Positions 1-64,000 of a stretch of 64,000 bases of DNA are shown one piece after another (position 1 is the first letter of the stretch; each line of letters opens with the position of its first letter). Location of the stretch: NCBI GenBank assembly GCA_965208325.1, contig OZ242326.1, forward strand, positions 4,352,001 to 4,416,000, read 5' to 3'. The translations under genes were made by a program, and so were the position numbers. This stretch comes from Candidatus Poribacteria bacterium (GTDB taxonomy: Bacteria > Poribacteria > WGA-4E > PCPOR2b). The notes beneath the pieces were generated by a model. It saw nothing but the letters and a program-made list of their open reading frames with translations, was not told the origin of the DNA and did no database searches.

Positions 1-191
1 TTATTATCAATACTCCTACAGGTTACGACCATCATCCCGCGGAACAGTTGATAAGAAAGATAACAATTGATTATGGCATTCCACTGTTTTCCACTATCCC
101 CGGTGCATCCGCTGCCATCAACGGTATTGAGGCGCTTCGCCGTGAAAAGTTAACTGTTGCGCCGCTTCAGGATTATTACACAAAATTGTAA
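1..191 (+). CDS. carB: Carbamoyl-phosphate synthase large subunit, C-terminal MGS-domain fragment (5' truncated by window)
   Basis: Manual translation from nt 3: IINTPTGYDHHPAEQLIRKITIDYGIPLFSTIPGASAAINGIEALRREKLTVAPLQDYYTKL*, matching the CarB MGS tail pattern (INTP...IR...P..T..GA.A...I...V.xLQ.Y). Confidence 0.8.
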   Translation, partial: IINTPTGYDHHPAEQLIRKITIDYGIPLFSTIPGASAAINGIEALRREKLTVAPLQDYYTKL

Positions 192-275
192 ATTAGTAAG
201 CGCGTCCGTACTAGGACAGCTCAGTATGCAACGTGTTAATGGTAGTCAAACCAGCTATAAAGAAATGAGGAACAG

Positions 276-1721
276 ATGAGAGATTTGAAAATGGAATCTT
301 ATTCTAACGACTGGAGGCAGCGGGAAGAAGCCGCCGAGTCGATGATCCCACTGATTGGAGAACTTTACCGCAATCATGGCGTGGTTACTACCGTTTACGG
401 CCATTCTCTAGTTCATGGCTCGACCATTGATATTCTAAAGGCTCACCGTTTTTCTCGGCAGATTGTCCAAGACGAACTTTCTGCTTTCACAAGCTTACCT
501 ATTCTTCAAGCGATGAGCCAGTTGAACCTTTCACCAGCTCGTATTGACATTGGCAAGTTGACTACAATGTATCTGCGCAACGAGACAGGCGCGTCCCTAG
601 ACACCTTTGTTAGAACCGAACTGGCTGATATCAACAACGGTGAAAAGACGACCTTGGCTGCACCGCAAGATGTCGTCCTTTATGGATTTGGACGGATCGG
701 ACGAACTCTCGCTCGGATTCTCATTCAAAGAAGCGGCGGCGGCGGCAGGTTGAGATTGCGGGCAGTCGTTGTACGCAACGAAATCAGAGGCGACCTGCCG
801 AAGCGGGCAAGCCTCCTACGCCGTGATTCCGTCCATGGTTCGTTCAAAGGCACCATTATAGTCAACGAGTCAGAAAACGCCTTCATTGCTAATGGTAACA
901 TGATTCGTCTCCTATACGCAGATAGCCCTGAACAGGCTGACTACAGCCGATATGGCATTCAAAATGCGATTGTCCTTGACAACACCGGTGTTTGGCGGGA
1001 TCGGCGCGGACTTGAACGGCATCTCAAAGCCGAAGGCGCCGCAAAAATTATCCTCACTGCGCCGGGCAAAGAAGAAGTTCCAAATGTTGTTTATGGCGTA
1101 AATAACCATGCCATCATGGATGGCGAGAAGATTGTCTCCGCTGCTAGCTGCACTACCAACGCTATTGTTCCGGTTCTTAAGGTGATGCACGACCGATTCC
1201 AAATTGAAGAAGGTCACATTGAAACTTGCCACGCTTACACCAATGACCAAAACCTGATTGACAATTACCACAAAAAGAGTCGAAGAGGGCGTGGCGCGCC
1301 GCTGAACATGGTAATTACAGAAACAGGCGCTGCTGAAGCGGTAGGCAAAGTATTGCCGGAATTGTCCGGCAGGCTAACGGCTAATGCGATTCGGGTTCCA
1401 ACCCCGAATGTATCACTCGCTATCCTGCATTTAACGCTAAACGAGGTGAGTACGGTAAGGGAAGTAAACAACTATCTGCGCGCCATTTCGCTCGACTCGC
1501 CGTTGCAAGGACAGATTGATTTCACCAGTTCGCCGGATGCGGTTTCGAGCGACTTTATCGGCACTTTGAAGACGGGAATAGTTGACTCGCTAGCAACCAT
1601 TGTGTCTGGCAATCGGTGCGTGCTATACGTCTGGTATGACAACGAATTTGGTTACAGCCACCAAGTGATTCGCATTCTCCAGTACATTGCAGGTTTGGAA
1701 CTTCCCGCTTTTCCGCGGTAA
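276..1721 (+). CDS. gap: Glyceraldehyde-3-phosphate dehydrogenase, long (~480 aa) type with N-terminal extension
   Basis: GFGRIGR Rossmann motif, ASCTTN catalytic motif, RVPTPNVS, WYDNEFGYS. Confidence 0.95.
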   Translation: MRDLKMESYSNDWRQREEAAESMIPLIGELYRNHGVVTTVYGHSLVHGSTIDILKAHRFSRQIVQDELSAFTSLPILQAMSQLNLSPARIDIGKLTTMYLRNETGASLDTFVRTELADINNGEKTTLAAPQDVVLYGFGRIGRTLARILIQRSGGGGRLRLRAVVVRNEIRGDLPKRASLLRRDSVHGSFKGTIIVNESENAFIANGNMIRLLYADSPEQADYSRYGIQNAIVLDNTGVWRDRRGLERHLKAEGAAKIILTAPGKEEVPNVVYGVNNHAIMDGEKIVSAASCTTNAIVPVLKVMHDRFQIEEGHIETCHAYTNDQNLIDNYHKKSRRGRGAPLNMVITETGAAEAVGKVLPELSGRLTANAIRVPTPNVSLAILHLTLNEVSTVREVNNYLRAISLDSPLQGQIDFTSSPDAVSSDFIGTLKTGIVDSLATIVSGNRCVLYVWYDNEFGYSHQVIRILQYIAGLELPAFPR

Positions 1722-1889
1722 CCCTTTCAACCTCGAAGATTTAGCATCCTATTGATTTTCGCCGCGCTAGCTGATTTCGAAAATCGGCGTGAAATCAGTT
1801 GCCGTAAATATCACACACGTTTACAGGATAAAATATCCTCACTACTAATCTTCCTACATCCAGCATAGTTGACATGTCTCCCATGCATA

Positions 1890-3233
1890 ATGAAAAGAGT
1901 TGCTTCTGTTCGCCAACTTGCGTTGGACTGTCTAATCCGATTGGAAGAAGACAGTGCACCTATTGCTCGGTTAATTAATTGTACAATTCTTCAAAGCCGT
2001 TTGGATGCTTTAGATTGCGGTCTGCTAAATGAGCTTGTTTATGGTGTGGTTCGGTGGAGGAAGAAACTTGACTGGATTCTCCGCCAATTTGTAGATTCCC
2101 GGTTTCAATTGGATTTGAAAAGCCGCAACATCTTGAGACTAGGGGCATATCAGTTGCTCCACTTGGATAGGGTTCCACCGCATGCGGCTATATATGAAAC
2201 AGTCGAACTAGCGAAGCCTAAACGGAAACATGCGCAATTCATCAACGCGGTACTGCGTTCGGTGCAGCGAAATGCAAATCGCCTTGAGTTTTCCTCACTA
2301 CAAGCCGATCCGCTTCAGCATATCTCAATTTCTCTTTCCTATCCACAGTGGTTGGTGAAACGGTGGCTAATTCACTACGATTCCGAGTGGACACTGGCGT
2401 TCTGCCGCGCAAGTAATCAGATTGCACCGCTATCTATCCGGCTTAATTCCTTGAAAACTAACCGCGAAGAATTAATCGAATCGCTCACAGCGGATAGCGT
2501 TACGGTAAAGGAAAGCCAGATTTCGCCCGACGGTTTGATTTTGGCGGATTCACCTTCGTTACAGTCGTTGCAAGCTTACCGCAATGGCTGGTTCTACGTA
2601 CAAGATGAAAGTGCGATGTTAGTGGCGCACCTGCTAAATCCTCAACCGGAGAAAAAGGTTGTGGATCTATGTGCCGCACCCGGCGGGAAGACCAGCCACA
2701 TCGCGCAGCTCATGGGAAACACGGGGCAGATTGTTGCTGTAGATGTTTCGCAGGACAGGGTTAGAAGAATTGAGGAGAACTGCCAGCGACTCGGTATAAC
2801 AAATATTCTGCCACATGTTGCAAATTCCGCTAACGACTCGCTCGAATTCGTCAAGTATGCGGATTTCGTCCTAATCGATGCGCCCTGTTCAGGATTCGGA
2901 ACCCTTCGCCGCCATCCGGACATACGGTGGAATAAATCCCCCGAACAGATTAACGAGCTTGCTCAACTACAGCTTAACCTTCTGCAAAACGCGGTGCGCC
3001 ATGTTAAGCCAGGCGGCGTACTAGTTTATAGTACATGCAGCACAGAACCGGAAGAAAACGAGATGGTCGTGCGCCGTTTCCTCAAAAACCGTCCGAATAT
3101 TGTCATCGAAAACGCAGGAGAATTTCTACCGGCTATGCCTCCACACGCTATCACTTCGGAAGGTTTTCTACAAACCTTTCCGCATGAACACGGCACTGAC
3201 GGCGCTTTTGCCGTGCGTCTGAGAGTAAGTTAG
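1890..3233 (+). CDS. rsmB: 16S rRNA m5C967 methyltransferase RsmB/Sun (NusB-like N-terminal domain)
   Basis: VQDES, DLCAAPGGKT, DAPCSGFG.LRRHPD, YSTCS...EENE motifs; ATG at 1890 preferred over TTG at 1869. Confidence 0.93.
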   Translation: MKRVASVRQLALDCLIRLEEDSAPIARLINCTILQSRLDALDCGLLNELVYGVVRWRKKLDWILRQFVDSRFQLDLKSRNILRLGAYQLLHLDRVPPHAAIYETVELAKPKRKHAQFINAVLRSVQRNANRLEFSSLQADPLQHISISLSYPQWLVKRWLIHYDSEWTLAFCRASNQIAPLSIRLNSLKTNREELIESLTADSVTVKESQISPDGLILADSPSLQSLQAYRNGWFYVQDESAMLVAHLLNPQPEKKVVDLCAAPGGKTSHIAQLMGNTGQIVAVDVSQDRVRRIEENCQRLGITNILPHVANSANDSLEFVKYADFVLIDAPCSGFGTLRRHPDIRWNKSPEQINELAQLQLNLLQNAVRHVKPGGVLVYSTCSTEPEENEMVVRRFLKNRPNIVIENAGEFLPAMPPHAITSEGFLQTFPHEHGTDGAFAVRLRVS

Positions 3234-3293
3234 AATTAAAAGTCAACAGAAGAAAACTGCGGTTAATCGAACGCGATTCACTTTGATTTTACA

Positions 3294-4835
3294 ATGACAC
3301 ACCCGCTTCTCGAAATGCAATCCATAACAAAAGACTTTCCGGGCGTCCGCGCGCTCAATGATGTTTCATTCGATGTGCAGCATGGCGAGATTCACGCGTT
3401 GTGCGGTGAGAACGGCGCGGGTAAGTCTACACTCATTAAGGTGCTTGGCGGCGTGTACCCTCATGGCGCTTATGAGGGTACGTTATGCATCAACGGTCGC
3501 GTTTATGATTTTAGTACTGTCGGCGACTCTGAAAATGAGGGAGTAGCGATAATCTATCAGGAGCCCGCATTGGTGCCAGATATGACGGTCGGCGAAAATA
3601 TTTTTTTGGGCCGCGAGCCTGGACGGTTCGGTTTCATTGATTGGAATCAGTTGTATCACCGAGCGGCGCGTCTGCTGTCAGACTTTGGCCTCCCTCTAGA
3701 ACCTCAAACCGCCGTGAATCAGTTGGGAATCGGAGGGCAGCAGATGGTGGAAATCGCCAAAGCCCTGTCGCGAGACGCTCGCTTGCTCGTACTTGATGAA
3801 CCGACCGCAGCGCTAACTGAAAGTGAAATAGAAAAGTTGATGCACATTCTCCGCCGTTTGCGGGAACAAGGAGTCTCTTGTATTTACATCACGCACAAGC
3901 TCAAGGAAATCTTCGAGATTGCGAATCGTGTAACTGTCCTGCGTGACGGAAAGACAGTGGGTACCTACACGGTAAATGAGTGCAGTGAAAGTGAATTGAT
4001 TGCCCGGATGGTTGGACGCGAATTGACGGATTTTTACCCGAAAAGTGAAAGGAAATTTGGAGAACTCGCGTTGCAAGTGCGAAATCTGAATTCATATCAT
4101 CCAGAAAGACCTGACCGGCAGTTCCTGAGAGATATATCCTTTTCTGTACGGCAGGGGGAAATTTTAGGTATCGCCGGGCTGATGGGATCGGGGCGGACAG
4201 AATTAATCAATGCCGTTTTTGGTGCATATCCGGGCAAGTGCACGGGAGAAATCGTTGTAGATGGTGTTCAAGTTTCGATTGAATCTCCCAGCGACGCGAT
4301 TCGGCACGGAATTGGGCTTGTCAGCGAGGATCGCAAGCGATTCGGGCTAATCCTTGACGCTGTTGTGCAGTCGAACATGACGTTAGCCAGCCTTGATGCT
4401 AGGTGCACCGAACGAGGGACTAAGATTGCACCACATGGGATTATCAATTGGAACGAAGAGTTTCGTCAGAGCCGTAATTATGTCGATTCTCTGCAAATTA
4501 AAGCGCCGTCGCTCGATTCCCAAGTTAACCACCTTAGCGGCGGCAACCAACAGAAGGTAGTATTGGGCAAATGCTTGATGACGCTGCCGAGGATTCTTCT
4601 CCTTGACGAGCCTACCCGCGGCATTGATGTGGCTGCGAAAGCGGAGATTCACCGGTTGATTGCTGAACTTGCCCGCCAAGATGTTGCGATCGTGATGGTT
4701 TCGTCTGAGTTCCCCGAAATCTTGAACATGAGCGATCGAATCCTAATTCTGCATGAGGGTGAAATTTCGGGGGAATTTGATAATGACGATGCGACTCAAG
4801 CCGAGATTTTGCGTTGCGCCGCTGGTGGAACGTAA
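3294..4835 (+). CDS. Monosaccharide ABC transporter ATP-binding protein (XylG/RbsA-like, two ABC domains)
   Basis: GENGAGKSTLIK Walker A, LDEPTAAL, LSGGNQQKV, LDEPTRGID. Confidence 0.92.
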   Translation: MTHPLLEMQSITKDFPGVRALNDVSFDVQHGEIHALCGENGAGKSTLIKVLGGVYPHGAYEGTLCINGRVYDFSTVGDSENEGVAIIYQEPALVPDMTVGENIFLGREPGRFGFIDWNQLYHRAARLLSDFGLPLEPQTAVNQLGIGGQQMVEIAKALSRDARLLVLDEPTAALTESEIEKLMHILRRLREQGVSCIYITHKLKEIFEIANRVTVLRDGKTVGTYTVNECSESELIARMVGRELTDFYPKSERKFGELALQVRNLNSYHPERPDRQFLRDISFSVRQGEILGIAGLMGSGRTELINAVFGAYPGKCTGEIVVDGVQVSIESPSDAIRHGIGLVSEDRKRFGLILDAVVQSNMTLASLDARCTERGTKIAPHGIINWNEEFRQSRNYVDSLQIKAPSLDSQVNHLSGGNQQKVVLGKCLMTLPRILLLDEPTRGIDVAAKAEIHRLIAELARQDVAIVMVSSEFPEILNMSDRILILHEGEISGEFDNDDATQAEILRCAAGGT

Positions 4836-4882
4836 AATCAAAAAACTCACATGACGTAAATTAAACGTAAGGGAAATATGCT

Positions 4883-5851
4883 ATGGAAAACGCAAAGATA
4901 GTGTGTACAGGCCCCATTGATGATATCGCAGTTGAAATATTGCGTCCATACGGCGAAATCGTGATTGCTCCGGTTTTCGAGGAGGAAGCGTTGCTTTCGC
5001 TTGTTGGCAGCGCCATCGGCCTGGTAGTACGGGGAGCGGAAGGAAGCGTGAACGCGTGTGTGATAAATGCCGCAACAGACCTAAGGGTAATCGGCCGCTC
5101 CGGCGTAGGATATGACAACGTCGACATTAGTGCTGCCACAGCACGAAATATTCCGGTGGTTTACACGCCCGGAGTTAACGCCCGTGCGATAGCAGAGGCA
5201 GCTATGGCACTTATTTTTACCTTGTGTAAGAAGGTCGTCTTTTGGGACGCTCAGCTAAAACTGGGCAACTGGAGCAGCCGTTTTCGAAACCAGCCAGGGG
5301 ATTTGGACGGCGCCACGTTGGGTATCATCGGTTTCGGACGAATCGGACAGATGCTTGCACAGTTAATCCGCCCATTTAATGTAACAATTCTAGCCTATGA
5401 CCCCTACGTGTCACACGAACAGGCGAACGAGCTAGAAACAGAACTGGTCAATCTTGAATCATTATTACAGCGCTCAGATTTCATCTCTATCCACGCGGCC
5501 TTGACACCTGAAACGCAGGGGCTAATCAACCGCGACCGTTTGCAACATTTAAAGCAGGGCGCTTACATCGTTAATTTGGCGCGGGGCGGACTAATTGAAA
5601 GTCTTGACGTATTATATGAATCGTTGAAATCAGGCAGATTAGGAGGCGTTGGACTGGATGTTTTCCAACCTGAACCGCCGGACGTCAGCCATCCTATTTT
5701 TCAATTGCCCCAGTGCATTACGTCACCTCACGCTCTAGGATTGACGCCGCAAGCCATGACGAAAATATTCGAGAGCATGGCTACAGACATGGCAGCAATA
5801 TTAGATGGAAAGCCGCCGCGGCACGTTGTAAACCCAGAAGTTTTAAGATAG
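4883..5851 (+). CDS. D-isomer-specific 2-hydroxyacid dehydrogenase (SerA-like catalytic + NAD-binding domains)
   Basis: GVGYDNVD, GIIGFGRIG, N.ARG, LDVF..EP, SPH motifs. Confidence 0.9.
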   Translation: MENAKIVCTGPIDDIAVEILRPYGEIVIAPVFEEEALLSLVGSAIGLVVRGAEGSVNACVINAATDLRVIGRSGVGYDNVDISAATARNIPVVYTPGVNARAIAEAAMALIFTLCKKVVFWDAQLKLGNWSSRFRNQPGDLDGATLGIIGFGRIGQMLAQLIRPFNVTILAYDPYVSHEQANELETELVNLESLLQRSDFISIHAALTPETQGLINRDRLQHLKQGAYIVNLARGGLIESLDVLYESLKSGRLGGVGLDVFQPEPPDVSHPIFQLPQCITSPHALGLTPQAMTKIFESMATDMAAILDGKPPRHVVNPEVLR

Positions 5852-5917
5852 GATGGCCCCGTTGATTCCGTATTTTTGTTGCCTGCTCGCATTGATGGCT
5901 TAAATTAAGATGACAAC

Positions 5918-7846
5918 ATGAATAACACTCATGAGTTTGAGACGAAAAGCGCCAGCGGCCTTACATTCCGTGTAATATTCATCGGGCTGATACTCGTTAT
6001 CATCAACTCCTACTGGATCAATCTCTTCATCCCCTTCTACGGCGGCATCCTCCACAGTTACATGTCGCTCTTCTCCAACACCGTCTTTACCCTGCTAGTT
6101 ATTCTTCTGCTTAACCCACTCTTGGCACGTATGCACCCTCACTTCGCTCTGCATGGCTCCGAGGCGCTAGCGATTTACATTATGCTAATTATGGTCTCCA
6201 CTGTAGGCGGGGCGCCGCACCTGAGCTATCTGGCTTATATGCTGCCTCATCCGTTTTGGTTTGCCTCCTCAGAAAATGACTGGTCAAACTTATTCCTTGG
6301 GCACGTTCCCGACTGGATGACGGTAAAAAATCCGCAGGTGTTGCGCGGGTTTTATGAGGGCGATTCGTCGTTTTGGATGTCACAAGTCTTTAACAGTTGG
6401 ATAGTCCCGCTGCTGACATGGTCTGTTTTTATGCTGGTTCTATTTTTTGTATTGATGTGTATGAACACCATACTGAGAAAACAGTTCACGGACTATGAAC
6501 GACTGACATATCCAATTACGTGGCTGCCGCTGGAAATGGGCAAAAACCCATCTCGCTTTTTTGCGAACAAGTTGATGTGGATAGGGTTCGGTATCGCTGC
6601 AGGCGGCGGGTTGCTCAACGGTCTTAGCCATCTATATCCGGCGCTTCCCTCGCTGCCCATCCGAGCGCTAGACAACCGAATCACACACCTTTTCCTCGAA
6701 CGCCCATGGAATGCGGTCGGAACAATGCTGATTGCACTTCACCCGTTTGCTATCGGCCTCTCCTTCTTTATGCCCTTGGACTTGGCGTTTTCGTCGCTTT
6801 TTTTCTTTTTCTTTGGAAAAGCGGTCCTAGTGCTCAGAAGCGCTTTGGGGTTGCAAATGGATCTTTATCTCGACGAACAGTCGGAAGGGGCGTGGATCGG
6901 GTTAGGCCTTCTCGCCTTGTGGGTGGGGCGAAGACACTTGAAACAGGCGTTCGCCGCAGCCGGTAGAGGGAAAGGGCATCTAGACGACTCGAAGGAACCC
7001 ATGGCATATAAATGGGCGATATGGGGAATCATCGGGGGTATGATTTTCCTGATAATTTTCGCGATAAAAGCGGGGTTTTCGCTATGGGTTTTTCTTCTGT
7101 TCATCGGAATCTACTTCTTGATGGCAATCAGCCTGACAAAGGTCAGAGCCGGCCTTGGCCCGCCGATGCACGAGGTCATTTTCAAGGATCCGGCAACAAC
7201 GATGGTTTCTGCGCTGGGGACTCGTACAATCGGCGCTAAGAATCTAACGCTTATGTCGTTCCTATACTGGCTAAACCGAGTCAATACGTCGCACCCGATG
7301 CCTAACCAGCTTGAGGCGTTCCGAATAAGCGAACAAGCACAGTTAAACAGTCGAAAACTCACCGTTGTCATGCTCGCTGCACTCGCGGTGAGCATCGTTA
7401 CTACGTGGACGGTCTATTTTTCCCACGCGTATGAGCGCGGCGCCGGTCTGGCTGGTGGGGGAATTGCTTGGGAATGTTTCAATCGCCTGCAGCGCTGGCT
7501 AAATTCGCCGACAGAATATAACTATCCCGCAATAATCGCCATGGGCACCGGCTTCGGCGTCACCCTTATTCTATCAGCGTTGAAACTGCGTTTTCTATGG
7601 TGGCCCTTCCACCCGATTGGGTATGTAATTGGAACAGGCAGGTGGGGGGACCTCTCCTTCATCTGGTTTCCCATGCTTCTCTGTTGGGCGCTCAAGCTGG
7701 GCATTCTACGCTATGGCGGGCTGCAAGCCTACCGCCGGGCGATTCCGTTTTTTGCGGGTTTAATTCTCGGAGATTATTCCATGGCGTGCCTATGGGGCAT
7801 CATCGGGTGGGTTTTAAAGCGGCAGATGTATCAAATTTGGGTTTAG
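5918..7846 (+). CDS. Polytopic membrane protein, probably DUF6785/DUF6784-type
   Basis: 642 aa with many hydrophobic segments; motifs ERLTYPI, WWPFHPIGY, RYGG...YRR..PFF.GL.LG recalled for that family. Confidence 0.7.
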   Translation: MNNTHEFETKSASGLTFRVIFIGLILVIINSYWINLFIPFYGGILHSYMSLFSNTVFTLLVILLLNPLLARMHPHFALHGSEALAIYIMLIMVSTVGGAPHLSYLAYMLPHPFWFASSENDWSNLFLGHVPDWMTVKNPQVLRGFYEGDSSFWMSQVFNSWIVPLLTWSVFMLVLFFVLMCMNTILRKQFTDYERLTYPITWLPLEMGKNPSRFFANKLMWIGFGIAAGGGLLNGLSHLYPALPSLPIRALDNRITHLFLERPWNAVGTMLIALHPFAIGLSFFMPLDLAFSSLFFFFFGKAVLVLRSALGLQMDLYLDEQSEGAWIGLGLLALWVGRRHLKQAFAAAGRGKGHLDDSKEPMAYKWAIWGIIGGMIFLIIFAIKAGFSLWVFLLFIGIYFLMAISLTKVRAGLGPPMHEVIFKDPATTMVSALGTRTIGAKNLTLMSFLYWLNRVNTSHPMPNQLEAFRISEQAQLNSRKLTVVMLAALAVSIVTTWTVYFSHAYERGAGLAGGGIAWECFNRLQRWLNSPTEYNYPAIIAMGTGFGVTLILSALKLRFLWWPFHPIGYVIGTGRWGDLSFIWFPMLLCWALKLGILRYGGLQAYRRAIPFFAGLILGDYSMACLWGIIGWVLKRQMYQIWV

Positions 7847-7899
7847 CGGGCCGTTCTTTGCAAAAACGGCATGATATGAAATGGACATCATTCCTAGTG

Positions 7900-8270
7900 C
7901 ACGCGGGGCAAGATGCCCCGCCTACGGAGGGTGGCGGTGTACGCGTGTCAAGATTCCCCGGCTACGTGGGAGGAAGAATCGGGTGGCGGCGGCGCGTTTA
8001 CGGTGATTGGGTAGTGGGATTTCGCGGAAGATTACGGCACACGGAGTGTGCCTACTACTTTGTGCGGGGCAAGGTGCCCCGCCTACGGAGGGTGGCGGCG
8101 TGCGCGGGGCAGGATTCTCCGGCTACAGGGGGAAGATGCGGTGCGACGAGGCGCGGTTACGGTGAGTGGGTAGTGGGATTTCGCGGAAGATTACGGCACA
8201 CGGAGTGTGCCTACTACTTTGTGCGGGGCAAGATGCCCCGCCTACAAGGGTTGGCGGCGTATGCGGGGCT
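7900..8270. repeat. BIME-like cluster of two REP-type palindromes (GCGGGGCAAGATGCCCCGCCTAC and GGCACACGGAGTGTGCCTACTAC) with a ~159-nt internal direct duplication
   Basis: Hairpins ending in CTAC (GTAG foot on the - strand); ~7999-8086 is repeated at ~8158-8245; lies between convergent genes. Confidence 0.8.
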
Positions 8271-8411
8271 ATCGGGTAGGACATGTCTTATTTGGCGACA
8301 TTCCGAATTGACTCGATGTGGTGGACAGTATCCAAGTGCCAGCAGTGTTTGTAATCATTATGGGAAGATGTCTAATCTTCCCCGTTAATTCAAACTCAAT
8401 ATTGGACGGTA

Positions 8412-9347
8412 TTACTCCTCGCCGGAGGCTGCTTCCTTCCCGGATTCTGATTCCACGAGCGTCGATTTCAAAGAGAGACTGTAATCAAGCAGCATCCTTG
8501 CGTACGGGATATTGTGGAGGCCATAACCGCTGTCGCCTTTAACCATGTCATAGTTCCACTTTGCCGCTTTGTACGTTTCGCTGTTTGGATCGGCCGCACC
8601 GTCCAGCATAGCCTTTACCGCGTCCATTTTGCCGCCAATCTCCTCACGATACCTTTTTAGCCTAGCTTCCATATCATCGTGGCAATCCCCGCAAATCGAA
8701 AAGTCTGCTATAAAGGTATGCCCGCCGCGCTGCGCAATCTCATCTTTTGATTCCTTTTTCGCCATGTGGCAGTGTACGCATCGCTTCTTCATCACTCTAA
8801 CGTGCGGTGAAGGTTTCCGCCTGACGCCCTTCCCGTCGCGGCCTAAGAACATCTCTGTTTGAGATTTGTGGATGATCCCATCTCCGGCGCAGCCGCAATC
8901 CATTTTGTGGCAGGAAACACAGAGTTTCCGAGTCGACTTTACCAACAGATTTTCGCGGGTACTACTATGCAAATGGCACGACGAACAACTGACGGCATTC
9001 ACAGCAGTCTCCAGATTGTAGGGATGGCCTTTCGATCTGCCGATTCTGGAATGTATCTCATAGCCGGCGGAATGACAGCTAAGACAAGAGACGCGTACGG
9101 GATGGTCGCCGTGGTCAAGGTTGATTAACGCCTTCGCGTGTCCAGCCATCTTCCATTCAGCGTAAGCAGCTTCGCTTCCATGGCATGTGTAGCACTTTTC
9201 ACGGAAAGGAGAATCTTCATGCGTATCAACGCCTCCGTGCGTTGACTCTGAATGCACGGCTTCGCCCGCTTGAAGACTGTTAAATGAGATGAATCCGACA
9301 GAAAGCATGGCTGCTGTCAGCAAAAGAAATAATAGCGATTGTTTCAT
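8412..9347 (-). CDS. Exported multiheme cytochrome c (6 CxxCH)
   Basis: Signal peptide; CYTCH, CLSCH, CSSCH, CVSCH, CVHCH, CGDCH; C-terminal helical region ending GLHNIPYA..LL. Confidence 0.9.
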   Translation of the reverse strand: MKQSLLFLLLTAAMLSVGFISFNSLQAGEAVHSESTHGGVDTHEDSPFREKCYTCHGSEAAYAEWKMAGHAKALINLDHGDHPVRVSCLSCHSAGYEIHSRIGRSKGHPYNLETAVNAVSCSSCHLHSSTRENLLVKSTRKLCVSCHKMDCGCAGDGIIHKSQTEMFLGRDGKGVRRKPSPHVRVMKKRCVHCHMAKKESKDEIAQRGGHTFIADFSICGDCHDDMEARLKRYREEIGGKMDAVKAMLDGAADPNSETYKAAKWNYDMVKGDSGYGLHNIPYARMLLDYSLSLKSTLVESESGKEAASGEE

Positions 9348-9443
9348 CTGTTAGAGTATTTCTCCCCTCCTTGCTTCAATGCAATATCGCCGCAGTGGAG
9401 GCGGGCGCGGCGAAACTCGGATTCACTCCGCAATTGTGCGGTG

Positions 9444-11636
9444 TTACTTCACTATCACCATCCGACGTAACGCGTTGTAATCACCTGCACGGAATTGATA
9501 GAAATAAGTACCGCTTGTGACGCGTTCGCCGTTTTGGTTCCGCCCGTCCCAATACGCTGCATTCGTTTTGTCACGGTAGATGCCGGACTTCTGATGTCCC
9601 ATGTCCAGCGTTCGCACAATTTGGCCGCTCTGGTCGTAGATGTTTAAGGTCACGAGTGCATCGTTTGCCAACTGATACGGTATCCAGGTTTCGGGGTTGA
9701 ACGGATTCGGGTAATTTTGAAGCAACACTGTCCGTTTAATGTCTCCCAACGTAGTCAAGAAATTTCCCAACGGTTCCACGCCGACTCCAATGCCGGTATA
9801 AGAGTCAAGTTCCCAAAGCAACACAGCCCCATCGTAACCCGAGCTAGCCAGGGTGCCTCCGTCAGGGCTGAATGCAAGGCTATGCACCCACAAGGAATGC
9901 CCATGGAGCGAAGCTAGGAGTTCCCACGAATCGGTGTCCCAGAGACGAACGTTACCGTCGATACCCCCACTGGCGAGTGTGCGTCCGTCGGGACTGAACG
10001 CAAGGCTATTGACGGAATACGCATTCGGGATATTAAGGGTTCGCAGCAGTTCTCCCTTATCAACATTCCACAATAAAATTGATTCCCTACCCCCGCTTGC
10101 GAGGGTGCTGCCTCCTGGGCTGAACGCAACGCTATAGAAAGGGCCTTTATGCTCATGCAGTTTTCGCAGTTGTTCTCCTGTATCTACGTCCCACAGAATA
10201 AGCGCCTCCCAACCCGCGCTTGCCAGCGTTCCTCCGTCCGGACTGAACGCCACGCTATTCAGATCGTGCATATCCACGGTGAGTGTATGCCTAGCGTTCC
10301 CAGCACCGGCGTCCCACAAACGTACGGTGTTGTCCCAACTCGCACTTGCGATAATACTGCCGTCCGGACTGAACGCAACGTCTTTAATCGGAGCCGTATG
10401 ACCCTCAAGCTTTAGCTGCTCTTCTCCGGTATCGGCGTCCCGCACACGGACCGTGTTGCCCCAACTCTCGCTGGCAATGGTTTCGCCGTCGGGGCTGTAC
10501 GCAACGCTGACGCTACCACCAAAATCGCCATCGCCAAACGAGCGTCTGTGTTCTCCCGTTTCGGAGTCCCAAAGCCGGACAGCGTCCCCACTCGCACTTG
10601 CGACTGTGCCGCCGTCCGGGCTGAACGCGACGCTGTGAACTTGGGGGTAGTGTCCGATGATAGTGCGTAGCAGTTTACCCGATCCGGCGTCCCACAGTCG
10701 GAAAGTCTGGTCATGGCTCAAACCGGCAATCGTGCGTCCGTCGGGACTAAATGTAAAGGTATAGCACCAATGCGATTCGTTAAGGCGCCGCAACTCTTCT
10801 CCGGTTGCGGAGTTCCACAATCGGACAACTTGCCCTTCCGCGCTAGCAAGGATGTTCCCATCCGGACTAAATGCGACTGTATCGACCGAACCCGAAGCGG
10901 AAAGTGTACGCAGATGTTGTCCGGTTGTTGCGTCCCATAGGCGGACAGTTTTGTCATTGCTGCCGCTTGCGAGGATGCTGCCGTCCGGACTGAACGCAAC
11001 GCTATACACGTACGCCGTATGCCCCCCCAGCGTGCTTAGGAGGTCTCCAGTATCGGCGTCCCACAGGCCGATGGTTCGGTCTGCGCCCGCGCTAGCGATA
11101 ATACTGCTATCCGGGCTGAACGCTAAGCCGTTGACCCAACTTCCGTACCCGTTGAGCGTGCGAAGATGTCTTCCCGTTTCTGCATCCCAAAGTTCAATAT
11201 CTCGGTTCCCAGTTTCGCTTGCGATGGTGCGTCCGTCGGGGCTGTACGCAAGGCTGTTTGCCGCGCCCGACCCTTTAATCGTTTGCAGATGTTTTCCCGT
11301 TGCGGCATCCCACAGTCGAATGTCATCGTTCCAACTTGCCCCGGCGATTGTGCTGCCATCGGGGCTAATCGCAATGCTGTCGACGTCCGTATTCCCGACA
11401 AACAGATCGGTTTCCTTATGAGTCGCCGTATCGTAAAGCCATACACCGATTCCACTGGCGACCGCGAGTCCGGTACCATCGGGCGTATAAGCAATTTCGT
11501 GAATCCGGCCTTGCCCAATGCGCAATTTGGCGCCTTCGGGCAGCCCCCATTGCAGAGAATGCTGGGCATAGCTTTGCGGTAAACACAGCGCGGCAACGAA
11601 TAACAAGCTGAATTTGAAAACCAATGCCTTCTTCAT
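9444..11636 (-). CDS. Secreted WD40-repeat protein with C-terminal FlgD-Ig/T9SS-CTD-like domain (copy 4)
   Basis: Signal peptide; many GH..V.SVAFSPDG..LAS.S.D.TVRLWD repeats; C-terminal LLQNYPNPFNPETWIPYQL...WDGRN..GE.V.SG.YFY. Confidence 0.92.
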   Translation of the reverse strand: MKKALVFKFSLLFVAALCLPQSYAQHSLQWGLPEGAKLRIGQGRIHEIAYTPDGTGLAVASGIGVWLYDTATHKETDLFVGNTDVDSIAISPDGSTIAGASWNDDIRLWDAATGKHLQTIKGSGAANSLAYSPDGRTIASETGNRDIELWDAETGRHLRTLNGYGSWVNGLAFSPDSSIIASAGADRTIGLWDADTGDLLSTLGGHTAYVYSVAFSPDGSILASGSNDKTVRLWDATTGQHLRTLSASGSVDTVAFSPDGNILASAEGQVVRLWNSATGEELRRLNESHWCYTFTFSPDGRTIAGLSHDQTFRLWDAGSGKLLRTIIGHYPQVHSVAFSPDGGTVASASGDAVRLWDSETGEHRRSFGDGDFGGSVSVAYSPDGETIASESWGNTVRVRDADTGEEQLKLEGHTAPIKDVAFSPDGSIIASASWDNTVRLWDAGAGNARHTLTVDMHDLNSVAFSPDGGTLASAGWEALILWDVDTGEQLRKLHEHKGPFYSVAFSPGGSTLASGGRESILLWNVDKGELLRTLNIPNAYSVNSLAFSPDGRTLASGGIDGNVRLWDTDSWELLASLHGHSLWVHSLAFSPDGGTLASSGYDGAVLLWELDSYTGIGVGVEPLGNFLTTLGDIKRTVLLQNYPNPFNPETWIPYQLANDALVTLNIYDQSGQIVRTLDMGHQKSGIYRDKTNAAYWDGRNQNGERVTSGTYFYQFRAGDYNALRRMVIVK

Positions 11637-12105
11637 TGAAATTTTCCTCCTTGTTGAGTTCGCGGGTGCATCTCCGCGATTTCTACTTTTGGCGTACGTC
11701 CCTTGATTTAAAGCCTGGCTGAAGAAGAAAAAGTTACATGAACGTTTGGAGTTCTCGACTATTCATTTCAGAATATTGATTCTGAACCAATACAAGAAGA
11801 AATTATAATCTTCAAGCGATTTGCCCGCGAGTTGTGAGATGTTCAATTGGAATATCCGACTCCCCGCACTAGTTCCATTACAACGAAGGCATTCATGCAA
11901 ACCTGTATTTGGTACGATAGGACCATTTACATGTAAATTATACACCATTAGATGATTTACTTCAACTTTGACGCGAAAAACCTGATGTATCAAGGCGCGC
12001 GACAGTTTGAATTCCGTCATCTAGAGTGTTGGGTTTTGCATCAAGCTGCGCAGATTGAACGAATCCTTTGGAGAATAACCGTGCTTCACACTGTTCTGTT
12101 AGGCG

Positions 12106-14322
12106 TTACTTAACAATCGCCATCCGCCTTAGAGAAGCGTAATCACCCGCGCGGAGTTGATAGTAATACGCGCCGCTTGTGACGCGTTCTCCGTTCTGGT
12201 TGCGCCCGTCCCAATACGCGGCGTTCTCTTTGTCTTGGTAGACCCCCGGTTTTTGATGTCCAATGTCCAACCTGCGTACGATACGGCCGCTCTGGTCGTA
12301 GATGTTCAAAGTCACGAGCGCATCGTCTGCCAACTGATACGGTATCCAAGTTTCGGGGTTGAACGGATTTGGATAATTCTGCAGCAACGCAGTGCGTTTG
12401 ATGTCGCCAAGAGTCGTCAAGTGATTTTCCCTCGGTTCGACCCCAACTCCGATTGAAGTGCGAAGATCCCATAACAACACGGTGCCGTCCCAACTCCCGC
12501 TGGCGAGGGTGCGTCCCTCGGGACCGAATGTAACGCTATAGACACCATCCGTATGGCCGGTAAGCGTTTGCAGGTGTTTGCCAGTATCAACATCCCAGAG
12601 GCGGATTCTCCGATCTGCATTCGCGCTCACGAGGGTGCCGCCATCAGGGCTGAAATCAACGCTATTGACCCATCCGCCATGCCAAGTAATCGTCCGAAGG
12701 TGTTTGCCGGTATCGACGTTCCACAAGCGGATGGATCTATCCCAACCGCCGCTTGCAAGCGTACTGCCATCTGGACTGAACGCAATGCTCTGGATGGATA
12801 GCGTGTGTCCTTTAAGGACGCGCAGCCTTTCACCGTTATCGACGTCCCATAGTACGATAGTGGTTTTACCCCCACTGGCGAGGATTTTGCCGTCCGGGCT
12901 GTACGCAAGGCTTGAAACCCCAAACCTAGGGGTATGTACGCTGCTCCGTGTTCGTAAGAGTTCACCGGTATCGGCATCCCAAATACGGACGGTATTGTCC
13001 AAACTTCCGCCAGCGACGCGGCGTCCATCAGGACTGAACGCAACCCCATAAATCGAATTCGTATGCCCCATGAGCGTCCGTACGTGTTCTCCAGTAGCCG
13101 TGTCCCACAGACGAATGGTTAGGTCGCGACTTCCGCTTGCGATGCGGCGTCCATCCGGACTGAACACGACGTTCGTGACGTGCTTCTCATGCCCGGTGAG
13201 TGTGTGCAAGTGATCGCCGGTATTGGCGTCCCATAGGCGAACAGTTTCGTCCCCCCAGCTGCCGCTGGCAACCGTTCCGCCGTCTGGACTAAATGCGACA
13301 CTTCTGACCGAGCCCGTATACCCTGTCAGCGTTCCTAAGTGTTTGCCAGTAGCGGCATCCCACACGCGGACGGTACCGTCCCAACTCCCGCTTGCGAGTG
13401 TGCGTCCATCGGGACTGTACGCAACAGTGCCAACCCAATCCGTGTGTCCGTTTAGCGTTTGCAGGTGTTCGCCTGTTATTGTGTCCCACAGGCGGATTGA
13501 ATCGTCCCAGCTTCCGCTCGCAATGGTGCCGCCGTCGGGGCTGAACAAGACACTATTGACCGAATGCGTATGGCCGTTTAGTGTTCGCAGCCGTTTTCCC
13601 GTATTAGCATCCCATAGTAGGATGGAATTATCGTCACTACCGCTAACAATCGTATCACCGTCGGGGCTGAATGAAACACTGTGTACCGGATTCGTGTGAT
13701 CGTCTAGCGTTAGCAGGTGTTTTCCCGTAGACGTGTCCCATAGGCGGATTGTGGTATCTCTACTCCCGCTTGCGATGGTGCCGCCATCGGGACTGTACGA
13801 GACGATAATGACGTTGTCTGTATGCCCGCGGAGCGTATGCAGACTCTTTCCCGTTTCCGAGTCCCACAAATGGATGGTATTGTCGTAAGTCCCTCCTGCT
13901 AAAGTATCGCCGTTGGGACTGAACGAAACGTTAATCACCCAATCCCCGTAACCGTTCAGGGTTCTAAGGCGATTTCCCGTTTCCACATCCCACATACTGA
14001 GGATGTCCACACCGTCACTGGCACTGGCAATTGTACCCCCGTCGGGACTGAACGAAAAACCGCTAATTACTCCTGTATCCCCGGTAAGGAATGCGGCTTC
14101 TTTATGGGTTTCTGCATCGTAAAGCCATATTCCGATGCTGCTGGAAACTGCAAGTCGTTTGCCGTCTGGTGAATACTGTATTTCGCCTATCGAACCTCTA
14201 CCGAGCCGCGCTTTGGCGATTTCGGGTAGATGCCATTGAAGAGAATCTTGGGCGTAGCTGAATGGTACACATAGCGCGGCAACGAAGAAATAGTTAAGCT
14301 TGAAAATTGTGGATTTTTTCAC
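12106..14322 (-). CDS. Secreted WD40-repeat protein with C-terminal FlgD-Ig/T9SS-CTD-like domain (copy 3)
   Basis: Same architecture as its neighbours; GTG start after GGAGGA. Confidence 0.92.
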   Translation of the reverse strand: MKKSTIFKLNYFFVAALCVPFSYAQDSLQWHLPEIAKARLGRGSIGEIQYSPDGKRLAVSSSIGIWLYDAETHKEAAFLTGDTGVISGFSFSPDGGTIASASDGVDILSMWDVETGNRLRTLNGYGDWVINVSFSPNGDTLAGGTYDNTIHLWDSETGKSLHTLRGHTDNVIIVSYSPDGGTIASGSRDTTIRLWDTSTGKHLLTLDDHTNPVHSVSFSPDGDTIVSGSDDNSILLWDANTGKRLRTLNGHTHSVNSVLFSPDGGTIASGSWDDSIRLWDTITGEHLQTLNGHTDWVGTVAYSPDGRTLASGSWDGTVRVWDAATGKHLGTLTGYTGSVRSVAFSPDGGTVASGSWGDETVRLWDANTGDHLHTLTGHEKHVTNVVFSPDGRRIASGSRDLTIRLWDTATGEHVRTLMGHTNSIYGVAFSPDGRRVAGGSLDNTVRIWDADTGELLRTRSSVHTPRFGVSSLAYSPDGKILASGGKTTIVLWDVDNGERLRVLKGHTLSIQSIAFSPDGSTLASGGWDRSIRLWNVDTGKHLRTITWHGGWVNSVDFSPDGGTLVSANADRRIRLWDVDTGKHLQTLTGHTDGVYSVTFGPEGRTLASGSWDGTVLLWDLRTSIGVGVEPRENHLTTLGDIKRTALLQNYPNPFNPETWIPYQLADDALVTLNIYDQSGRIVRRLDIGHQKPGVYQDKENAAYWDGRNQNGERVTSGAYYYQLRAGDYASLRRMAIVK

Positions 14323-14432
14323 TGGAATCCTCCTCCGATTTTGCGTTGTGCATCCAAAAATACTCGTTCTATGTATCGTCAGACAACAATTTTATTAGAA
14401 ATACTCGGATTATCACCTCCAATCGTTATGTG

Positions 14433-16640
14433 CTATTTCAATATCACCATCTGCCTTAACGAAGTGTAATCGTCCGCGCGAAATTGATAATAATATCTGC
14501 CGCTCGCGACCGGTTCCCCGTTATGATTGCGGCCGTCCCAATATGCTGCGCTTGCTTTGTCTCGGTAGACGCCCGTTCTTTGAAGTCCAATGTCGAGTGT
14601 GCGGATAACATGACCGCTCTGATCATAGATGTTCAGCGTCACGAGCGAATCGTTTGCCAACTGATACGGTATCCAGGTTTCCGGGTTGAACGGATTCGGA
14701 AAGTTTTGCAGCAGCGCTGTCCTTTTAATGTTTCCCAGCGTAGTGATTTGACTTCCCAATGGTTCTACACTCAAAGCAATTAAAGAGGTAAGGTTCCACA
14801 CCAACACGGTCCCGTCCGAACTTCCACTGGCGAGCGCGCGTCCATTGACATTGAACGCAACGCTCCGGACCTCGTCCGTATGTCCAATTAAGGTTACCAA
14901 ATGTTCTCCAGATTTGGCTTCCCACAGCCGGACAGTATAGTCACCGCCTCCACTAGCGATGGTTTTGCCATCGGGACTGAACGCAACACTGTTTACCCTA
15001 GCCTCGTGCCCAGTCAGCGTTCGTAGGTGTTTTCCCCTATTAGTGTCCCAAAGACGGATGGTAGCGTCCGCACACCCGCTGGCGACGGTGCGTCCATCGG
15101 GGCTAAACGCAACGCTCCAAACCCAATCCGTATGTCCTTCAAGTGTTCGCAGAAGCCTTCCAGTAGCTGTTGCCCAGAGACGGACTGTATGGTCTCCACC
15201 TCCGCTGGCGATATTGTGTCCATCTGGACTGAACACAACGCTTTCCACGGGCAATGCGTGCCCATTGAACGTGCGCAGCCGTTTTCCGTTATTAACGTCC
15301 CAGAGATGGATAGAAGTGTCCGCGTTCCCGCTCGCTATTCTCTGTCCATCCGGGCTGAATGCAACGCTTATCACCGCCAACGTATTCCCTTTAAGCGTAC
15401 GTAGGGGTTTTCCAGTATCGGTGGACCACAGTTGAATGGTACGGTCCCAGCTTCCACTGGCGACGGTGCCGCCATTGGGACTAAACGCTACACTAGGAAC
15501 CGCCGATTTATGCCCCTCTAAGGTTCGCAGGTGAATTCCCGATTCGGGGTTCCACAAACGAATGTATCGGTCATTACTTCCACTCGCAAGCGTATCACTA
15601 ATGGGATTGAACGCAACGCTCTTCACCGGCCTTGTATGCCCGGCGATTGTTCTCCGGAGTTCCCACGAATGGCCGTCCCACAGACAGATTGTCCCGTCCA
15701 AACTCCCGCTGGCGAACATGCCGCCATCGGAACTGAATGCGACGCTGTCGACCCAATGCGTATGCCTGACGAGCGATCGAATGGGTTTGCCCGTATCCGC
15801 CGCCCACAGCCGAATTGTGTCGTCCAAGCTGCCGCTCGCAATCATGAGTCCATTGGGACTAAATTCAACGCAATTGACCATAGCATCATGTCCCAGGAGA
15901 GTTTGCAGGTTGTCACCAGTATCGGCGCTCCACAGTCGAATGGCATTGTCGCCGCCTCCGCTGGCAATAGTCCCGCCGTCCGGACTAAAGGCTACACTCC
16001 GCACCGAATCCTCATGCGCTTTTACTCTCCAAAGTCGTTCCCCGGTGCGGACGTTCCACAGGCGCATTGTATTATCCGCACCCCCGCTAACGAGCATGCT
16101 GCCGTCGGGGCTGAACGCGACACCATAAACCCAGGACGTGTTCCCAGTAAGCATTCTCAAATAATCGCCGGTATCGGCGTCCCACAGTCGGATGGTACGG
16201 TCTCCGCTTCCGCTTGCGATAATATCCCCATTAGGACTGAAGGCGACACTATTCACCGGACCCGTATGCCCTGTGAGCGTTTGCAGGTGATGGCCAGTAT
16301 TGGCATCCCACAGACGGACCGAACGGTCCTGGCTCCCGCTGACAAGCCTACTGCCATCGGGGCTGAACACTACGCTCCAGACTCGACCCGTATGCCCGGT
16401 CAACAAGGCGACCTCTTGACGCGTCGCCGGGTTGTAGATCCAAATACCGATGCTGCTAGCCACCGCAAGGCGCGTGCCGTTGGGGTAAAATTGTATTTCA
16501 TTTATCCTGCCCTTACCCAGCCGCGTTTTAGCACCTTCAGGTAAGCCCCATTGGGGAAAATCATGTGCAGTGCTGTGTGATAGACAGAATGCGGTAGCGA
16601 AAAAATATGCACTTAATTTGAAAAACAACGCTTTCACCAT
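14433..16640 (-). CDS. Secreted WD40-repeat protein with C-terminal FlgD-Ig/T9SS-CTD-like domain (copy 2)
   Basis: Same architecture; WD40 repeats and NFPNPFNPETWIPYQL tail. Confidence 0.92.
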   Translation of the reverse strand: MVKALFFKLSAYFFATAFCLSHSTAHDFPQWGLPEGAKTRLGKGRINEIQFYPNGTRLAVASSIGIWIYNPATRQEVALLTGHTGRVWSVVFSPDGSRLVSGSQDRSVRLWDANTGHHLQTLTGHTGPVNSVAFSPNGDIIASGSGDRTIRLWDADTGDYLRMLTGNTSWVYGVAFSPDGSMLVSGGADNTMRLWNVRTGERLWRVKAHEDSVRSVAFSPDGGTIASGGGDNAIRLWSADTGDNLQTLLGHDAMVNCVEFSPNGLMIASGSLDDTIRLWAADTGKPIRSLVRHTHWVDSVAFSSDGGMFASGSLDGTICLWDGHSWELRRTIAGHTRPVKSVAFNPISDTLASGSNDRYIRLWNPESGIHLRTLEGHKSAVPSVAFSPNGGTVASGSWDRTIQLWSTDTGKPLRTLKGNTLAVISVAFSPDGQRIASGNADTSIHLWDVNNGKRLRTFNGHALPVESVVFSPDGHNIASGGGDHTVRLWATATGRLLRTLEGHTDWVWSVAFSPDGRTVASGCADATIRLWDTNRGKHLRTLTGHEARVNSVAFSPDGKTIASGGGDYTVRLWEAKSGEHLVTLIGHTDEVRSVAFNVNGRALASGSSDGTVLVWNLTSLIALSVEPLGSQITTLGNIKRTALLQNFPNPFNPETWIPYQLANDSLVTLNIYDQSGHVIRTLDIGLQRTGVYRDKASAAYWDGRNHNGEPVASGRYYYQFRADDYTSLRQMVILK

Positions 16641-16706
16641 TGAAACGATCCTCCGTTAGCAGACCGAACATAGCGTCACTACTTTTCTCACCCGAAGTGT
16701 ATGGCG

Positions 16707-18911
16707 CTACTTCAAAATCACCATCTGCCTTAACGACGTATAATCACCCGCGCGAAGTTTATAGTAATACGAGCCGCTTGGGACGCGTTCTCCGTTTTGA
16801 TTGCGTCCATCCCAATACGCTGCGCGCACCTTGTCTCGGTAGATTCCCGATTTTTGATGTCCAATTTCGAGTGTGCGGACGATATGACCGCTCTGGTTGT
16901 AGATGTTCAACGTCACGAGCGCATCGTCCCCCAACTGATACGGAATCCAAGTTTCGGGGTTGAACGGATTCGGAAAATTTTGCAGCAGCGCTGTCCGTTT
17001 GATGTCTCCCAAGGTGGTAATGCGGTTTCCCAACGGTTCCACGCCAAATGGTATCGAAGAGGGAAGTTCCCACAGCAATACGGTGCCGTCCCCACTCGCG
17101 CTGGCGAGTGCGCGTCCGTCGGCACTGAACGCAAGGCTTCGGACTTCACCTGTATGCCCTGCGCGCACTTGCAGTTTTTTTCCCGTATGGATGTCCCACA
17201 AGCGAATGGTACAGTCCACACCGCTACTGGCGAGTATTCGCCCATTGGGGCTGAACGCAAGGCTTAAGACCCAATTCGTATGCCCTTTGAGCGTTCGCAG
17301 ACGTATTCCGGTATCAGTGTCCCACAGACGGATGGTAAGGTCACCACTCCCGCTAGCGAGCGTTCTGCTATCGGGACTAAATGCTACGCTCGTAACCGAA
17401 TTCGAATGTCCTTTCAGCGTTCGCAGGTGATTTCCGGTATGGGTGTCCCACAGACGCACCGTAGTGTCGCGGCTGCCGCTAGCAATCGTGCCACCGTCTG
17501 GGTTAAACGCAACAACTTCAACCTCGCTATTATGCCCCATGAAGGTCAGCAGCAGTTTTCCGGTATCGGTGTCCCGCAGCCGCACTGTACCGTCTCGTCT
17601 CCCGCTAGCAATTGTTCGCCCATCCGGACCGACCGCAACGCAACTGAACCCTATCCCTTGCCCGTCGTGGGTTCGCAGGCGTCTTCCGGTATCGGTGTGC
17701 CACAGACTTATGGTATCGTGTGCACTTCCACTTGCGATAGTGCGCCCATCGGGACTGAATCCAATGCTAAATACGCTTGATGAATGCCCCTTCAGCGTTC
17801 GCAGGTGTTTTCCCGTATCGGCATCCCGCAGTCGGATTGTATGGGTTTCACCGCTGTACGCGATGATGCTGCTATCGGGACTAAACACAACGCTATAGGC
17901 CCCTAACGTATATCCTTTGAAGGTTCGGCGGTGATTTCCGGTATTGGCGTCCCACAGACGGATTGTAGTGTCGTCGCTCCCACTTGCGATGGTGCCGCCA
18001 TCAGGACTGAACGCTACGGTATCAACATCATCCTTATGACCTATGAGCGTTCGGCGGTGTTTTCCGGTATTGGCATTCCATAGACGGATTGTGTCGTCCC
18101 GGCTCCCACTAGCAATGGTGCGACCATCTGGACTGAACGCAACACTATAGACGGCAGATTCATGTCCCGTAAGCGTTTGGCGGTGTTTTCCGGTATCGGC
18201 GTCCCACAGGCGAATAGTCTTGTCCCAACTCCCGCTTGCAATTGTACGTCCATCGGGGCTGTACACAACCTTAACGATGCCGTCTTCATGCCCCTTGAGC
18301 GTTTGCAGAAGTTTTCCAGTATCGACGTCCAACAGTCGAATAGAGTTGTCCCCAATCGCACTAGCGATGGTGCGGCCATCTGGACTGAACGCAACACTAG
18401 AATGCAAACCCCCACGCAAACCATCCCTGAATATATGCAGGAGTCCTCCGGTGCGGGCGTTCCACAGACGGATGCTGCCCAAACCCGTACTAGCGATGGT
18501 ACGGCCATCTGGACTGAACGCAATGCTAGAGATCCAATTGCTATGGTTGAGCGTTCGAAAGGGTTTTCCCGTGTCGGTGTCCCATAACCGAATAGTATAG
18601 TCCCAACTCCCGCTAGCAATTGTGCGGCCATCCGGACTGAACGCAACGCATTTGACATAGTATGAATGCCCGTTGATTAGGGCGACCTCTTGATAGGTCT
18701 CCGTATCGTAAAGCCAAATTCCGATGCTACTGGCAACAGCAAGTCGAGTGCCGTCAGGCGAATACTGAAGTTCACTTATTTCGCCTTTACCGAAGCGTGC
18801 TTTAGCGTCCTCGGGACGACCCCATTGCGGAGAGTCTTGGGCAAAGCTGGGCGGTAGATATAGGGAGGTTACTAACAGTAAGCTAAGCTCGAAAACAATC
18901 GCCTTTTTCAT
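16707..18911 (-). CDS. Secreted WD40-repeat protein with C-terminal FlgD-Ig/T9SS-CTD-like domain (copy 1)
   Basis: Same architecture; GGAGGA RBS. Confidence 0.92.
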   Translation of the reverse strand: MKKAIVFELSLLLVTSLYLPPSFAQDSPQWGRPEDAKARFGKGEISELQYSPDGTRLAVASSIGIWLYDTETYQEVALINGHSYYVKCVAFSPDGRTIASGSWDYTIRLWDTDTGKPFRTLNHSNWISSIAFSPDGRTIASTGLGSIRLWNARTGGLLHIFRDGLRGGLHSSVAFSPDGRTIASAIGDNSIRLLDVDTGKLLQTLKGHEDGIVKVVYSPDGRTIASGSWDKTIRLWDADTGKHRQTLTGHESAVYSVAFSPDGRTIASGSRDDTIRLWNANTGKHRRTLIGHKDDVDTVAFSPDGGTIASGSDDTTIRLWDANTGNHRRTFKGYTLGAYSVVFSPDSSIIAYSGETHTIRLRDADTGKHLRTLKGHSSSVFSIGFSPDGRTIASGSAHDTISLWHTDTGRRLRTHDGQGIGFSCVAVGPDGRTIASGRRDGTVRLRDTDTGKLLLTFMGHNSEVEVVAFNPDGGTIASGSRDTTVRLWDTHTGNHLRTLKGHSNSVTSVAFSPDSRTLASGSGDLTIRLWDTDTGIRLRTLKGHTNWVLSLAFSPNGRILASSGVDCTIRLWDIHTGKKLQVRAGHTGEVRSLAFSADGRALASASGDGTVLLWELPSSIPFGVEPLGNRITTLGDIKRTALLQNFPNPFNPETWIPYQLGDDALVTLNIYNQSGHIVRTLEIGHQKSGIYRDKVRAAYWDGRNQNGERVPSGSYYYKLRAGDYTSLRQMVILK

Positions 18912-19027
18912 TGGAATAATCCTCCATGCAAGCGTTCGGGATATATCTTCTCAATCTCTAATGGGTTATTCCAGAGATTTATCGGACGTGCAAAGTGAAC
19001 TAGGCTCTTAATCTTGGCGATTGTACG

Positions 19028-19043
19028 AGCAAATACCGTGCCA
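19028..19043 (-). promoter_or_regulatory. Sigma54 (-24/-12) promoter for the WD40 cluster
   Basis: The - strand reads TGGCACGGTATTTGCT: GG-N10-GC, matching the consensus TGGCAC-N5-TTGCW, ~115 nt upstream of the 18911 start. Confidence 0.75.
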
Positions 19044-19116
19044 TTGACACAAAATCAGGACTTTATAGATGGCTTAAACGTGCACGCTGAAAGAGATGAA
19101 AGTTGAGAATTGAAAA

Positions 19117-19156
19117 TGTAGCGATATTCCGACATCACTGTGTCAATTTCGCTACA
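19117..19156. promoter_or_regulatory. Paired upstream activator (bEBP) sites
   Basis: TGTAGCGATATTCCGACA (19117-19134) and TGTGTCAATTTCGCTACA (19139-19156): two TGT-N12-ACA boxes, mutually inverted, 75-115 bp upstream of the sigma54 site. Confidence 0.6.
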
Positions 19157-19646
19157 CCATTTGAATTATTTTCAGACGCGTTCCACACGCTGAAAATCCG
19201 ATCCCCGGGTGATTGAAACCCGTGAGATTCAAATAGCATCGTCTTTTTTTCGGGGAACTTGAGAAGTGTCGGTTAGGTATTGTGCAATGGAGTCGGACTA
19301 TGCGACCACATATACGGTGAGGTTTAATTCGAATTGAATTAGAAATTCACAATTCAAATAATATTTCCGTTACTGTCGAATAGGGCAATTCTCGCCGCAA
19401 AAGGCAAATCGGCTCAAAACCTTCACGTCGAATCCGTTAAGATAAAACATCTGAAGAGCTGCGGCGAGAATCTAAGTGAGGAGCGGCAATTTTGACTAGT
19501 CTTAACCAGTTTACCGGCGTCGTGGGTCGTAACTCTTCGCCGTTGGATAGGTCGGCCTCAACATGCACGCCATTTACAGATATTCTTGTTGCGTTTCAGC
19601 CGACCTACCGAAGGACTCAGTGTAAGAATCATTCACGGCTACACCG

Positions 19647-20693
19647 TTATCTTGCCGATGTACTGTCCAACTGCTTGACCCATCCCCAACTCAGCGGCTG
19701 CTTGCCCGCGGGAGATACGGCAAATTCGACGACAAAATCGGGATCAAACCAAGCGGGTCCCCGGTTAATCGATCCAGCTTCTCCAATAACCGGCAGGTTA
19801 AACCGATTTTCGTGATTTCCTTTTCCAGCTGCATTCTTCACATCGTAGATGACTATCCAAGCGGAACCGCCCGCGAACATAATCGTTGCTACTTGCTTGT
19901 CGTTCGGATTCCAGGTTATATCTTGTTTTTCTTCCTGGCTAAAGATTTCAAATACGTTTTGGGCTCCATCTTCGCCAACTTCGGCGTCCATTACCCACAC
20001 GTTTCCGGTTCCGTCTCGCCGCGTAATCCATGCAATCCGGTCTCCTTCAAACGAAAATTCCGGCTGAATATCCTCGCCCTTATGATTTGTGTAATTCACC
20101 TGGTTTCCGCCATCGGAATTCATCACGTAGATGTCTCCGAGCGTGCGTCCGCGTTTGGATGAGAACGCAATCCGCCGACCGTCCGGCGACCAAGATGGCA
20201 TTTTGTCTGGGGCGGGGTCGTTTGTGAGATTGGCAATAATATTGCCACCATCCGACATTACATAAATTTCGAGGTTCCCGTCCCTATTAGAAGCGATGGC
20301 GAGCTTTCTGCCGCCAGGGTGCCAATCGGGCCAGCTATCTACGCCTTCATGATCGGTGATTCGCCGCAGATTCTTGCCGTTGGCGTCTACGATATAGATG
20401 TCGGTATTTTTCTGTGAAGTCGCATGGAAGGCGAGTTTGCGGCCATCCGGTGACCATTCAAGTCCAAGCGGCCGCGGGTCTTCGTTATCTGTTGCAAGGT
20501 TGAACAATGCATTCACAGCACCGCCGCCTTTCCCTTCAGGATTAGTCAAAAAAATTGTCTCCTCGCCGGATACAGCTATTGTCGCTTCGTTGGGTGCGAT
20601 CGCCTGCCCGCCCATAGGAAAAACGAGGTTGATTAGGATTACTAATTTGGAGAATGCCAAGATTCTCAAAGTCAATAGCGTTCTGTTTTGCAT
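19647..20693 (-). CDS. TolB-like/PD40 beta-propeller, secreted
   Basis: WSPDGRKLAF, SNRDGN.EIYVM..DG repeats; start MQNRTLL after an AG-rich RBS. Confidence 0.85.
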   Translation of the reverse strand: MQNRTLLTLRILAFSKLVILINLVFPMGGQAIAPNEATIAVSGEETIFLTNPEGKGGGAVNALFNLATDNEDPRPLGLEWSPDGRKLAFHATSQKNTDIYIVDANGKNLRRITDHEGVDSWPDWHPGGRKLAIASNRDGNLEIYVMSDGGNIIANLTNDPAPDKMPSWSPDGRRIAFSSKRGRTLGDIYVMNSDGGNQVNYTNHKGEDIQPEFSFEGDRIAWITRRDGTGNVWVMDAEVGEDGAQNVFEIFSQEEKQDITWNPNDKQVATIMFAGGSAWIVIYDVKNAAGKGNHENRFNLPVIGEAGSINRGPAWFDPDFVVEFAVSPAGKQPLSWGWVKQLDSTSAR

Positions 20694-20854
20694 AAGTCTT
20701 TCCTCCTCTTTACAATTTGAAAATTCACGGCAAACGCCGTCTATCCAAAAACTGTCCGAGAACCAATTGGAATAGTAAATTAATTTGGATCGAGTGTTGT
20801 GCTGCACCTTATTTTCAACTGTATGGCTCGCAAATTCTGCACGTGCCGTAGTGC

Positions 20855-22327
20855 CTACTCAACCATGCCAATCTTCGCCGCCTCGGGCGCGCGTGTCGGC
20901 AAGCTCTGTGTTGCAAGCTGATCCTCCGGGACGTAGCGAGAGTAATCTGAAATCTTTCCGTGGGTCAAAGCGTATACCGCTACGTTGGTCATAAACCGAT
21001 ACACGCCGGGAGAATAGTGCACGGACCGCGTCGGCAGGCTTACGGCTTCCATTGCGCACATGTAGTCACGGCGGACCAGCAACACCGAAAGCTTTTCGCC
21101 TACGGAAATGCCTTCGAGGAAATTCCGCTTCGGCGGCTGTGTGCCAAACCAGAAGATATCGAAACCGACCGGCGGTCCGCCCATTTCGTAAAAGTTGTTA
21201 TAGACTTCATGGTCATTGGGAATCCGTTCCAACTGGTATTCTGGCATCACATAGCGCATTTGAGCCATGAATATGCGAACAGTTGCTTGAGCCGCCCGAT
21301 TTACGCCGCAATCATCGAATATTAGAATTCCGCCCCTGTCAACAAGGTATCGCCGCAACCCAGCCGCTTCCGGCTCAGTAAACCTGCTGTTCAGCGTTGC
21401 ACCTAAGCCGCCCTTGTTCACATGCGTCCGCACGAGGGCAGGATCATGCCCTGTCATGAATGCCATTGGAGTCTTTTGCAGATTGGCGTCCGTTAATTTC
21501 AGCGCGCCACCTTCAACGTTCATGTCGGTTTTGATTTTCGTCCGCTCATTGAGCCATTTTGTCAGCGCATTCAGCGATGACGCATCTGCCCACCAATCGG
21601 CAAGATTGTGCCGGATTCGTGCAAATCGGAAGACGCCTTGTATGTCGCGCCCTTTGCCAATGACTCGACCCCCAGGCTCTCCTCTCGGCAGGGGCGGAAC
21701 ATCGACATTGCCGAGCGTGATGCTTTCAACTACATCGCCTAGCGCATCTCGTGCAGCACCAACCTGCTCCACCATCGTCAGACCCGGTGGACGTTCAAAT
21801 GCAACCTTTACCTGCACTATCCCGCCGGCAATCCCGCGTCCAATATTCGACGGGCCGGCACTTGGTGCAGACGCAACAGGCCCGGAAAACGCCAATGCGC
21901 CCGGCGCATCAGATACCGGCAAATCGGCATGCGTTGTTATTTGCGGAACCGGCGCATTCGGGTTAACGACTTTGGGAACATTAGGATTGATGGGTTGGTC
22001 TAGTTTGACGACTTTATTCGAAAATTCGAGCACGGTTTGTGGCTCGATTGTAGACGTACGAACGACCGCAGCGGTTGTGACTCTGGGTTGAACCTGAACC
22101 TGTTCAACGACAACGGTGTTATCCGTTGGAATAGTCGGTTTAATCTGTTTAATAACCGGCTTACGTACTTGGGGTTTTGGCGGCTCAGGCGGTTCAAGCA
22201 CTTGTGCACCGACTAAGTCTTTGAATTGCGGGGTTTGTGTGACGAGATAAACACCTAGAATCAGCACAGCGACGCCGTGAAGAATCAACGATGTCATCAA
22301 GGCACCTGAAATCTTCTTGGCACTCAT
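20855..22327 (-). CDS. Membrane-anchored protein with Pro-rich linker and C-terminal DUF4159-like domain
   Basis: N-terminal S..LH TM anchor, PPEPPKP linker, FMTGH...LRRYL..GG.L.FDDC and IP.DH.VY..FY motifs. Confidence 0.7.
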   Translation of the reverse strand: MSAKKISGALMTSLILHGVAVLILGVYLVTQTPQFKDLVGAQVLEPPEPPKPQVRKPVIKQIKPTIPTDNTVVVEQVQVQPRVTTAAVVRTSTIEPQTVLEFSNKVVKLDQPINPNVPKVVNPNAPVPQITTHADLPVSDAPGALAFSGPVASAPSAGPSNIGRGIAGGIVQVKVAFERPPGLTMVEQVGAARDALGDVVESITLGNVDVPPLPRGEPGGRVIGKGRDIQGVFRFARIRHNLADWWADASSLNALTKWLNERTKIKTDMNVEGGALKLTDANLQKTPMAFMTGHDPALVRTHVNKGGLGATLNSRFTEPEAAGLRRYLVDRGGILIFDDCGVNRAAQATVRIFMAQMRYVMPEYQLERIPNDHEVYNNFYEMGGPPVGFDIFWFGTQPPKRNFLEGISVGEKLSVLLVRRDYMCAMEAVSLPTRSVHYSPGVYRFMTNVAVYALTHGKISDYSRYVPEDQLATQSLPTRAPEAAKIGMVE

Positions 22328-22405
22328 CTTCCGTGTCGCCTCCGATTCGTATTAGTAAGCGCGGCATGGGACCTATAATTCAACTGCGCCGCCAGTACAA
22401 AGCCT

Positions 22406-23434
22406 TTATTCTGGCCTGTAAATCCCTGTGCCTAGCTGTTTAATCCAACTCCAGGTCAAGGGGCGCTTTTTGCCGGGCGATACTGCATACGGCACAACAA
22501 AGTCCGGGTCAAACCAATCCGGAGAACGGCTGCCTTGCCATTCTGCGCCAAGCGGCAAGACTTTTCCATCTGCACGTACATCGTCGACAACCTTATCTGA
22601 TTCCATCACGGCAATTTCCACAAACGGAGCATCTGAAAGGACGAGCATTGTTCCATCGGGAGACCACGCCGGGTCAAAGTTACATCGCGGCCCAGGCGTG
22701 AGGTTTTTCACGTTTTCACCGTTGGCGTCCATGGTGTGCAGATCGCCCGTCCCATTGCGCCTAGATGTCCAGACAATCTTTTGGCTGTTCGGCGACCAAC
22801 GGGGATAGCTGTCATCGCCGCGGTGGTTAGTCAAATTCAAGGGGTTTTCACCACTCGCATCCATCGTGTATACATCTGAAATAGTTCTACCCCGCTTGGA
22901 AGCGAAGGCAATCATTCGACCGTCGGCTGACCAATCAGGTTGCCTGTCGGGAGCAGCGTCGTTAGTCAGGTTCACCCCGACGTTCCCGTTAGCTGTCAAT
23001 GTGTAGATTTCGTAATTGCCATCCCGATTGGTGGTGAACGCAAGCCGTTGTCCGCTAGGATGCCACGTGGGCCAACTATCCTCGGCTTCATGGTTGGTCA
23101 GTCTCTTGAGCTTCTCGCCATCGGCGTTAACCACGTAGATATCAATGTTGCCGTCCAACTTGGTATGGAACGCCACCCTTTGTCCATCTGGCGACCACCT
23201 AACCCCTAACGGCTGTTCGTCCGCTTTAAGCCGTAAATCAATTAACGGACGAAGATTTGCACTGTCGGGGTCCATCAGCCAAAGGTCGCCTTCCGGTTGG
23301 CTGCTCGAAAACACAATGGTCGGATCCTCGGGTGCCCGCTGCGCAATTGCGCCGGACGCAACAACCATGCTGCCAATAAGGAACGTAGTTACTGAAAATA
23401 CAAGCCGCGTTGCGAATGGTATTCTATGTTGCAT
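22406..23434 (-). CDS. TolB-like/PD40 beta-propeller, secreted (paralog of 19647 and 25613)
   Basis: PD40 repeats; shared SWPTWHPSG, SKRGRT.SD segments. Confidence 0.85.
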   Translation of the reverse strand: MQHRIPFATRLVFSVTTFLIGSMVVASGAIAQRAPEDPTIVFSSSQPEGDLWLMDPDSANLRPLIDLRLKADEQPLGVRWSPDGQRVAFHTKLDGNIDIYVVNADGEKLKRLTNHEAEDSWPTWHPSGQRLAFTTNRDGNYEIYTLTANGNVGVNLTNDAAPDRQPDWSADGRMIAFASKRGRTISDVYTMDASGENPLNLTNHRGDDSYPRWSPNSQKIVWTSRRNGTGDLHTMDANGENVKNLTPGPRCNFDPAWSPDGTMLVLSDAPFVEIAVMESDKVVDDVRADGKVLPLGAEWQGSRSPDWFDPDFVVPYAVSPGKKRPLTWSWIKQLGTGIYRPE

Positions 23435-23638
23435 TCGTGTTTTCTCCTCTCGCTGTTTCAGAGTTGCCGGTTAGAGATATTTTATAACTAACGGCTCCAA
23501 TTGTCAATCAATTTAAAGGGCGATTGCGTAACTGCTCATTGGGAAGGAACGTACGGTATTCGTGCCTGACTCGACGTTTCAGCGTCTGCGTTAGCCTGCA
23601 TTTAAACGACGGTCCGCGGATATTTGACAACTGTTGCA

Positions 23639-25546
23639 CTACTTGCTTACCCTCTGCCTAGCTTGCCGAATGGCATCAAGGCCCTGCTGATACGTTGCGT
23701 TCTCGGGCTGCAGCGTCAGCGCTTTCTGAATTGCGTCTTCTGCCCTCCCGTAGTCTTTCGTGCGGTATAACAACCAAGACAGCGTATTCAGATGTTCCGC
23801 CGCGTTGGGTTGAAGTTTGACGGCTTCTCGCGCGAGTTCCACCGCCCTGTCAAGGTGGATGTCCTGGGCGCCGTATAGATGCGCCAGCCGTTCGTAGGCG
23901 TGCGCAAATGAGGTACCTAGAGCAACTGCCCGTTCAAATGCCCGCACAGCTTCGTCGTTCCGACTTTGCGCCGCATGGATTGTGCCCAAAAAGTAGTATG
24001 CATCTGCCATGTCCGGTTGACGCCTCAGCGCCGCATTCAAGTTATTTGCCCCGTCATCTAACCGTCCTTCCCGGACAGCGATGACACCGAGGATGTAATG
24101 CGGTTCAGCAAGCTCGGGGTCGCTGGCAGTGACCAGTTTATAGTGGTGAACCGCTTGTTGAACCAGTCCTTGGCGCAAGTAGACGCGGGCCAGCCCCAGA
24201 AAAACCTTTGGGTCGCTTAACCCGAACGACAGCAGTTTTTCAAATGCCGTTTGAGCTTCTTTAAAACGGGATAGTTGAAAGGCGATATTGCCCACGTTCT
24301 GCCACGATTCTACAGAGTCGGGTTCAAATTCCAGCGCTTTTCGATACGCCGAAAGGGCGCGGCCGTAAGCCGCAGCATCTTTGGATGCCTGCGCTTTCTT
24401 AAACCAGATTAATCCCAAACCCCGGTGCACGGCAGCCGACTCCGGTTCCAATTCAACTGCGCGTTGCTGCGCCGTAATCGCGTCGTCAAGTTTGCCGCGC
24501 ATCGTATAAACATGCGCCAACCCCTTATGTGCTTCCGTCGAGTTTGGATAGTGCGCCACGGCTTTTTGGAACTGTTTTATTGCTTCTGCATAAATTTTGT
24601 CCCGATTGGGTTCCCACCCAGGCTGCGCGGCGAGTGCATCGGCTTGTGCCATGCTCTTGAGGCCTGCGTCTATAGCATCATTTGCTGTCAACTGCCCTTT
24701 TATCCGCCGATACCGCTGCATCTCGGATTCGGCTTCCGCTGTTCTCCCTTGCTTAAAATACAACAGTCCCAACTGATAGTACGCGCTTTCCATCTGAGCG
24801 TCAATGCGAATAGCTTCGCGGAAAGCAGCCTCCGCGCCATTCTCCTGTTCCTTTGAGAGATTTACCATACCAAGTTGGAAATAGACTTTGGCGAGCGGCG
24901 GCCCCAAATTTATCGCGCGTCCGAAATGTTCGGCAGCTTGGTCAACCCTGCCCTGTTCAAATGCGATTCGCCCAAGAAAGTAAATCACATGCGCGGGCAG
25001 CAGCGCATCCACGCCATACGCGCCTAATCCCGCTTGAGGCGAGGACGGTGCAGTACGGTATTTCGGCGCGTCCGGCGACACCATCAGTGCGAAGGCCTTT
25101 TCGAATTCGGCGATTGCGCGATCATAATCATGGCGCTGAAAGTGAACCATTCCCAGCTGCGCGTGAGCCTGGTCCCAATCTGGGAAGAGCTGAATAGCTC
25201 GCTCAAGCACGGGTATCGCCCGCTCATATTCTTCTCGCAGGTAGTAGATGCCGCCCAAGCGGTGGTAGATACTGGCATCTTCTGAATCTAACCGAAGCGC
25301 GTTTGAAAAAGCCGCTTCCGCTTCGTCTGTCGCATCAAGCGACAGGTACGCCAATCCCAGATTCAAATGGGCTTCGGCCGAGTCGGGGTTTTCATCGACC
25401 GCCTTTTTGTACGGAGCGACCGCTTGCGACAACCCGAATGCCGCATCTTGGGGCTGTGAAACCGTGCACAGTCCAATTAGCATGACCGAAATAAAACCCG
25501 CAAAAGCGAAACTCCGGCTTGTTCGCGGAAGGAAGCAGGTAATCAA
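23639..25546 (-). CDS. Tetratricopeptide repeat protein, exported
   Basis: Many AH..LG..Y...G...EA...F..A...P repeats; N-terminal hydrophobic segment. Confidence 0.88.
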   Translation of the reverse strand: MITCFLPRTSRSFAFAGFISVMLIGLCTVSQPQDAAFGLSQAVAPYKKAVDENPDSAEAHLNLGLAYLSLDATDEAEAAFSNALRLDSEDASIYHRLGGIYYLREEYERAIPVLERAIQLFPDWDQAHAQLGMVHFQRHDYDRAIAEFEKAFALMVSPDAPKYRTAPSSPQAGLGAYGVDALLPAHVIYFLGRIAFEQGRVDQAAEHFGRAINLGPPLAKVYFQLGMVNLSKEQENGAEAAFREAIRIDAQMESAYYQLGLLYFKQGRTAEAESEMQRYRRIKGQLTANDAIDAGLKSMAQADALAAQPGWEPNRDKIYAEAIKQFQKAVAHYPNSTEAHKGLAHVYTMRGKLDDAITAQQRAVELEPESAAVHRGLGLIWFKKAQASKDAAAYGRALSAYRKALEFEPDSVESWQNVGNIAFQLSRFKEAQTAFEKLLSFGLSDPKVFLGLARVYLRQGLVQQAVHHYKLVTASDPELAEPHYILGVIAVREGRLDDGANNLNAALRRQPDMADAYYFLGTIHAAQSRNDEAVRAFERAVALGTSFAHAYERLAHLYGAQDIHLDRAVELAREAVKLQPNAAEHLNTLSWLLYRTKDYGRAEDAIQKALTLQPENATYQQGLDAIRQARQRVSK

Positions 25547-25612
25547 GAACTAACCTCATTTTTGTGGATGAATTAAATCACTATGGATAAATAGCGTAGG
25601 GGCTAGGAATTT

Positions 25613-26665
25613 TCAGTCTCGCGGCCCTAAATTTTTTATCCATCCCCACGTAAGCGGGCGCTTGTCAGCAGGCTCAACATCGAATGGCGGCGCTGGAAAT
25701 GCGGGGTCGAACCAAGCTGGAGACCGGGCGCGCCTGCCTTTATCTAGCACAAGAATCTGTAAGAAATTTTTCGCCGCCTTGAGGTCCGCTTCGAGCGTTT
25801 CTCCAACGCCAAGCTCGTCGATTGCGTGGTAAAGGAAGATGCCTTGCGGGAATGACAGGGAGGCGATGCTTTTGCCGTCTGGAGACCATGTAGCATCCTT
25901 CTTCTCCTCGGTGCTCTTTACCCACCGCTGATTTTCGCCATCCGAATCAATGATGTAGATGTCACCCGTGCCGTCTCGCCGAGATACCCACGCCAATGTT
26001 TCACCGTCAGGCGACCACCTCGGTTGAATATCCTGGCCTTTATGATTGGTGATATTCTGCAGATTTTCGCCTTTCGAATCCATCACATAGATATCTGCAA
26101 TCGTGCGGCCTCGCTTGGTCGAAAACGCAATCTTTCGCCCGTCAGGCGACCAAGACGGGTCAATATCGGGCGCAGCGTCTGCTGTGAGGTTTCCGCCGAC
26201 ATTGCCTTGCGCCGTCATGGTGTAGATTTCAAAATTCCCGTCACGGTTGGTGGCGAACGCCAGTTTTTGACCGCTCGGATGCCACGTGGGCGAGCTGTCT
26301 TCCGCCTCATGCTCGGTAAGCCTCCGCAAATTTTTCCCGTCGGCGTTCACGGAATATACGTCAATGTTGTCCTTCAAGTTAGTATGGAAAGCCAACATTT
26401 CACCGGTTGGGGACCATACCAAGCCCGCCGGCACCGGCTCGCCGTCAATTTCTAATACCAAGAAAGGAGGGTTTACACCTGCCGGATCCATTGACCAGAT
26501 GCCTACTTCGCCCGCCACACCGTCGGTGCCCACGACTATCGTTGGCACCATTGGTGCTTGAGCCTGCCCGCTCTGGAGCGGAGCAATACAGTTTATGAGA
26601 AGCACGCCGATGAACACGACCGGCATGAATATGTCCCGGATCTGAAGGTTTTGTCGGATTTGCAT
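25613..26665 (-). CDS. TolB-like/PD40 beta-propeller, secreted
   Basis: PD40 repeats; GAGGTG RBS before MQIRQ. Confidence 0.85.
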   Translation of the reverse strand: MQIRQNLQIRDIFMPVVFIGVLLINCIAPLQSGQAQAPMVPTIVVGTDGVAGEVGIWSMDPAGVNPPFLVLEIDGEPVPAGLVWSPTGEMLAFHTNLKDNIDVYSVNADGKNLRRLTEHEAEDSSPTWHPSGQKLAFATNRDGNFEIYTMTAQGNVGGNLTADAAPDIDPSWSPDGRKIAFSTKRGRTIADIYVMDSKGENLQNITNHKGQDIQPRWSPDGETLAWVSRRDGTGDIYIIDSDGENQRWVKSTEEKKDATWSPDGKSIASLSFPQGIFLYHAIDELGVGETLEADLKAAKNFLQILVLDKGRRARSPAWFDPAFPAPPFDVEPADKRPLTWGWIKNLGPRD

Positions 26666-26817
26666 GGTTATCACCTCATCGTGTTGGTTAAGGTTAATGG
26701 ACAATCGCTAAGAGAATCCGGGAAGACGAATTCCTCGGCGCATTTACGCTCGGTATTGCCTGTGAAAACTCGACCGGTTTTTAGCTTGTTGAAACACGCG
26801 GTGAAGGCGGTTAAATA

Positions 26818-28563
26818 TTACTCACGACTCGACTCGGTAACGACAATCTCCTGATTAACCGTTACTTTTTCTAGGATTTGAACAATGCCGCTCGGCCAAT
26901 GAATTTCAAGGCGATCCACAATGGAATTATCGCCGAGACCAAAGTGGCAGCGCGGATCATTGCTGCACATTATACTTGACCCCGCACGCACCTCTTGAAC
27001 CCAAGACTGGGTACCCGCCGTCAAAGTCAGCCGCGCGCCGATGCCGCCGCGATTGCTAAGGACGCCCGCGAGTTTTACCCGCAACCAGTTTTTTTGATTG
27101 CCGCCTTCGTTGCGGAGTAACTGCGCTGCCTGATTCACCTGGGTCGTGACGATATCGCAATCGCCGTCGTTGTCATAATCTCCAAATATCGCGCCGCGGC
27201 TGACGCTCGGTTCATGAAAATATTTTCCCGAACTGAATGAAACTTCCCTGAACGTCCCGTCGCCTTTGTTATGAAACAGTTGATTTCGCTGCGCGTAAGT
27301 TAGAATGTCCGTTACCTGCGCTATATTGTCGATAATATGTCCGTTCGCGATAAAAATATCCAGATATCCATCGTTATCATAGTCGAAAAAGCGCGTACCA
27401 AATCCGACAAATAGAAAACTTTCATCACCGAGATGTGCGCCGTAGATTACATCGGAAAACGTACCATCCCCGTTGTTCTGGTAAAGCGCGTTCGTTTCAT
27501 AGGAAAGGTTGGTGACAAAGATGTCTAGATATCCGTCGCCGTTATAGTCGCCGGCATCAACCCCCATTCCCGCCTGCGCTACGCCGTTGAAGCTATAGGC
27601 GCAGCCCGCCAATAGCCCCGTCTCGGTAAACGTACCGTCCCCGTTGTTGTAGTAAAGGTAGTTCGGCGTATCGTCGTTTGCTACATAAATGTCAGCTTCG
27701 CCGTCGTTATTGAAATCTGCCGCGACGACACCCAAACCCTTCCCACTGTGCGGTCCTTCAGCTACTTTGAAACCTGCCTCCTCGGTGACGTTCGTGAATG
27801 TACCGTCTCCGTTGTTGCGGAAAAACTGATCGGGCGCGCCGTCGAAGTTTTTTGGGTGGCACAAAATGCGGATCCCGTCAACTTCACAAGGTGCATGCGG
27901 CACATCCAACGAATACCGCAAGTAATTCACAACGTAGAGGTCGAGGTCGCCGTCGCGGTCGTAATCAAGAAATGCGGCGCTGCTGCCCCACATCGGGTCC
28001 CCTACCCCTGCGGTTTCCGTGACATTGGTAAAGCTGCCGCCGCCGTTGTTCCGATAGAGCACATTGGCGCCGAAATTCGTTACGTATAAATCTGGATCGC
28101 CGTCATTATCGTAATCGCCGCACGCAGCGCCGACGCCGTAATTTCCGACATTGCCGGCGCCCGAATCGCTTGTCACATCCGTAAATGTGCTATCGCCGTT
28201 GTTGCGGTAGAGAGCGCATGTGACCGTACTTTCTCGTCCTTCGCCCGGTAATTCGCCGCTGTTCACGAGATACAAATCGAGGTCGCCGTCGTTGTCATAG
28301 TCAAGAAACGCTCCGCCGGCACCGAGTTGTTCGGGCAGATGGTAACCGCCTTTCGCCCCGTTTTGATGCCGAAAATGAATCCCCGCCTCCGCGGTAGCAT
28401 CAATGAACTTAATCTGTTCCCCAACGGCAAAGGCGTTGAGGCATATCATCATGAACGCCGTTGCCGCCGATAAACGAGTTAGATTCGTGACGAAAAACTC
28501 CGATTGACTATGGTTGATTGTCGATGTCCTTTGCCAGCCTAAATCCGATAAAACTTGTCCCAA
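26818..28563 (-). CDS. FG-GAP/VCBS repeat protein with C-terminal ASPIC/UnbV domain (CRTAC1-like); true start uncertain
   Basis: DYDNDGDLDLY and LYRNNGDGTFT repeats; N..GIGAR...HFGLG...LEIHWPSG tail. Confidence 0.9.
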   Translation of the reverse strand: MGQVLSDLGWQRTSTINHSQSEFFVTNLTRLSAATAFMMICLNAFAVGEQIKFIDATAEAGIHFRHQNGAKGGYHLPEQLGAGGAFLDYDNDGDLDLYLVNSGELPGEGRESTVTCALYRNNGDSTFTDVTSDSGAGNVGNYGVGAACGDYDNDGDPDLYVTNFGANVLYRNNGGGSFTNVTETAGVGDPMWGSSAAFLDYDRDGDLDLYVVNYLRYSLDVPHAPCEVDGIRILCHPKNFDGAPDQFFRNNGDGTFTNVTEEAGFKVAEGPHSGKGLGVVAADFNNDGEADIYVANDDTPNYLYYNNGDGTFTETGLLAGCAYSFNGVAQAGMGVDAGDYNGDGYLDIFVTNLSYETNALYQNNGDGTFSDVIYGAHLGDESFLFVGFGTRFFDYDNDGYLDIFIANGHIIDNIAQVTDILTYAQRNQLFHNKGDGTFREVSFSSGKYFHEPSVSRGAIFGDYDNDGDCDIVTTQVNQAAQLLRNEGGNQKNWLRVKLAGVLSNRGGIGARLTLTAGTQSWVQEVRAGSSIMCSNDPRCHFGLGDNSIVDRLEIHWPSGIVQILEKVTVNQEIVVTESSRE

Positions 28564-29371
28564 CCGCCGGGTGGTGTCCCATGCGTGTAATGCACCGAGC
28601 TAACTGCGGCCCATTTGCCCATGACCCGCCCCGCACCACGCGCCGACTGCCCACATCAGGACCCGCCGGGTTTTCGGTAGGGCTGCGATAGTAATAAGAT
28701 TCAGAAAACCAATCTGCGACCCACTCCCAGACATTGCCGCCCATATCGTATACGCCGTACGGGCTTGCGCCAGTCGGAAATTTCCCGACAGGCGCCAAGA
28801 CGTTGTCATATCCGTCTCGCCCATTCCACACATTTGCGTGGACATTTGCGCCGCGTATCGAAACGAAGAAGGCATTCCCCCACGGCCAAACACGTTGGTC
28901 GGTTCCCCGAGACGCTTTCTCCCACTCCGCTTCGGTGGGCAGCCGCTTATTCGCCCATTTGGCATACGCGTCCGCTGCGGCCCAAGAAATACCCACAACG
29001 GGATAGTTCGGCTTGGACTGCGCAATCTCGGGCCAATCCCCCAGTCCGACCTCCTCGCCGTAACTGACTGGAGTGTGCTTACTGCGCTCTCCGCCATCCG
29101 ACATCCAGAAGGCAAAATAATCCGCGTTGGTGACCTCGTGTTTGTCGATGTAATAAGCGTCAATCGAAATCTGGTGCGCTGGTTTCGCGCCAATTCCCCC
29201 GGCATCGTCGCCCATGGTAAATTCACCGCCCGGTATCAACACCATCCCGCCGGGCGGGGTCAATGGACGCGGCGTTTCGGCCCCCTCGGCGTGCCCATGG
29301 GTTATCGGGAGATGCAGGACAGCCCAGAAGAAACAGAATAGATTGAAGGATAAACGGCAGTTTGCTGACAT
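28508..29371 (-). CDS. Formylglycine-generating enzyme (SUMF1)-domain protein, exported, probably not a catalytic FGE
   Basis: GGEFTMG, EVTN..Y, RLPTEAEWEKA, YDMGGNVWEW, RGGSW, GFR motifs; lacks the FGE CxxxxC after RGGS. Confidence 0.88.
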   Translation of the reverse strand: MSANCRLSFNLFCFFWAVLHLPITHGHAEGAETPRPLTPPGGMVLIPGGEFTMGDDAGGIGAKPAHQISIDAYYIDKHEVTNADYFAFWMSDGGERSKHTPVSYGEEVGLGDWPEIAQSKPNYPVVGISWAAADAYAKWANKRLPTEAEWEKASRGTDQRVWPWGNAFFVSIRGANVHANVWNGRDGYDNVLAPVGKFPTGASPYGVYDMGGNVWEWVADWFSESYYYRSPTENPAGPDVGSRRVVRGGSWANGPQLARCITRMGHHPAVGTSFIGFRLAKDIDNQP

Positions 29372-29382
29372 CGTAACGGGTT

Positions 29383-30567
29383 CTATTTTTCAGTTGTGAG
29401 ACGCTGATAGACGCGGTATTCCTCTTGCGCCTTGGCGGTGTCTCCTGCGAATTCATAGGTTTTCGACAGATTCAAGCGAAAACGCGGTTCGGAAGGATCC
29501 AAATGAATCGCATTTTGATAGGCTTCAATGGCTTGGCGATATTCCGTCATCATCAAATAAACACTGCCGAGACCGTTATGATACGCCGCAACATCAGGGC
29601 GGCGCTTTACAACTTCCTGGTATGCCTTCAATGCGCGCCCGTAGGCTTTCAATCGAAAATAGACGAATCCTAAGGCTTCATAGCTCCGCACAGATTCAGG
29701 GTCGAGCGCGATGCACTTTTCAAAGGCGAAGACAGCGGCGCCCCATTGCGCCCGTCCCACTTGGAGGCGGCCCAATGCATACCAGGCATCCCGGTTCGCC
29801 GCATCGCCGCCTACGATGCGCTGCAAACGCTCAATCTCTTCCCCTTCTTGCGTCAGCCGTTGAAAGGTTTCTAACGCCTCTGCCGCCTCCTCCGACAAGC
29901 CCATGCGGTGGTAGCAGTTGCCGAGGTTCAAGTATGCCTTGGCATTGAACGGATCTTGTTCGATTATCCGTTGGAAGAGTGTGCTCGCCGCTTCAAATTC
30001 TCCGCGCTGGAAATAAGCCAATCCGAGCGTATAATACGATTCCAATCGCGAAGGGTCGAGTTCTGCGGCGCGCCGGAGTTCGTGAATCGATTTATCCAGG
30101 CGTTGCTGCCGGAAGTAGGCTAAACCTAAAAGCCGTCGGCTCTCTGCATGATGCGGATCCATTTCGACCGCTTTCTGCAGCGGCGGAATTGCCTTCGACA
30201 CCTGCGCCAACACCTTTAGGTAAGTATCGCCTAATTTGTAATGGGCTTCGATGTAGTCCGGGTCGGTTATTGCGGCTTGTTGAAATGCACGCGTTGCGCT
30301 TTGCCACTTCTGTTGCGACCCGTAGACCATCCCCAAGTAATAGTGTGCGTCAGCGAGCGACGAATCCAGTTCTACGGCGCGTTGAAACGCTGCCTCCGCC
30401 TTATCATAATCTCGATGAAATATAGCCCGCTGCCCTTCGTCGTAGGCGCGAAGCGCCTGGTGGGCATCGGATTTCGCATGTGACGCTGCTATAGCGCGGA
30501 AGGTCAGCGCTAAAAAAAACACGCCAACCAGAATTGGTGTGTTCAGCGTAATTAGACCACTTTTCAT
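29383..30567 (-). CDS. Tetratricopeptide repeat protein, exported
   Basis: TPR repeats; signal-like N-terminus from MKSGLI. Confidence 0.87.
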   Translation of the reverse strand: MKSGLITLNTPILVGVFFLALTFRAIAASHAKSDAHQALRAYDEGQRAIFHRDYDKAEAAFQRAVELDSSLADAHYYLGMVYGSQQKWQSATRAFQQAAITDPDYIEAHYKLGDTYLKVLAQVSKAIPPLQKAVEMDPHHAESRRLLGLAYFRQQRLDKSIHELRRAAELDPSRLESYYTLGLAYFQRGEFEAASTLFQRIIEQDPFNAKAYLNLGNCYHRMGLSEEAAEALETFQRLTQEGEEIERLQRIVGGDAANRDAWYALGRLQVGRAQWGAAVFAFEKCIALDPESVRSYEALGFVYFRLKAYGRALKAYQEVVKRRPDVAAYHNGLGSVYLMMTEYRQAIEAYQNAIHLDPSEPRFRLNLSKTYEFAGDTAKAQEEYRVYQRLTTEK

Positions 30568-30713
30568 AACATCGCAAAATGCGAATAGATAGGGGAAAAC
30601 CCGCCATGCGTAAGTGCACACGACGGGATTTTCCCGAATTCAAATTCAATCAGAGCGCCGCGAATTGCTAACGGCCAACAATACTAGCGTCGCTGCAGTT
30701 GAGGTTAAATTAG

Positions 30714-31595
30714 CTATCTGCGGGTTTTTATATCCCCCCATGTTGTGGACAGTTTTTCAACCGGTGCAACACCGAGCGCAGTCGTAACGCCAAGCCCATC
30801 ATTCATGATGGCAGCGATTTCTTCTCCGCTCAAAACCCGGCTGAATACCCCGATATCGTCCACTGTAACCTGTGCGGAAGAGCCATACCTGCCGCAAATA
30901 TGCCACGGACCGTGTTCATTGGTCCGAACAAACGGCTCCGTTCCGGGACCGCGATTAACAATTTTACCATTCTGGTATATCACTGTCTCTTTACCATTTC
31001 CCGTAAAGGCGTAGTGGTTCATCTCGTCGCCGTTTGCGGGGAACCACCAACGATGGTCCAGGCGAGGCTTGCCGTATTGCCACAGGACAAACTCGCCCTC
31101 GCCATCATCCCACGGAAAGTGAACCAGAATTCGGTTGTCCCACGGCCCGCCGGGTTCAAATGAGAAGAGATCTTTTTGGGCAAAGGTGCCGATTTTGTCG
31201 TTTCGCTGCACCCATGCGGTTATTGTAATCTCTGTCTCCTTGGGAAGATTGCCGGCATCCGCTTCGTCTTCGTCAGGCCCTAACCGCTCATCCTTGATGA
31301 AGTTTGGGACTATGATAACGCTGCCCTCGCCTTCACATTTCAGAGCCGTGCCGAATTTGCCGTCAACCCACGACGGCCTTAGCGCATCGCTGTCAGGACG
31401 ATTACCTTGCAGCCTGCCGTCCATGTCGTGGGGGTTGCCCGACGCGTCATTGGCAGTGACTCCTTCCCCCTCATCAAATAGCCAAACGGCAATAATGTCG
31501 TCGGGGTCGAGTGCGGCATGAGTCGGGGCTGTCACCATAATCCCGAACAATGAAACGGCGCTGACGCATACCAGCGTTCTTAGCATGAGTTTCAA
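30714..31595 (-). CDS. Secreted LamG-like jellyroll protein (paralog 3)
   Basis: WLFDEGEG, WVDGKFG.AL, TITAWV, HYAFT, DDIGVFSRVL; TTG start at 31595 aligns with the paralog start MKFVLR and follows GGAGG. Confidence 0.82.
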   Translation of the reverse strand: MKLMLRTLVCVSAVSLFGIMVTAPTHAALDPDDIIAVWLFDEGEGVTANDASGNPHDMDGRLQGNRPDSDALRPSWVDGKFGTALKCEGEGSVIIVPNFIKDERLGPDEDEADAGNLPKETEITITAWVQRNDKIGTFAQKDLFSFEPGGPWDNRILVHFPWDDGEGEFVLWQYGKPRLDHRWWFPANGDEMNHYAFTGNGKETVIYQNGKIVNRGPGTEPFVRTNEHGPWHICGRYGSSAQVTVDDIGVFSRVLSGEEIAAIMNDGLGVTTALGVAPVEKLSTTWGDIKTRR

Positions 31596-31602
31596 TTTGC
31601 AT

Positions 31603-31765
31603 TTCCTCCATCTACAGCCGGTACGGTATAGGATGGCCGAATGCTGCCGCTGTAGAAAAACCCATCCCGTATACCTGTACACGGCGAGTTTTTCAAATAT
31701 TGAATCTACATACAACGGCGCCAGTTGCTAAACTGCAAGCAAAACACCACTCGCGCCGTTGTGGT
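31603..31765 (-). ncRNA. Candidate structured 5' leader RNA, copy 1
   Basis: Near-identical to 32678-32840; two stems, with compensatory/GU changes in the distal stem. Confidence 0.45.
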
Positions 31766-31785
31766 TATGGGTAGAAATCTCTTAG

Positions 31786-32670
31786 CTAATTTTTGGTTTT
31801 TATCACCCCCCATGTTGTTGATATTTTTTCATCCGGTTGAACATCAAGAGCCGCCGCGGCGGCAAGCCCGTCGAGCATGATAGATGCAATTTCACCTTGG
31901 GTCAATACCCGGCTAAATACGCCGATGTCGTCCACTGTAACCTGAGCGGAAGAGCCAAACCTGCCGCAAATATGCCATGGACCGTGTTCATCGGTCCGAA
32001 TAAACGGCCTCGATCCGGGACCGTGATGCACCATTTTACCATTCTGGTAAATCACTGTGGCTTCGCTATTGCCGGTAAATGCGTAGTGGTTCATCTCGCC
32101 GCCGTTTGCGGGAAACTCCCACGGATTGTCGAAGTCAGGTCTGCCGTATTGCCACATTATAAACTCGCCCTCTCCGTCATCCCACGGAAAGTGCACCAGA
32201 ATCCGGTTGTCCCACGGACCGCCGGGTTGGAACGAAAAGAGGTCTCTCTGAGCCGCCGTGCCGATTTTATCGTTGCGCTGCACCCATGCGGTTATGGTAA
32301 TCTCCGTCTCGTCGGGAATATTGCCGGCAGACGCATCGTGTTCGTGGCGTCCCAATCGCTCATCCTTGATGAAATTCGGGATAACGATAACGCTGCCCAT
32401 ACCTTCACATTTCAGGGCCGTGCCGAATTTTCCGTCTACCCACTTCGGTTTTTCGCCGGCGTTGTGCGCCCGCTTGGTGACTTCCAACCTACCGTCCATG
32501 TCGAGCGGGTTTCCCGAAGCGTCGTTGGCAGTGTTGCCTTCGCCCTCATCGAATAGCCAAATTGCAATGATGTCGGCGGGGTCTAGGAAGGCGTAAGCCG
32601 GGATAATAACGATAAACCCGAACAATGAAACAGTGGCGGCGCATGCTAGTGCCCTTAGCACAAACTTCAT
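31786..32670 (-). CDS. Secreted LamG-like jellyroll protein (paralog 2)
   Basis: Same motifs; highly similar to both neighbours. Confidence 0.85.
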   Translation of the reverse strand: MKFVLRALACAATVSLFGFIVIIPAYAFLDPADIIAIWLFDEGEGNTANDASGNPLDMDGRLEVTKRAHNAGEKPKWVDGKFGTALKCEGMGSVIVIPNFIKDERLGRHEHDASAGNIPDETEITITAWVQRNDKIGTAAQRDLFSFQPGGPWDNRILVHFPWDDGEGEFIMWQYGRPDFDNPWEFPANGGEMNHYAFTGNSEATVIYQNGKMVHHGPGSRPFIRTDEHGPWHICGRFGSSAQVTVDDIGVFSRVLTQGEIASIMLDGLAAAAALDVQPDEKISTTWGVIKTKN

Positions 32671-32677
32671 TTTACAT

Positions 32678-32840
32678 AACCTCCATCTACAGCCGGCACG
32701 GTATAGGATGGCCGAATGCTGCCGCTATAGAAAAACCCATCACGTATACCTGTACACGGCGAGTTTTTCGAAAACCAAATCTACGTGAAACGACGCAAAT
32801 TGCTAAACCGCGAGCAAAACATTACTTGCACCGTTTTGGT
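32678..32840 (-). ncRNA. Candidate structured 5' leader RNA, copy 2
   Basis: Duplicate of 31603-31765. Confidence 0.45.
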
Positions 32841-32843
32841 TAA

Positions 32844-33096
32844 AAGCCTGTTTGAATAATGGGCGGCAATGCCATTCTTGGGGGTTTGAGTTGCTATAAC
32901 CGGTGGAACTTCTATCGCGCGGGATTTTCTATCGCCTTCGCTATTCGCTCAGTTAATCCAATTTGGTCGCTCGATTCCATCAAATACCTTACTCCGGCAT
33001 TGGGCGGGGCAAGATGCCCCGCCTACGGAGGGTAGTGAGGTACTATACACCTGCCGCACCTATGGTACTGTATAAAATGAATTTTCACACAGGTTC
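32844..33096. mobile_element. Non-autonomous MITE (IS5-like ends) carrying one REP
   Basis: Ends AAGCCTGTTTGAATA / TTTTCACACAGGTTC, flanked by a TAA...TAA duplication; body aligns with 39312-40037. Confidence 0.7.
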
Positions 33097-33144
33097 TAAG
33101 AGAATGTATATATAGAATAAATTGCGGCCTTAATCACGTCCACT

Positions 33145-33179
33145 AAAGAAAAACCCGCCCTACACACGTGCAGGACGGG
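33145..33179 (-). terminator. Intrinsic terminator after the LamG gene at 33278
   Basis: The - strand reads CCCGTCCTGCA-CGTG-TGTAGGGCGGG followed by TTTTTCTTT. Confidence 0.75.
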
Positions 33180-33277
33180 TTGTTTTGGAAATCACCTTTG
33201 CTGAAGCGCCGCGAGCTGCAAAGCGTATTCACGTTCATTACTCACAGTGCTTGGGTTTTAGGCACGACAACGAAAAA

Positions 33278-34159
33278 CTATTTGGGAGACGACTTAATTT
33301 CTCCCCATGTTGTCGATAATTTTTCAGCCGGTTCAACACCGAGGGCTGCAATTGCGAGTCCTTTCTGCTGAATGGACGCGATTTCGTCATCGCTAAGAAC
33401 TCGGCTGAACACCCCAACGTCATCGACTATAACTTGAGCCGAGGAACCGAACCTTCCGCCGATGTGCCAGGGACCGTGTTCGACGGTTCGAACAAACGGT
33501 TTCGCACCGGCGCCCAGATGGACAAATTCGCCATTCTGGTATATGACTGTCTCTTCACCGTTGCCGGTAAAGGCGTAGTGATTCATTTCGCCGCCATTTC
33601 CGGGAAATTCCCAGTTGGTGCCTTGGAACGGTTTACCATACTGCCACATAATAAACTCGCCTGCGCCGTCATCCCATGGGAAGTGTACCAAAATTCGGTT
33701 ATCCCATGGACCACCGGGCTCATATGAAAACAGGTCTTTTTGCGCCGCGCTGCCGAGTTTATCCAGCCGCTGCACCCATGCCGTAATGGTAATGGTTGTT
33801 TCATCGGGAAGATTTCCGGCAGCTTCATCCTCTTCATCAGGACCTAAACGCTCGTCCTTGTTGAAATTCGGGATATTGATTACACTGCCTGCACCTTCGC
33901 ATTTCAAGGCTTTGCCGAACTTGCCGTCAACCCATTGAGGTCTCAGGTTATCGCTGTCGTTAGCACCGCCTTCAAGCGTACCGTCCATGCCCTTGGGGTT
34001 GTCCGACGAATCTACGGTCTTTTTGCCTTCGCCTTCGTCAAACAGCCAAATAGCGACAATGTCAGCCGGGTCAAGTGCCGCATAAGTCGGGACTGTAACC
34101 AATAGCCCGATCATAGCAACAGCGCTGACAAATGCCAGTGTTTTTAGCGTCGATTTCAT
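33278..34159 (-). CDS. Secreted LamG-like jellyroll protein (paralog 1)
   Basis: Same motifs; AAGGAGG RBS before MKSTLK. Confidence 0.85.
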   Translation of the reverse strand: MKSTLKTLAFVSAVAMIGLLVTVPTYAALDPADIVAIWLFDEGEGKKTVDSSDNPKGMDGTLEGGANDSDNLRPQWVDGKFGKALKCEGAGSVINIPNFNKDERLGPDEEDEAAGNLPDETTITITAWVQRLDKLGSAAQKDLFSYEPGGPWDNRILVHFPWDDGAGEFIMWQYGKPFQGTNWEFPGNGGEMNHYAFTGNGEETVIYQNGEFVHLGAGAKPFVRTVEHGPWHIGGRFGSSAQVIVDDVGVFSRVLSDDEIASIQQKGLAIAALGVEPAEKLSTTWGEIKSSPK

Positions 34160-34409
34160 TAGCGTTTCCTCCTTTTTGGTTGGCAAATTTGCCAACATTT
34201 TAGGAATGGTGCCCGGGTGATTATCACCCGATCACCGTTTAGGAACGCAGCACCCAATTCATCAACCGCCACGTCCCTTTCGGGAACGGATTGCTATGCT
34301 CACCGTTCAACCCGTGTAGAACTTTAACCTTCCTAATTGATGGAAAGAATAAAGCGCCACACATACCCGTTACCGGGAAAAATACAGTAATGCTACTATA
34401 TTTTGCGAT

Positions 34410-34439
34410 AGTATACTACATTTTGTAACATAATTGCAA
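34410..34439 (-). promoter_or_regulatory. Putative sigma70 promoter for the LamG cluster
   Basis: TTGCAA-N18-TATACT on the - strand in an AT-rich intergenic region. Confidence 0.45.
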
Positions 34440-34561
34440 CAAAAAAATGACGAATTTCACCGAATATTTCTCGTACGCAAATGGATGCGATGCAAGATTG
34501 GATTAGGGTAGCACCGCCGCTCACGTTGACTGCTGTCCTTTGCGCACGTTTCCTCAAACGG

Positions 34562-35323
34562 CTACCGGTTTAGGAACTCCATGACAATCGGGTGCAATTC
34601 CCTATTTGCGGCTACGCAAGATGTTCCTTGCACTGGGTCGCCGCCAGCCCAAGTCGTAATGACGCCGCCGGCGCCTTGAATGATGGGAATTACAGGGAGG
34701 ACGTCCCACGGGTTCATGATTGGGTCGAGCATTATGTCTGCTCCGCCGCACGCGAGGAGCAAATATCCGTAGCAGTCTCCCCAGGTGCGCAAATACTTCA
34801 CCTTTTGAGACAACCGCTCAAAACCCGATTCGTCTTGGTATTCGGAAATGCTCAGAACGTCCGTCGTCAGCAAAGTTGCTTCGGCGAGTTCGGCAACCCT
34901 TCTCATTTGAACGCGGCTGCCGTTAACACTTGTACGATGGTTGTCGCCGAGGCACAATATGTCCAAAATTGGCTGATTGATTGCGCCCAAAATTGGCCTG
35001 TCTTCGTGAATCAGACATATGAGTGTCCCAAAGAGCGGACAGCCGCTGGCGAAGGAGATTGTGCCGTCTATCGGGTCAAGTATCCAAACAAACTCCGCAC
35101 CCTCATTTTCGCTCCCATATTCCTCGCCGATGATGCCGTGGTTGGGAAATTCCCGCCGTATCAAATCTCGCATCAACGCCTCGGCTTGGCGATCCGCTAA
35201 AGTTACCGGTGTTTCATCTTCTTTGATTTCAACCTCAAAATCCAAAGCGGCGAAGTAGGGTTTAATTACCTTTGCGCTTTCATCGGCAAGCCGATGGATA
35301 AATCGGACATATTCCTCGTTCAC
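34562..35323 (-). CDS. hisN: Histidinol-phosphatase, inositol monophosphatase family
   Basis: PVT.ADR.AE, GEE.G, WILDPIDGT.SF, R.WGDCYGY, WD motifs; GTG start at 35323 inferred. Confidence 0.75.
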   Translation of the reverse strand: MNEEYVRFIHRLADESAKVIKPYFAALDFEVEIKEDETPVTLADRQAEALMRDLIRREFPNHGIIGEEYGSENEGAEFVWILDPIDGTISFASGCPLFGTLICLIHEDRPILGAINQPILDILCLGDNHRTSVNGSRVQMRRVAELAEATLLTTDVLSISEYQDESGFERLSQKVKYLRTWGDCYGYLLLACGGADIMLDPIMNPWDVLPVIPIIQGAGGVITTWAGGDPVQGTSCVAANRELHPIVMEFLNR

Positions 35324-35351
35324 CTTTTCACCATTTTTGGACAACGACACA

Positions 35352-35621
35352 TCAATACTCGATTCTAAAGGAGGTATATTCCCCGCCCAATCGGCGTTCT
35401 TCGACCTCGACAGACTCAACCACAGCGGCCGGCGGACCACCCCGAAGGAGCGTTACAAACTTATCAAGCACGGCTTCTTCTCCTTCGGCGGCAATCTCGA
35501 CCCCGCCGCCGCGCAAGTTCCTCACGTAACCACGAATGCCGAGCTTTTGTGCAGCCTGTTGCGTAAAATAACGGAAATTTACGCCTTGCACTCTGCCGTG
35601 AATGAGAATGCGGCATTGCAT
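35352..35621 (-). CDS. acyP: Acylphosphatase
   Basis: GRVQGV.FR, G.VRN...G.VE, GP..A.V motifs. Confidence 0.92.
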   Translation of the reverse strand: MQCRILIHGRVQGVNFRYFTQQAAQKLGIRGYVRNLRGGGVEIAAEGEEAVLDKFVTLLRGGPPAAVVESVEVEERRLGGEYTSFRIEY

Positions 35622-35822
35622 AATTGGGTTTGCCAGAATTGTATCTCCAATGGTCAATTTGACGCTCAGTTATTTTGCCGCAAAGATTTCAGTTTGCCTA
35701 GAAGCGGATTTCGAATTTGCCTGCCGTCCTCAACGCCGCGGCGTTGCCGCACAGGTGCCGTATTTCAACCTCGCTTTTGGAAGTCAATTCGCCGGATAAC
35801 TTTCGTCAACCCCCGTCCGCCT

Positions 35823-38114
35823 TCAGCCGCCTGTGGAGAGTTTCAATCTTCTGAGCGTAAATTTCGTGTATCGTTCTTCGCCTTCAACAATCCGGATAAA
35901 TTGGTTAGATGGAACATCGCGGAATGTCTGCGTGATGTTGGTGGTTGGCCAGAAGATTTCTAATCTTTCAATTTTTGAAGCGTCCCCCAACCCTATGGTT
36001 TGCCGCAGCGGATTGCCGCCAAAGGTGCCGCCGCTGTTGACGTGCTTGTAGATTGAACGCGGCGAACCGTTTTCGATGATTTCGGCATGGATTCGGGCGC
36101 CGATAGCGGAACGGTTAGATCGAACTCCGACGAGCTTAACGGTTATCCAGTGATTACCAAAGCCGGGATTCTCATATAAGATGTTGCTGTACGCGTCTCC
36201 GGGGAGTGCACCGCCCATCTGCTCAAAGATGTCCTGATCGCCATCGTTGTCTAGATCAGCGAACGCGACGCCGTGCCCCTTCTGCAAATGGCTGAACCCG
36301 CCCGAAACGCTCACGTCCGCGAACCGTAACCCACGGTCATTGCGGTACATGACGTTAGGCATGATATTCTCGTAGTCCGGGTATCCGGTACCGAGGTAAA
36401 AATCGAGATAGCCGTCATTGTCCAAGTCGCCAAAGTTGGACCCCATGGGCGCTGTAGGACGTATCAGGTTACATTTCCTTGACACTTCTTCAAAGCCGCC
36501 CTGCCCATCCCCGCGATACAGACGAGCCATAACTTCGTTCGCTTGTTCCGCCCCCGGTCGAATCCGACTGGCTGTGAGGTGTTCGAGTTTTGCAGAATAA
36601 GCCGAGACATACAAATCCAAGGCTCCGTCGTTGTCAAAGTCCCAAAACCAAGCCGGGAAGCTAGCTTCCGGAAGGTCAACGTTGAGCCTGCTAGCCATAG
36701 GCGTGAATGTTCCGTCTCCGTTGTTGTGATACAGGCGGTTGCGCTCCTTTAAATTCGAAACGTATAAATCAGGCCAGCGGTCTCCGTTGTAGTCGCCCCA
36801 ATTAACGGCTTTGGTGTATCGATCATTCTGCACGCCCGCCCGGGCGGCGACATCTGTGAATGTCCCGTCTCCGTTATTGCGGAACAGTTGGCAAGGTGCA
36901 CGCAAGTTCTTACCATTCCGATTTTTAGAAGTTTCGTTGCCAATGTATACATCAAGGTCGCCGTCACTGTCGTAGTCCGCCCAAGCCGCAGTGCCGGTAG
37001 GGTAGTGCACTTCCGCCAACCCGGCATCGAAAGTGACGTCTGTGAACGTACCGTCGCCGTTATTGCGCAGGAGTGAGTTTGGGTGCTGTCCCTGCGCAAT
37101 AAGCCAGGCGCCGCGCAATACAAGTATATCGGTGTCGCCATCGTTATCATAGTCCGCTTGTACCATGTTCAATCCGCCGTAAATACCCGTCAGTCCCGCC
37201 TCGTTTGAAACGTCTGAAAACGTGCCGTCCCGGTTGTTTTTAAAGAAGTGCATCTGTCCCCGGGAATCCCATGTCGACGTTACGATGTCGAGGTAATCGT
37301 CATTGTCAAAATCGTCCACAATTGCTCCGCCCGACAGGTCAAAAGTATCGAGCCCTAACTTTGGTGCGATATTCATGAAACGCGGAATCTGCTCCTCAGA
37401 TTCGAACGCTTTGCGCGGGATGAGGTATGCCTTGGGTATCTGCTCAGGGTAACCTCCGATTGTCATGTACGCGATGTTTAACAGCCAACGTGCTGCTAGA
37501 TGCAGCGATTCATACGTTGGCGTATTCTCCAGTACGCGGCTAAAATAAGAGATTGCCAGTTTTGACGGCCGCTGCTGGATATGTATCCCGCCGCCTCGAA
37601 TCGGGAGAATACAACTATCCACTGTGTTTCGCAGACAGCAGTTTTCCGTTTCGCCGCGCCGCATTTGCGCAACGCCAAGCCGAAAAAGGGTATGATTCAC
37701 AATCTCCGCCGGAACCGTACTTTTCATTATTTCGGTTAATTCTAGGGCACGCTCAAGGCACTCAATTCCCTCTTCTTCATCTCCCAATCGAAGCAGCGCG
37801 TGTCCCAACTGCATATTTACCGTCCATCTCGTGCGATTTGATGCTTCATCGGGCAAGCTGGATAGGCGGTTGCGGAGAAAGTGTACATCCGAATTTCCCA
37901 AATAGGCGTTATTCTTGGAAGTTCCATCGGCAATCGATTTAAGCAGCATAAGCATCCGCTGGTGCCCTGCCGAATCTCTTGGCGCTGAGGGTTCTGAATT
38001 CGATGACGCCTTGGCTGTTGAAGCCGCATATCCAATATCAGGCGAAATACCGGTTATTTTGCTGAGAAACACCAAGTCAATTAAGAAAACTAACAGCATA
38101 GCAGCCTTTTGCAT
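35823..38114 (-). CDS. CRTAC1-like FG-GAP repeat protein with TPR-like N-terminus and ASPIC/UnbV C-terminus
   Basis: GE..NCC...SCI.P, WLLNIAYMT.G.YP, DxDxDG repeats, HLQKGHG, N.SAIGAR. Confidence 0.88.
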   Translation of the reverse strand: MQKAAMLLVFLIDLVFLSKITGISPDIGYAASTAKASSNSEPSAPRDSAGHQRMLMLLKSIADGTSKNNAYLGNSDVHFLRNRLSSLPDEASNRTRWTVNMQLGHALLRLGDEEEGIECLERALELTEIMKSTVPAEIVNHTLFRLGVAQMRRGETENCCLRNTVDSCILPIRGGGIHIQQRPSKLAISYFSRVLENTPTYESLHLAARWLLNIAYMTIGGYPEQIPKAYLIPRKAFESEEQIPRFMNIAPKLGLDTFDLSGGAIVDDFDNDDYLDIVTSTWDSRGQMHFFKNNRDGTFSDVSNEAGLTGIYGGLNMVQADYDNDGDTDILVLRGAWLIAQGQHPNSLLRNNGDGTFTDVTFDAGLAEVHYPTGTAAWADYDSDGDLDVYIGNETSKNRNGKNLRAPCQLFRNNGDGTFTDVAARAGVQNDRYTKAVNWGDYNGDRWPDLYVSNLKERNRLYHNNGDGTFTPMASRLNVDLPEASFPAWFWDFDNDGALDLYVSAYSAKLEHLTASRIRPGAEQANEVMARLYRGDGQGGFEEVSRKCNLIRPTAPMGSNFGDLDNDGYLDFYLGTGYPDYENIMPNVMYRNDRGLRFADVSVSGGFSHLQKGHGVAFADLDNDGDQDIFEQMGGALPGDAYSNILYENPGFGNHWITVKLVGVRSNRSAIGARIHAEIIENGSPRSIYKHVNSGGTFGGNPLRQTIGLGDASKIERLEIFWPTTNITQTFRDVPSNQFIRIVEGEERYTKFTLRRLKLSTGG

Positions 38115-38652
38115 GCCTAAACGCCCGCTAAATCAGATAGAATTATCAGTTTCATGCAACCCAAAATTTACACCGACGAACTTCCCGTATAGTATCGTTT
38201 AGTTGAGCGTGTTATCGAACACCATTCATCTTGTCAATTATTTCTGCAGGTTGCGGCGCATCACGCCATCCGCACCAACGGCTAATAATTCAATAAAAAG
38301 GTGTCTAATTGACCGCAAATTACGGACATTTTTTGTTGGACAATTTGGGGCGATTGCTCTAAAATGGAAACGAATTACATACAGACTTTGATGCGGTTAT
38401 TGGATTCAGAATTCCGGGAGTCAACCGAACTTATCCAATATCGTATCACGCCGAAAAATACATTGTCAAGAGGGGAGTTCCGTGTCTCCAAGCGCAATAA
38501 TATGAGACAATATTCCATTTTTTGCTGCGGGTTCGGCGAGCCTGTTTGAAGCGGCTTTTTTTCATAAAGAGACGCCCGAATTATTAAATATATGAACATT
38601 GTCATTTAAACGCGGAATTGCGGATATTCAAGAGGAGAAAGGCTTTCAGCTA

Positions 38653-39276
38653 ATGAGCGACACGCAACGCCACAAAACGTTACTACTATTTGGCGCACCC
38701 GGTGTAGGAAAAGGGACGCAAGGAAAGATGCTTGGATCCATACCGGGATTTTTCCATCTCTCCAGCGGCGATATATTTCGTGCGCTTGACGCAAATTCCA
38801 GACTCGGCAAACTTTTTCATGACTATTCATCGCGCGGCGAACTTGTTCCAGACGATATTACGATTCAAATCTGTACGGAGTTTATCTCGGACCTTACTGC
38901 CGAAAGCGGCTATGAATTTGGTACAAGTTTGCTAATCCTTGACGGTATCCCGCGGAATGTCAATCAAGCGCATCTGATGGCGGCGCAGGTCAACGTGCTA
39001 AAAATTGTCCATCTCGTGTGCGAAGATTTGGAAACGCTCATCGCGCGGCTTCGCGGACGCGCCATCAAAGAGAACCGAACCGACGATGCACAGGAGTCAG
39101 TTATCCGACGGAGATGGGAAGTTTACCGAGAAGAGACGTCCCCGCTGCTCGAACATTATCCGGAGTCAATTATTGCTAACGTGAACGGCATCGGCAGCCC
39201 GGCCGAGGTTTTGTATCGGATACTTGAGGTGCTTATTCCCTTGCAGAACCACCACCTCGACAGCCCGCCAATTTAA
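38653..39276 (+). CDS. adk: Adenylate/nucleoside monophosphate kinase (short LID)
   Basis: GAPGVGKGTQ, S.GD.FR, GELVPD, LDG.PR...QA, R.DD motifs. Confidence 0.85.
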   Translation: MSDTQRHKTLLLFGAPGVGKGTQGKMLGSIPGFFHLSSGDIFRALDANSRLGKLFHDYSSRGELVPDDITIQICTEFISDLTAESGYEFGTSLLILDGIPRNVNQAHLMAAQVNVLKIVHLVCEDLETLIARLRGRAIKENRTDDAQESVIRRRWEVYREETSPLLEHYPESIIANVNGIGSPAEVLYRILEVLIPLQNHHLDSPPI

Positions 39277-39311
39277 CTGTGCTTGGTCGATGGTTAACTG
39301 AATATGCCTTA

Positions 39312-40037
39312 AAGCCTAATTGAAAAATAGGTGACAAAGCCATTCTTGGGCGTTTGAGTTGTTATAACCGGTGGAACTTCTATTGTGCGGGATTTACTAT
39401 TGCCTTCGCTATTCGCTCAGTTGATTCTATTCGGTAGCTTGATTTCACCTAATACCTTACGCCAGCGTTGGGCGGGGCAAGATGCCCCGCCTAGAAGGCG
39501 CGGTGGTGGACGCGGGGCAAGATGCCCCGCCTACAAGGCGTGGTGGTGCACGTGGGGCAAGATGCCCCGCCTACAAGGCGTGGTGGTGCACGTGGGGCAA
39601 GATGCCCCGCCTACAAGGCGTGGTAGTGGACGCGGGGCAAGATGCCCCGCCTACAAGGCGTGGTAGTGGACGCGGGGCAAGATGCCCGCCTACAAGGCGT
39701 GGTAGTGGACGCGGGGCAAGATGCCCCGCCTACAAGGCGTGGTGGTGGACGAGGGGCAAGGTGCCCCGCCTACAAGGCGCGGTGGTGGACGCGGGGCAAG
39801 ATGCCCCGCCTACAAGTCGTGGTGGTGGACGCGGGGCAAGATGCCCCGCCTAGAAGGCGCGGTGGTGGACGCGGGGCAAGATGCCCCGCCTACAGGGCGT
39901 GGTGGTGGACGCGGGGCAAGGAAGATCTCTATCGCACTCCTTATTCAGTCGCTTGATTCCCGGCTACGGAGGGTAGTGGGGTACTTTGCACCTGACGCCC
40001 GTTTGGGGCTGTATAAAATGAACTTTCAAACAGGCTC
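39312..40037. mobile_element. MITE (IS5-like ends) with an expanded internal REP array
   Basis: Ends AAGCCTAATTGAAAAAT / CTTTCAAACAGGCTC, flanked by a TTA...TTA duplication; flanks align with 32844-33096. Confidence 0.72.
39472..39920. repeat. Tandem array of eleven ~40-bp units plus a partial unit (GCGGGGCAAGATGCCCCGCCTACAAGGCGTGGTGGTGGAC)
   Basis: Counted directly; each unit is a palindrome plus a near-constant linker. Confidence 0.95.
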
Positions 40038-40140
40038 TTATCAGGGGTAAACCTGAAATGCCTTTAAGGCGTCTTTTGCGTAAAGGATTCAACGTTCCCT
40101 CAAAATGGAAATACCATCCGTGAACGACGATTGTAAATGA

Positions 40141-41202
40141 TTGAACGGAGACATTGATGTGATTGAAGTTGATAACCTCACAAAAAATTACGGCACCACG
40201 GAAGCTTTGCGAGGCGTGTCCTTTAAGATAGATAAAGGCGAAGTGGTAGGCTTTCTCGGCCCAAACGGCGCGGGTAAAACAACGGCGATGCGCATATTGA
40301 CCTGTTTCATGCCCGCAAGCGGCGGAAGCGCCGCGGTTGCGGGCTATGATGTGTTCAAGGAATCCCTCGAAGTTAGGAAACACATCGGCTATCTTCCCGA
40401 GAGTGTGCCGTTGTACCCGGAGATGACTGTTACGGGGTATCTCAAATTCGTCGCAAAAATCAAAGGGACGCGACGCGGGGTACGAGCAGAGCGGTTGAAC
40501 TTAACCATTGACGCCTGCGGATTAAACGAGCACCGGAACCAAATTGTCGGTCATCTGTCCAAAGGGTTTCGGCAACGCGTCGGATTGGCGCAAGCGCTTA
40601 TTCATGATCCGGATGTCCTAATTCTGGATGAGCCCACGTCGGGGCTGGACCCGCGCCAAATTGTCGAGATTCGCGAACTCATCAAAAACTTGGGCAAGGA
40701 TCGCACAATCATCCTCAGCACACACATACTGCCGGAAGCTAGTATGACCTGCGAACGGTTGATTGTAATCAATGAAGGGCGGATTACCGGGAATGTAAAG
40801 CTGGTGGAAGGACGCGCCGTCTCGGTTGACGCGGGTGAGGGCGAGCACACCGAACTAGGCCGTGAGAATGAAATTTATCTTGAAGTGGCAGCGCCGGCTG
40901 ACGCCATTCCCTCAGCATTAAGCGAAATTCCCGATGTCAGGCGAGTTGAAAACCGGGGTTTGAGTCCGGGAAACAACCCGACTTTTCATGTCGGTTGCGA
41001 TGCCAACGTGGATATTCGTGCGCAATTATCCTCGCGAATTATACAAAACGGTTGGGGGCTGCTTGAAATGCGTTCGGTAGATATTACGCTTGAAGAACTC
41101 TTCCTGAAATTGACCACGCAGGCGGACAAGGGTTCCTACGATGAGGGAAGTAATTCGCCGGACTTCGAAGTGGAGGCTGGAGGCAGTCCAACCGCCGATT
41201 AG
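40141..41202 (+). CDS. ABC-2 type exporter ATP-binding protein (GldA-like)
   Basis: GPNGAGKTT, LSKGFRQRVG, LDEPTSGLDP, STH, C-terminal TLEELFLKLT. Confidence 0.9.
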   Translation: MNGDIDVIEVDNLTKNYGTTEALRGVSFKIDKGEVVGFLGPNGAGKTTAMRILTCFMPASGGSAAVAGYDVFKESLEVRKHIGYLPESVPLYPEMTVTGYLKFVAKIKGTRRGVRAERLNLTIDACGLNEHRNQIVGHLSKGFRQRVGLAQALIHDPDVLILDEPTSGLDPRQIVEIRELIKNLGKDRTIILSTHILPEASMTCERLIVINEGRITGNVKLVEGRAVSVDAGEGEHTELGRENEIYLEVAAPADAIPSALSEIPDVRRVENRGLSPGNNPTFHVGCDANVDIRAQLSSRIIQNGWGLLEMRSVDITLEELFLKLTTQADKGSYDEGSNSPDFEVEAGGSPTAD

Positions 41203-41224
41203 CTCAAATGATGGTTTAAGTGTG

Positions 41225-41632
41225 CTATGACTGCTTCGCAACTCTCAAGCGGTTTTCCGCTCTAGCTAACGCGGCTTCGGCGCGCGTGCGGTTAACCCCC
41301 GGATCCCGCGACTCCAGAAGTTCCTTTGCGCGCTGGCGCGCGGCTTCGGCGCGCTCAATGTCAATGTCGGACGCCCACTCTGCGGTATCCGCCAACACGG
41401 TAACGCCGGTTCGCAGCACCTCAAAAACGCCGCCGCTCGTAGCAAGAGATTTAGCCGCCTCGGATTCTCGGATTCGAATCTCTCCAGCCTCCAAGACTGT
41501 GAGAAAAGGAATATGCCCCGAGAGTATCTCAAACAAACCGAGTTCACCGGGGGCTCTCACGCTCGTAACTTCCCCGTCATAAATTAACTGTTGGGGCGTT
41601 CTGATTTCCAAAAGTAGTCGTTTTTCGAGCAT
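41225..41632 (-). CDS. atpC: ATP synthase epsilon subunit
   Basis: LEI.TP, PG..G...IL.GH.P, SGG..EV, ID.ERA. Confidence 0.93.
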   Translation of the reverse strand: MLEKRLLLEIRTPQQLIYDGEVTSVRAPGELGLFEILSGHIPFLTVLEAGEIRIRESEAAKSLATSGGVFEVLRTGVTVLADTAEWASDIDIERAEAARQRAKELLESRDPGVNRTRAEAALARAENRLRVAKQS

Positions 41633-41646
41633 TTTTTTCCGGTTAG

Positions 41647-43080
<1,434 letters not shown>

Positions 43081-43262
43081 CTATATTGCGAATTTTTTCA
43101 GTAAATTAGGGAATTCAAAATGTACGCCGGATTTTATCTGGAAAATAATTTCCTGTTGGTCTGCATTGGCGAAGATGCATTATACAGCGAATCTAAAATG
43201 TTGCATGAGTTGAGGTACGGCTCCCAAACGCTCGGCTTGTGAAGCCGCACCAATCTCAACGG

Positions 43263-44069
43263 CTACTCCTCTGCGTAGTCCAATCGCTGCGCGTACAGAA
43301 GTTGCGACGACCGGCTTGTGCGGTTCGGGAGTTCAATACTAACAGCCAGTGCCGCTTCGGTTTCCATGTACCTATTGGCGTCTGCGATGCTATCGAACTC
43401 AAACTCAACATACCGGTGCGGCGTTGCGCCGTGAATATTGTCGTATGAGGCAATCCGCTTGACCTCTTCAGGTTCCTGCAGACTTGGTGCCACAGTCGCA
43501 ATCCAATCCAGATACGCGTCTTTTCCGCCAAGCGGGTAGTCCACCAAATAAACCAGTTTAACCGTCCGCGTGGGGTTTTCGTCCTTAGTATATTCCGATG
43601 AGCGTTGCGCGAACACATGCGTACTCACTTGGCTGCTGCGATTTGGGAGATCCCGAAACACCGCAGCCACATCGGGTCGGCGTAGATATTTTGCCGCATC
43701 CGATAAATTATCAAATTCAAACTCAACCAGCCGATGCGGATTTTCCCCGCGAACATTGTCGTAAGATGCCACCCGGTTAAGTTCTTCGGGTGCCAGCAAT
43801 GTCGGAGCGACTTCCGCTATCCAAGCGAGATAGGCGGCTTTTCCGCCGACCGGATAGTCGACCAACCAGACTACCTTCACCGGTAAAGTTTCCAACTCAA
43901 CCATGTCGGAGTCCATAGGCGGCATGATGTCAATCGGAGGCGTCGTGTCGGGCTCGTCATCCTCCGGCGTCATCACATCCATCATCATATCTTGGGACAG
44001 ATCGCAACCGATTAAAGCTACCGCTGTCAAGATAGCCACAACTAACATGCGCCTTAGTTGAAATGTCAT
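43263..44069 (-). CDS. Hypothetical lipoprotein with two tandem ~90-aa alpha/beta domains (EthD/dimeric barrel-like)
   Basis: Lipobox LIGC, Met/Asp/Pro-rich linker, duplicated VK.V.LVDYP.GGK.AYL.WIA.VAP.L..PEE..R.ASYDN..G..PHR.VEFEFD. Confidence 0.7.
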   Translation of the reverse strand: MTFQLRRMLVVAILTAVALIGCDLSQDMMMDVMTPEDDEPDTTPPIDIMPPMDSDMVELETLPVKVVWLVDYPVGGKAAYLAWIAEVAPTLLAPEELNRVASYDNVRGENPHRLVEFEFDNLSDAAKYLRRPDVAAVFRDLPNRSSQVSTHVFAQRSSEYTKDENPTRTVKLVYLVDYPLGGKDAYLDWIATVAPSLQEPEEVKRIASYDNIHGATPHRYVEFEFDSIADANRYMETEAALAVSIELPNRTSRSSQLLYAQRLDYAEE

Positions 44070-44227
44070 CAGTTTGCCTCCTTTGGTGTAATAAATCATG
44101 ATTAGTTAAGTTTAAACCATCCGCTCACATCAGTTCTGAAAACCGAATTTCCCGTTGCATCCAGGTTCTGTTTGCTGACTTTGAAAGGCATAATTTCACC
44201 TTCCAAAGCACCGTGAAATACTGGCGT

Positions 44228-44635
44228 TTACTCGTCGAAATGGTAGATTATTTGGTCGAAGCGGTGGCAGGCAAATGAGAACACGAAAATTAACGGCTCG
44301 CCGCCGGTGCACCGGACGGCATGTTTCGCGTTCGACGGAATAAAGACCGCCGAACCCGGTTCTATCTCCGATTCGTGATTCTCAATTGTCATATGGCCCG
44401 TGCCGCTGACGACGTAATACGTCTCCTCGGGCTCGTGGTGGTGAAGGGGAAGCCGCGTACCGGTTGGGAAATCCGCTATGCCTGTAACCAGCCCGCTGCT
44501 CGGTCCTTTTTCGCCGGTAACCAGAAGTTTCCAGCGAATCTGGCTTTTGGCGGCAATGACGGGATCGGCCCAACCCTCCCAAGCGAGTTCTGCTTGATTG
44601 ATGATTATGGGTTTCTGACCGCTCATAACTTCCAC
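44228..44635 (-). CDS. Cupin-domain protein resembling the DMSP lyases DddK/DddW
   Basis: RWK.L, SSGL..G.A, LH.H.P.E.Y, G..V.I..NA.HA, RF....Y. Confidence 0.7.
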   Translation of the reverse strand: MEVMSGQKPIIINQAELAWEGWADPVIAAKSQIRWKLLVTGEKGPSSGLVTGIADFPTGTRLPLHHHEPEETYYVVSGTGHMTIENHESEIEPGSAVFIPSNAKHAVRCTGGEPLIFVFSFACHRFDQIIYHFDE

Positions 44636-44673
44636 GTTTTTTCGGTATTGAGAAAGGACACCGCATCAGGAAT

Positions 44674-45540
44674 TTAACCCTCAAGTGCCGCTGCGCCGCT
44701 CACAATCTCCGAAATCTCCGTCGTAATCTGCGTCTGGCGTGCCCGGTTCCGCTGTAAGACCAAATCGTCAATGAGTTCCTTGGCGTTTCGTGTGGCATTC
44801 TCCATCGCCGTCATCCGCGCCGCTTGCTCGGCAGCGTTGGAGTCCAAAAGCACCTTCCACATCTGCATATTAAGATGTTTCGCCAATACCGACTGAAATA
44901 TCGCATCTTGTTCGGGCTCATAGAGATAATCTAGGAACAGGTCGTCGCCGGTCGGCACTTCCGGGGTAAGCGGCAGCAACTGCTCGACCAAGACCGTCTG
45001 CAGAATGGCAGATTTGAAATCGTTGTAGATGACCTCCACTTTATCGACCGCTTTGTCTCTGTAAAGAGGCTCAAACTCTGCCACTATGGCGACTGCTGAC
45101 TCGAATGCAAGTTGCCGAAAAATGTTCACATATTCGGCGATGATATTATAATTGCGCCGTGCGAAATGGTCGCGTGTGCGCCTGCCGACGCAGATGACCG
45201 AGACCTCCGAGCCCTGCGCTTCATAGTAAGCCCTCCGCTGCGTTGTTGTTCGAATGACATTGCTGTTAAAGCTGCCGCACAACCCGCGGTCCGCGGACAC
45301 GGAGATGAGGCAAACCCGCTTCAGTTTGCGTGACTCGAGCAGGGGATGGGTAGGATTCTCAATCTGCGAAATAAGATGTCCCAAAATGGTGTTGAATTTT
45401 TCCGCGAACGGGCGCGTCGCGAGGATGTTTTCTTGTGCGCGCCGCAGCCTCGCCGCGGCGACCACTCGCATCGCATCCGTCACCTGCGCAATATTTTCGA
45501 TACTTGCGATTCGGCGCCTAATTTCACGTAGTGTTGACAT
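44674..45540 (-). CDS. atpG: ATP synthase gamma subunit
   Basis: LREIRRRI.S, DRGLCG.FN, E..ARM.AM..AT.NA, RQ..IT.EI.EIVSGA. Confidence 0.96.
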   Translation of the reverse strand: MSTLREIRRRIASIENIAQVTDAMRVVAAARLRRAQENILATRPFAEKFNTILGHLISQIENPTHPLLESRKLKRVCLISVSADRGLCGSFNSNVIRTTTQRRAYYEAQGSEVSVICVGRRTRDHFARRNYNIIAEYVNIFRQLAFESAVAIVAEFEPLYRDKAVDKVEVIYNDFKSAILQTVLVEQLLPLTPEVPTGDDLFLDYLYEPEQDAIFQSVLAKHLNMQMWKVLLDSNAAEQAARMTAMENATRNAKELIDDLVLQRNRARQTQITTEISEIVSGAAALEG

Positions 45541-45558
45541 GGGGGAAAGTTAGAAGAA

Positions 45559-45656
45559 TAATGAGTAAAGCGTAATGCGTAATGCGTAATGCGTAATGAG
45601 TAATGAGTAATGAGTAATGCGTAATGAGTAATACGTAATGCGTAATGCGTAATGCG
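45559..45656. repeat. Heptamer tandem array A, 14 x TAAT(G/A)(C/A)G-type units
   Basis: Read directly (TAATGCG/TAATGAG/TAATACG). Confidence 0.95.
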
Positions 45657-45669
45657 TGATTAAGAAGGA

Positions 45670-46128
45670 TTAGTCGTTTAGGGGTGTTTCGGTGTCGTCG
45701 ATATTGTAGGGTTCAGATTCTTCTTTTAAATTAGATTTTCTCTGATTTGAAAGCATCACGAGCAATAATCGGATAATTTCGGTCATCAATTCTAAGCGGT
45801 GATCGATAATAGATTCATTCAGAATGAAGCGGGCTTTGAAATACCAATCTCGGCACTCTCGAGCCGATCCGAGCGCATATTCGTAAAACCGGGCGCGGTC
45901 TCTATCGCTGCTTCGGCTGAATCCTTCGGCGATATTTGCGCTGATTGAACCGAGTGATCTGCAAAGCTGATCGGATAAAGAAACAGCGCGTCTGTCTTTA
46001 GCCAGCGCTGTGATGTCGGCCCAGCCGATATTCGCGGCGTACAGCGCCAACCGGTAGACCTTTACCCTCCATAGTGCATCGCCGGTAATGCTTTCAGGTA
46101 CCGTCCGCTGCCACTCCTCGAACTTCAT
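45670..46128 (-). CDS. Four helix bundle protein (23S rRNA IVP/S23/bAvd-like superfamily)
   Basis: QL.RS..SI.ANIAEG..R.S..DR.RF...A.GS..E motif. Confidence 0.88.
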   Translation of the reverse strand: MKFEEWQRTVPESITGDALWRVKVYRLALYAANIGWADITALAKDRRAVSLSDQLCRSLGSISANIAEGFSRSSDRDRARFYEYALGSARECRDWYFKARFILNESIIDHRLELMTEIIRLLLVMLSNQRKSNLKEESEPYNIDDTETPLND

Positions 46129-46154
46129 GGCTTTCGCCCTTTGCGCCTTAATGT

Positions 46155-46193
46155 ATATGAGTAATGCGTAATACGTAATGCGTAACTAGTAAT
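46155..46193. repeat. Heptamer array B (~5 units, same orientation as A)
   Basis: ATATGAG TAATGCG TAATACG TAATGCG TAACTAG. Confidence 0.85.
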
Positions 46194-46236
46194 TCAACGC
46201 TCATTTCCAAAGCCTTACTAATAGCCTTTAATCGCC

Positions 46237-46376
46237 TCATGCAACTACCAGAATGCAACGCCCTTTTATATGCCAATCTCGGCACTCTCGAGCCAATCCT
46301 AGCGCATATTCGAATTCCAAAGCGCATCGCCGGTAATACGCTCGGGCACAGTATTCTGCCACTCCCCGAACTTCAT
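46237..46376 (-). pseudogene. Internally deleted, frameshifted paralog of the four helix bundle gene
   Basis: Same AAGGGCGAAAGCC-ATG leader; MKFGEWQNTVPERITGDALW, then a frame jump to EYALGLARECRDWHIKGRCIL* (intact gene: MKFEEWQRTVPESITGDALW ... EYALGSARECRDWYFKARFIL). Confidence 0.85.
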
Positions 46377-46394
46377 GGCTTTCGCCCTTGCTTC

Positions 46395-46478
46395 TTACGC
46401 ATTACGTATTACGTATTACGTATTTTTCCTAACGAGTAACGAGTAATACGTAATACGTAATACGTAATACGTAATACG
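46395..46478. repeat. Inverted pair of heptamer arrays C (4 x TTACG(C/T)A, 46395-46422) and D (7 x TAA(TAC/CGA)G, 46430-46478)
   Basis: C is the reverse complement of the A/B/D unit; D begins 4 nt after the atpA stop. Confidence 0.9.
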
Positions 46479-46482
46479 CAAC

Positions 46483-48009
46483 TCATAGCTCATTACTAAA
46501 TTCACCTTTAAAACTCTTTACAGCCTCATGCAGTTTGTCAATCAATTCATCACTGAGTTGTCCCGACTCTGCAATCTCCTTGAGGATGTCCGCGTGATTT
46601 CTCTCCATATATGCCAAGAATTCGGATTCAAACCGCGCCACCAAATTTGTTTCAATGTCGTCCAGATACCCGTTCGATCCGCAGAAAATAGAGGCAATCT
46701 GTTTCTCGACAGGCATTGGCTCATATTGAGGTTGTTTCAGCAATTCAACCAACCGCTCACCACGCCGAAGCTGGCTTTGCGTTGAAGCGTCGAGGTCGGA
46801 ACCGAACTGCGCGAAGGCGGCAACTTCGCGGAAACTCGCCAGATCAAGTTTCAGCGTCCCCGCAACTTCGTCCGATTTCATGGCTTTGGTCTGCGCATCG
46901 CCGCCGACGCGAGACACCGAGGTGCCTACATCTATTGCCGGACGGACGCCTTGATTGAAGAGTTCGGAAGTCAGGTAAATCTGTCCGTCGGTAATCGAAA
47001 TCACATTGGTCGGGATGTAGGTTGTGAGATCGCCTTCGAAAATTTCAATAATTGGCAATGAGGTCAACGAACCCCCGCCCAAGTCGTCGCTGAGTTTTGC
47101 GGCGCGTTCCAACAGCCGTGAGTGGAGATAGAATACGTCGCCCGGATATGCTTCGCGCCCCGGCGGGCGGCGTGAGAGCAGCGACATCTGGCGGTATGCC
47201 CACGCATGTTTGGTCAAGTCGTCGTAAATTACCAGTGCGTGCTGCCCCTTGTCGCGGAAATATTCACCCATCGAGGTGCCCGTGTAGGGCGCAAGATATT
47301 GGAGCGGGGACGGTTCGCTCGCCGGCGCGGAAACGACAATGGTGTAATCCATCGCGCCGTGTTCTTCTAGGGTATTCACGACCTGCGCGACGGTCGAACC
47401 CTTCTGTCCGACGGCCACATAGATGCAAAACACGCCGGTATTTTTTTGATTGATGATAGTATCAATCGGGATAGCCGTCTTGCCCGTTTGACGGTCGCCG
47501 ATAATTAGCTCGCGCTGCCCTCGTCCGATGGGCGTCATGCTGTCAATCGCCTTTAAACCTGTATAAAGCGGTTCGTTCACGGGCTGGCGTTGGACGATTC
47601 CCAGCCCCTTCCGCTCAACGGGGAGGGTCTGCTCGGTCTTAATTTCTCCTTTTCCGTCAATCGGTTGTCCGAGCGCGTTCACGGCGCGCCCAAGCAGCGC
47701 CTCGCCGACGGGCACTTCAAGCAGCCTGTTCGTGCGCTTGGCGATATCGCCCTCGTGGATTAGCTTATCCTCGCCGAAGAGAACGCAGCCGACGTTGTCC
47801 TCTTCGAGGTTGAACGCCATCCCGAACACCTCGTTCGGGAATTCAACCATCTCGCTCGCCATAACGTTGGCAAGCCCGTGCACGCGGGCAATACCGTCGC
47901 CGACATCCAACACCGTTCCGGAGTCGTAAACGTCGACCTGCTGGCTGTATTGCAGCAGTTGTTGCTTTAATATGTTTGAAACCTCATCGGGTCTAACTTC
48001 TCTTGCCAT
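46483..48009 (-). CDS. atpA: ATP synthase alpha subunit
   Basis: [54 protein letters not shown]. Confidence 0.97.
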
Positions 48010-48024
48010 GAACTGTTTTCTCCC

Positions 48025-48567
48025 TTATCCCCTCGCAAGCAATGTTCTCATTCGCTGAAGCTGCGTGACAACACTGCCGTCGAATACGGTGTCCCCCAAT
48101 CGAACGACGGTTCCGCCTTGGATACCGGTGTCTATGCCCAACTCGAGCCGCACCTCCGCCGCGCCCGAATAGTCGAGCAGCCGCTGCGTGAGGTCTTCCT
48201 GCTGCGCATCGTTTAACGGCACGGCTGAGGTGACTTGGGCAACCACGCGTCCGGCTTTTCGATCGACAATCTCTAAAAATGCCTTCAATATTGCGGTTAA
48301 GAACCGGTCACGCTGTTTCGACGCGAGCAGCAGCAGGAAATTGAGCGTAAGCGGTTCCACAGTCTCTGATAAGAGCTGTTGAAACATCTCGCCCTTGAAC
48401 CGCGGGGATAGAATCGGGTTGCTCAAGAAGTTTTCGAAATCTTCCGATTCACTTGTCAGCTCAATAAGCCGATTAGCATCCGCGACGATGGGGGCCAACG
48501 CCTCCTGCTCTATAGCTGCGTCATACAGCGCTTGCGCGTAGGGTTTGGCAATGCGAATCTCTCTCAT
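48025..48567 (-). CDS. atpH: ATP synthase delta subunit
   Basis: A..YA.AL, V.SA.PL, I.GG.VV..GD.V.DGS; position in operon. Confidence 0.93.
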   Translation of the reverse strand: MREIRIAKPYAQALYDAAIEQEALAPIVADANRLIELTSESEDFENFLSNPILSPRFKGEMFQQLLSETVEPLTLNFLLLLASKQRDRFLTAILKAFLEIVDRKAGRVVAQVTSAVPLNDAQQEDLTQRLLDYSGAAEVRLELGIDTGIQGGTVVRLGDTVFDGSVVTQLQRMRTLLARG

Positions 48568-48600
48568 TGGATAGTGTTTCTTTAAATTGAATGTTAGATA

Positions 48601-49203
48601 CTATTGGGTGTTCTGCGCCGGTAGGCGGCCGATCGACTCATCAATAATGTGCCGATGTTTCTCGGCGTCGAGCGTCTGATCGATGATTTTTCCTGCGGCG
48701 TCAATAGCGATTTCGGCGACAGTCCCTCGCAATTCGAGAATGGCTCCCTCTTTTTCGCGCTGAATTGCGGCGCGGGCCTTTTCGAGTTCCGCGCCCGCAT
48801 CTTGGCGCGCCGTATCGAGTATGCGCTGCCGCTCGGCGTTTCCTTCATCAATCGCCGCCTGAATCTTCGCCTGCCCCTCGGATTCAATCTCGCTGAGACG
48901 TTGACGCGTTTCAGCGTTCAACCGGTCGAGTTCAAGCTGATCTGCCTCGAGCTTCTCCATTCGCGAGGTAATCTCCTGCTGGCGGTCATCCAAAAGCCCA
49001 CCGATGCGGCCGAAGACGAATTTCCATAGCACAAACAGAACAACAAGAAACCCAATCACCTGAAGGATTATTGTCTGCGGATCGATTCCAATGGCGCCCA
49101 ATAATCCGCCGCCGTCACCACCGTCTTCCGCGGCAAATGCGGACGGAATCGCTGCTAAAGTGAACGCACAGAACGATAAGATTATAACTGAAATTATTTT
49201 CAT
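48601..49203 (-). CDS. atpF: ATP synthase b subunit with signal-peptide-like N-terminal extension
   Basis: TM Q...F.V.LF.L, R...I coiled coil, A...A.KII; position in operon. Confidence 0.9.
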   Translation of the reverse strand: MKIISVIILSFCAFTLAAIPSAFAAEDGGDGGGLLGAIGIDPQTIILQVIGFLVVLFVLWKFVFGRIGGLLDDRQQEITSRMEKLEADQLELDRLNAETRQRLSEIESEGQAKIQAAIDEGNAERQRILDTARQDAGAELEKARAAIQREKEGAILELRGTVAEIAIDAAGKIIDQTLDAEKHRHIIDESIGRLPAQNTQ

Positions 49204-49278
49204 AATGATACGCCGTCTCGTCCTTGCTGAAACATAGCGCGCGACCGAAACGATCGCGCTTTACGTTTCACGACCCTT

Positions 49279-49608
49279 CTAGTGGCTGTGATCTGCGTCG
49301 TGGTGCTCTTGGGACGATCCCACCTGCATTATCTTTTCAAGCGCACTGACCTTTTCGCCTTCAGCCGGGGTTACATCCGGCAGTTTGCCCATCAGCAAGA
49401 AAAAGATTAGCAGCGAATAGATAACCAGCGATTCGATGAGCGCCAGACCGATAATCATCGCCGTCTGAATCCGAGGCGCCGCCTCGGGTTGACGTGCAAT
49501 GCCTTCGAGAGCGGTGCTTGTCGCCTTTCCTTGTGCAGTTGATGCCGCTATCACGGCGATGGGCAGACCGAGCGCCACGCCAAAAGCTAAAACAGCGAGA
49601 TAAATCAT
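49279..49608 (-). CDS. atpE: ATP synthase c subunit with C-terminal His-rich extension
   Basis: AQG...ARQPEA loop, IESLVIY. Confidence 0.95.
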   Translation of the reverse strand: MIYLAVLAFGVALGLPIAVIAASTAQGKATSTALEGIARQPEAAPRIQTAMIIGLALIESLVIYSLLIFFLLMGKLPDVTPAEGEKVSALEKIMQVGSSQEHHDADHSH

Positions 49609-49695
49609 GAATGTTCCTCCTTTAAATTTTATACCGAAACAGAGTTTTGCAACCGAAATAACGATAAATTACGGACGGCGCTAGCCGCCCATTGT

Positions 49696-50541
49696 TCAAG
49701 GATGCGCCTCCGCGCCGTGCGCTTCATCATCGTGAGAAAGAAAGGTCACGATGTAGATTGAGGTCAACATCGAGAAGACCAGTGCTTGCAGGAAGCCGCC
49801 AAACAACCCGAAAAACAGCATCGGCACCTGGATTGGAACCCAAGGAATCATGCCCGCGATCGCCGGAATTGCAAGCCCCAAAAGCGTCAAATTAATGACG
49901 ACGGACTCCTCGCCGAAGATATTGCCGAAAAGCCGAATCGCCAGTGAGCCTGCGCGTGCGATTTCGCCGATGATGTGCAGTGGAAACATCAATGGCCCCA
50001 ACCACCACGGATCGCCGATGAAGTGCCGCAGATAGCCGACCAGCCCGTTCTCCTTTATCGCAATGATATGAACGCCAATCAGCGCGCTGATGCCGAGCGC
50101 TAGCGTGGTGTTCAAATCTGCCGTCGGAGATTGAAAACCGGGTATGAGGCCGAGGTAGTTCAAAAACAGGATAAAGATGAAATAGGAGCCGACGAACGGA
50201 ACATATTTCTTTCCGTTTTCGCCCAAGATTCCACCGAAGAAGTTGATTAAACCGCCGACGAACAGTTCTAGAAACGTCTGTCCTTTGCCGCGCGGGAGGC
50301 GCTTTAAGTTCCGCGTGGCGGCGATGAAGAGGATGGCGATAAACAACACCACGAAATAGGCGTTGGGGATGAGATCCGGCTGATGCCACCGTTGCGGTTC
50401 CGGAACAATTTCATTCGGCAGCAGTTTGGAGATTGGGCTTAACCAGGAACGGTGCGCATCTTCGCCCGCAGAAGCGGCGGGAACCGCGACCGCAGCGGAG
50501 ATTAAGATTGTAAATGACAGCGTGAAAACCAATTTTCTCAT
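49696..50541 (-). CDS. atpB: ATP synthase a subunit
   Basis: N.LGLIPG..SPT.D.N, SL.IRLFGNIFGEE, LQA.VF..L...Y. Confidence 0.95.
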   Translation of the reverse strand: MRKLVFTLSFTILISAAVAVPAASAGEDAHRSWLSPISKLLPNEIVPEPQRWHQPDLIPNAYFVVLFIAILFIAATRNLKRLPRGKGQTFLELFVGGLINFFGGILGENGKKYVPFVGSYFIFILFLNYLGLIPGFQSPTADLNTTLALGISALIGVHIIAIKENGLVGYLRHFIGDPWWLGPLMFPLHIIGEIARAGSLAIRLFGNIFGEESVVINLTLLGLAIPAIAGMIPWVPIQVPMLFFGLFGGFLQALVFSMLTSIYIVTFLSHDDEAHGAEAHP

Positions 50542-50554
50542 AGTGTATCGTTCA

Positions 50555-50971
50555 TTAACGCTTTGTTGCGCCGCCTTTGAACAGAATCCCCGCCATTAGC
50601 CCGAAGGCTTTAAGAATTATGACTACCTGCACGAGCCCGACGCCTGCCGCCAGGGTGTAGATATTCAACCAGTCTGCTTTCATCAAGAAATAAAAGCCGG
50701 CGAAAATAACTGTAAATTTGCCGAGTGCGATGAATCCAAGCCACCGCTTCGCTTTGGGCGAACTCCCGGGCACTACCATACGGCGTATGACAAGTTCCAG
50801 CGCCAATACAGCGCCCAAACTGAACAGGCTGCCGATGGCAAAACTTAAACCGGCCGGAAACCCGTATATTCCCCAAAGCACCGCCGTCCCGAGCAACGCA
50901 AGTATGGTGGACAAGCGGTAGACCTGCTTTAGGAATCGATCGTCCACTTCAATCGGTGCGCGCGGGTTCAC
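50555..50971 (-). CDS. atpI: ATP synthase protein I-like membrane protein
   Basis: About four TM segments, directly upstream of atpB; GTG start at 50971 inferred. Confidence 0.7.
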   Translation of the reverse strand: MNPRAPIEVDDRFLKQVYRLSTILALLGTAVLWGIYGFPAGLSFAIGSLFSLGAVLALELVIRRMVVPGSSPKAKRWLGFIALGKFTVIFAGFYFLMKADWLNIYTLAAGVGLVQVVIILKAFGLMAGILFKGGATKR

Positions 50972-50972
50972 T

Positions 50973-51245
50973 TTACGGACGTTCCTCTGAATCCTCTGTA
51001 TCGCTGCGCTCACCGCGCTCCATGCGTCTGTTCCAACGAGACACGGCTCGGAACATCTCGATAAAACCCGCCGCCGTGCCGAATAGAAAGCCGATAATCG
51101 ATCCGGCGGTTGGGTTTCCCAGTTTGCCGCCAATCCACCTGCCGGCGAAGAACCCGATAACAATGGCGAGTGCGAGCGTTAGGCCGATAGTGCCCAAGTC
51201 GCCCACGCTGATCCAATCGCTGCCTTTCTTCTTGGACCAAAACAT
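50973..51245 (-). CDS. atpZ: AtpZ/AtpI (ATPase gene 1) family protein
   Basis: G...A.....G...G.W......P.....G...G..AGF two-TM pattern; position in operon. Confidence 0.75.
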   Translation of the reverse strand: MFWSKKKGSDWISVGDLGTIGLTLALAIVIGFFAGRWIGGKLGNPTAGSIIGFLFGTAAGFIEMFRAVSRWNRRMERGERSDTEDSEERP

Positions 51246-51295
51246 CTTGAACTTGCCCGCCCTTTAAATTTACGCTGGGGCTAAATGTATTTCTA

Positions 51296-52825
51296 TCAAC
51301 GCAGAAAAACGAAGGTCACAACCACAAACAGCGGGAAGAGTATGACGACCGACCAGAGCATGAATCCGAAAAAACTCGGCATCTTGATGCCGCTGCCTTC
51401 GGCGATCGATTTCACCATAAAGTTTGGGGCGTTCCCGATATAGGTGTTCGCGCCCATAAAAACGGCGCCGATGGAAATCGCTGTCAGAATCCTGACGAAC
51501 TCGAGATGGTGCGCTTCGGTGAGCGATCCGTTAAGGATTTGCGGCACCACGGCTTCCGTCAACTCCAGCTTTCCGAGGGCCGTGTTAAAGAATGTCAAAT
51601 AGGTCGGTGCGTTGTCCAAAAAACTCGATAATATGCCCGTCACCCAAAAATAGTGGAGCGGTTCGGTAACCGACCGAATCAATCCGCTTAAGGCGCCGTG
51701 CTCTCCCGCTTTGAGAATCGCCAACGCGGGGATAATCGTCATGAAAATTCCGGCGAACAGCTTGGCGACTTCGGCGATCGGTTCCCATTCAAAGTGATTC
51801 TCGCGCCGCAGTGCGCCCTCGAAGGGTGCGAACTTCAACGATAACAGTCCCATTACCACTATGAGCACATCGCGAAGCAGGTTCTGCCACGCTACATGGA
51901 CGCCCAGAATGTTCACCTCGCCCAAGTTGGCGGTGCCGCTCATCAAGACAGCCCCGACAATGCCGGCGAGGAAAATTAGGTTAAACAATCCCGCAATGCG
52001 AATCGGCGCACGCTCACCGTCGTCCGGCGCCTGTCCGCCCTCGCGTTTGAATAGTATCGTGTCCAAAATGAAGAAGAGGCCAAGCAGCAGCACGCTGATA
52101 AACACCATTTGCGGGAATAGCGCCGTGGTCGTCCAGAAAAACGGGACGCCGTGCAGAAATCCCAAAAACAGGGGCGGGTCACCCAGCGGCGTCAGCGAGC
52201 CGCCGATATTGCTTACCAAAAAGATGAAGAAGATTACCAGGTGGGTCTTGTTTTTGCGGTAAGCGTTGGCGCGAATCAGCGGGCGAATCAGTAGCATCGA
52301 CGCGCCTGTCGTGCCAATCCACGACGCAATCGCCGTCCCAATCAGCAGCAGCATCAGGTTGACAACCGGCGTGCCGCGCAGGGTGCCGCGAACCACAATC
52401 CCGCCTGCAACCGTGAACAAACCCCAGAGCAGTATGATAAATGGGATATAGTCGATTAGATAGATATGGAGTATGTCGTAGAAGGCTGCGCCCCGAAAAA
52501 TTGCGAGATACGGCAGTGCGAAAATTAACGCCCAGGCTAAAGAAATCTTGCCGTAATGCTGATGCCAGAAATGCGGCGCGGCAAGCTGCCAAAACGCAAT
52601 CGAGAGCAGAATGCCGATAAACGGAATGACACTCCAGACCGGCAGGACTGCTCCGTCAACGCCGTGATGCTCCGCATGGTGTGTGTCGTCCGCGTGGGGG
52701 GATTCAACGCCGCGGCTGGTATGGGTATGATGGTGGTCGCCTTCCGCCGAAAAACCTAACGGTGCAAACAGAAGTAACGATGTTCCGAGAAGGACAAATG
52801 GTAGAAATCTGCGGCTAATCTTCAC
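51296..52825 (-). CDS. Putative Na+/H+ antiporter (ion transporter superfamily) with His-rich N-terminus
   Basis: IGTTGASMLLIRP, VSNIGG.LTPLGDPPLFLGFL.GV.F.W, LSSFLDNAPTY, GANTYIGNAPNFMVK. Confidence 0.85.
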   Translation of the reverse strand: MKISRRFLPFVLLGTSLLLFAPLGFSAEGDHHHTHTSRGVESPHADDTHHAEHHGVDGAVLPVWSVIPFIGILLSIAFWQLAAPHFWHQHYGKISLAWALIFALPYLAIFRGAAFYDILHIYLIDYIPFIILLWGLFTVAGGIVVRGTLRGTPVVNLMLLLIGTAIASWIGTTGASMLLIRPLIRANAYRKNKTHLVIFFIFLVSNIGGSLTPLGDPPLFLGFLHGVPFFWTTTALFPQMVFISVLLLGLFFILDTILFKREGGQAPDDGERAPIRIAGLFNLIFLAGIVGAVLMSGTANLGEVNILGVHVAWQNLLRDVLIVVMGLLSLKFAPFEGALRRENHFEWEPIAEVAKLFAGIFMTIIPALAILKAGEHGALSGLIRSVTEPLHYFWVTGILSSFLDNAPTYLTFFNTALGKLELTEAVVPQILNGSLTEAHHLEFVRILTAISIGAVFMGANTYIGNAPNFMVKSIAEGSGIKMPSFFGFMLWSVVILFPLFVVVTFVFLR

Positions 52826-52854
52826 GTTAACTGAGTCGCCTCATTGCCGCTTAC

Positions 52855-52930
52855 AAAAGTCAATGTCATAACCTTCGGCGGCTTCGCATGGAAGATGGGC
52901 TCGCCGTAAACCGATTGAATCTTTGACAAG
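52855..52930 (-). ncRNA. Candidate cis-regulatory structured RNA in the antiporter/atp leader
   Basis: The - strand reads TCAAT-CGGTTTA-CGGCG...CGCCG-AAGGTTATGAC-ATTGA: nested stems with an asymmetric internal loop. Confidence 0.35.
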
Positions 52931-53040
52931 CTGGCTTCCGAAAGAGAAATGTATCAAAAACGCAGTAGAGTTTGTGAAATTTTTCACAAACTCAAGCCAA
53001 AAAAAAATGTATTACGCGCACTTTCAGCACGCAATCACCT

Positions 53041-53069
53041 ATTGTCTCACATTTCTGGGAGCGTGTCAA
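53041..53069 (-). promoter_or_regulatory. Putative sigma70 promoter of the antiporter-atp operon
   Basis: TTGACA-N17-GACAAT with a TGn extended -10. Confidence 0.6.
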
Positions 53070-53109
53070 GTTTTTTTTCGGAGGGGATTGTGAAAAAAGG
53101 GAGTGTGGA

Positions 53110-53259
53110 TTATTTTTCGGCGGACGATTTTTCGACGGATTTACGGCGCGCCCGCGCTTTTCGGGCGAGCTGCCGTTTCATTGCATCGAGCTGGTTTTTG
53201 CGGTTCAGTTTCCGGCTGATATCTTCCGCGATAGTTTTTGGGGCGCGTTTCGTTTTCAT
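53110..53259 (-). CDS. Possible small basic protein (49 aa)
   Basis: GGAGA RBS before ATG; MKTKRAPKTIAEDISRKLNRKNQLDAMKRQLARKARARRKSVEKSSAEK. Confidence 0.35.
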   Translation of the reverse strand: MKTKRAPKTIAEDISRKLNRKNQLDAMKRQLARKARARRKSVEKSSAEK

Positions 53260-53386
53260 TCTGGTCTCCGTGCAAGATAAATTGAGGCAACGTTTAGGAG
53301 TGCACAAATCAAAACGACGACAGGATTGTGTGCGGTTTCACACATTTCAACACGTGTTGTGGAAGCGCGGCGAAATTCATCCACTA

Positions 53387-53416
53387 TTGACGGGTGAGGT
53401 GGTTTTTTGGTATACT
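53387..53416 (+). promoter_or_regulatory. Putative sigma70 promoter firing into the 325-bp repeat array and cstA
   Basis: TTGACG-N18-TATACT with a TGn extension. Confidence 0.55.
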
Positions 53417-53503
53417 AAAAAATCATAACGATGGTTGGGGTTAAGGATTTATCTGAACTGTGATTCGTGTGATTAAATGCTGGGCTGTGATAACGAGAGT
53501 TCT

Positions 53504-55477
53504 TGTAGGTTGGGTTACGCTAGATTGTAGGGAATTCATGATTCATTAAAACACGAAACGCCTGCGTTGTAGCTAACTGTTTCTTAAAACACCACTTAAC
53601 CCAACCTACAAGAACTGGTGTATTGATTGCGTTCGAGAATTGTCAGTGCGCGGTGAAACCCAACGCCTTTCAAATCTCGAGAGTGCAGAAAAGCGTTGGG
53701 TTTCGCTGCGCATAATTTGGAATTGGGCGTGTTTTGTGTAATGAACGGTCAACGCAATTGGAACGGTTTTGGGATAATCCGCTCTACCCAACCTACAAAG
53801 ACTAGCGTCTTCGGTGCGTGATGAATTCAAATTCTTTACACCTGTCGCCCCGCTGGGGCTTCGGCATTAGTGAGTTGGTGCGCATTTTGTAGGTTGGGTA
53901 GAGCGAGATTATTGAAACATGCGGTTATTAGGCATAGGGCTGGTGTGTTGATTGTGTTCAAGAATTGTCAGGCGTAGCGATAGCCAACGCATTTTAAATA
54001 TCGGGAGTGCAGAAAAGCGTTGGGTTTCGCTGCGCATAATTTGGAATTGGGCGTGTTTTGTGTACTGAGCTGTCAACGCAATTGGAACGGTTTTGGGATT
54101 ATCCGCTCTACCCAACCTACAAAGACTAGCGTCTTCGGTGCGTGATGAATTCAAATTCTTTATACCTGTCGCCCCGCTGGGGCTTTCAATGATTGGAGAA
54201 TTGTCGTTTCTATACACCTGTCGCCCCTCCGGGGCTTCGGCATTAGTGAGTTGGTGCGCATTTTGTAGGTTGGGTTGAGCGGGATTGTTGAAACATGCGG
54301 TTATTAGGCATAAGGCTGGTGTGTTGATTGTGTTCAAGAATTGTCAGTGCGCGGTGAAACCCAACGCCTTTTAAATCTCGAGAGGTCAGAAAAGCGTTGG
54401 GTTTCGCTACAGGTAATTTGGAATAGGCAATGTTTTGTGTACTGAGCTGTCAACGCAATTGGAACGGTTTTGGGATAATCCGCTCTACCCAACCTACAAA
54501 GACTAGCGTCTTCGGTGCGTGATAAATTCAAATTCTTTATACCTGTCGCCCGTCCGGGGCTTCGACATTAGTGAGTTGGTGCGCATTTTGTAGGTTGGGT
54601 AGAGCGAGATTATTGAAACATGCGGTTATTAGGCATAGGGCTGGTGTGTTGATTGCAATTAAGAATTGGTAGTGCGCGGAGAAACCCAACGCCTTTTAAA
54701 TCTCGAGAGTGCAGAAAAGCGTTGGGTTTCGCTGCGCACAATTTGGAATTGGCAGCGTTTTGGGTTGTGAACCGTCAACGGAATTGGAACGGTTTTGGGA
54801 TTATCCGCTCTACCCAACCTACAAAGACTAGCGTCTTCGGTGCGTGATGAATTCAAATTCTTTATACCTGTCGCCCCGCTGGGGCTTCGGCATTAGTGAG
54901 TTGGTGCGCATTTTGTAGGTTGGGTAGAGCGGGATTGTTGAAACATGCGGTTATTAGGCATAAGGCTGGTGTGTTGATTGTGTTCAAGAATTGTTAGTGC
55001 GCGGAGAAACCCAACGCCTTTTAAATCTCGAGAGTGCAGAAAAGCGTTGGGTTTCGCTGCGCACAATTTGGAATTGGCAGCGTTTTGGGTTGTGAACCGT
55101 CAACGGAATTGGAACGGTTTTGGGATTATCCGCTCTACCCAACCTACAAAGACTAGCGTCTTCGGTGCGTGATGAATTCAAATTCTTTACACCTGTCGCC
55201 CCGCTGGGGCTTCGGCATTAGTGAGTTGGTGCGCATTTTGTAGGTTGGGTAGAGCGAGATTATTGAAACATGTGGTTATTAGGCATAAGGCTGGTGTGTT
55301 GATTGCAATTAAGAATTGGTAGTGCGCGGTGAAACCCAACGCCTTTTAAATCTCGAGAGTGCAGAAAAGCGTTGGGTTTCGCTACAGGTAATTTGGAATA
55401 GGCAATGTTTTGTGTACTGAGCTGTCAACGCAATTGGAACGGTTTTGGTATAATCCGCTCTACCCAACCTACAAAGA
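53504..55477. repeat. Tandem array of six ~325-bp REP-derived units
   Basis: TACCCAACCTAC recurs at 53785, 54109, 54486, 54811, 55136 and 55461; nested inverted repeats GTAGGTTGGGTAGAGCG/CGCTCTACCCAACCTAC and GAAACCCAACGC/GCGTTGGGTTTC, plus TGTCGCCCCGCTGGGGCT. Confidence 0.95.
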
Positions 55478-55567
55478 TTACAAAGTCTACAAAGACATGA
55501 AAATAGAAACGCAATGGAAATGCGGTAAAAATCTGTTTTGCCGAGTGCACAAGGAGGCGGGACGCCT

Positions 55568-57250
55568 ATGAACGCTGCGGTAATTGCGGTTGTTGTGTTG
55601 ATTCTGTATTTTTTGGGGTACCGTTACTACTCGAAGTTTCTCTCCGAGAAGATTTTTCGGCTTTCTGACGATGAACCGATGCCCTCGCATGAGCTCGAAG
55701 ACGGCGTGGATTATGTTCCGACTAACAAACACGTCCTGTTTGGGCACCACTTCTCGTCGATTGCCGGCGCCGCGCCGATTATCGGACCCGCGATTGCCGT
55801 GTTTTGGGGCTGGCTGCCTGCGATTCTCTGGGTGGTGCTCGGAACAATTTTTATGGGTGCGGTGCACGATTTCAGTGCGCTCGTGGTCTCCGCCCGGCGG
55901 AAGGGGCGGTCCGTCGGAGACCTCGCCGGGTTGCTGGTGAATTCCCGCGCAAGAACGCTGTTTCTGATAATCGTCTACTTCTTGATTTTTTTCGTCCTGG
56001 CGGTCTTCGCATACGCCATCGCCAGCCTGTTCGTCAAATATCCGACAAGTGTGCTGCCCATTAATTTCGAGATTGCCGTGGCGCTCGCTATCGGTTTTCT
56101 GCTCTATCGAAAAGGGATTCCGCTGCTCTGGCCGTCCATAATTGCGCTGCTCATGCTTTATGTCATGGTCTGGGTGGGGACACGCGTGCCGATACCGATG
56201 CCCGAAATCATGGGCAGCCAAAAGGTGACGTGGATTATCTTGCTGCTGGGCTACTCATTCGTTGCGTCGGTATTGCCGGTGTGGTTGCTGCTGCAGCCGC
56301 GCGACTATATCAACTCCCACCAACTCTTCGTCGGGTTGGCGGTGATGTTCTTGGGGCTGATGGTGGCGCATCCGACGATGCAGGCGCCGGCAATCAACCC
56401 CAACCCCGACGGCGCTGTTCCGATGTTTCCGTTCATCTTTGTAACCATCGCGTGCGGCGCAATCAGCGGGTTTCACGGGCTGGTTTCGAGCGGCACCACA
56501 TCGAAGCAATTGGATAAAATGACGCACGCGCGGCACGTCGGATACGGCGGAATGTTGGGCGAGGGAACGTTGGCGATGTTCGCCACGCTCGCGGTGGCTG
56601 CGGGGTTGAGCCGCAGCGAGTGGCTCACGCACTACCACGATTGGCATGCGGCGAGCAGCGGCGGCATCACCAATTTCGTGCTCGGCGCTTCCACGTTCTT
56701 GCAGGCGCTGAAGATTCCCGAACTTTTGGCGAACACGTTTATTAGCGTCATCGTCATCAGTTTCGCCGCGACGTCGCTCGATACCGGCACGCGAATTCAG
56801 CGCCTGATCGTCGGCGAACTCGGCGCGGCGTATAAGATAAAGGGGTTCCAAAACCGCTACATCGGCGCGGCGCTGGCGGTTGTGCCCAGCCTGCTGCTGG
56901 CGCTGCTCGTTGAAGCGCCGAACCTCGGACCCGGTTCAGGCGGTTTCCTGCTCTGGCCGCTGTTCGGTGCGAGCAACCAGCTCGTCGGCGGGTTGACGCT
57001 GCTGGTGGCAACGATTTTCCTCTGGAAATCGGGACGCCCCATCATCTATACGTTGATACCGATGTTCTTCCTGATATGCATGACGACGGGCGCCATGATA
57101 CTGAACTTTAAGTCGTTCTGGCATAACCCGCTGCTGCTCGTCCTCTCCGCGATAATTCTGGCGCTCGAGGTCTGGTTGATTTTGGAGGCGGTTGCCGTGT
57201 TCAAGAGCCGGCGCGGCGGCGCAAGCGGCGTCCCGCAAGAGGCGGATTAG
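55568..57250 (+). CDS. cstA: Carbon starvation protein A family peptide/pyruvate transporter
   Basis: DGVDYVPT...LFGHHF.SIAGA.PI.GP, LPVWLLLQPRDY, IACGAISGFH.LV.SGTT. Confidence 0.93.
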   Translation: MNAAVIAVVVLILYFLGYRYYSKFLSEKIFRLSDDEPMPSHELEDGVDYVPTNKHVLFGHHFSSIAGAAPIIGPAIAVFWGWLPAILWVVLGTIFMGAVHDFSALVVSARRKGRSVGDLAGLLVNSRARTLFLIIVYFLIFFVLAVFAYAIASLFVKYPTSVLPINFEIAVALAIGFLLYRKGIPLLWPSIIALLMLYVMVWVGTRVPIPMPEIMGSQKVTWIILLLGYSFVASVLPVWLLLQPRDYINSHQLFVGLAVMFLGLMVAHPTMQAPAINPNPDGAVPMFPFIFVTIACGAISGFHGLVSSGTTSKQLDKMTHARHVGYGGMLGEGTLAMFATLAVAAGLSRSEWLTHYHDWHAASSGGITNFVLGASTFLQALKIPELLANTFISVIVISFAATSLDTGTRIQRLIVGELGAAYKIKGFQNRYIGAALAVVPSLLLALLVEAPNLGPGSGGFLLWPLFGASNQLVGGLTLLVATIFLWKSGRPIIYTLIPMFFLICMTTGAMILNFKSFWHNPLLLVLSAIILALEVWLILEAVAVFKSRRGGASGVPQEAD

Positions 57251-57338
57251 TGACTTTCCTGACAATTTGAGAATAGCATCGGTACTAAATTTGTGACATT
57301 AGGATGGGATTGCCGATTCTTCAACGGATTCAAGGAGG

Positions 57339-58808
57339 ATGAAAATGAAAAGACTGTGTGTGATAAATATCGCATTGATCGTTGTGTTTTTATTCAGTGC
57401 TATGTTTAGTGTCGAATCCGCAAGCGCGGATCATGATCCGGTTATTGATAACGACAAGGAAGCCCCGGATTTTTCGCTGCCGGACACGAATAATCGAAAC
57501 GTGACCCTAAGCGAGCATGAGGGGAAGGAGAACATCGTCCTGGTCTTTTACCGAGGGCAGTGGTGACCGTCCTGTATTGACCAGCTCGTTGAGCTGCAGC
57601 CGCATTACACCCGCGTTCGCGAACTCGGCGCCGAAATGTATGCCATCAGCGTGGACAAACACGCCGACTCGATACGCGTGCTCGTGCAAGGGAACAACAG
57701 ACACAATACTAAAGTGACGTTTCCTATTCTATCAGACATTGGTGATGGAGATGTGAGAAACGGTACCAAAGCTGCAACCATTAAGAATTACGATATCTTT
57801 GATGCGAACATCAGTGGCGCTAAACCCGCTACTTTCATTGTCGACAGAGACGGTATTATTCGTTGGCATGAGGTAGGCAGCAAAAATCATCGGGTAAATT
57901 TCAGTACCGTGATCGACGTGCTTGAGGACCTTAGCGAACCACCGAACACTGCGCCTGTGATTAAAGGAAGGATTTCGGATCTCTCTGTCCGATCCGATGA
58001 ACGGCTAGTCTTCGATCTGTCCCCTCACGCGTCCGATGCGGAGGAGTCGCCGGGCAGCCTGCGGTGGGAAGTGGAGCCAACGAAAACCGAGTATTTTACC
58101 GCTGAAATCAACGGCCATCAACTCACAATCACTCCGTTCCCGGACGAATACGGTGAGAGAAGCATTACATTGAGGCTTTTTGATTCCGCCGGTGACATGG
58201 ATTCGCAATCGCTGCTCGTCAGGGTCATCCCGGGACCGAATGTCCAGAAAACGATTCGCTTGACTGTCCACGACGGGTTAAACCTGATGCACCTTCCGAT
58301 CAACGTGAAAACCGTCAACGGCGCGCCGGGGACTATCACCCGAATCAGCGACCTTTACGAGGTGCTCGGCGGGGCCGCGAATGTCCACTGGCTGGTAACG
58401 AGTTCCCCGGGCAAGCCGGGAGGGGAAAACGAGTTGAAACCGTATTTCGGGGGCGTGAACGATTCAAGCATAGATGCCGAAACGGGCATATTCGCCGCGC
58501 TCAAAGCGCCGAGAACACTGCATCTTGTCGGTACTCTGCTCAATGCGCCGCTTCACCTCAATCCGGGTTGGAACATCGTGGGCATCCCGCACTACGACAG
58601 CGGTATTTTTCTTCTCAGCGACCTGGCTTGGATAAACGAGATTCAGGGCAACGCGTCCCAAATTGCGGTATTCGAAGATGGTAAATTTTATGCGAATGCG
58701 CCAAGCGACATTATCAAAAGCACCCAGTCCGACAGGAGATTAGAAACGGGGCAGGCGATCCTGATAGAAATGACGGGCGCCGCAAGGATAACGCTGCCGT
58801 TGAAATAA
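57339..58808 (+). CDS. Exported selenoprotein: peroxiredoxin-like (AhpC/TSA) UxxC domain fused to an Ig/cadherin-like and a C-terminal beta domain (in-frame UGA at 57564-57566)
   Basis: ORFs 57339-57566 and 57636-58808 are in the same frame; read-through gives APDFSLPD...VLVFYRGQW-U-PSC..QL.EL...AISVD...P.TFIVD..G.IRW. Confidence 0.85.
57582..57596 (+). promoter_or_regulatory. Candidate bacterial SECIS hairpin
   Basis: CAGCTC-GTT-GAGCTG stem-loop 15 nt after the UGA, with G-U at the apical loop. Confidence 0.55.
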
Positions 58809-58851
58809 GTTGGCTCCCTGAATCATATCTCTGAATCGGGTCACTCCGCTA

Positions 58852-59883
58852 ATGAACCCAACCCAAATCTCAAGCACTATTCGCGAGGGTATAGCGGACC
58901 GCGTCTTCCCCGGCGCGGTGGCTTACATCGTCGAAAGCGGCAACTTATCCTATTACGAAGCATTCGGGAACCGGATGATTCAACCGGATGTTAAGCCGAT
59001 GCACCGCGGCACAATCTTCGATATCGCATCGCTCACCAAACCCATGGTCATCTCGACGCTCGCCCTGCGCCTCGTCGAGTCCGGCGGCATCGATCTGCGC
59101 GCCCCCGTCCGAGACCGCCTCCCCGAATTTTCGCATCCGGAGGTGACGGTTTACCACCTGCTGACGCACACCTCCGGACTGCCGGCGTGGCGGCCGCTGT
59201 ATCTGGATACCGCATCCAAAGAGGACGTTGTTAAACATCTGGGGCAGATGCGGCTGGAACAGCCGCTGGGCGCGAAAGTCGAATACAGTTGCCTTGGCTA
59301 TATCCTGCTCGGCGCGCTCATTGAACGCGCCGCGGGGAATTCGCTCGACCGCTTGGCTGACGAACAGATTTTTCAGCCGCTTGGAATGTCAGAAACGCGG
59401 TATAATCCGCCGGAATCGTGGATAGACTGTATCGCCGCGACGGAAGATTCCAACAGCTTTGAAAAACGCATTGCCGACCATCGCCGCTACGACTGGCGGG
59501 AGGGGGTGAACGTTGGCGCGGTGCACGACGAGAATGCCCATTATCTCGGCGGCGTGTCGGGAAACGCGGGCTTATTCTCAACGGCTGAGGACGTTTCGAA
59601 ATATTGCCGCATGATAATTGACGGCGGAGACGGCGTGTTGACGGAGCAGGGCGTGGCGCAGATGTCAGCGGTTCAAACGAAGGGATTGAATGAATCGCGC
59701 AGTGTGGGTTGGATTATCTTGGAGGACGGCTCGCTCTACCACACCGGATTCACCGGAACTTCGATCCGAATCAATTTGCAAAGCAGGTCATTTGCCGTTT
59801 TGTTGACGAACCGCGTTCACCCGAGCGCATTCGGTCCCAGCATGGTGGAATTTCGCGCCAAATTTCATCAGGAAATTTTTTGA
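58852..59883 (+). CDS. Serine hydrolase, beta-lactamase class C-like family
   Basis: F..ASLTK (SxxK), LLTHTSGL, YS..GY, GNAGLFST, HTGFTG, LTNRVHP. Confidence 0.9.
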   Translation: MNPTQISSTIREGIADRVFPGAVAYIVESGNLSYYEAFGNRMIQPDVKPMHRGTIFDIASLTKPMVISTLALRLVESGGIDLRAPVRDRLPEFSHPEVTVYHLLTHTSGLPAWRPLYLDTASKEDVVKHLGQMRLEQPLGAKVEYSCLGYILLGALIERAAGNSLDRLADEQIFQPLGMSETRYNPPESWIDCIAATEDSNSFEKRIADHRRYDWREGVNVGAVHDENAHYLGGVSGNAGLFSTAEDVSKYCRMIIDGGDGVLTEQGVAQMSAVQTKGLNESRSVGWIILEDGSLYHTGFTGTSIRINLQSRSFAVLLTNRVHPSAFGPSMVEFRAKFHQEIF

Positions 59884-59986
59884 TATTGCGGTTACTACAA
59901 TCATTTCAAGTAAGGAAGAGTGTCCGTAAAATTTGGACGTCTATTATTGATTCCGAGATAGTGGTAGAGCGAGGTTCGAGCGGTGA

Positions 59987-60531
59987 GCGGGGCAAGATGC
60001 CCCGCCTACAAGGCGTGGTGGGGTACGGGGTGGCAAGATGCCCGCCTACAGGGCGTGGTGGTACACGCGGGGCAAGATGCCCCGCCTACAAGGCGTGGTG
60101 GGGTACGGGGTGGCAAGATGCCCCGCCTACGGAGGGTGGGGTGATGATTTACGCGGGGCAAGATGCCCCGCCTACAAGGCATGGTGGCACGCTAGGGTTG
60201 GGGGAGGCAAGATGCCCGCCTAGGGAGGGTGGGGTGATAGTTTACACGGGGCAATGAAGATCTCTAGCGCACTCGTTATTCAGTCGCTTGATTTCAGCCT
60301 ACTGAGGGTAGTGGGATACTTAATGCCTGCCGCCCCTCTGGGGCTATTGATGTAGGGTGAATTGATGTTGCTATATACCTATCGCCCCTCTGGGGCTTTC
60401 GATTTAGGTGAAATAATGATTTTATAATCCTGAGAATCTCAATTGTACTCGCAATTCACCCGCTCGATCCCGCGCTGGCGCTTTGGCTTATGACAACTGG
60501 TGCTGTAAAATATGAACTTTCAAACAGGTTT
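59987..60531. mobile_element. Third, partial member of the REP-carrying MITE family (~6 REP units plus right end)
   Basis: REP units at 59987-60255; 60257-60345 matches 39921-40010; right end TATGAACTTTCAAACAGGTTT+TAA; left end not recognisable. Confidence 0.6.
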
Positions 60532-60567
60532 TAAGAAAATCCTTGAATAATTGAAGGAGAATTAATA

Positions 60568-62853
60568 ATGTTCTCAAAAGCGGCAGAACTCGCCCGATCA
60601 AAACTGGGCGGTTCGGCTTCGGATCCAGGTTCGGGGCACGGCTTCGGCACGGCGCCGGTCTTCCTCGCCTCGGTGAGCACCATTCTCGGCGCGATTCTCT
60701 TTTTGCGGTTCGGTTACGCTGTGGCGCACGTCGGGCTGGGGCTGACGCTTGTAGTTATTGCCCTCGGCCATTTTGTGACTATTCCCACGGTTCTGGCGGT
60801 GTCCGAAATTGCCACGAACCGGCGGGTGGCGGGCGGCGGCGCGTACTTCATCGTTAGCCGCTCATTCGGCATGAGCATCGGCGGCGCGATCGGCATTGCG
60901 CTTTATCTTTCCCAAGCGATTTCGGTGGCGTTCTACATGGTAGCTTTCGCCGAAGCCTTTAAGCCGGTGTATCAATTGGCTGCGGAAGCGGAGACGATTA
61001 AATGGATTGATAAGGTGTCCGACCCCCGCTGGGTTAGCCTCCCCTTTACATGCCTGCTCATCGCTCTCATGCTAACGCGAGGCGCCAACCTGGGTGTGCG
61101 TGCACTGTGGGCTGTGTGCTGCCTGCTTGCAGCGGCAATTGCCGCATTCCTGCTAGGAAAACCCCCCGACGGCACGGAGCTAAACGGCCTCAACGTGACG
61201 GCGCGTATTGATAAAAACGACGGTTTCGGTACAGTTTTCGCCATATGTTTCCCGGCGTTCACGGGGATGATTGCGGGCTTGGGGCTATCGGGGGACCTGA
61301 AGAACCCTCAACGCAGCATACCGCTCGGTACCATCGGGGCAACGTTTGCTGGAATGGTAATTTACACTTTGGTCGCCGTAAAACTTGCACTAAGCGCGAC
61401 GCCCGAAGACCTCGCGGAGGATTATTTCATCATGGCAAAGATTGCCATCTGGCCACCCATAATATACATCGGGTTAGCCGCAGCGGCGCTGTCGTCCGCA
61501 CTCGGCTCTATCATGGTGGCGCCGAGAACACTGCAAGCGCTGGCACGCGACAACGTGTTGCCGATTCCCAAACTGAATCGCCTTTTGGAAAAGGGGTTGG
61601 GCAAGGCGCAGGAGCCGTTTTATGCGACTTGCGTGTCGGGCGCGATTGCAATCGTATTCGTGGTTCTAGGCGGTGTGGACACTATCGCCCGGATTCTTAC
61701 GATGTTCTTCATGGTGACGTACGGCGCGCTCTGTGCGGTGTCGTTCCTCGAATACTTCTCGGGCAACCCGTCGTACCGCCCGACATTCCACACTCGCTGG
61801 TATTTATCGCTGCTCGGCGCGGTGATGTGTGGTTTGATGATGATTCGGATAGACATTCTTTACACGATTCTCGCACTGCTTCTGATGATAGCGGTATATA
61901 TCGGGCTGCGGCGCAGCCGACACGGGCAGCGCGACTTGACAGCGATTTTTCAAGGGACGATGTTCCAGCTTACGCGGCGGCTGCAGATTTTCCTGCAGAA
62001 GAGCCGCGCTATCTCCACTAAAGACGGATGGCGGCCGTCAATTGTCGCAGTGACGCGATTCGGCGAACGCCGCCTTGGGCACTTCGACCTGCTCCGATGG
62101 ATTTGCCACCGGCACGGATTCGGCCAGTTCATCCAGTTCTCGGAGGGTGAATATTCATTTTCGAGCGAGGTTACCGCACGCCTCGGCGTTGACGAGTTGA
62201 TTCAGCGAACAGAAGTAAGCCGTGCCGGCATCTTTGTCGATTCGCTGATTTGCCCGTCGTTTCAGCTTGCGATAGCACAAACCCTGCAGATGCCGGGGGT
62301 CTCCGGTTTGCCCAACAACTGTGTTTTGCTGGAGTTCCATCAAGATAATCCTGAAGAGATTAAGGAGGTCGAGCAGGGTGCGCGACTGGCGGCGAATGCG
62401 ATGTTCAACGTGTTGATTTTGCGATCGACCAAATACCGATTCGGCTACCGGTCGTCCATTCATGTCTGGGTAACGGAGGATACCTTGGCAAACGCGCCGA
62501 TGATGTTAATGTTCGCATATATCATTGTCGGCCATCCGGAATGGAAACGCGCCGAGATTAAGCTATTCGGCTGCTTCGATTCGACGGAAGCCGGGCGTGA
62601 GGTAAACAAACTCTCGACGCTCATGACGGAAGGGCGGCTGCCAATCTCGACGCATAACGTGACGTCCGTATCTTGCAGCCTGGACGAGCTGGAGGAAGAG
62701 GTATTCCACCGATCCTCGCAGGCTGACTTGGTAATTGCGGGCTTAAAAGCGGACAGCGCCGAACCGCGCCCAGTGGCTGACGCATTGCGGCATTATGAAC
62801 GCGCGAACGAGGTGCTATTGGTGCATTCCAGCGAGCAGATATCAATCCGATAA
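60568..62853 (+). CDS. APC-superfamily transporter, cation-chloride cotransporter (SLC12)-like, with C-terminal cytosolic domain
   Basis: TILGAILFLRFG, SEIATN..V.GGG.Y...SRS.G...GG.IG, FPAFTG..AG...SGDL..P..SIP.GT, SAL....APR.LQALARD, WRP. Confidence 0.88.
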   Translation: MFSKAAELARSKLGGSASDPGSGHGFGTAPVFLASVSTILGAILFLRFGYAVAHVGLGLTLVVIALGHFVTIPTVLAVSEIATNRRVAGGGAYFIVSRSFGMSIGGAIGIALYLSQAISVAFYMVAFAEAFKPVYQLAAEAETIKWIDKVSDPRWVSLPFTCLLIALMLTRGANLGVRALWAVCCLLAAAIAAFLLGKPPDGTELNGLNVTARIDKNDGFGTVFAICFPAFTGMIAGLGLSGDLKNPQRSIPLGTIGATFAGMVIYTLVAVKLALSATPEDLAEDYFIMAKIAIWPPIIYIGLAAAALSSALGSIMVAPRTLQALARDNVLPIPKLNRLLEKGLGKAQEPFYATCVSGAIAIVFVVLGGVDTIARILTMFFMVTYGALCAVSFLEYFSGNPSYRPTFHTRWYLSLLGAVMCGLMMIRIDILYTILALLLMIAVYIGLRRSRHGQRDLTAIFQGTMFQLTRRLQIFLQKSRAISTKDGWRPSIVAVTRFGERRLGHFDLLRWICHRHGFGQFIQFSEGEYSFSSEVTARLGVDELIQRTEVSRAGIFVDSLICPSFQLAIAQTLQMPGVSGLPNNCVLLEFHQDNPEEIKEVEQGARLAANAMFNVLILRSTKYRFGYRSSIHVWVTEDTLANAPMMLMFAYIIVGHPEWKRAEIKLFGCFDSTEAGREVNKLSTLMTEGRLPISTHNVTSVSCSLDELEEEVFHRSSQADLVIAGLKADSAEPRPVADALRHYERANEVLLVHSSEQISIR

Positions 62854-62935
62854 CCGGAACCGCCTTTCAATTTTAATGCCATGATTAAGGAATAACTTCG
62901 CTACTCATATTTGGCTATTTTTGCTGAAATCACCA

Positions 62936-64000
62936 ATGTTTGACCGGTTGAAGAACAAATTTAAATTCAACATTGAGCACTTCCTCTTACGCGGTGCGTA
63001 TGCCAGATTGCTATTCATAGCATCGTTAATTGGCTTGGTTGCCAGCGCCGGGGGATTGCTTGTGCAGGTTACCGACGGTTCTTTTGTAGAAAAAAAATCC
63101 GCTATCTGGTGGGCGTTTTTGCGGTTGACCGATCCGGGGTATTTGGGAGATGACGAGGGTTTGCCGCGCCGCGTGATATCCACGGTGTTAACAGTGCTTG
63201 GATACGTCCTTTTCATGGGTTCGTTAATTGCAATTTTGACCCAGTGGCTGAATCAGAAAATTCGTGATTTTGAACGCGGTTTAACCCCGATTGTGCGGCG
63301 AAATCACATTTTAATTCTGGGCTGGACGAATCGTACACCGGCGGTTGTAGAGGAATTGATGCGTTCCGGGGAACGTGTGCATAGATTTTTGAAACTGCGG
63401 GGCGCGCGCGGATTACACGTCGTCATTTTGTCCGAGGAGGTAAGTCTGGAGCGCACTATTGAATTACGCAACATCCTTGGACCTTTGTGGGACGCTCGAA
63501 GGATTACCTTTCGGTCAGGCACTGCGCTCAGGATGGAGCATTTAGAACGAGTAGACTACCAAAACGCGAGTGCCATCATTCTTCCCGGCGCCGATTTTGC
63601 CTATGGCGGTGCGAACGAATCCGATATGCGCATCGTCAAAACGCTGTTAACAATAGCGAATCAGTTTCATAGCGACAGCGATAAAACGTTGCCGTTATTG
63701 GTAACAGAACTGTTTGATTTTAACAAGACTGCCATGTTGCAGAAATCGTATCAAGGCATTTTAGAGATTTTGGCAACCGATGTGTTTATTACGAGATGTA
63801 TGGCGCAAACCGTCCGCCACCCCGGACTTTCGCTTCTTATCCAGCAAATTTTGACACACAGGCGCGGTAATTCAATTCATATTCGCACAATTAAATCTGT
63901 TACGGGAAATTGTTGCGGCGATTTGGCGGGCGCTTGCCCAAGAGCAATTCTGCTCGGCGTGGTGCGTTTTGAAGAAGATAAATTTCGACCTTTGCTGAGT
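62936..64000 (+). CDS. CASTOR/POLLUX/DMI1-like cation channel with RCK domain (3' truncated)
   Basis: Manual translation: MFDRLKNKFKFNIEHFLLRG...IWWAFLRLTDPGYLGDD...LG...FMG.LI.I...RG.TP....HILILGW; absent from the ORF track, presumably because no stop lies inside the window. Confidence 0.82.
   Translation, partial: MFDRLKNKFKFNIEHFLLRGAYARLLFIASLIGLVASAGGLLVQVTDGSFVEKKSAIWWAFLRLTDPGYLGDDEGLPRRVISTVLTVLGYVLFMGSLIAILTQWLNQKIRDFERGLTPIVRRNHILILGWTNRTPAVVEELMRSGERVHRFLKLRGARGLHVVILSEEVSLERTIELRNILGPLWDARRITFRSGTALRMEHLERVDYQNASAIILPGADFAYGGANESDMRIVKTLLTIANQFHSDSDKTLPLLVTELFDFNKTAMLQKSYQGILEILATDVFITRCMAQTVRHPGLSLLIQQILTHRRGNSIHIRTIKSVTGNCCGDLAGACPRAILLGVVRFEEDKFRPLLS

Follow-up and report, generated by a model that had tools for sequence, protein, structure and literature searches.

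The question raised by this locus is whether a short peptide shared by the C-terminal regions of otherwise dissimilar exported proteins represents a sorting or anchoring signal and, if so, of what kind. The window analysed is a stretch of 64,000 nt from a Candidatus Poribacteria bacterium (GCA_965208325.1, contig OZ242326.1, positions 4,352,001-4,416,000, forward strand). A first-pass annotation had listed ten copies of the motif there, and all ten were found in place and as written; their coordinates were confirmed by translation, and every copy lies on the minus strand (Table 1). The signal-like N-terminal segments that it had ascribed to all ten proteins were likewise recovered as hydrophobic segments in 10/10 by a hydropathy heuristic, and the neighbouring TPR, FG-GAP/ASPIC and FGE proteins, said to lack the motif, are indeed absent among the HMM matches described below, as are the DUF4159 neighbours. 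One element of that account needs revision: it counted three unrelated folds, but PD40 and WD40 proteins are both beta-propellers, and the window therefore holds two fold classes, LamG and beta-propeller.

Table 1. Tag copies in the 64,000-nt window (positions are those of the window).
Tag	Form	Position	Strand	Carrier protein	Context
VAPVEKLSTTWGDIK	terminal	30726..30770	-	LamG protein 30714-31715	3 residues (TRR) then stop; HMM 27.5 bits
VQPDEKISTTWGVIK	terminal	31798..31842	-	LamG protein 31786-32670	3 residues then stop
VEPAEKLSTTWGEIK	terminal	33293..33337	-	LamG protein 33278-34198	4 residues then stop
VSPAGKQPLSWGWVK	terminal	19674..19718	-	PD40/TolB-like protein 19647-20807	8 residues then stop
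VSPGKKRPLTWSWIK	terminal	22439..22483	-	PD40/TolB-like protein 22406-23434	10 residues then stop
VEPADKRPLTWGWIK	terminal	25634..25678	-	PD40/TolB-like protein 25613-26704	6 residues then stop
VEPLGNFLTTLGDIK	internal, L-variant	9735..9779	-	WD40 protein 9444-11636	CTD 9447-9734 adjoins
VEPRENHLTTLGDIK	internal, L-variant	12397..12441	-	WD40 protein 12106-14322	CTD 12109-12396 adjoins
VEPLGSQITTLGNIK	internal, L-variant	14724..14768	-	WD40 protein 14433-16640	CTD 14436-14723 adjoins
VEPLGNRITTLGDIK	internal, L-variant	16998..17042	-	WD40 protein 16707-18911	CTD 16710-16997 adjoins

The core of the tag reads V-x-P-x-x-K-L-x-T-T-W-G-x-I-K, with few residues then remaining to the C-terminus; the wider consensus, hydrophobic-[A/S]-V-x-P-x-x-K-L-x-T-T-W-[G/A]-x-[I/L]-K, spans about 17-19 residues. 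Among 125 short tails the tryptophan is invariant (125/125), and the V, P, middle K and last K are kept in 96%, 80%, 87% and 98%, respectively. What follows the last K is a stub of 1-14 residues (mode 3) that is rich in R, otherwise mostly polar and devoid of any hydrophobic stretch, and that differs in length and kind even among close orthologs. Homologs of the LamG protein at 31786-32670 retain the tail even where overall identity drops to 26% (range 26-34%), with W287 the same in 26/26 sequences.

Position is as constrained as sequence. An iterated HMM, with seeds picked by position and scoring blind to it, was run on every ORF in the six reading frames of the 4.7-Mb genome, and 139 carriers reached 10 bits or above; the tag ends 1-15 residues from the stop in 127 and 96 residues from it in 12, so that every carrier (139/139) bears the tag at its terminus or at the junction with a CTD resembling that of type IX secretion systems (T9SS). 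The first round of the same search gave 112 matches at 9 bits or more (98 terminal, 12 at 96 residues, 2 elsewhere), and a loose regular expression applied to 60,259 six-frame ORFs gave 56, of which 43 lie within 14 residues of the stop, 10 lie at 96, and the remaining 3 are poor matches elsewhere in the ORF. A back-translated DNA pattern matched this genome 13 times and, read backwards as a control, not once. Chance origin of the tag copies in this genome is excluded. The 139 carrier ORFs form 62 clusters and account for some 3% of all coding bases in the genome. Many of these clusters are tandem paralogs, which would suit a functionless 3' module that duplication or recombination had multiplied, or else a nucleotide element at gene ends; yet the peptide is conserved throughout the phylum while its codons vary freely from copy to copy, the tryptophan holds while the flanking linker and stub drift, and the reversed pattern is silent. 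To such an artefact we attach almost no credence.

Which proteins carry the tag is similarly informative. A signal-like N-terminus, as judged by the hydropathy heuristic, co-occurs with it in 132/139 carriers. Clustering within this genome yields 75 LamG-like and 46 propeller carriers, together with smaller groups comprising DUF1080, cohesin, DUF3108-like, FG-GAP_2 and unnamed families; genome- and phylum-wide, at least eight Pfam families are represented (including LamG, PD40, WD40, FG-GAP, DUF1080, cohesin, CBM9 and NPCBM) in addition to unnamed ones. By this heuristic and these family matches, carriers are mostly Sec-exported, glycan-binding or propeller proteins. Three familiar kinds of C-terminal signal were considered and rejected on the properties of these proteins: a type I secretion signal, given the signal-like N-termini; the beta-signal of outer-membrane proteins, as carriers have soluble LamG, propeller or CBM folds and last residues that are variable and mostly polar; and a ligand of PDZ domains or tail-specific proteases, since K may lie anywhere between 1 and 14 residues from the C-terminus, or 96 from it in the internal form.

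Structure prediction places the tag outside the domains that precede it. In the AlphaFold model of the LamG protein at 31786-32670, residues 278-294 have pLDDT below 50 and no secondary structure, and the Pfam LamG match stops before the tail. In a model of the last 140 residues of the WD40 protein at 16707-18911, the tag and the ensuing LLQNFPNPFNP (residues 26-57) again fall below 50, and the CTD sandwich (60-138) is modelled at pLDDT 84-91. By structure comparison this sandwich has the FlgD-Ig/T9SS-CTD fold (FlgD, E 5e-5) and also resembles PorZ, PorU and translocon-bound cargo CTDs (E 1e-3 to 2e-2). In both contexts modelled, LamG and WD40-CTD, the segment is not a strand of the fold, and the tag is predicted to trail the folded domain on a flexible linker. 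These models bear directly on the suggestion that the tag is a structural element, either the last strand or hairpin completing each carrier domain or a family-by-family oligomerisation device. Two tag sub-types do follow families, with K-L-x-T-T-W-G-x-I-K on LamG proteins and K-R-P-L-T-W-G-W-L-K on PD40 proteins, as such a role would have it; set against this are the low confidence and missing secondary structure of the segment in both models, the early end of the Pfam LamG match and the recurrence of one motif on at least eight unrelated families, and we regard a structural role as very unlikely.

The four WD40 tags of the window have L instead of W and a K exactly 96 residues from the stop, and continue as R-T-A/V-LLQN(Y/F)PNPFNPETWIPY into the FlgD-Ig/T9SS-like CTD. 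Against TIGR04183 these four proteins score 31.3 (the WD40 protein at 9444-11636), 20.5, 19.2 and 22.2 bits, one of the four exceeding the cut-off of 23, and the LamG and PD40 proteins of the window give no match. Across this genome the tag occurs on 14-15 of 47 CTD ORFs, always ending 96 residues from the stop, which is where the CTD would be cut off. Junction tags are found on WD40, FG-GAP and ASPIC proteins, with L or F replacing W and the CTD adjoining. The L/F form at the junction is present in 83/176 genomes of the phylum and the W form, likewise 96 residues from the stop, in 8/176, amounting to about 300 L/F copies against 9 with W. Given this systematic difference between a terminal W and a pre-CTD L or F, the two forms may differ in function. 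About 30 of the 47 CTD proteins in this genome lack the tag altogether, so it does not act as a T9SS cleavage site in general.

These same observations bear on whether the tag could be a processing site only, cut after ...[I/L]-K by a periplasmic or surface peptidase that removes the stub or the CTD and has no role in localisation. Conservation does stop sharply at the K, beyond which lie either 1-14 variable residues or a whole 96-residue CTD, and the PorU-like enzymes considered below are C25 peptidases, the family of the gingipains, whose cleavage follows Lys or Arg. However, the loss of 1-3 polar residues offers no obvious benefit for which the tag would be kept on thousands of proteins, 17 conserved residues are many for a cleavage site, and the CTD proteins without a tag would lack the site; this reading is in our judgement improbable.

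Beyond the single genome, the tag is found in 176/176 genomes of the phylum by a strict or relaxed pattern. The strict pattern matches in 173 of them, some 4,000 matches in total against none for the control, and the other three carry a relaxed variant (56-106 matches against 1-3 for the control). In other Poribacteria 162/163 distinct matches end no more than 15 residues from the stop, the last having run off its locus. A scan of all species placed 137/138 in Poribacteria among the matches listed. Two metagenome-assembled genomes labelled 'uncultured bacterium' belong to Poribacteria as well. The lone Deltaproteobacteria match was rejected as a true carrier: it gave no listed HMM match, its genome shows no enrichment (13 pattern matches against 11 for the control), and we put it down to chance or to a stray contig. 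The tail is covered by no model of Pfam or NCBIfam, tails submitted alone retrieve no family at E values up to 10, and no description of the tag was found in the openly accessible literature searched. The first-pass description of a non-transmembrane linear segment that occurs alone or in tandem with a CTD and has no named family thus stands, and among the matches listed the tag looks like an undescribed, Poribacteria-specific short linear peptide. Such universality has a cost, in that the phylum offers no tag-free genome for phylogenetic profiling.

What might read the tag? Candidate T9SS-like machinery is present in this genome as PorU-, PorV- and SprA-like genes. Two PorU-like ORFs of the C25 family, each some 2,100 residues long and sharing 33% identity, have collinear pieces that sum to about 432 and about 344 bits against a cut-off of 420; the best of eight PorV-like paralog matches reaches 104 bits against 250, and the pieces of a SprA-like ORF sum to about 169 against 200. 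Unlike in the T9SS, GldK, GldL, GldM and GldN were not found here: the GldK search returned generic FGE-domain matches at no more than 119 bits against a cut-off of 350, and the GldL, GldM and GldN models matched no control genome either. That T9SS parts fall below curated cut-offs counts against a T9SS link. At least two PorU-like matches occur in 40/41 sampled genomes, including basal families, and a PorV-like ortholog in 41/41; in the genomes sampled these candidates are as universal as the tag. The PorU-like genes have housekeeping or MoxR-like neighbours that tell nothing further, and an examination of these neighbourhoods and of FGE proximity found no receptor, peptidase or anchor for the tag. 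FGE-like neighbours, considered as a modifying enzyme or a PorK analogue, were rejected because their proximity is not significant: 4/12 lie no more than 5 kb from a tag gene, where 2.0 would be expected (P = 0.14).

The reading that we favour, with confidence evenly divided for and against, is that the tag is a Poribacteria-specific address or anchoring label, possibly tied to T9SS-like PorU/PorV parts, with recognition, cleavage and anchoring as its putative functions. A shared component of the cell envelope would recognise the tag at or near the mature C-terminus. Removal of the CTD at the junction, the role that PorU has in Bacteroidota, would leave WD40, FG-GAP and ASPIC proteins ending in the tag plus about two residues, a state that short-tailed proteins resemble from the start. 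The likeliest partners would be divergent attachment parts of T9SS type: the pair of PorU-like C25 peptidases found across the phylum, together with the PorV-like barrels. Excerpts from work on other organisms cut both ways: CTD cargo of Prevotella intermedia is described as bearing, upstream of the CTD core, a motif conserved at the cleavage site (excerpt of PMC11969387), although its PT/GI consensus is unlike the tag, whereas CTD cleavage in Porphyromonas gingivalis is described as independent of sequence (excerpt of PMC4804311), which counts against the favoured explanation. Moreover, lacking a CTD, the short-tailed proteins have no route across the outer membrane by way of the canonical T9SS, and they may be retained in the periplasm. 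A bolder proposal, which we consider rather unlikely, is a second, undescribed C-terminal sorting branch in which a disordered tag of about 17 residues with an invariant Trp would replace the 90-residue CTD in the attachment, or even the passage through the outer membrane, of upwards of 100 lectin-like proteins in each cell. The tag would then be read by one of two ancient PorU-like paralogs, and the L/F form would represent the same site of attachment, held inactive for as long as the CTD is in place.

Like the type A CTD of the T9SS (TIGR04183/PF18962), the tag is C-terminal on Sec-exported, often glycan-binding proteins. Unlike it, the tag, at 15-19 residues, is followed by 1-14 residues and no CTD in 127/139 carriers, and is predicted to be disordered instead of a folded domain; the folded C-terminal beta-sandwich of about 70-100 residues is present in the four WD40 proteins of the window and absent from the 127 short-tailed carriers. 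With LPXTG/sortase, PEP-CTERM/exosortase, GlyGly-CTERM/rhombosortase and PGF-CTERM/archaeosortase it has in common a short, lineage-specific motif that recurs close to the C-terminal end of many exported proteins of unrelated kinds and, as in sortase-type tripartite signals, a variable 'leaving' part after the motif. In those signals the motif leads into a transmembrane helix, hydrophobic in character, and then a basic cluster, and the tag has no such helix; no dedicated sortase-like gene was found for it.

A further analogy is with docking elements. Dockerin binds cohesin and the TonB box binds TonB, in each case a short cargo element meeting one common receptor. By analogy, the tag too is modular, independent of fold, borne on a flexible linker and associated with carbohydrate-active or carbohydrate-binding carriers, although a dockerin is far longer and the tag has no evident calcium-binding repeats. 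The corresponding alternative is a docking peptide unrelated to the T9SS, which would bind non-covalently to some scaffold or envelope polymer peculiar to Poribacteria, with beta-strand augmentation as one conceivable mode. Lectins and propellers would thereby be assembled into a coat, either periplasmic or at the surface, with the CTD serving export of some carriers only. This alternative draws on the linear, disordered, Trp-centred character of the tag and its flexible linker, on carriers that are mostly carbohydrate-binding modules and propellers, on the predominance of carriers without a CTD, and on the unconstrained residues beyond the last K, from which it follows that a fixed carboxylate register is not needed. 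Conversely, no candidate receptor was found, and neither the fixed placement at the CTD boundary nor the switch from W to L or F there is predicted by docking alone. On balance we think it rather unlikely.

The favoured reading, of an address or anchoring label, has implications that reach beyond this locus. More than once, a C-terminal tag shared throughout a lineage has pointed the way to new sorting machinery, as with sortase, exosortase, rhombosortase and the T9SS, and the present tag provides a peptide bait for finding its own machinery. The organisms that carry it are dominant but uncultivated symbionts of sponges, and the tag picks out, from sequence alone, what is probably the envelope or surface 'lectin-ome' in contact with the host matrix. 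It also reopens a puzzle dating from 2014, when CTD proteins were reported from the phylum without detected Por structural genes (as excerpted from PMC3909097). More broadly, a profile HMM of the tag would better annotate thousands of proteins now called 'hypothetical' or 'LamG domain'. Among 84 carriers from other genomes, Pfam matches comprise 43 LamG, 4 PD40, 2 CBM9, 2 DUF3108-like, 2 DUF1080, 1 NPCBM, 1 discoidin (F5/8 type C) and 1 DUF4960, and 28 carriers without a Pfam match bear the tag all the same.

The tag, a short C-terminal peptide of the V-x-P-x-x-K-L-x-T-T-W-G-x-I-K type, is a real, strongly selected and phylum-wide linear motif on exported proteins of many folds, and it is absent from the curated libraries and the literature searched. 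Re-derived and translated coordinates place the ten motif peptides of the window where the first-pass annotation had them. The three LamG proteins (PF13385) terminate in the motif plus 3-4 residues and the three PD40/TolB-like proteins (PF07676) in the motif plus 6-10 residues. In the four WD40 proteins L replaces W and the final K lies exactly 96 residues before the stop, followed by R-T-A/V-LLQN(Y/F)PNPFNPETWIPY and then by a FlgD-Ig/T9SS-type C-terminal domain (CTD); against TIGR04183 these proteins score 31.3, 20.5, 19.2 and 22.2 bits (cut-off 23). Among the neighbours, the TPR, FG-GAP/ASPIC and FGE-sulfatase proteins, already described as lacking the motif, are indeed not among its matches, and neither is the DUF4159 protein.

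The window is part of a single 4.71-Mb contig, and a loose regular expression run over 60,259 six-frame ORFs of this genome gave 56 matches, 53 of them either terminal or 96 residues ahead of the stop. After one iteration, an HMM seeded with these matches finds 139 ORFs that score at least 10 bits: 127 hold the tag at most 15 residues from the stop, 12 at about 96 and none elsewhere. Below 10 bits, positions are scattered. Of the 139 carriers, 132 have a hydrophobic N-terminal 11-mer a few residues past a start codon by a hydropathy heuristic (Kyte-Doolittle of at least 2.0 over the 11-mer) that is not a signal-peptide predictor, and five of the other seven are short ORF fragments. The genome's carriers form 62 clusters and account for 3.1% of bases. 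All-against-all BLAST divides them into 75 LamG-like proteins, 46 propellers (PD40 proteins of ~340 and ~630 residues, plus WD40+CTD), two four-member groups, one pair and 8 singletons; among 15 representatives, Pfam further recognizes 3-keto-disaccharide hydrolase/DUF1080, cohesin, DUF3108-like and FG-GAP_2+CTD proteins, and several without any family. Among 84 complete carriers from other genomes, a set tilted towards the LamG sub-type by the search pattern, Pfam assigns 43 LamG, 4 PD40, 2 CBM9, 2 DUF3108-like, 2 DUF1080, 1 NPCBM, 1 F5/8 type C, 1 DUF4960 and leaves 28 proteins unmatched. Propellers and carbohydrate-binding sandwiches are the common carrier theme.

When 137 copies are aligned on the final K (position 0; K in 98%), the tag shows a hydrophobic residue (-16), A/S (-15), V (-14, 96%), P (-12, 80%), K (-9, 87%), L (-8, 58%), T (-6 and -5), W (-4, in 125/125 short tails), G/A (-3) and L/I (-1). 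In each of the 12 CTD-linked copies, position -4 is L or F and the sequence continues R-T-A-L-L-Q-N. In the short tails the final K is followed by 1-14 residues, most often 3, that are enriched in R and polar residues, contain no hydrophobic stretch and vary freely between orthologs while the tag is constant. The tag does not fit five known classes of signal: a tripartite sortase signal, as it has no transmembrane helix; an outer-membrane-protein beta-signal, whose defining features it lacks; a type I secretion signal, given the signal-like N-termini of the carriers; a PDZ-type ligand, for want of a fixed register; and the T9SS CTD, as no such domain is present in the 127 short tails. Pfam and NCBIfam have no model that covers the tail, either in whole carriers or when isolated 40-residue tails are searched at E-values as high as 10; nor does the literature searched describe the tag. 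The closest published concept is a motif at the cleavage site of Prevotella intermedia proteins, located upstream of both short and long CTDs (PMC11969387).

Whether the segment is instead an integral strand of each fold was addressed with AlphaFold2. In a 294-residue LamG protein (26-sequence alignment), the LamG body is followed by a tail, 278-294, that lacks secondary structure and has pLDDT below 50. In the model of a WD40 carrier's C-terminal 140 residues (12-sequence alignment), residues 26-57, comprising the tag and LLQNFPNPFNP, are coil with pLDDT below 50, and the CTD sandwich at 60-138 reaches pLDDT 84-91. Among solved folds, FlgD Ig-like domains match this CTD best (E 5e-5), and PorZ, PorU and translocon-bound T9SS cargo CTDs resemble it more weakly. 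Because the tag is disordered in both contexts folded, the models make it a linear motif carried on a linker rather than a strand of the LamG or WD40-CTD fold.

The pattern V.P..K..TTWG.[ILF]K, which favours the LamG sub-type, was back-translated and searched against 185,579 species, each represented by one genome, giving at least 138 loci. Among the 138 listed, 133 are titled Poribacteria, 4 'uncultured bacterium' (two MAGs, both of which proved to be of the same phylum) and 1 lies in a Deltaproteobacteria MAG, where it has no listed HMM match and the pattern is not enriched (13 matches versus 11 in the control). On the loci listed, 162 of 163 distinct HMM matches fall within 15 residues of the stop. 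Within the GTDB phylum the strict pattern occurs in 173 of 176 genomes (~4,000 matches; none for the reversed pattern), and the remaining three have 56-106 matches to a relaxed pattern versus 1-3 in the control. Given that the all-species list is a lower bound, confinement to Poribacteria is very likely, though not proven. The three genomes without the strict pattern (G013, G014, G016), all of one family, use a variant without the T-T pair, K-(L/A)-A-A-x-W-(G/A)-x-L-K, which could serve co-variation analysis with a receptor; many K-K-K-A-Q-W-G-x-[IL]-K-like ends occur there too.

That the tag serves in sorting, anchoring or processing is argued from anatomy and analogy and stands at about even odds. 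In the genome's CTD ORFs (n=47) the CTD starts 79-91 residues from the stop, and 14-15 of the 47 carry the tag. Were the CTD cut at its boundary, the protein would end in the tag plus about two residues, just as the short-tailed proteins do; on this junction geometry, the main argument, the tag may have one function at the mature C-terminus. In Porphyromonas gingivalis, CTD cleavage is termed sequence-independent (PMC4804311). The L/F form stands directly before LLQN(Y/F)PNPFNP in 83 of 176 genomes (~300 matches, 14 in this genome), whereas the W form precedes a CTD in only 9 matches in 8 genomes; these too lie 96 residues ahead of the stop, in WD40-like, ASPIC-like and other carriers. The main objection to treating the terminal and junction forms as simply equivalent is this unexplained W versus L/F bias. 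The ~30 tagless CTD ORFs of the genome have other conserved pre-CTD modules ending ...P-x-(E/K)-T before LL-x-N-Y-P-N-P-F (e.g. ...QRGxLxLxxLLAxLxPKET), which suggests that the phylum has two or more kinds of CTD junction.

Kamke et al. 2014 (PMC3909097) placed TIGR04183 on poribacterial WD40 proteins and reported finding no Por structural genes. In this genome, two PorU-like ORFs of ~2,100 residues, 33% identical to each other in the peptidase region, span the whole NF033707 model in collinear pieces; each is twice the length of that PorU model (1,095 positions). At least two PorU-like matches occur in 40 of 41 sampled Poribacteria genomes, basal families included, and one family has a third paralog of ~1,750 residues. 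The PorV model has 8 matches in this genome, in at least 6 different open frames, and one PorV-like ORF has a single-copy ortholog in all 41 genomes sampled. An SprA-like ORF of 2,196 residues matches weakly, GldK matches proved to be generic FGE-domain matches, and the GldL, GldM and GldN models, which matched no control genome either, have no match in this one. Gene neighbourhoods were uninformative, linking no particular paralog to the tag, and a specific tie between a PorU-like sortase and the tag is a lead rather than a finding.

Features with coordinates (window positions, except G000:C1, the genome's own contig)
Feature	Location	Strand	Remark
PorU-like C25 peptidase ORF 1	G000:C1:4021620-4027895	+	outside window
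PorU-like C25 peptidase ORF 2	G000:C1:3715230-3721577	-	outside window
DUF4159 protein	20855-22327	-	490 residues
Multiheme c-type cytochrome	8412-9347	-	exported
Tandem repeat	7903-8269		159 nt, 2.3 copies, 88% matches
Gene upstream of repeat	5918-7846		
Spurious ORF	7597-8388		263 residues

The DUF4159 protein, with an N-terminal membrane segment and a long Pro-rich linker, sits between tag-bearing PD40 genes and is itself tagless. Directly downstream of the WD40 array lies the cytochrome gene, with paired CXXCH motifs and MtrC/MtrF-like domain matches; the tandem repeat that adjoins it, just downstream of the gene at 5918-7846, gives rise to the spurious ORF.
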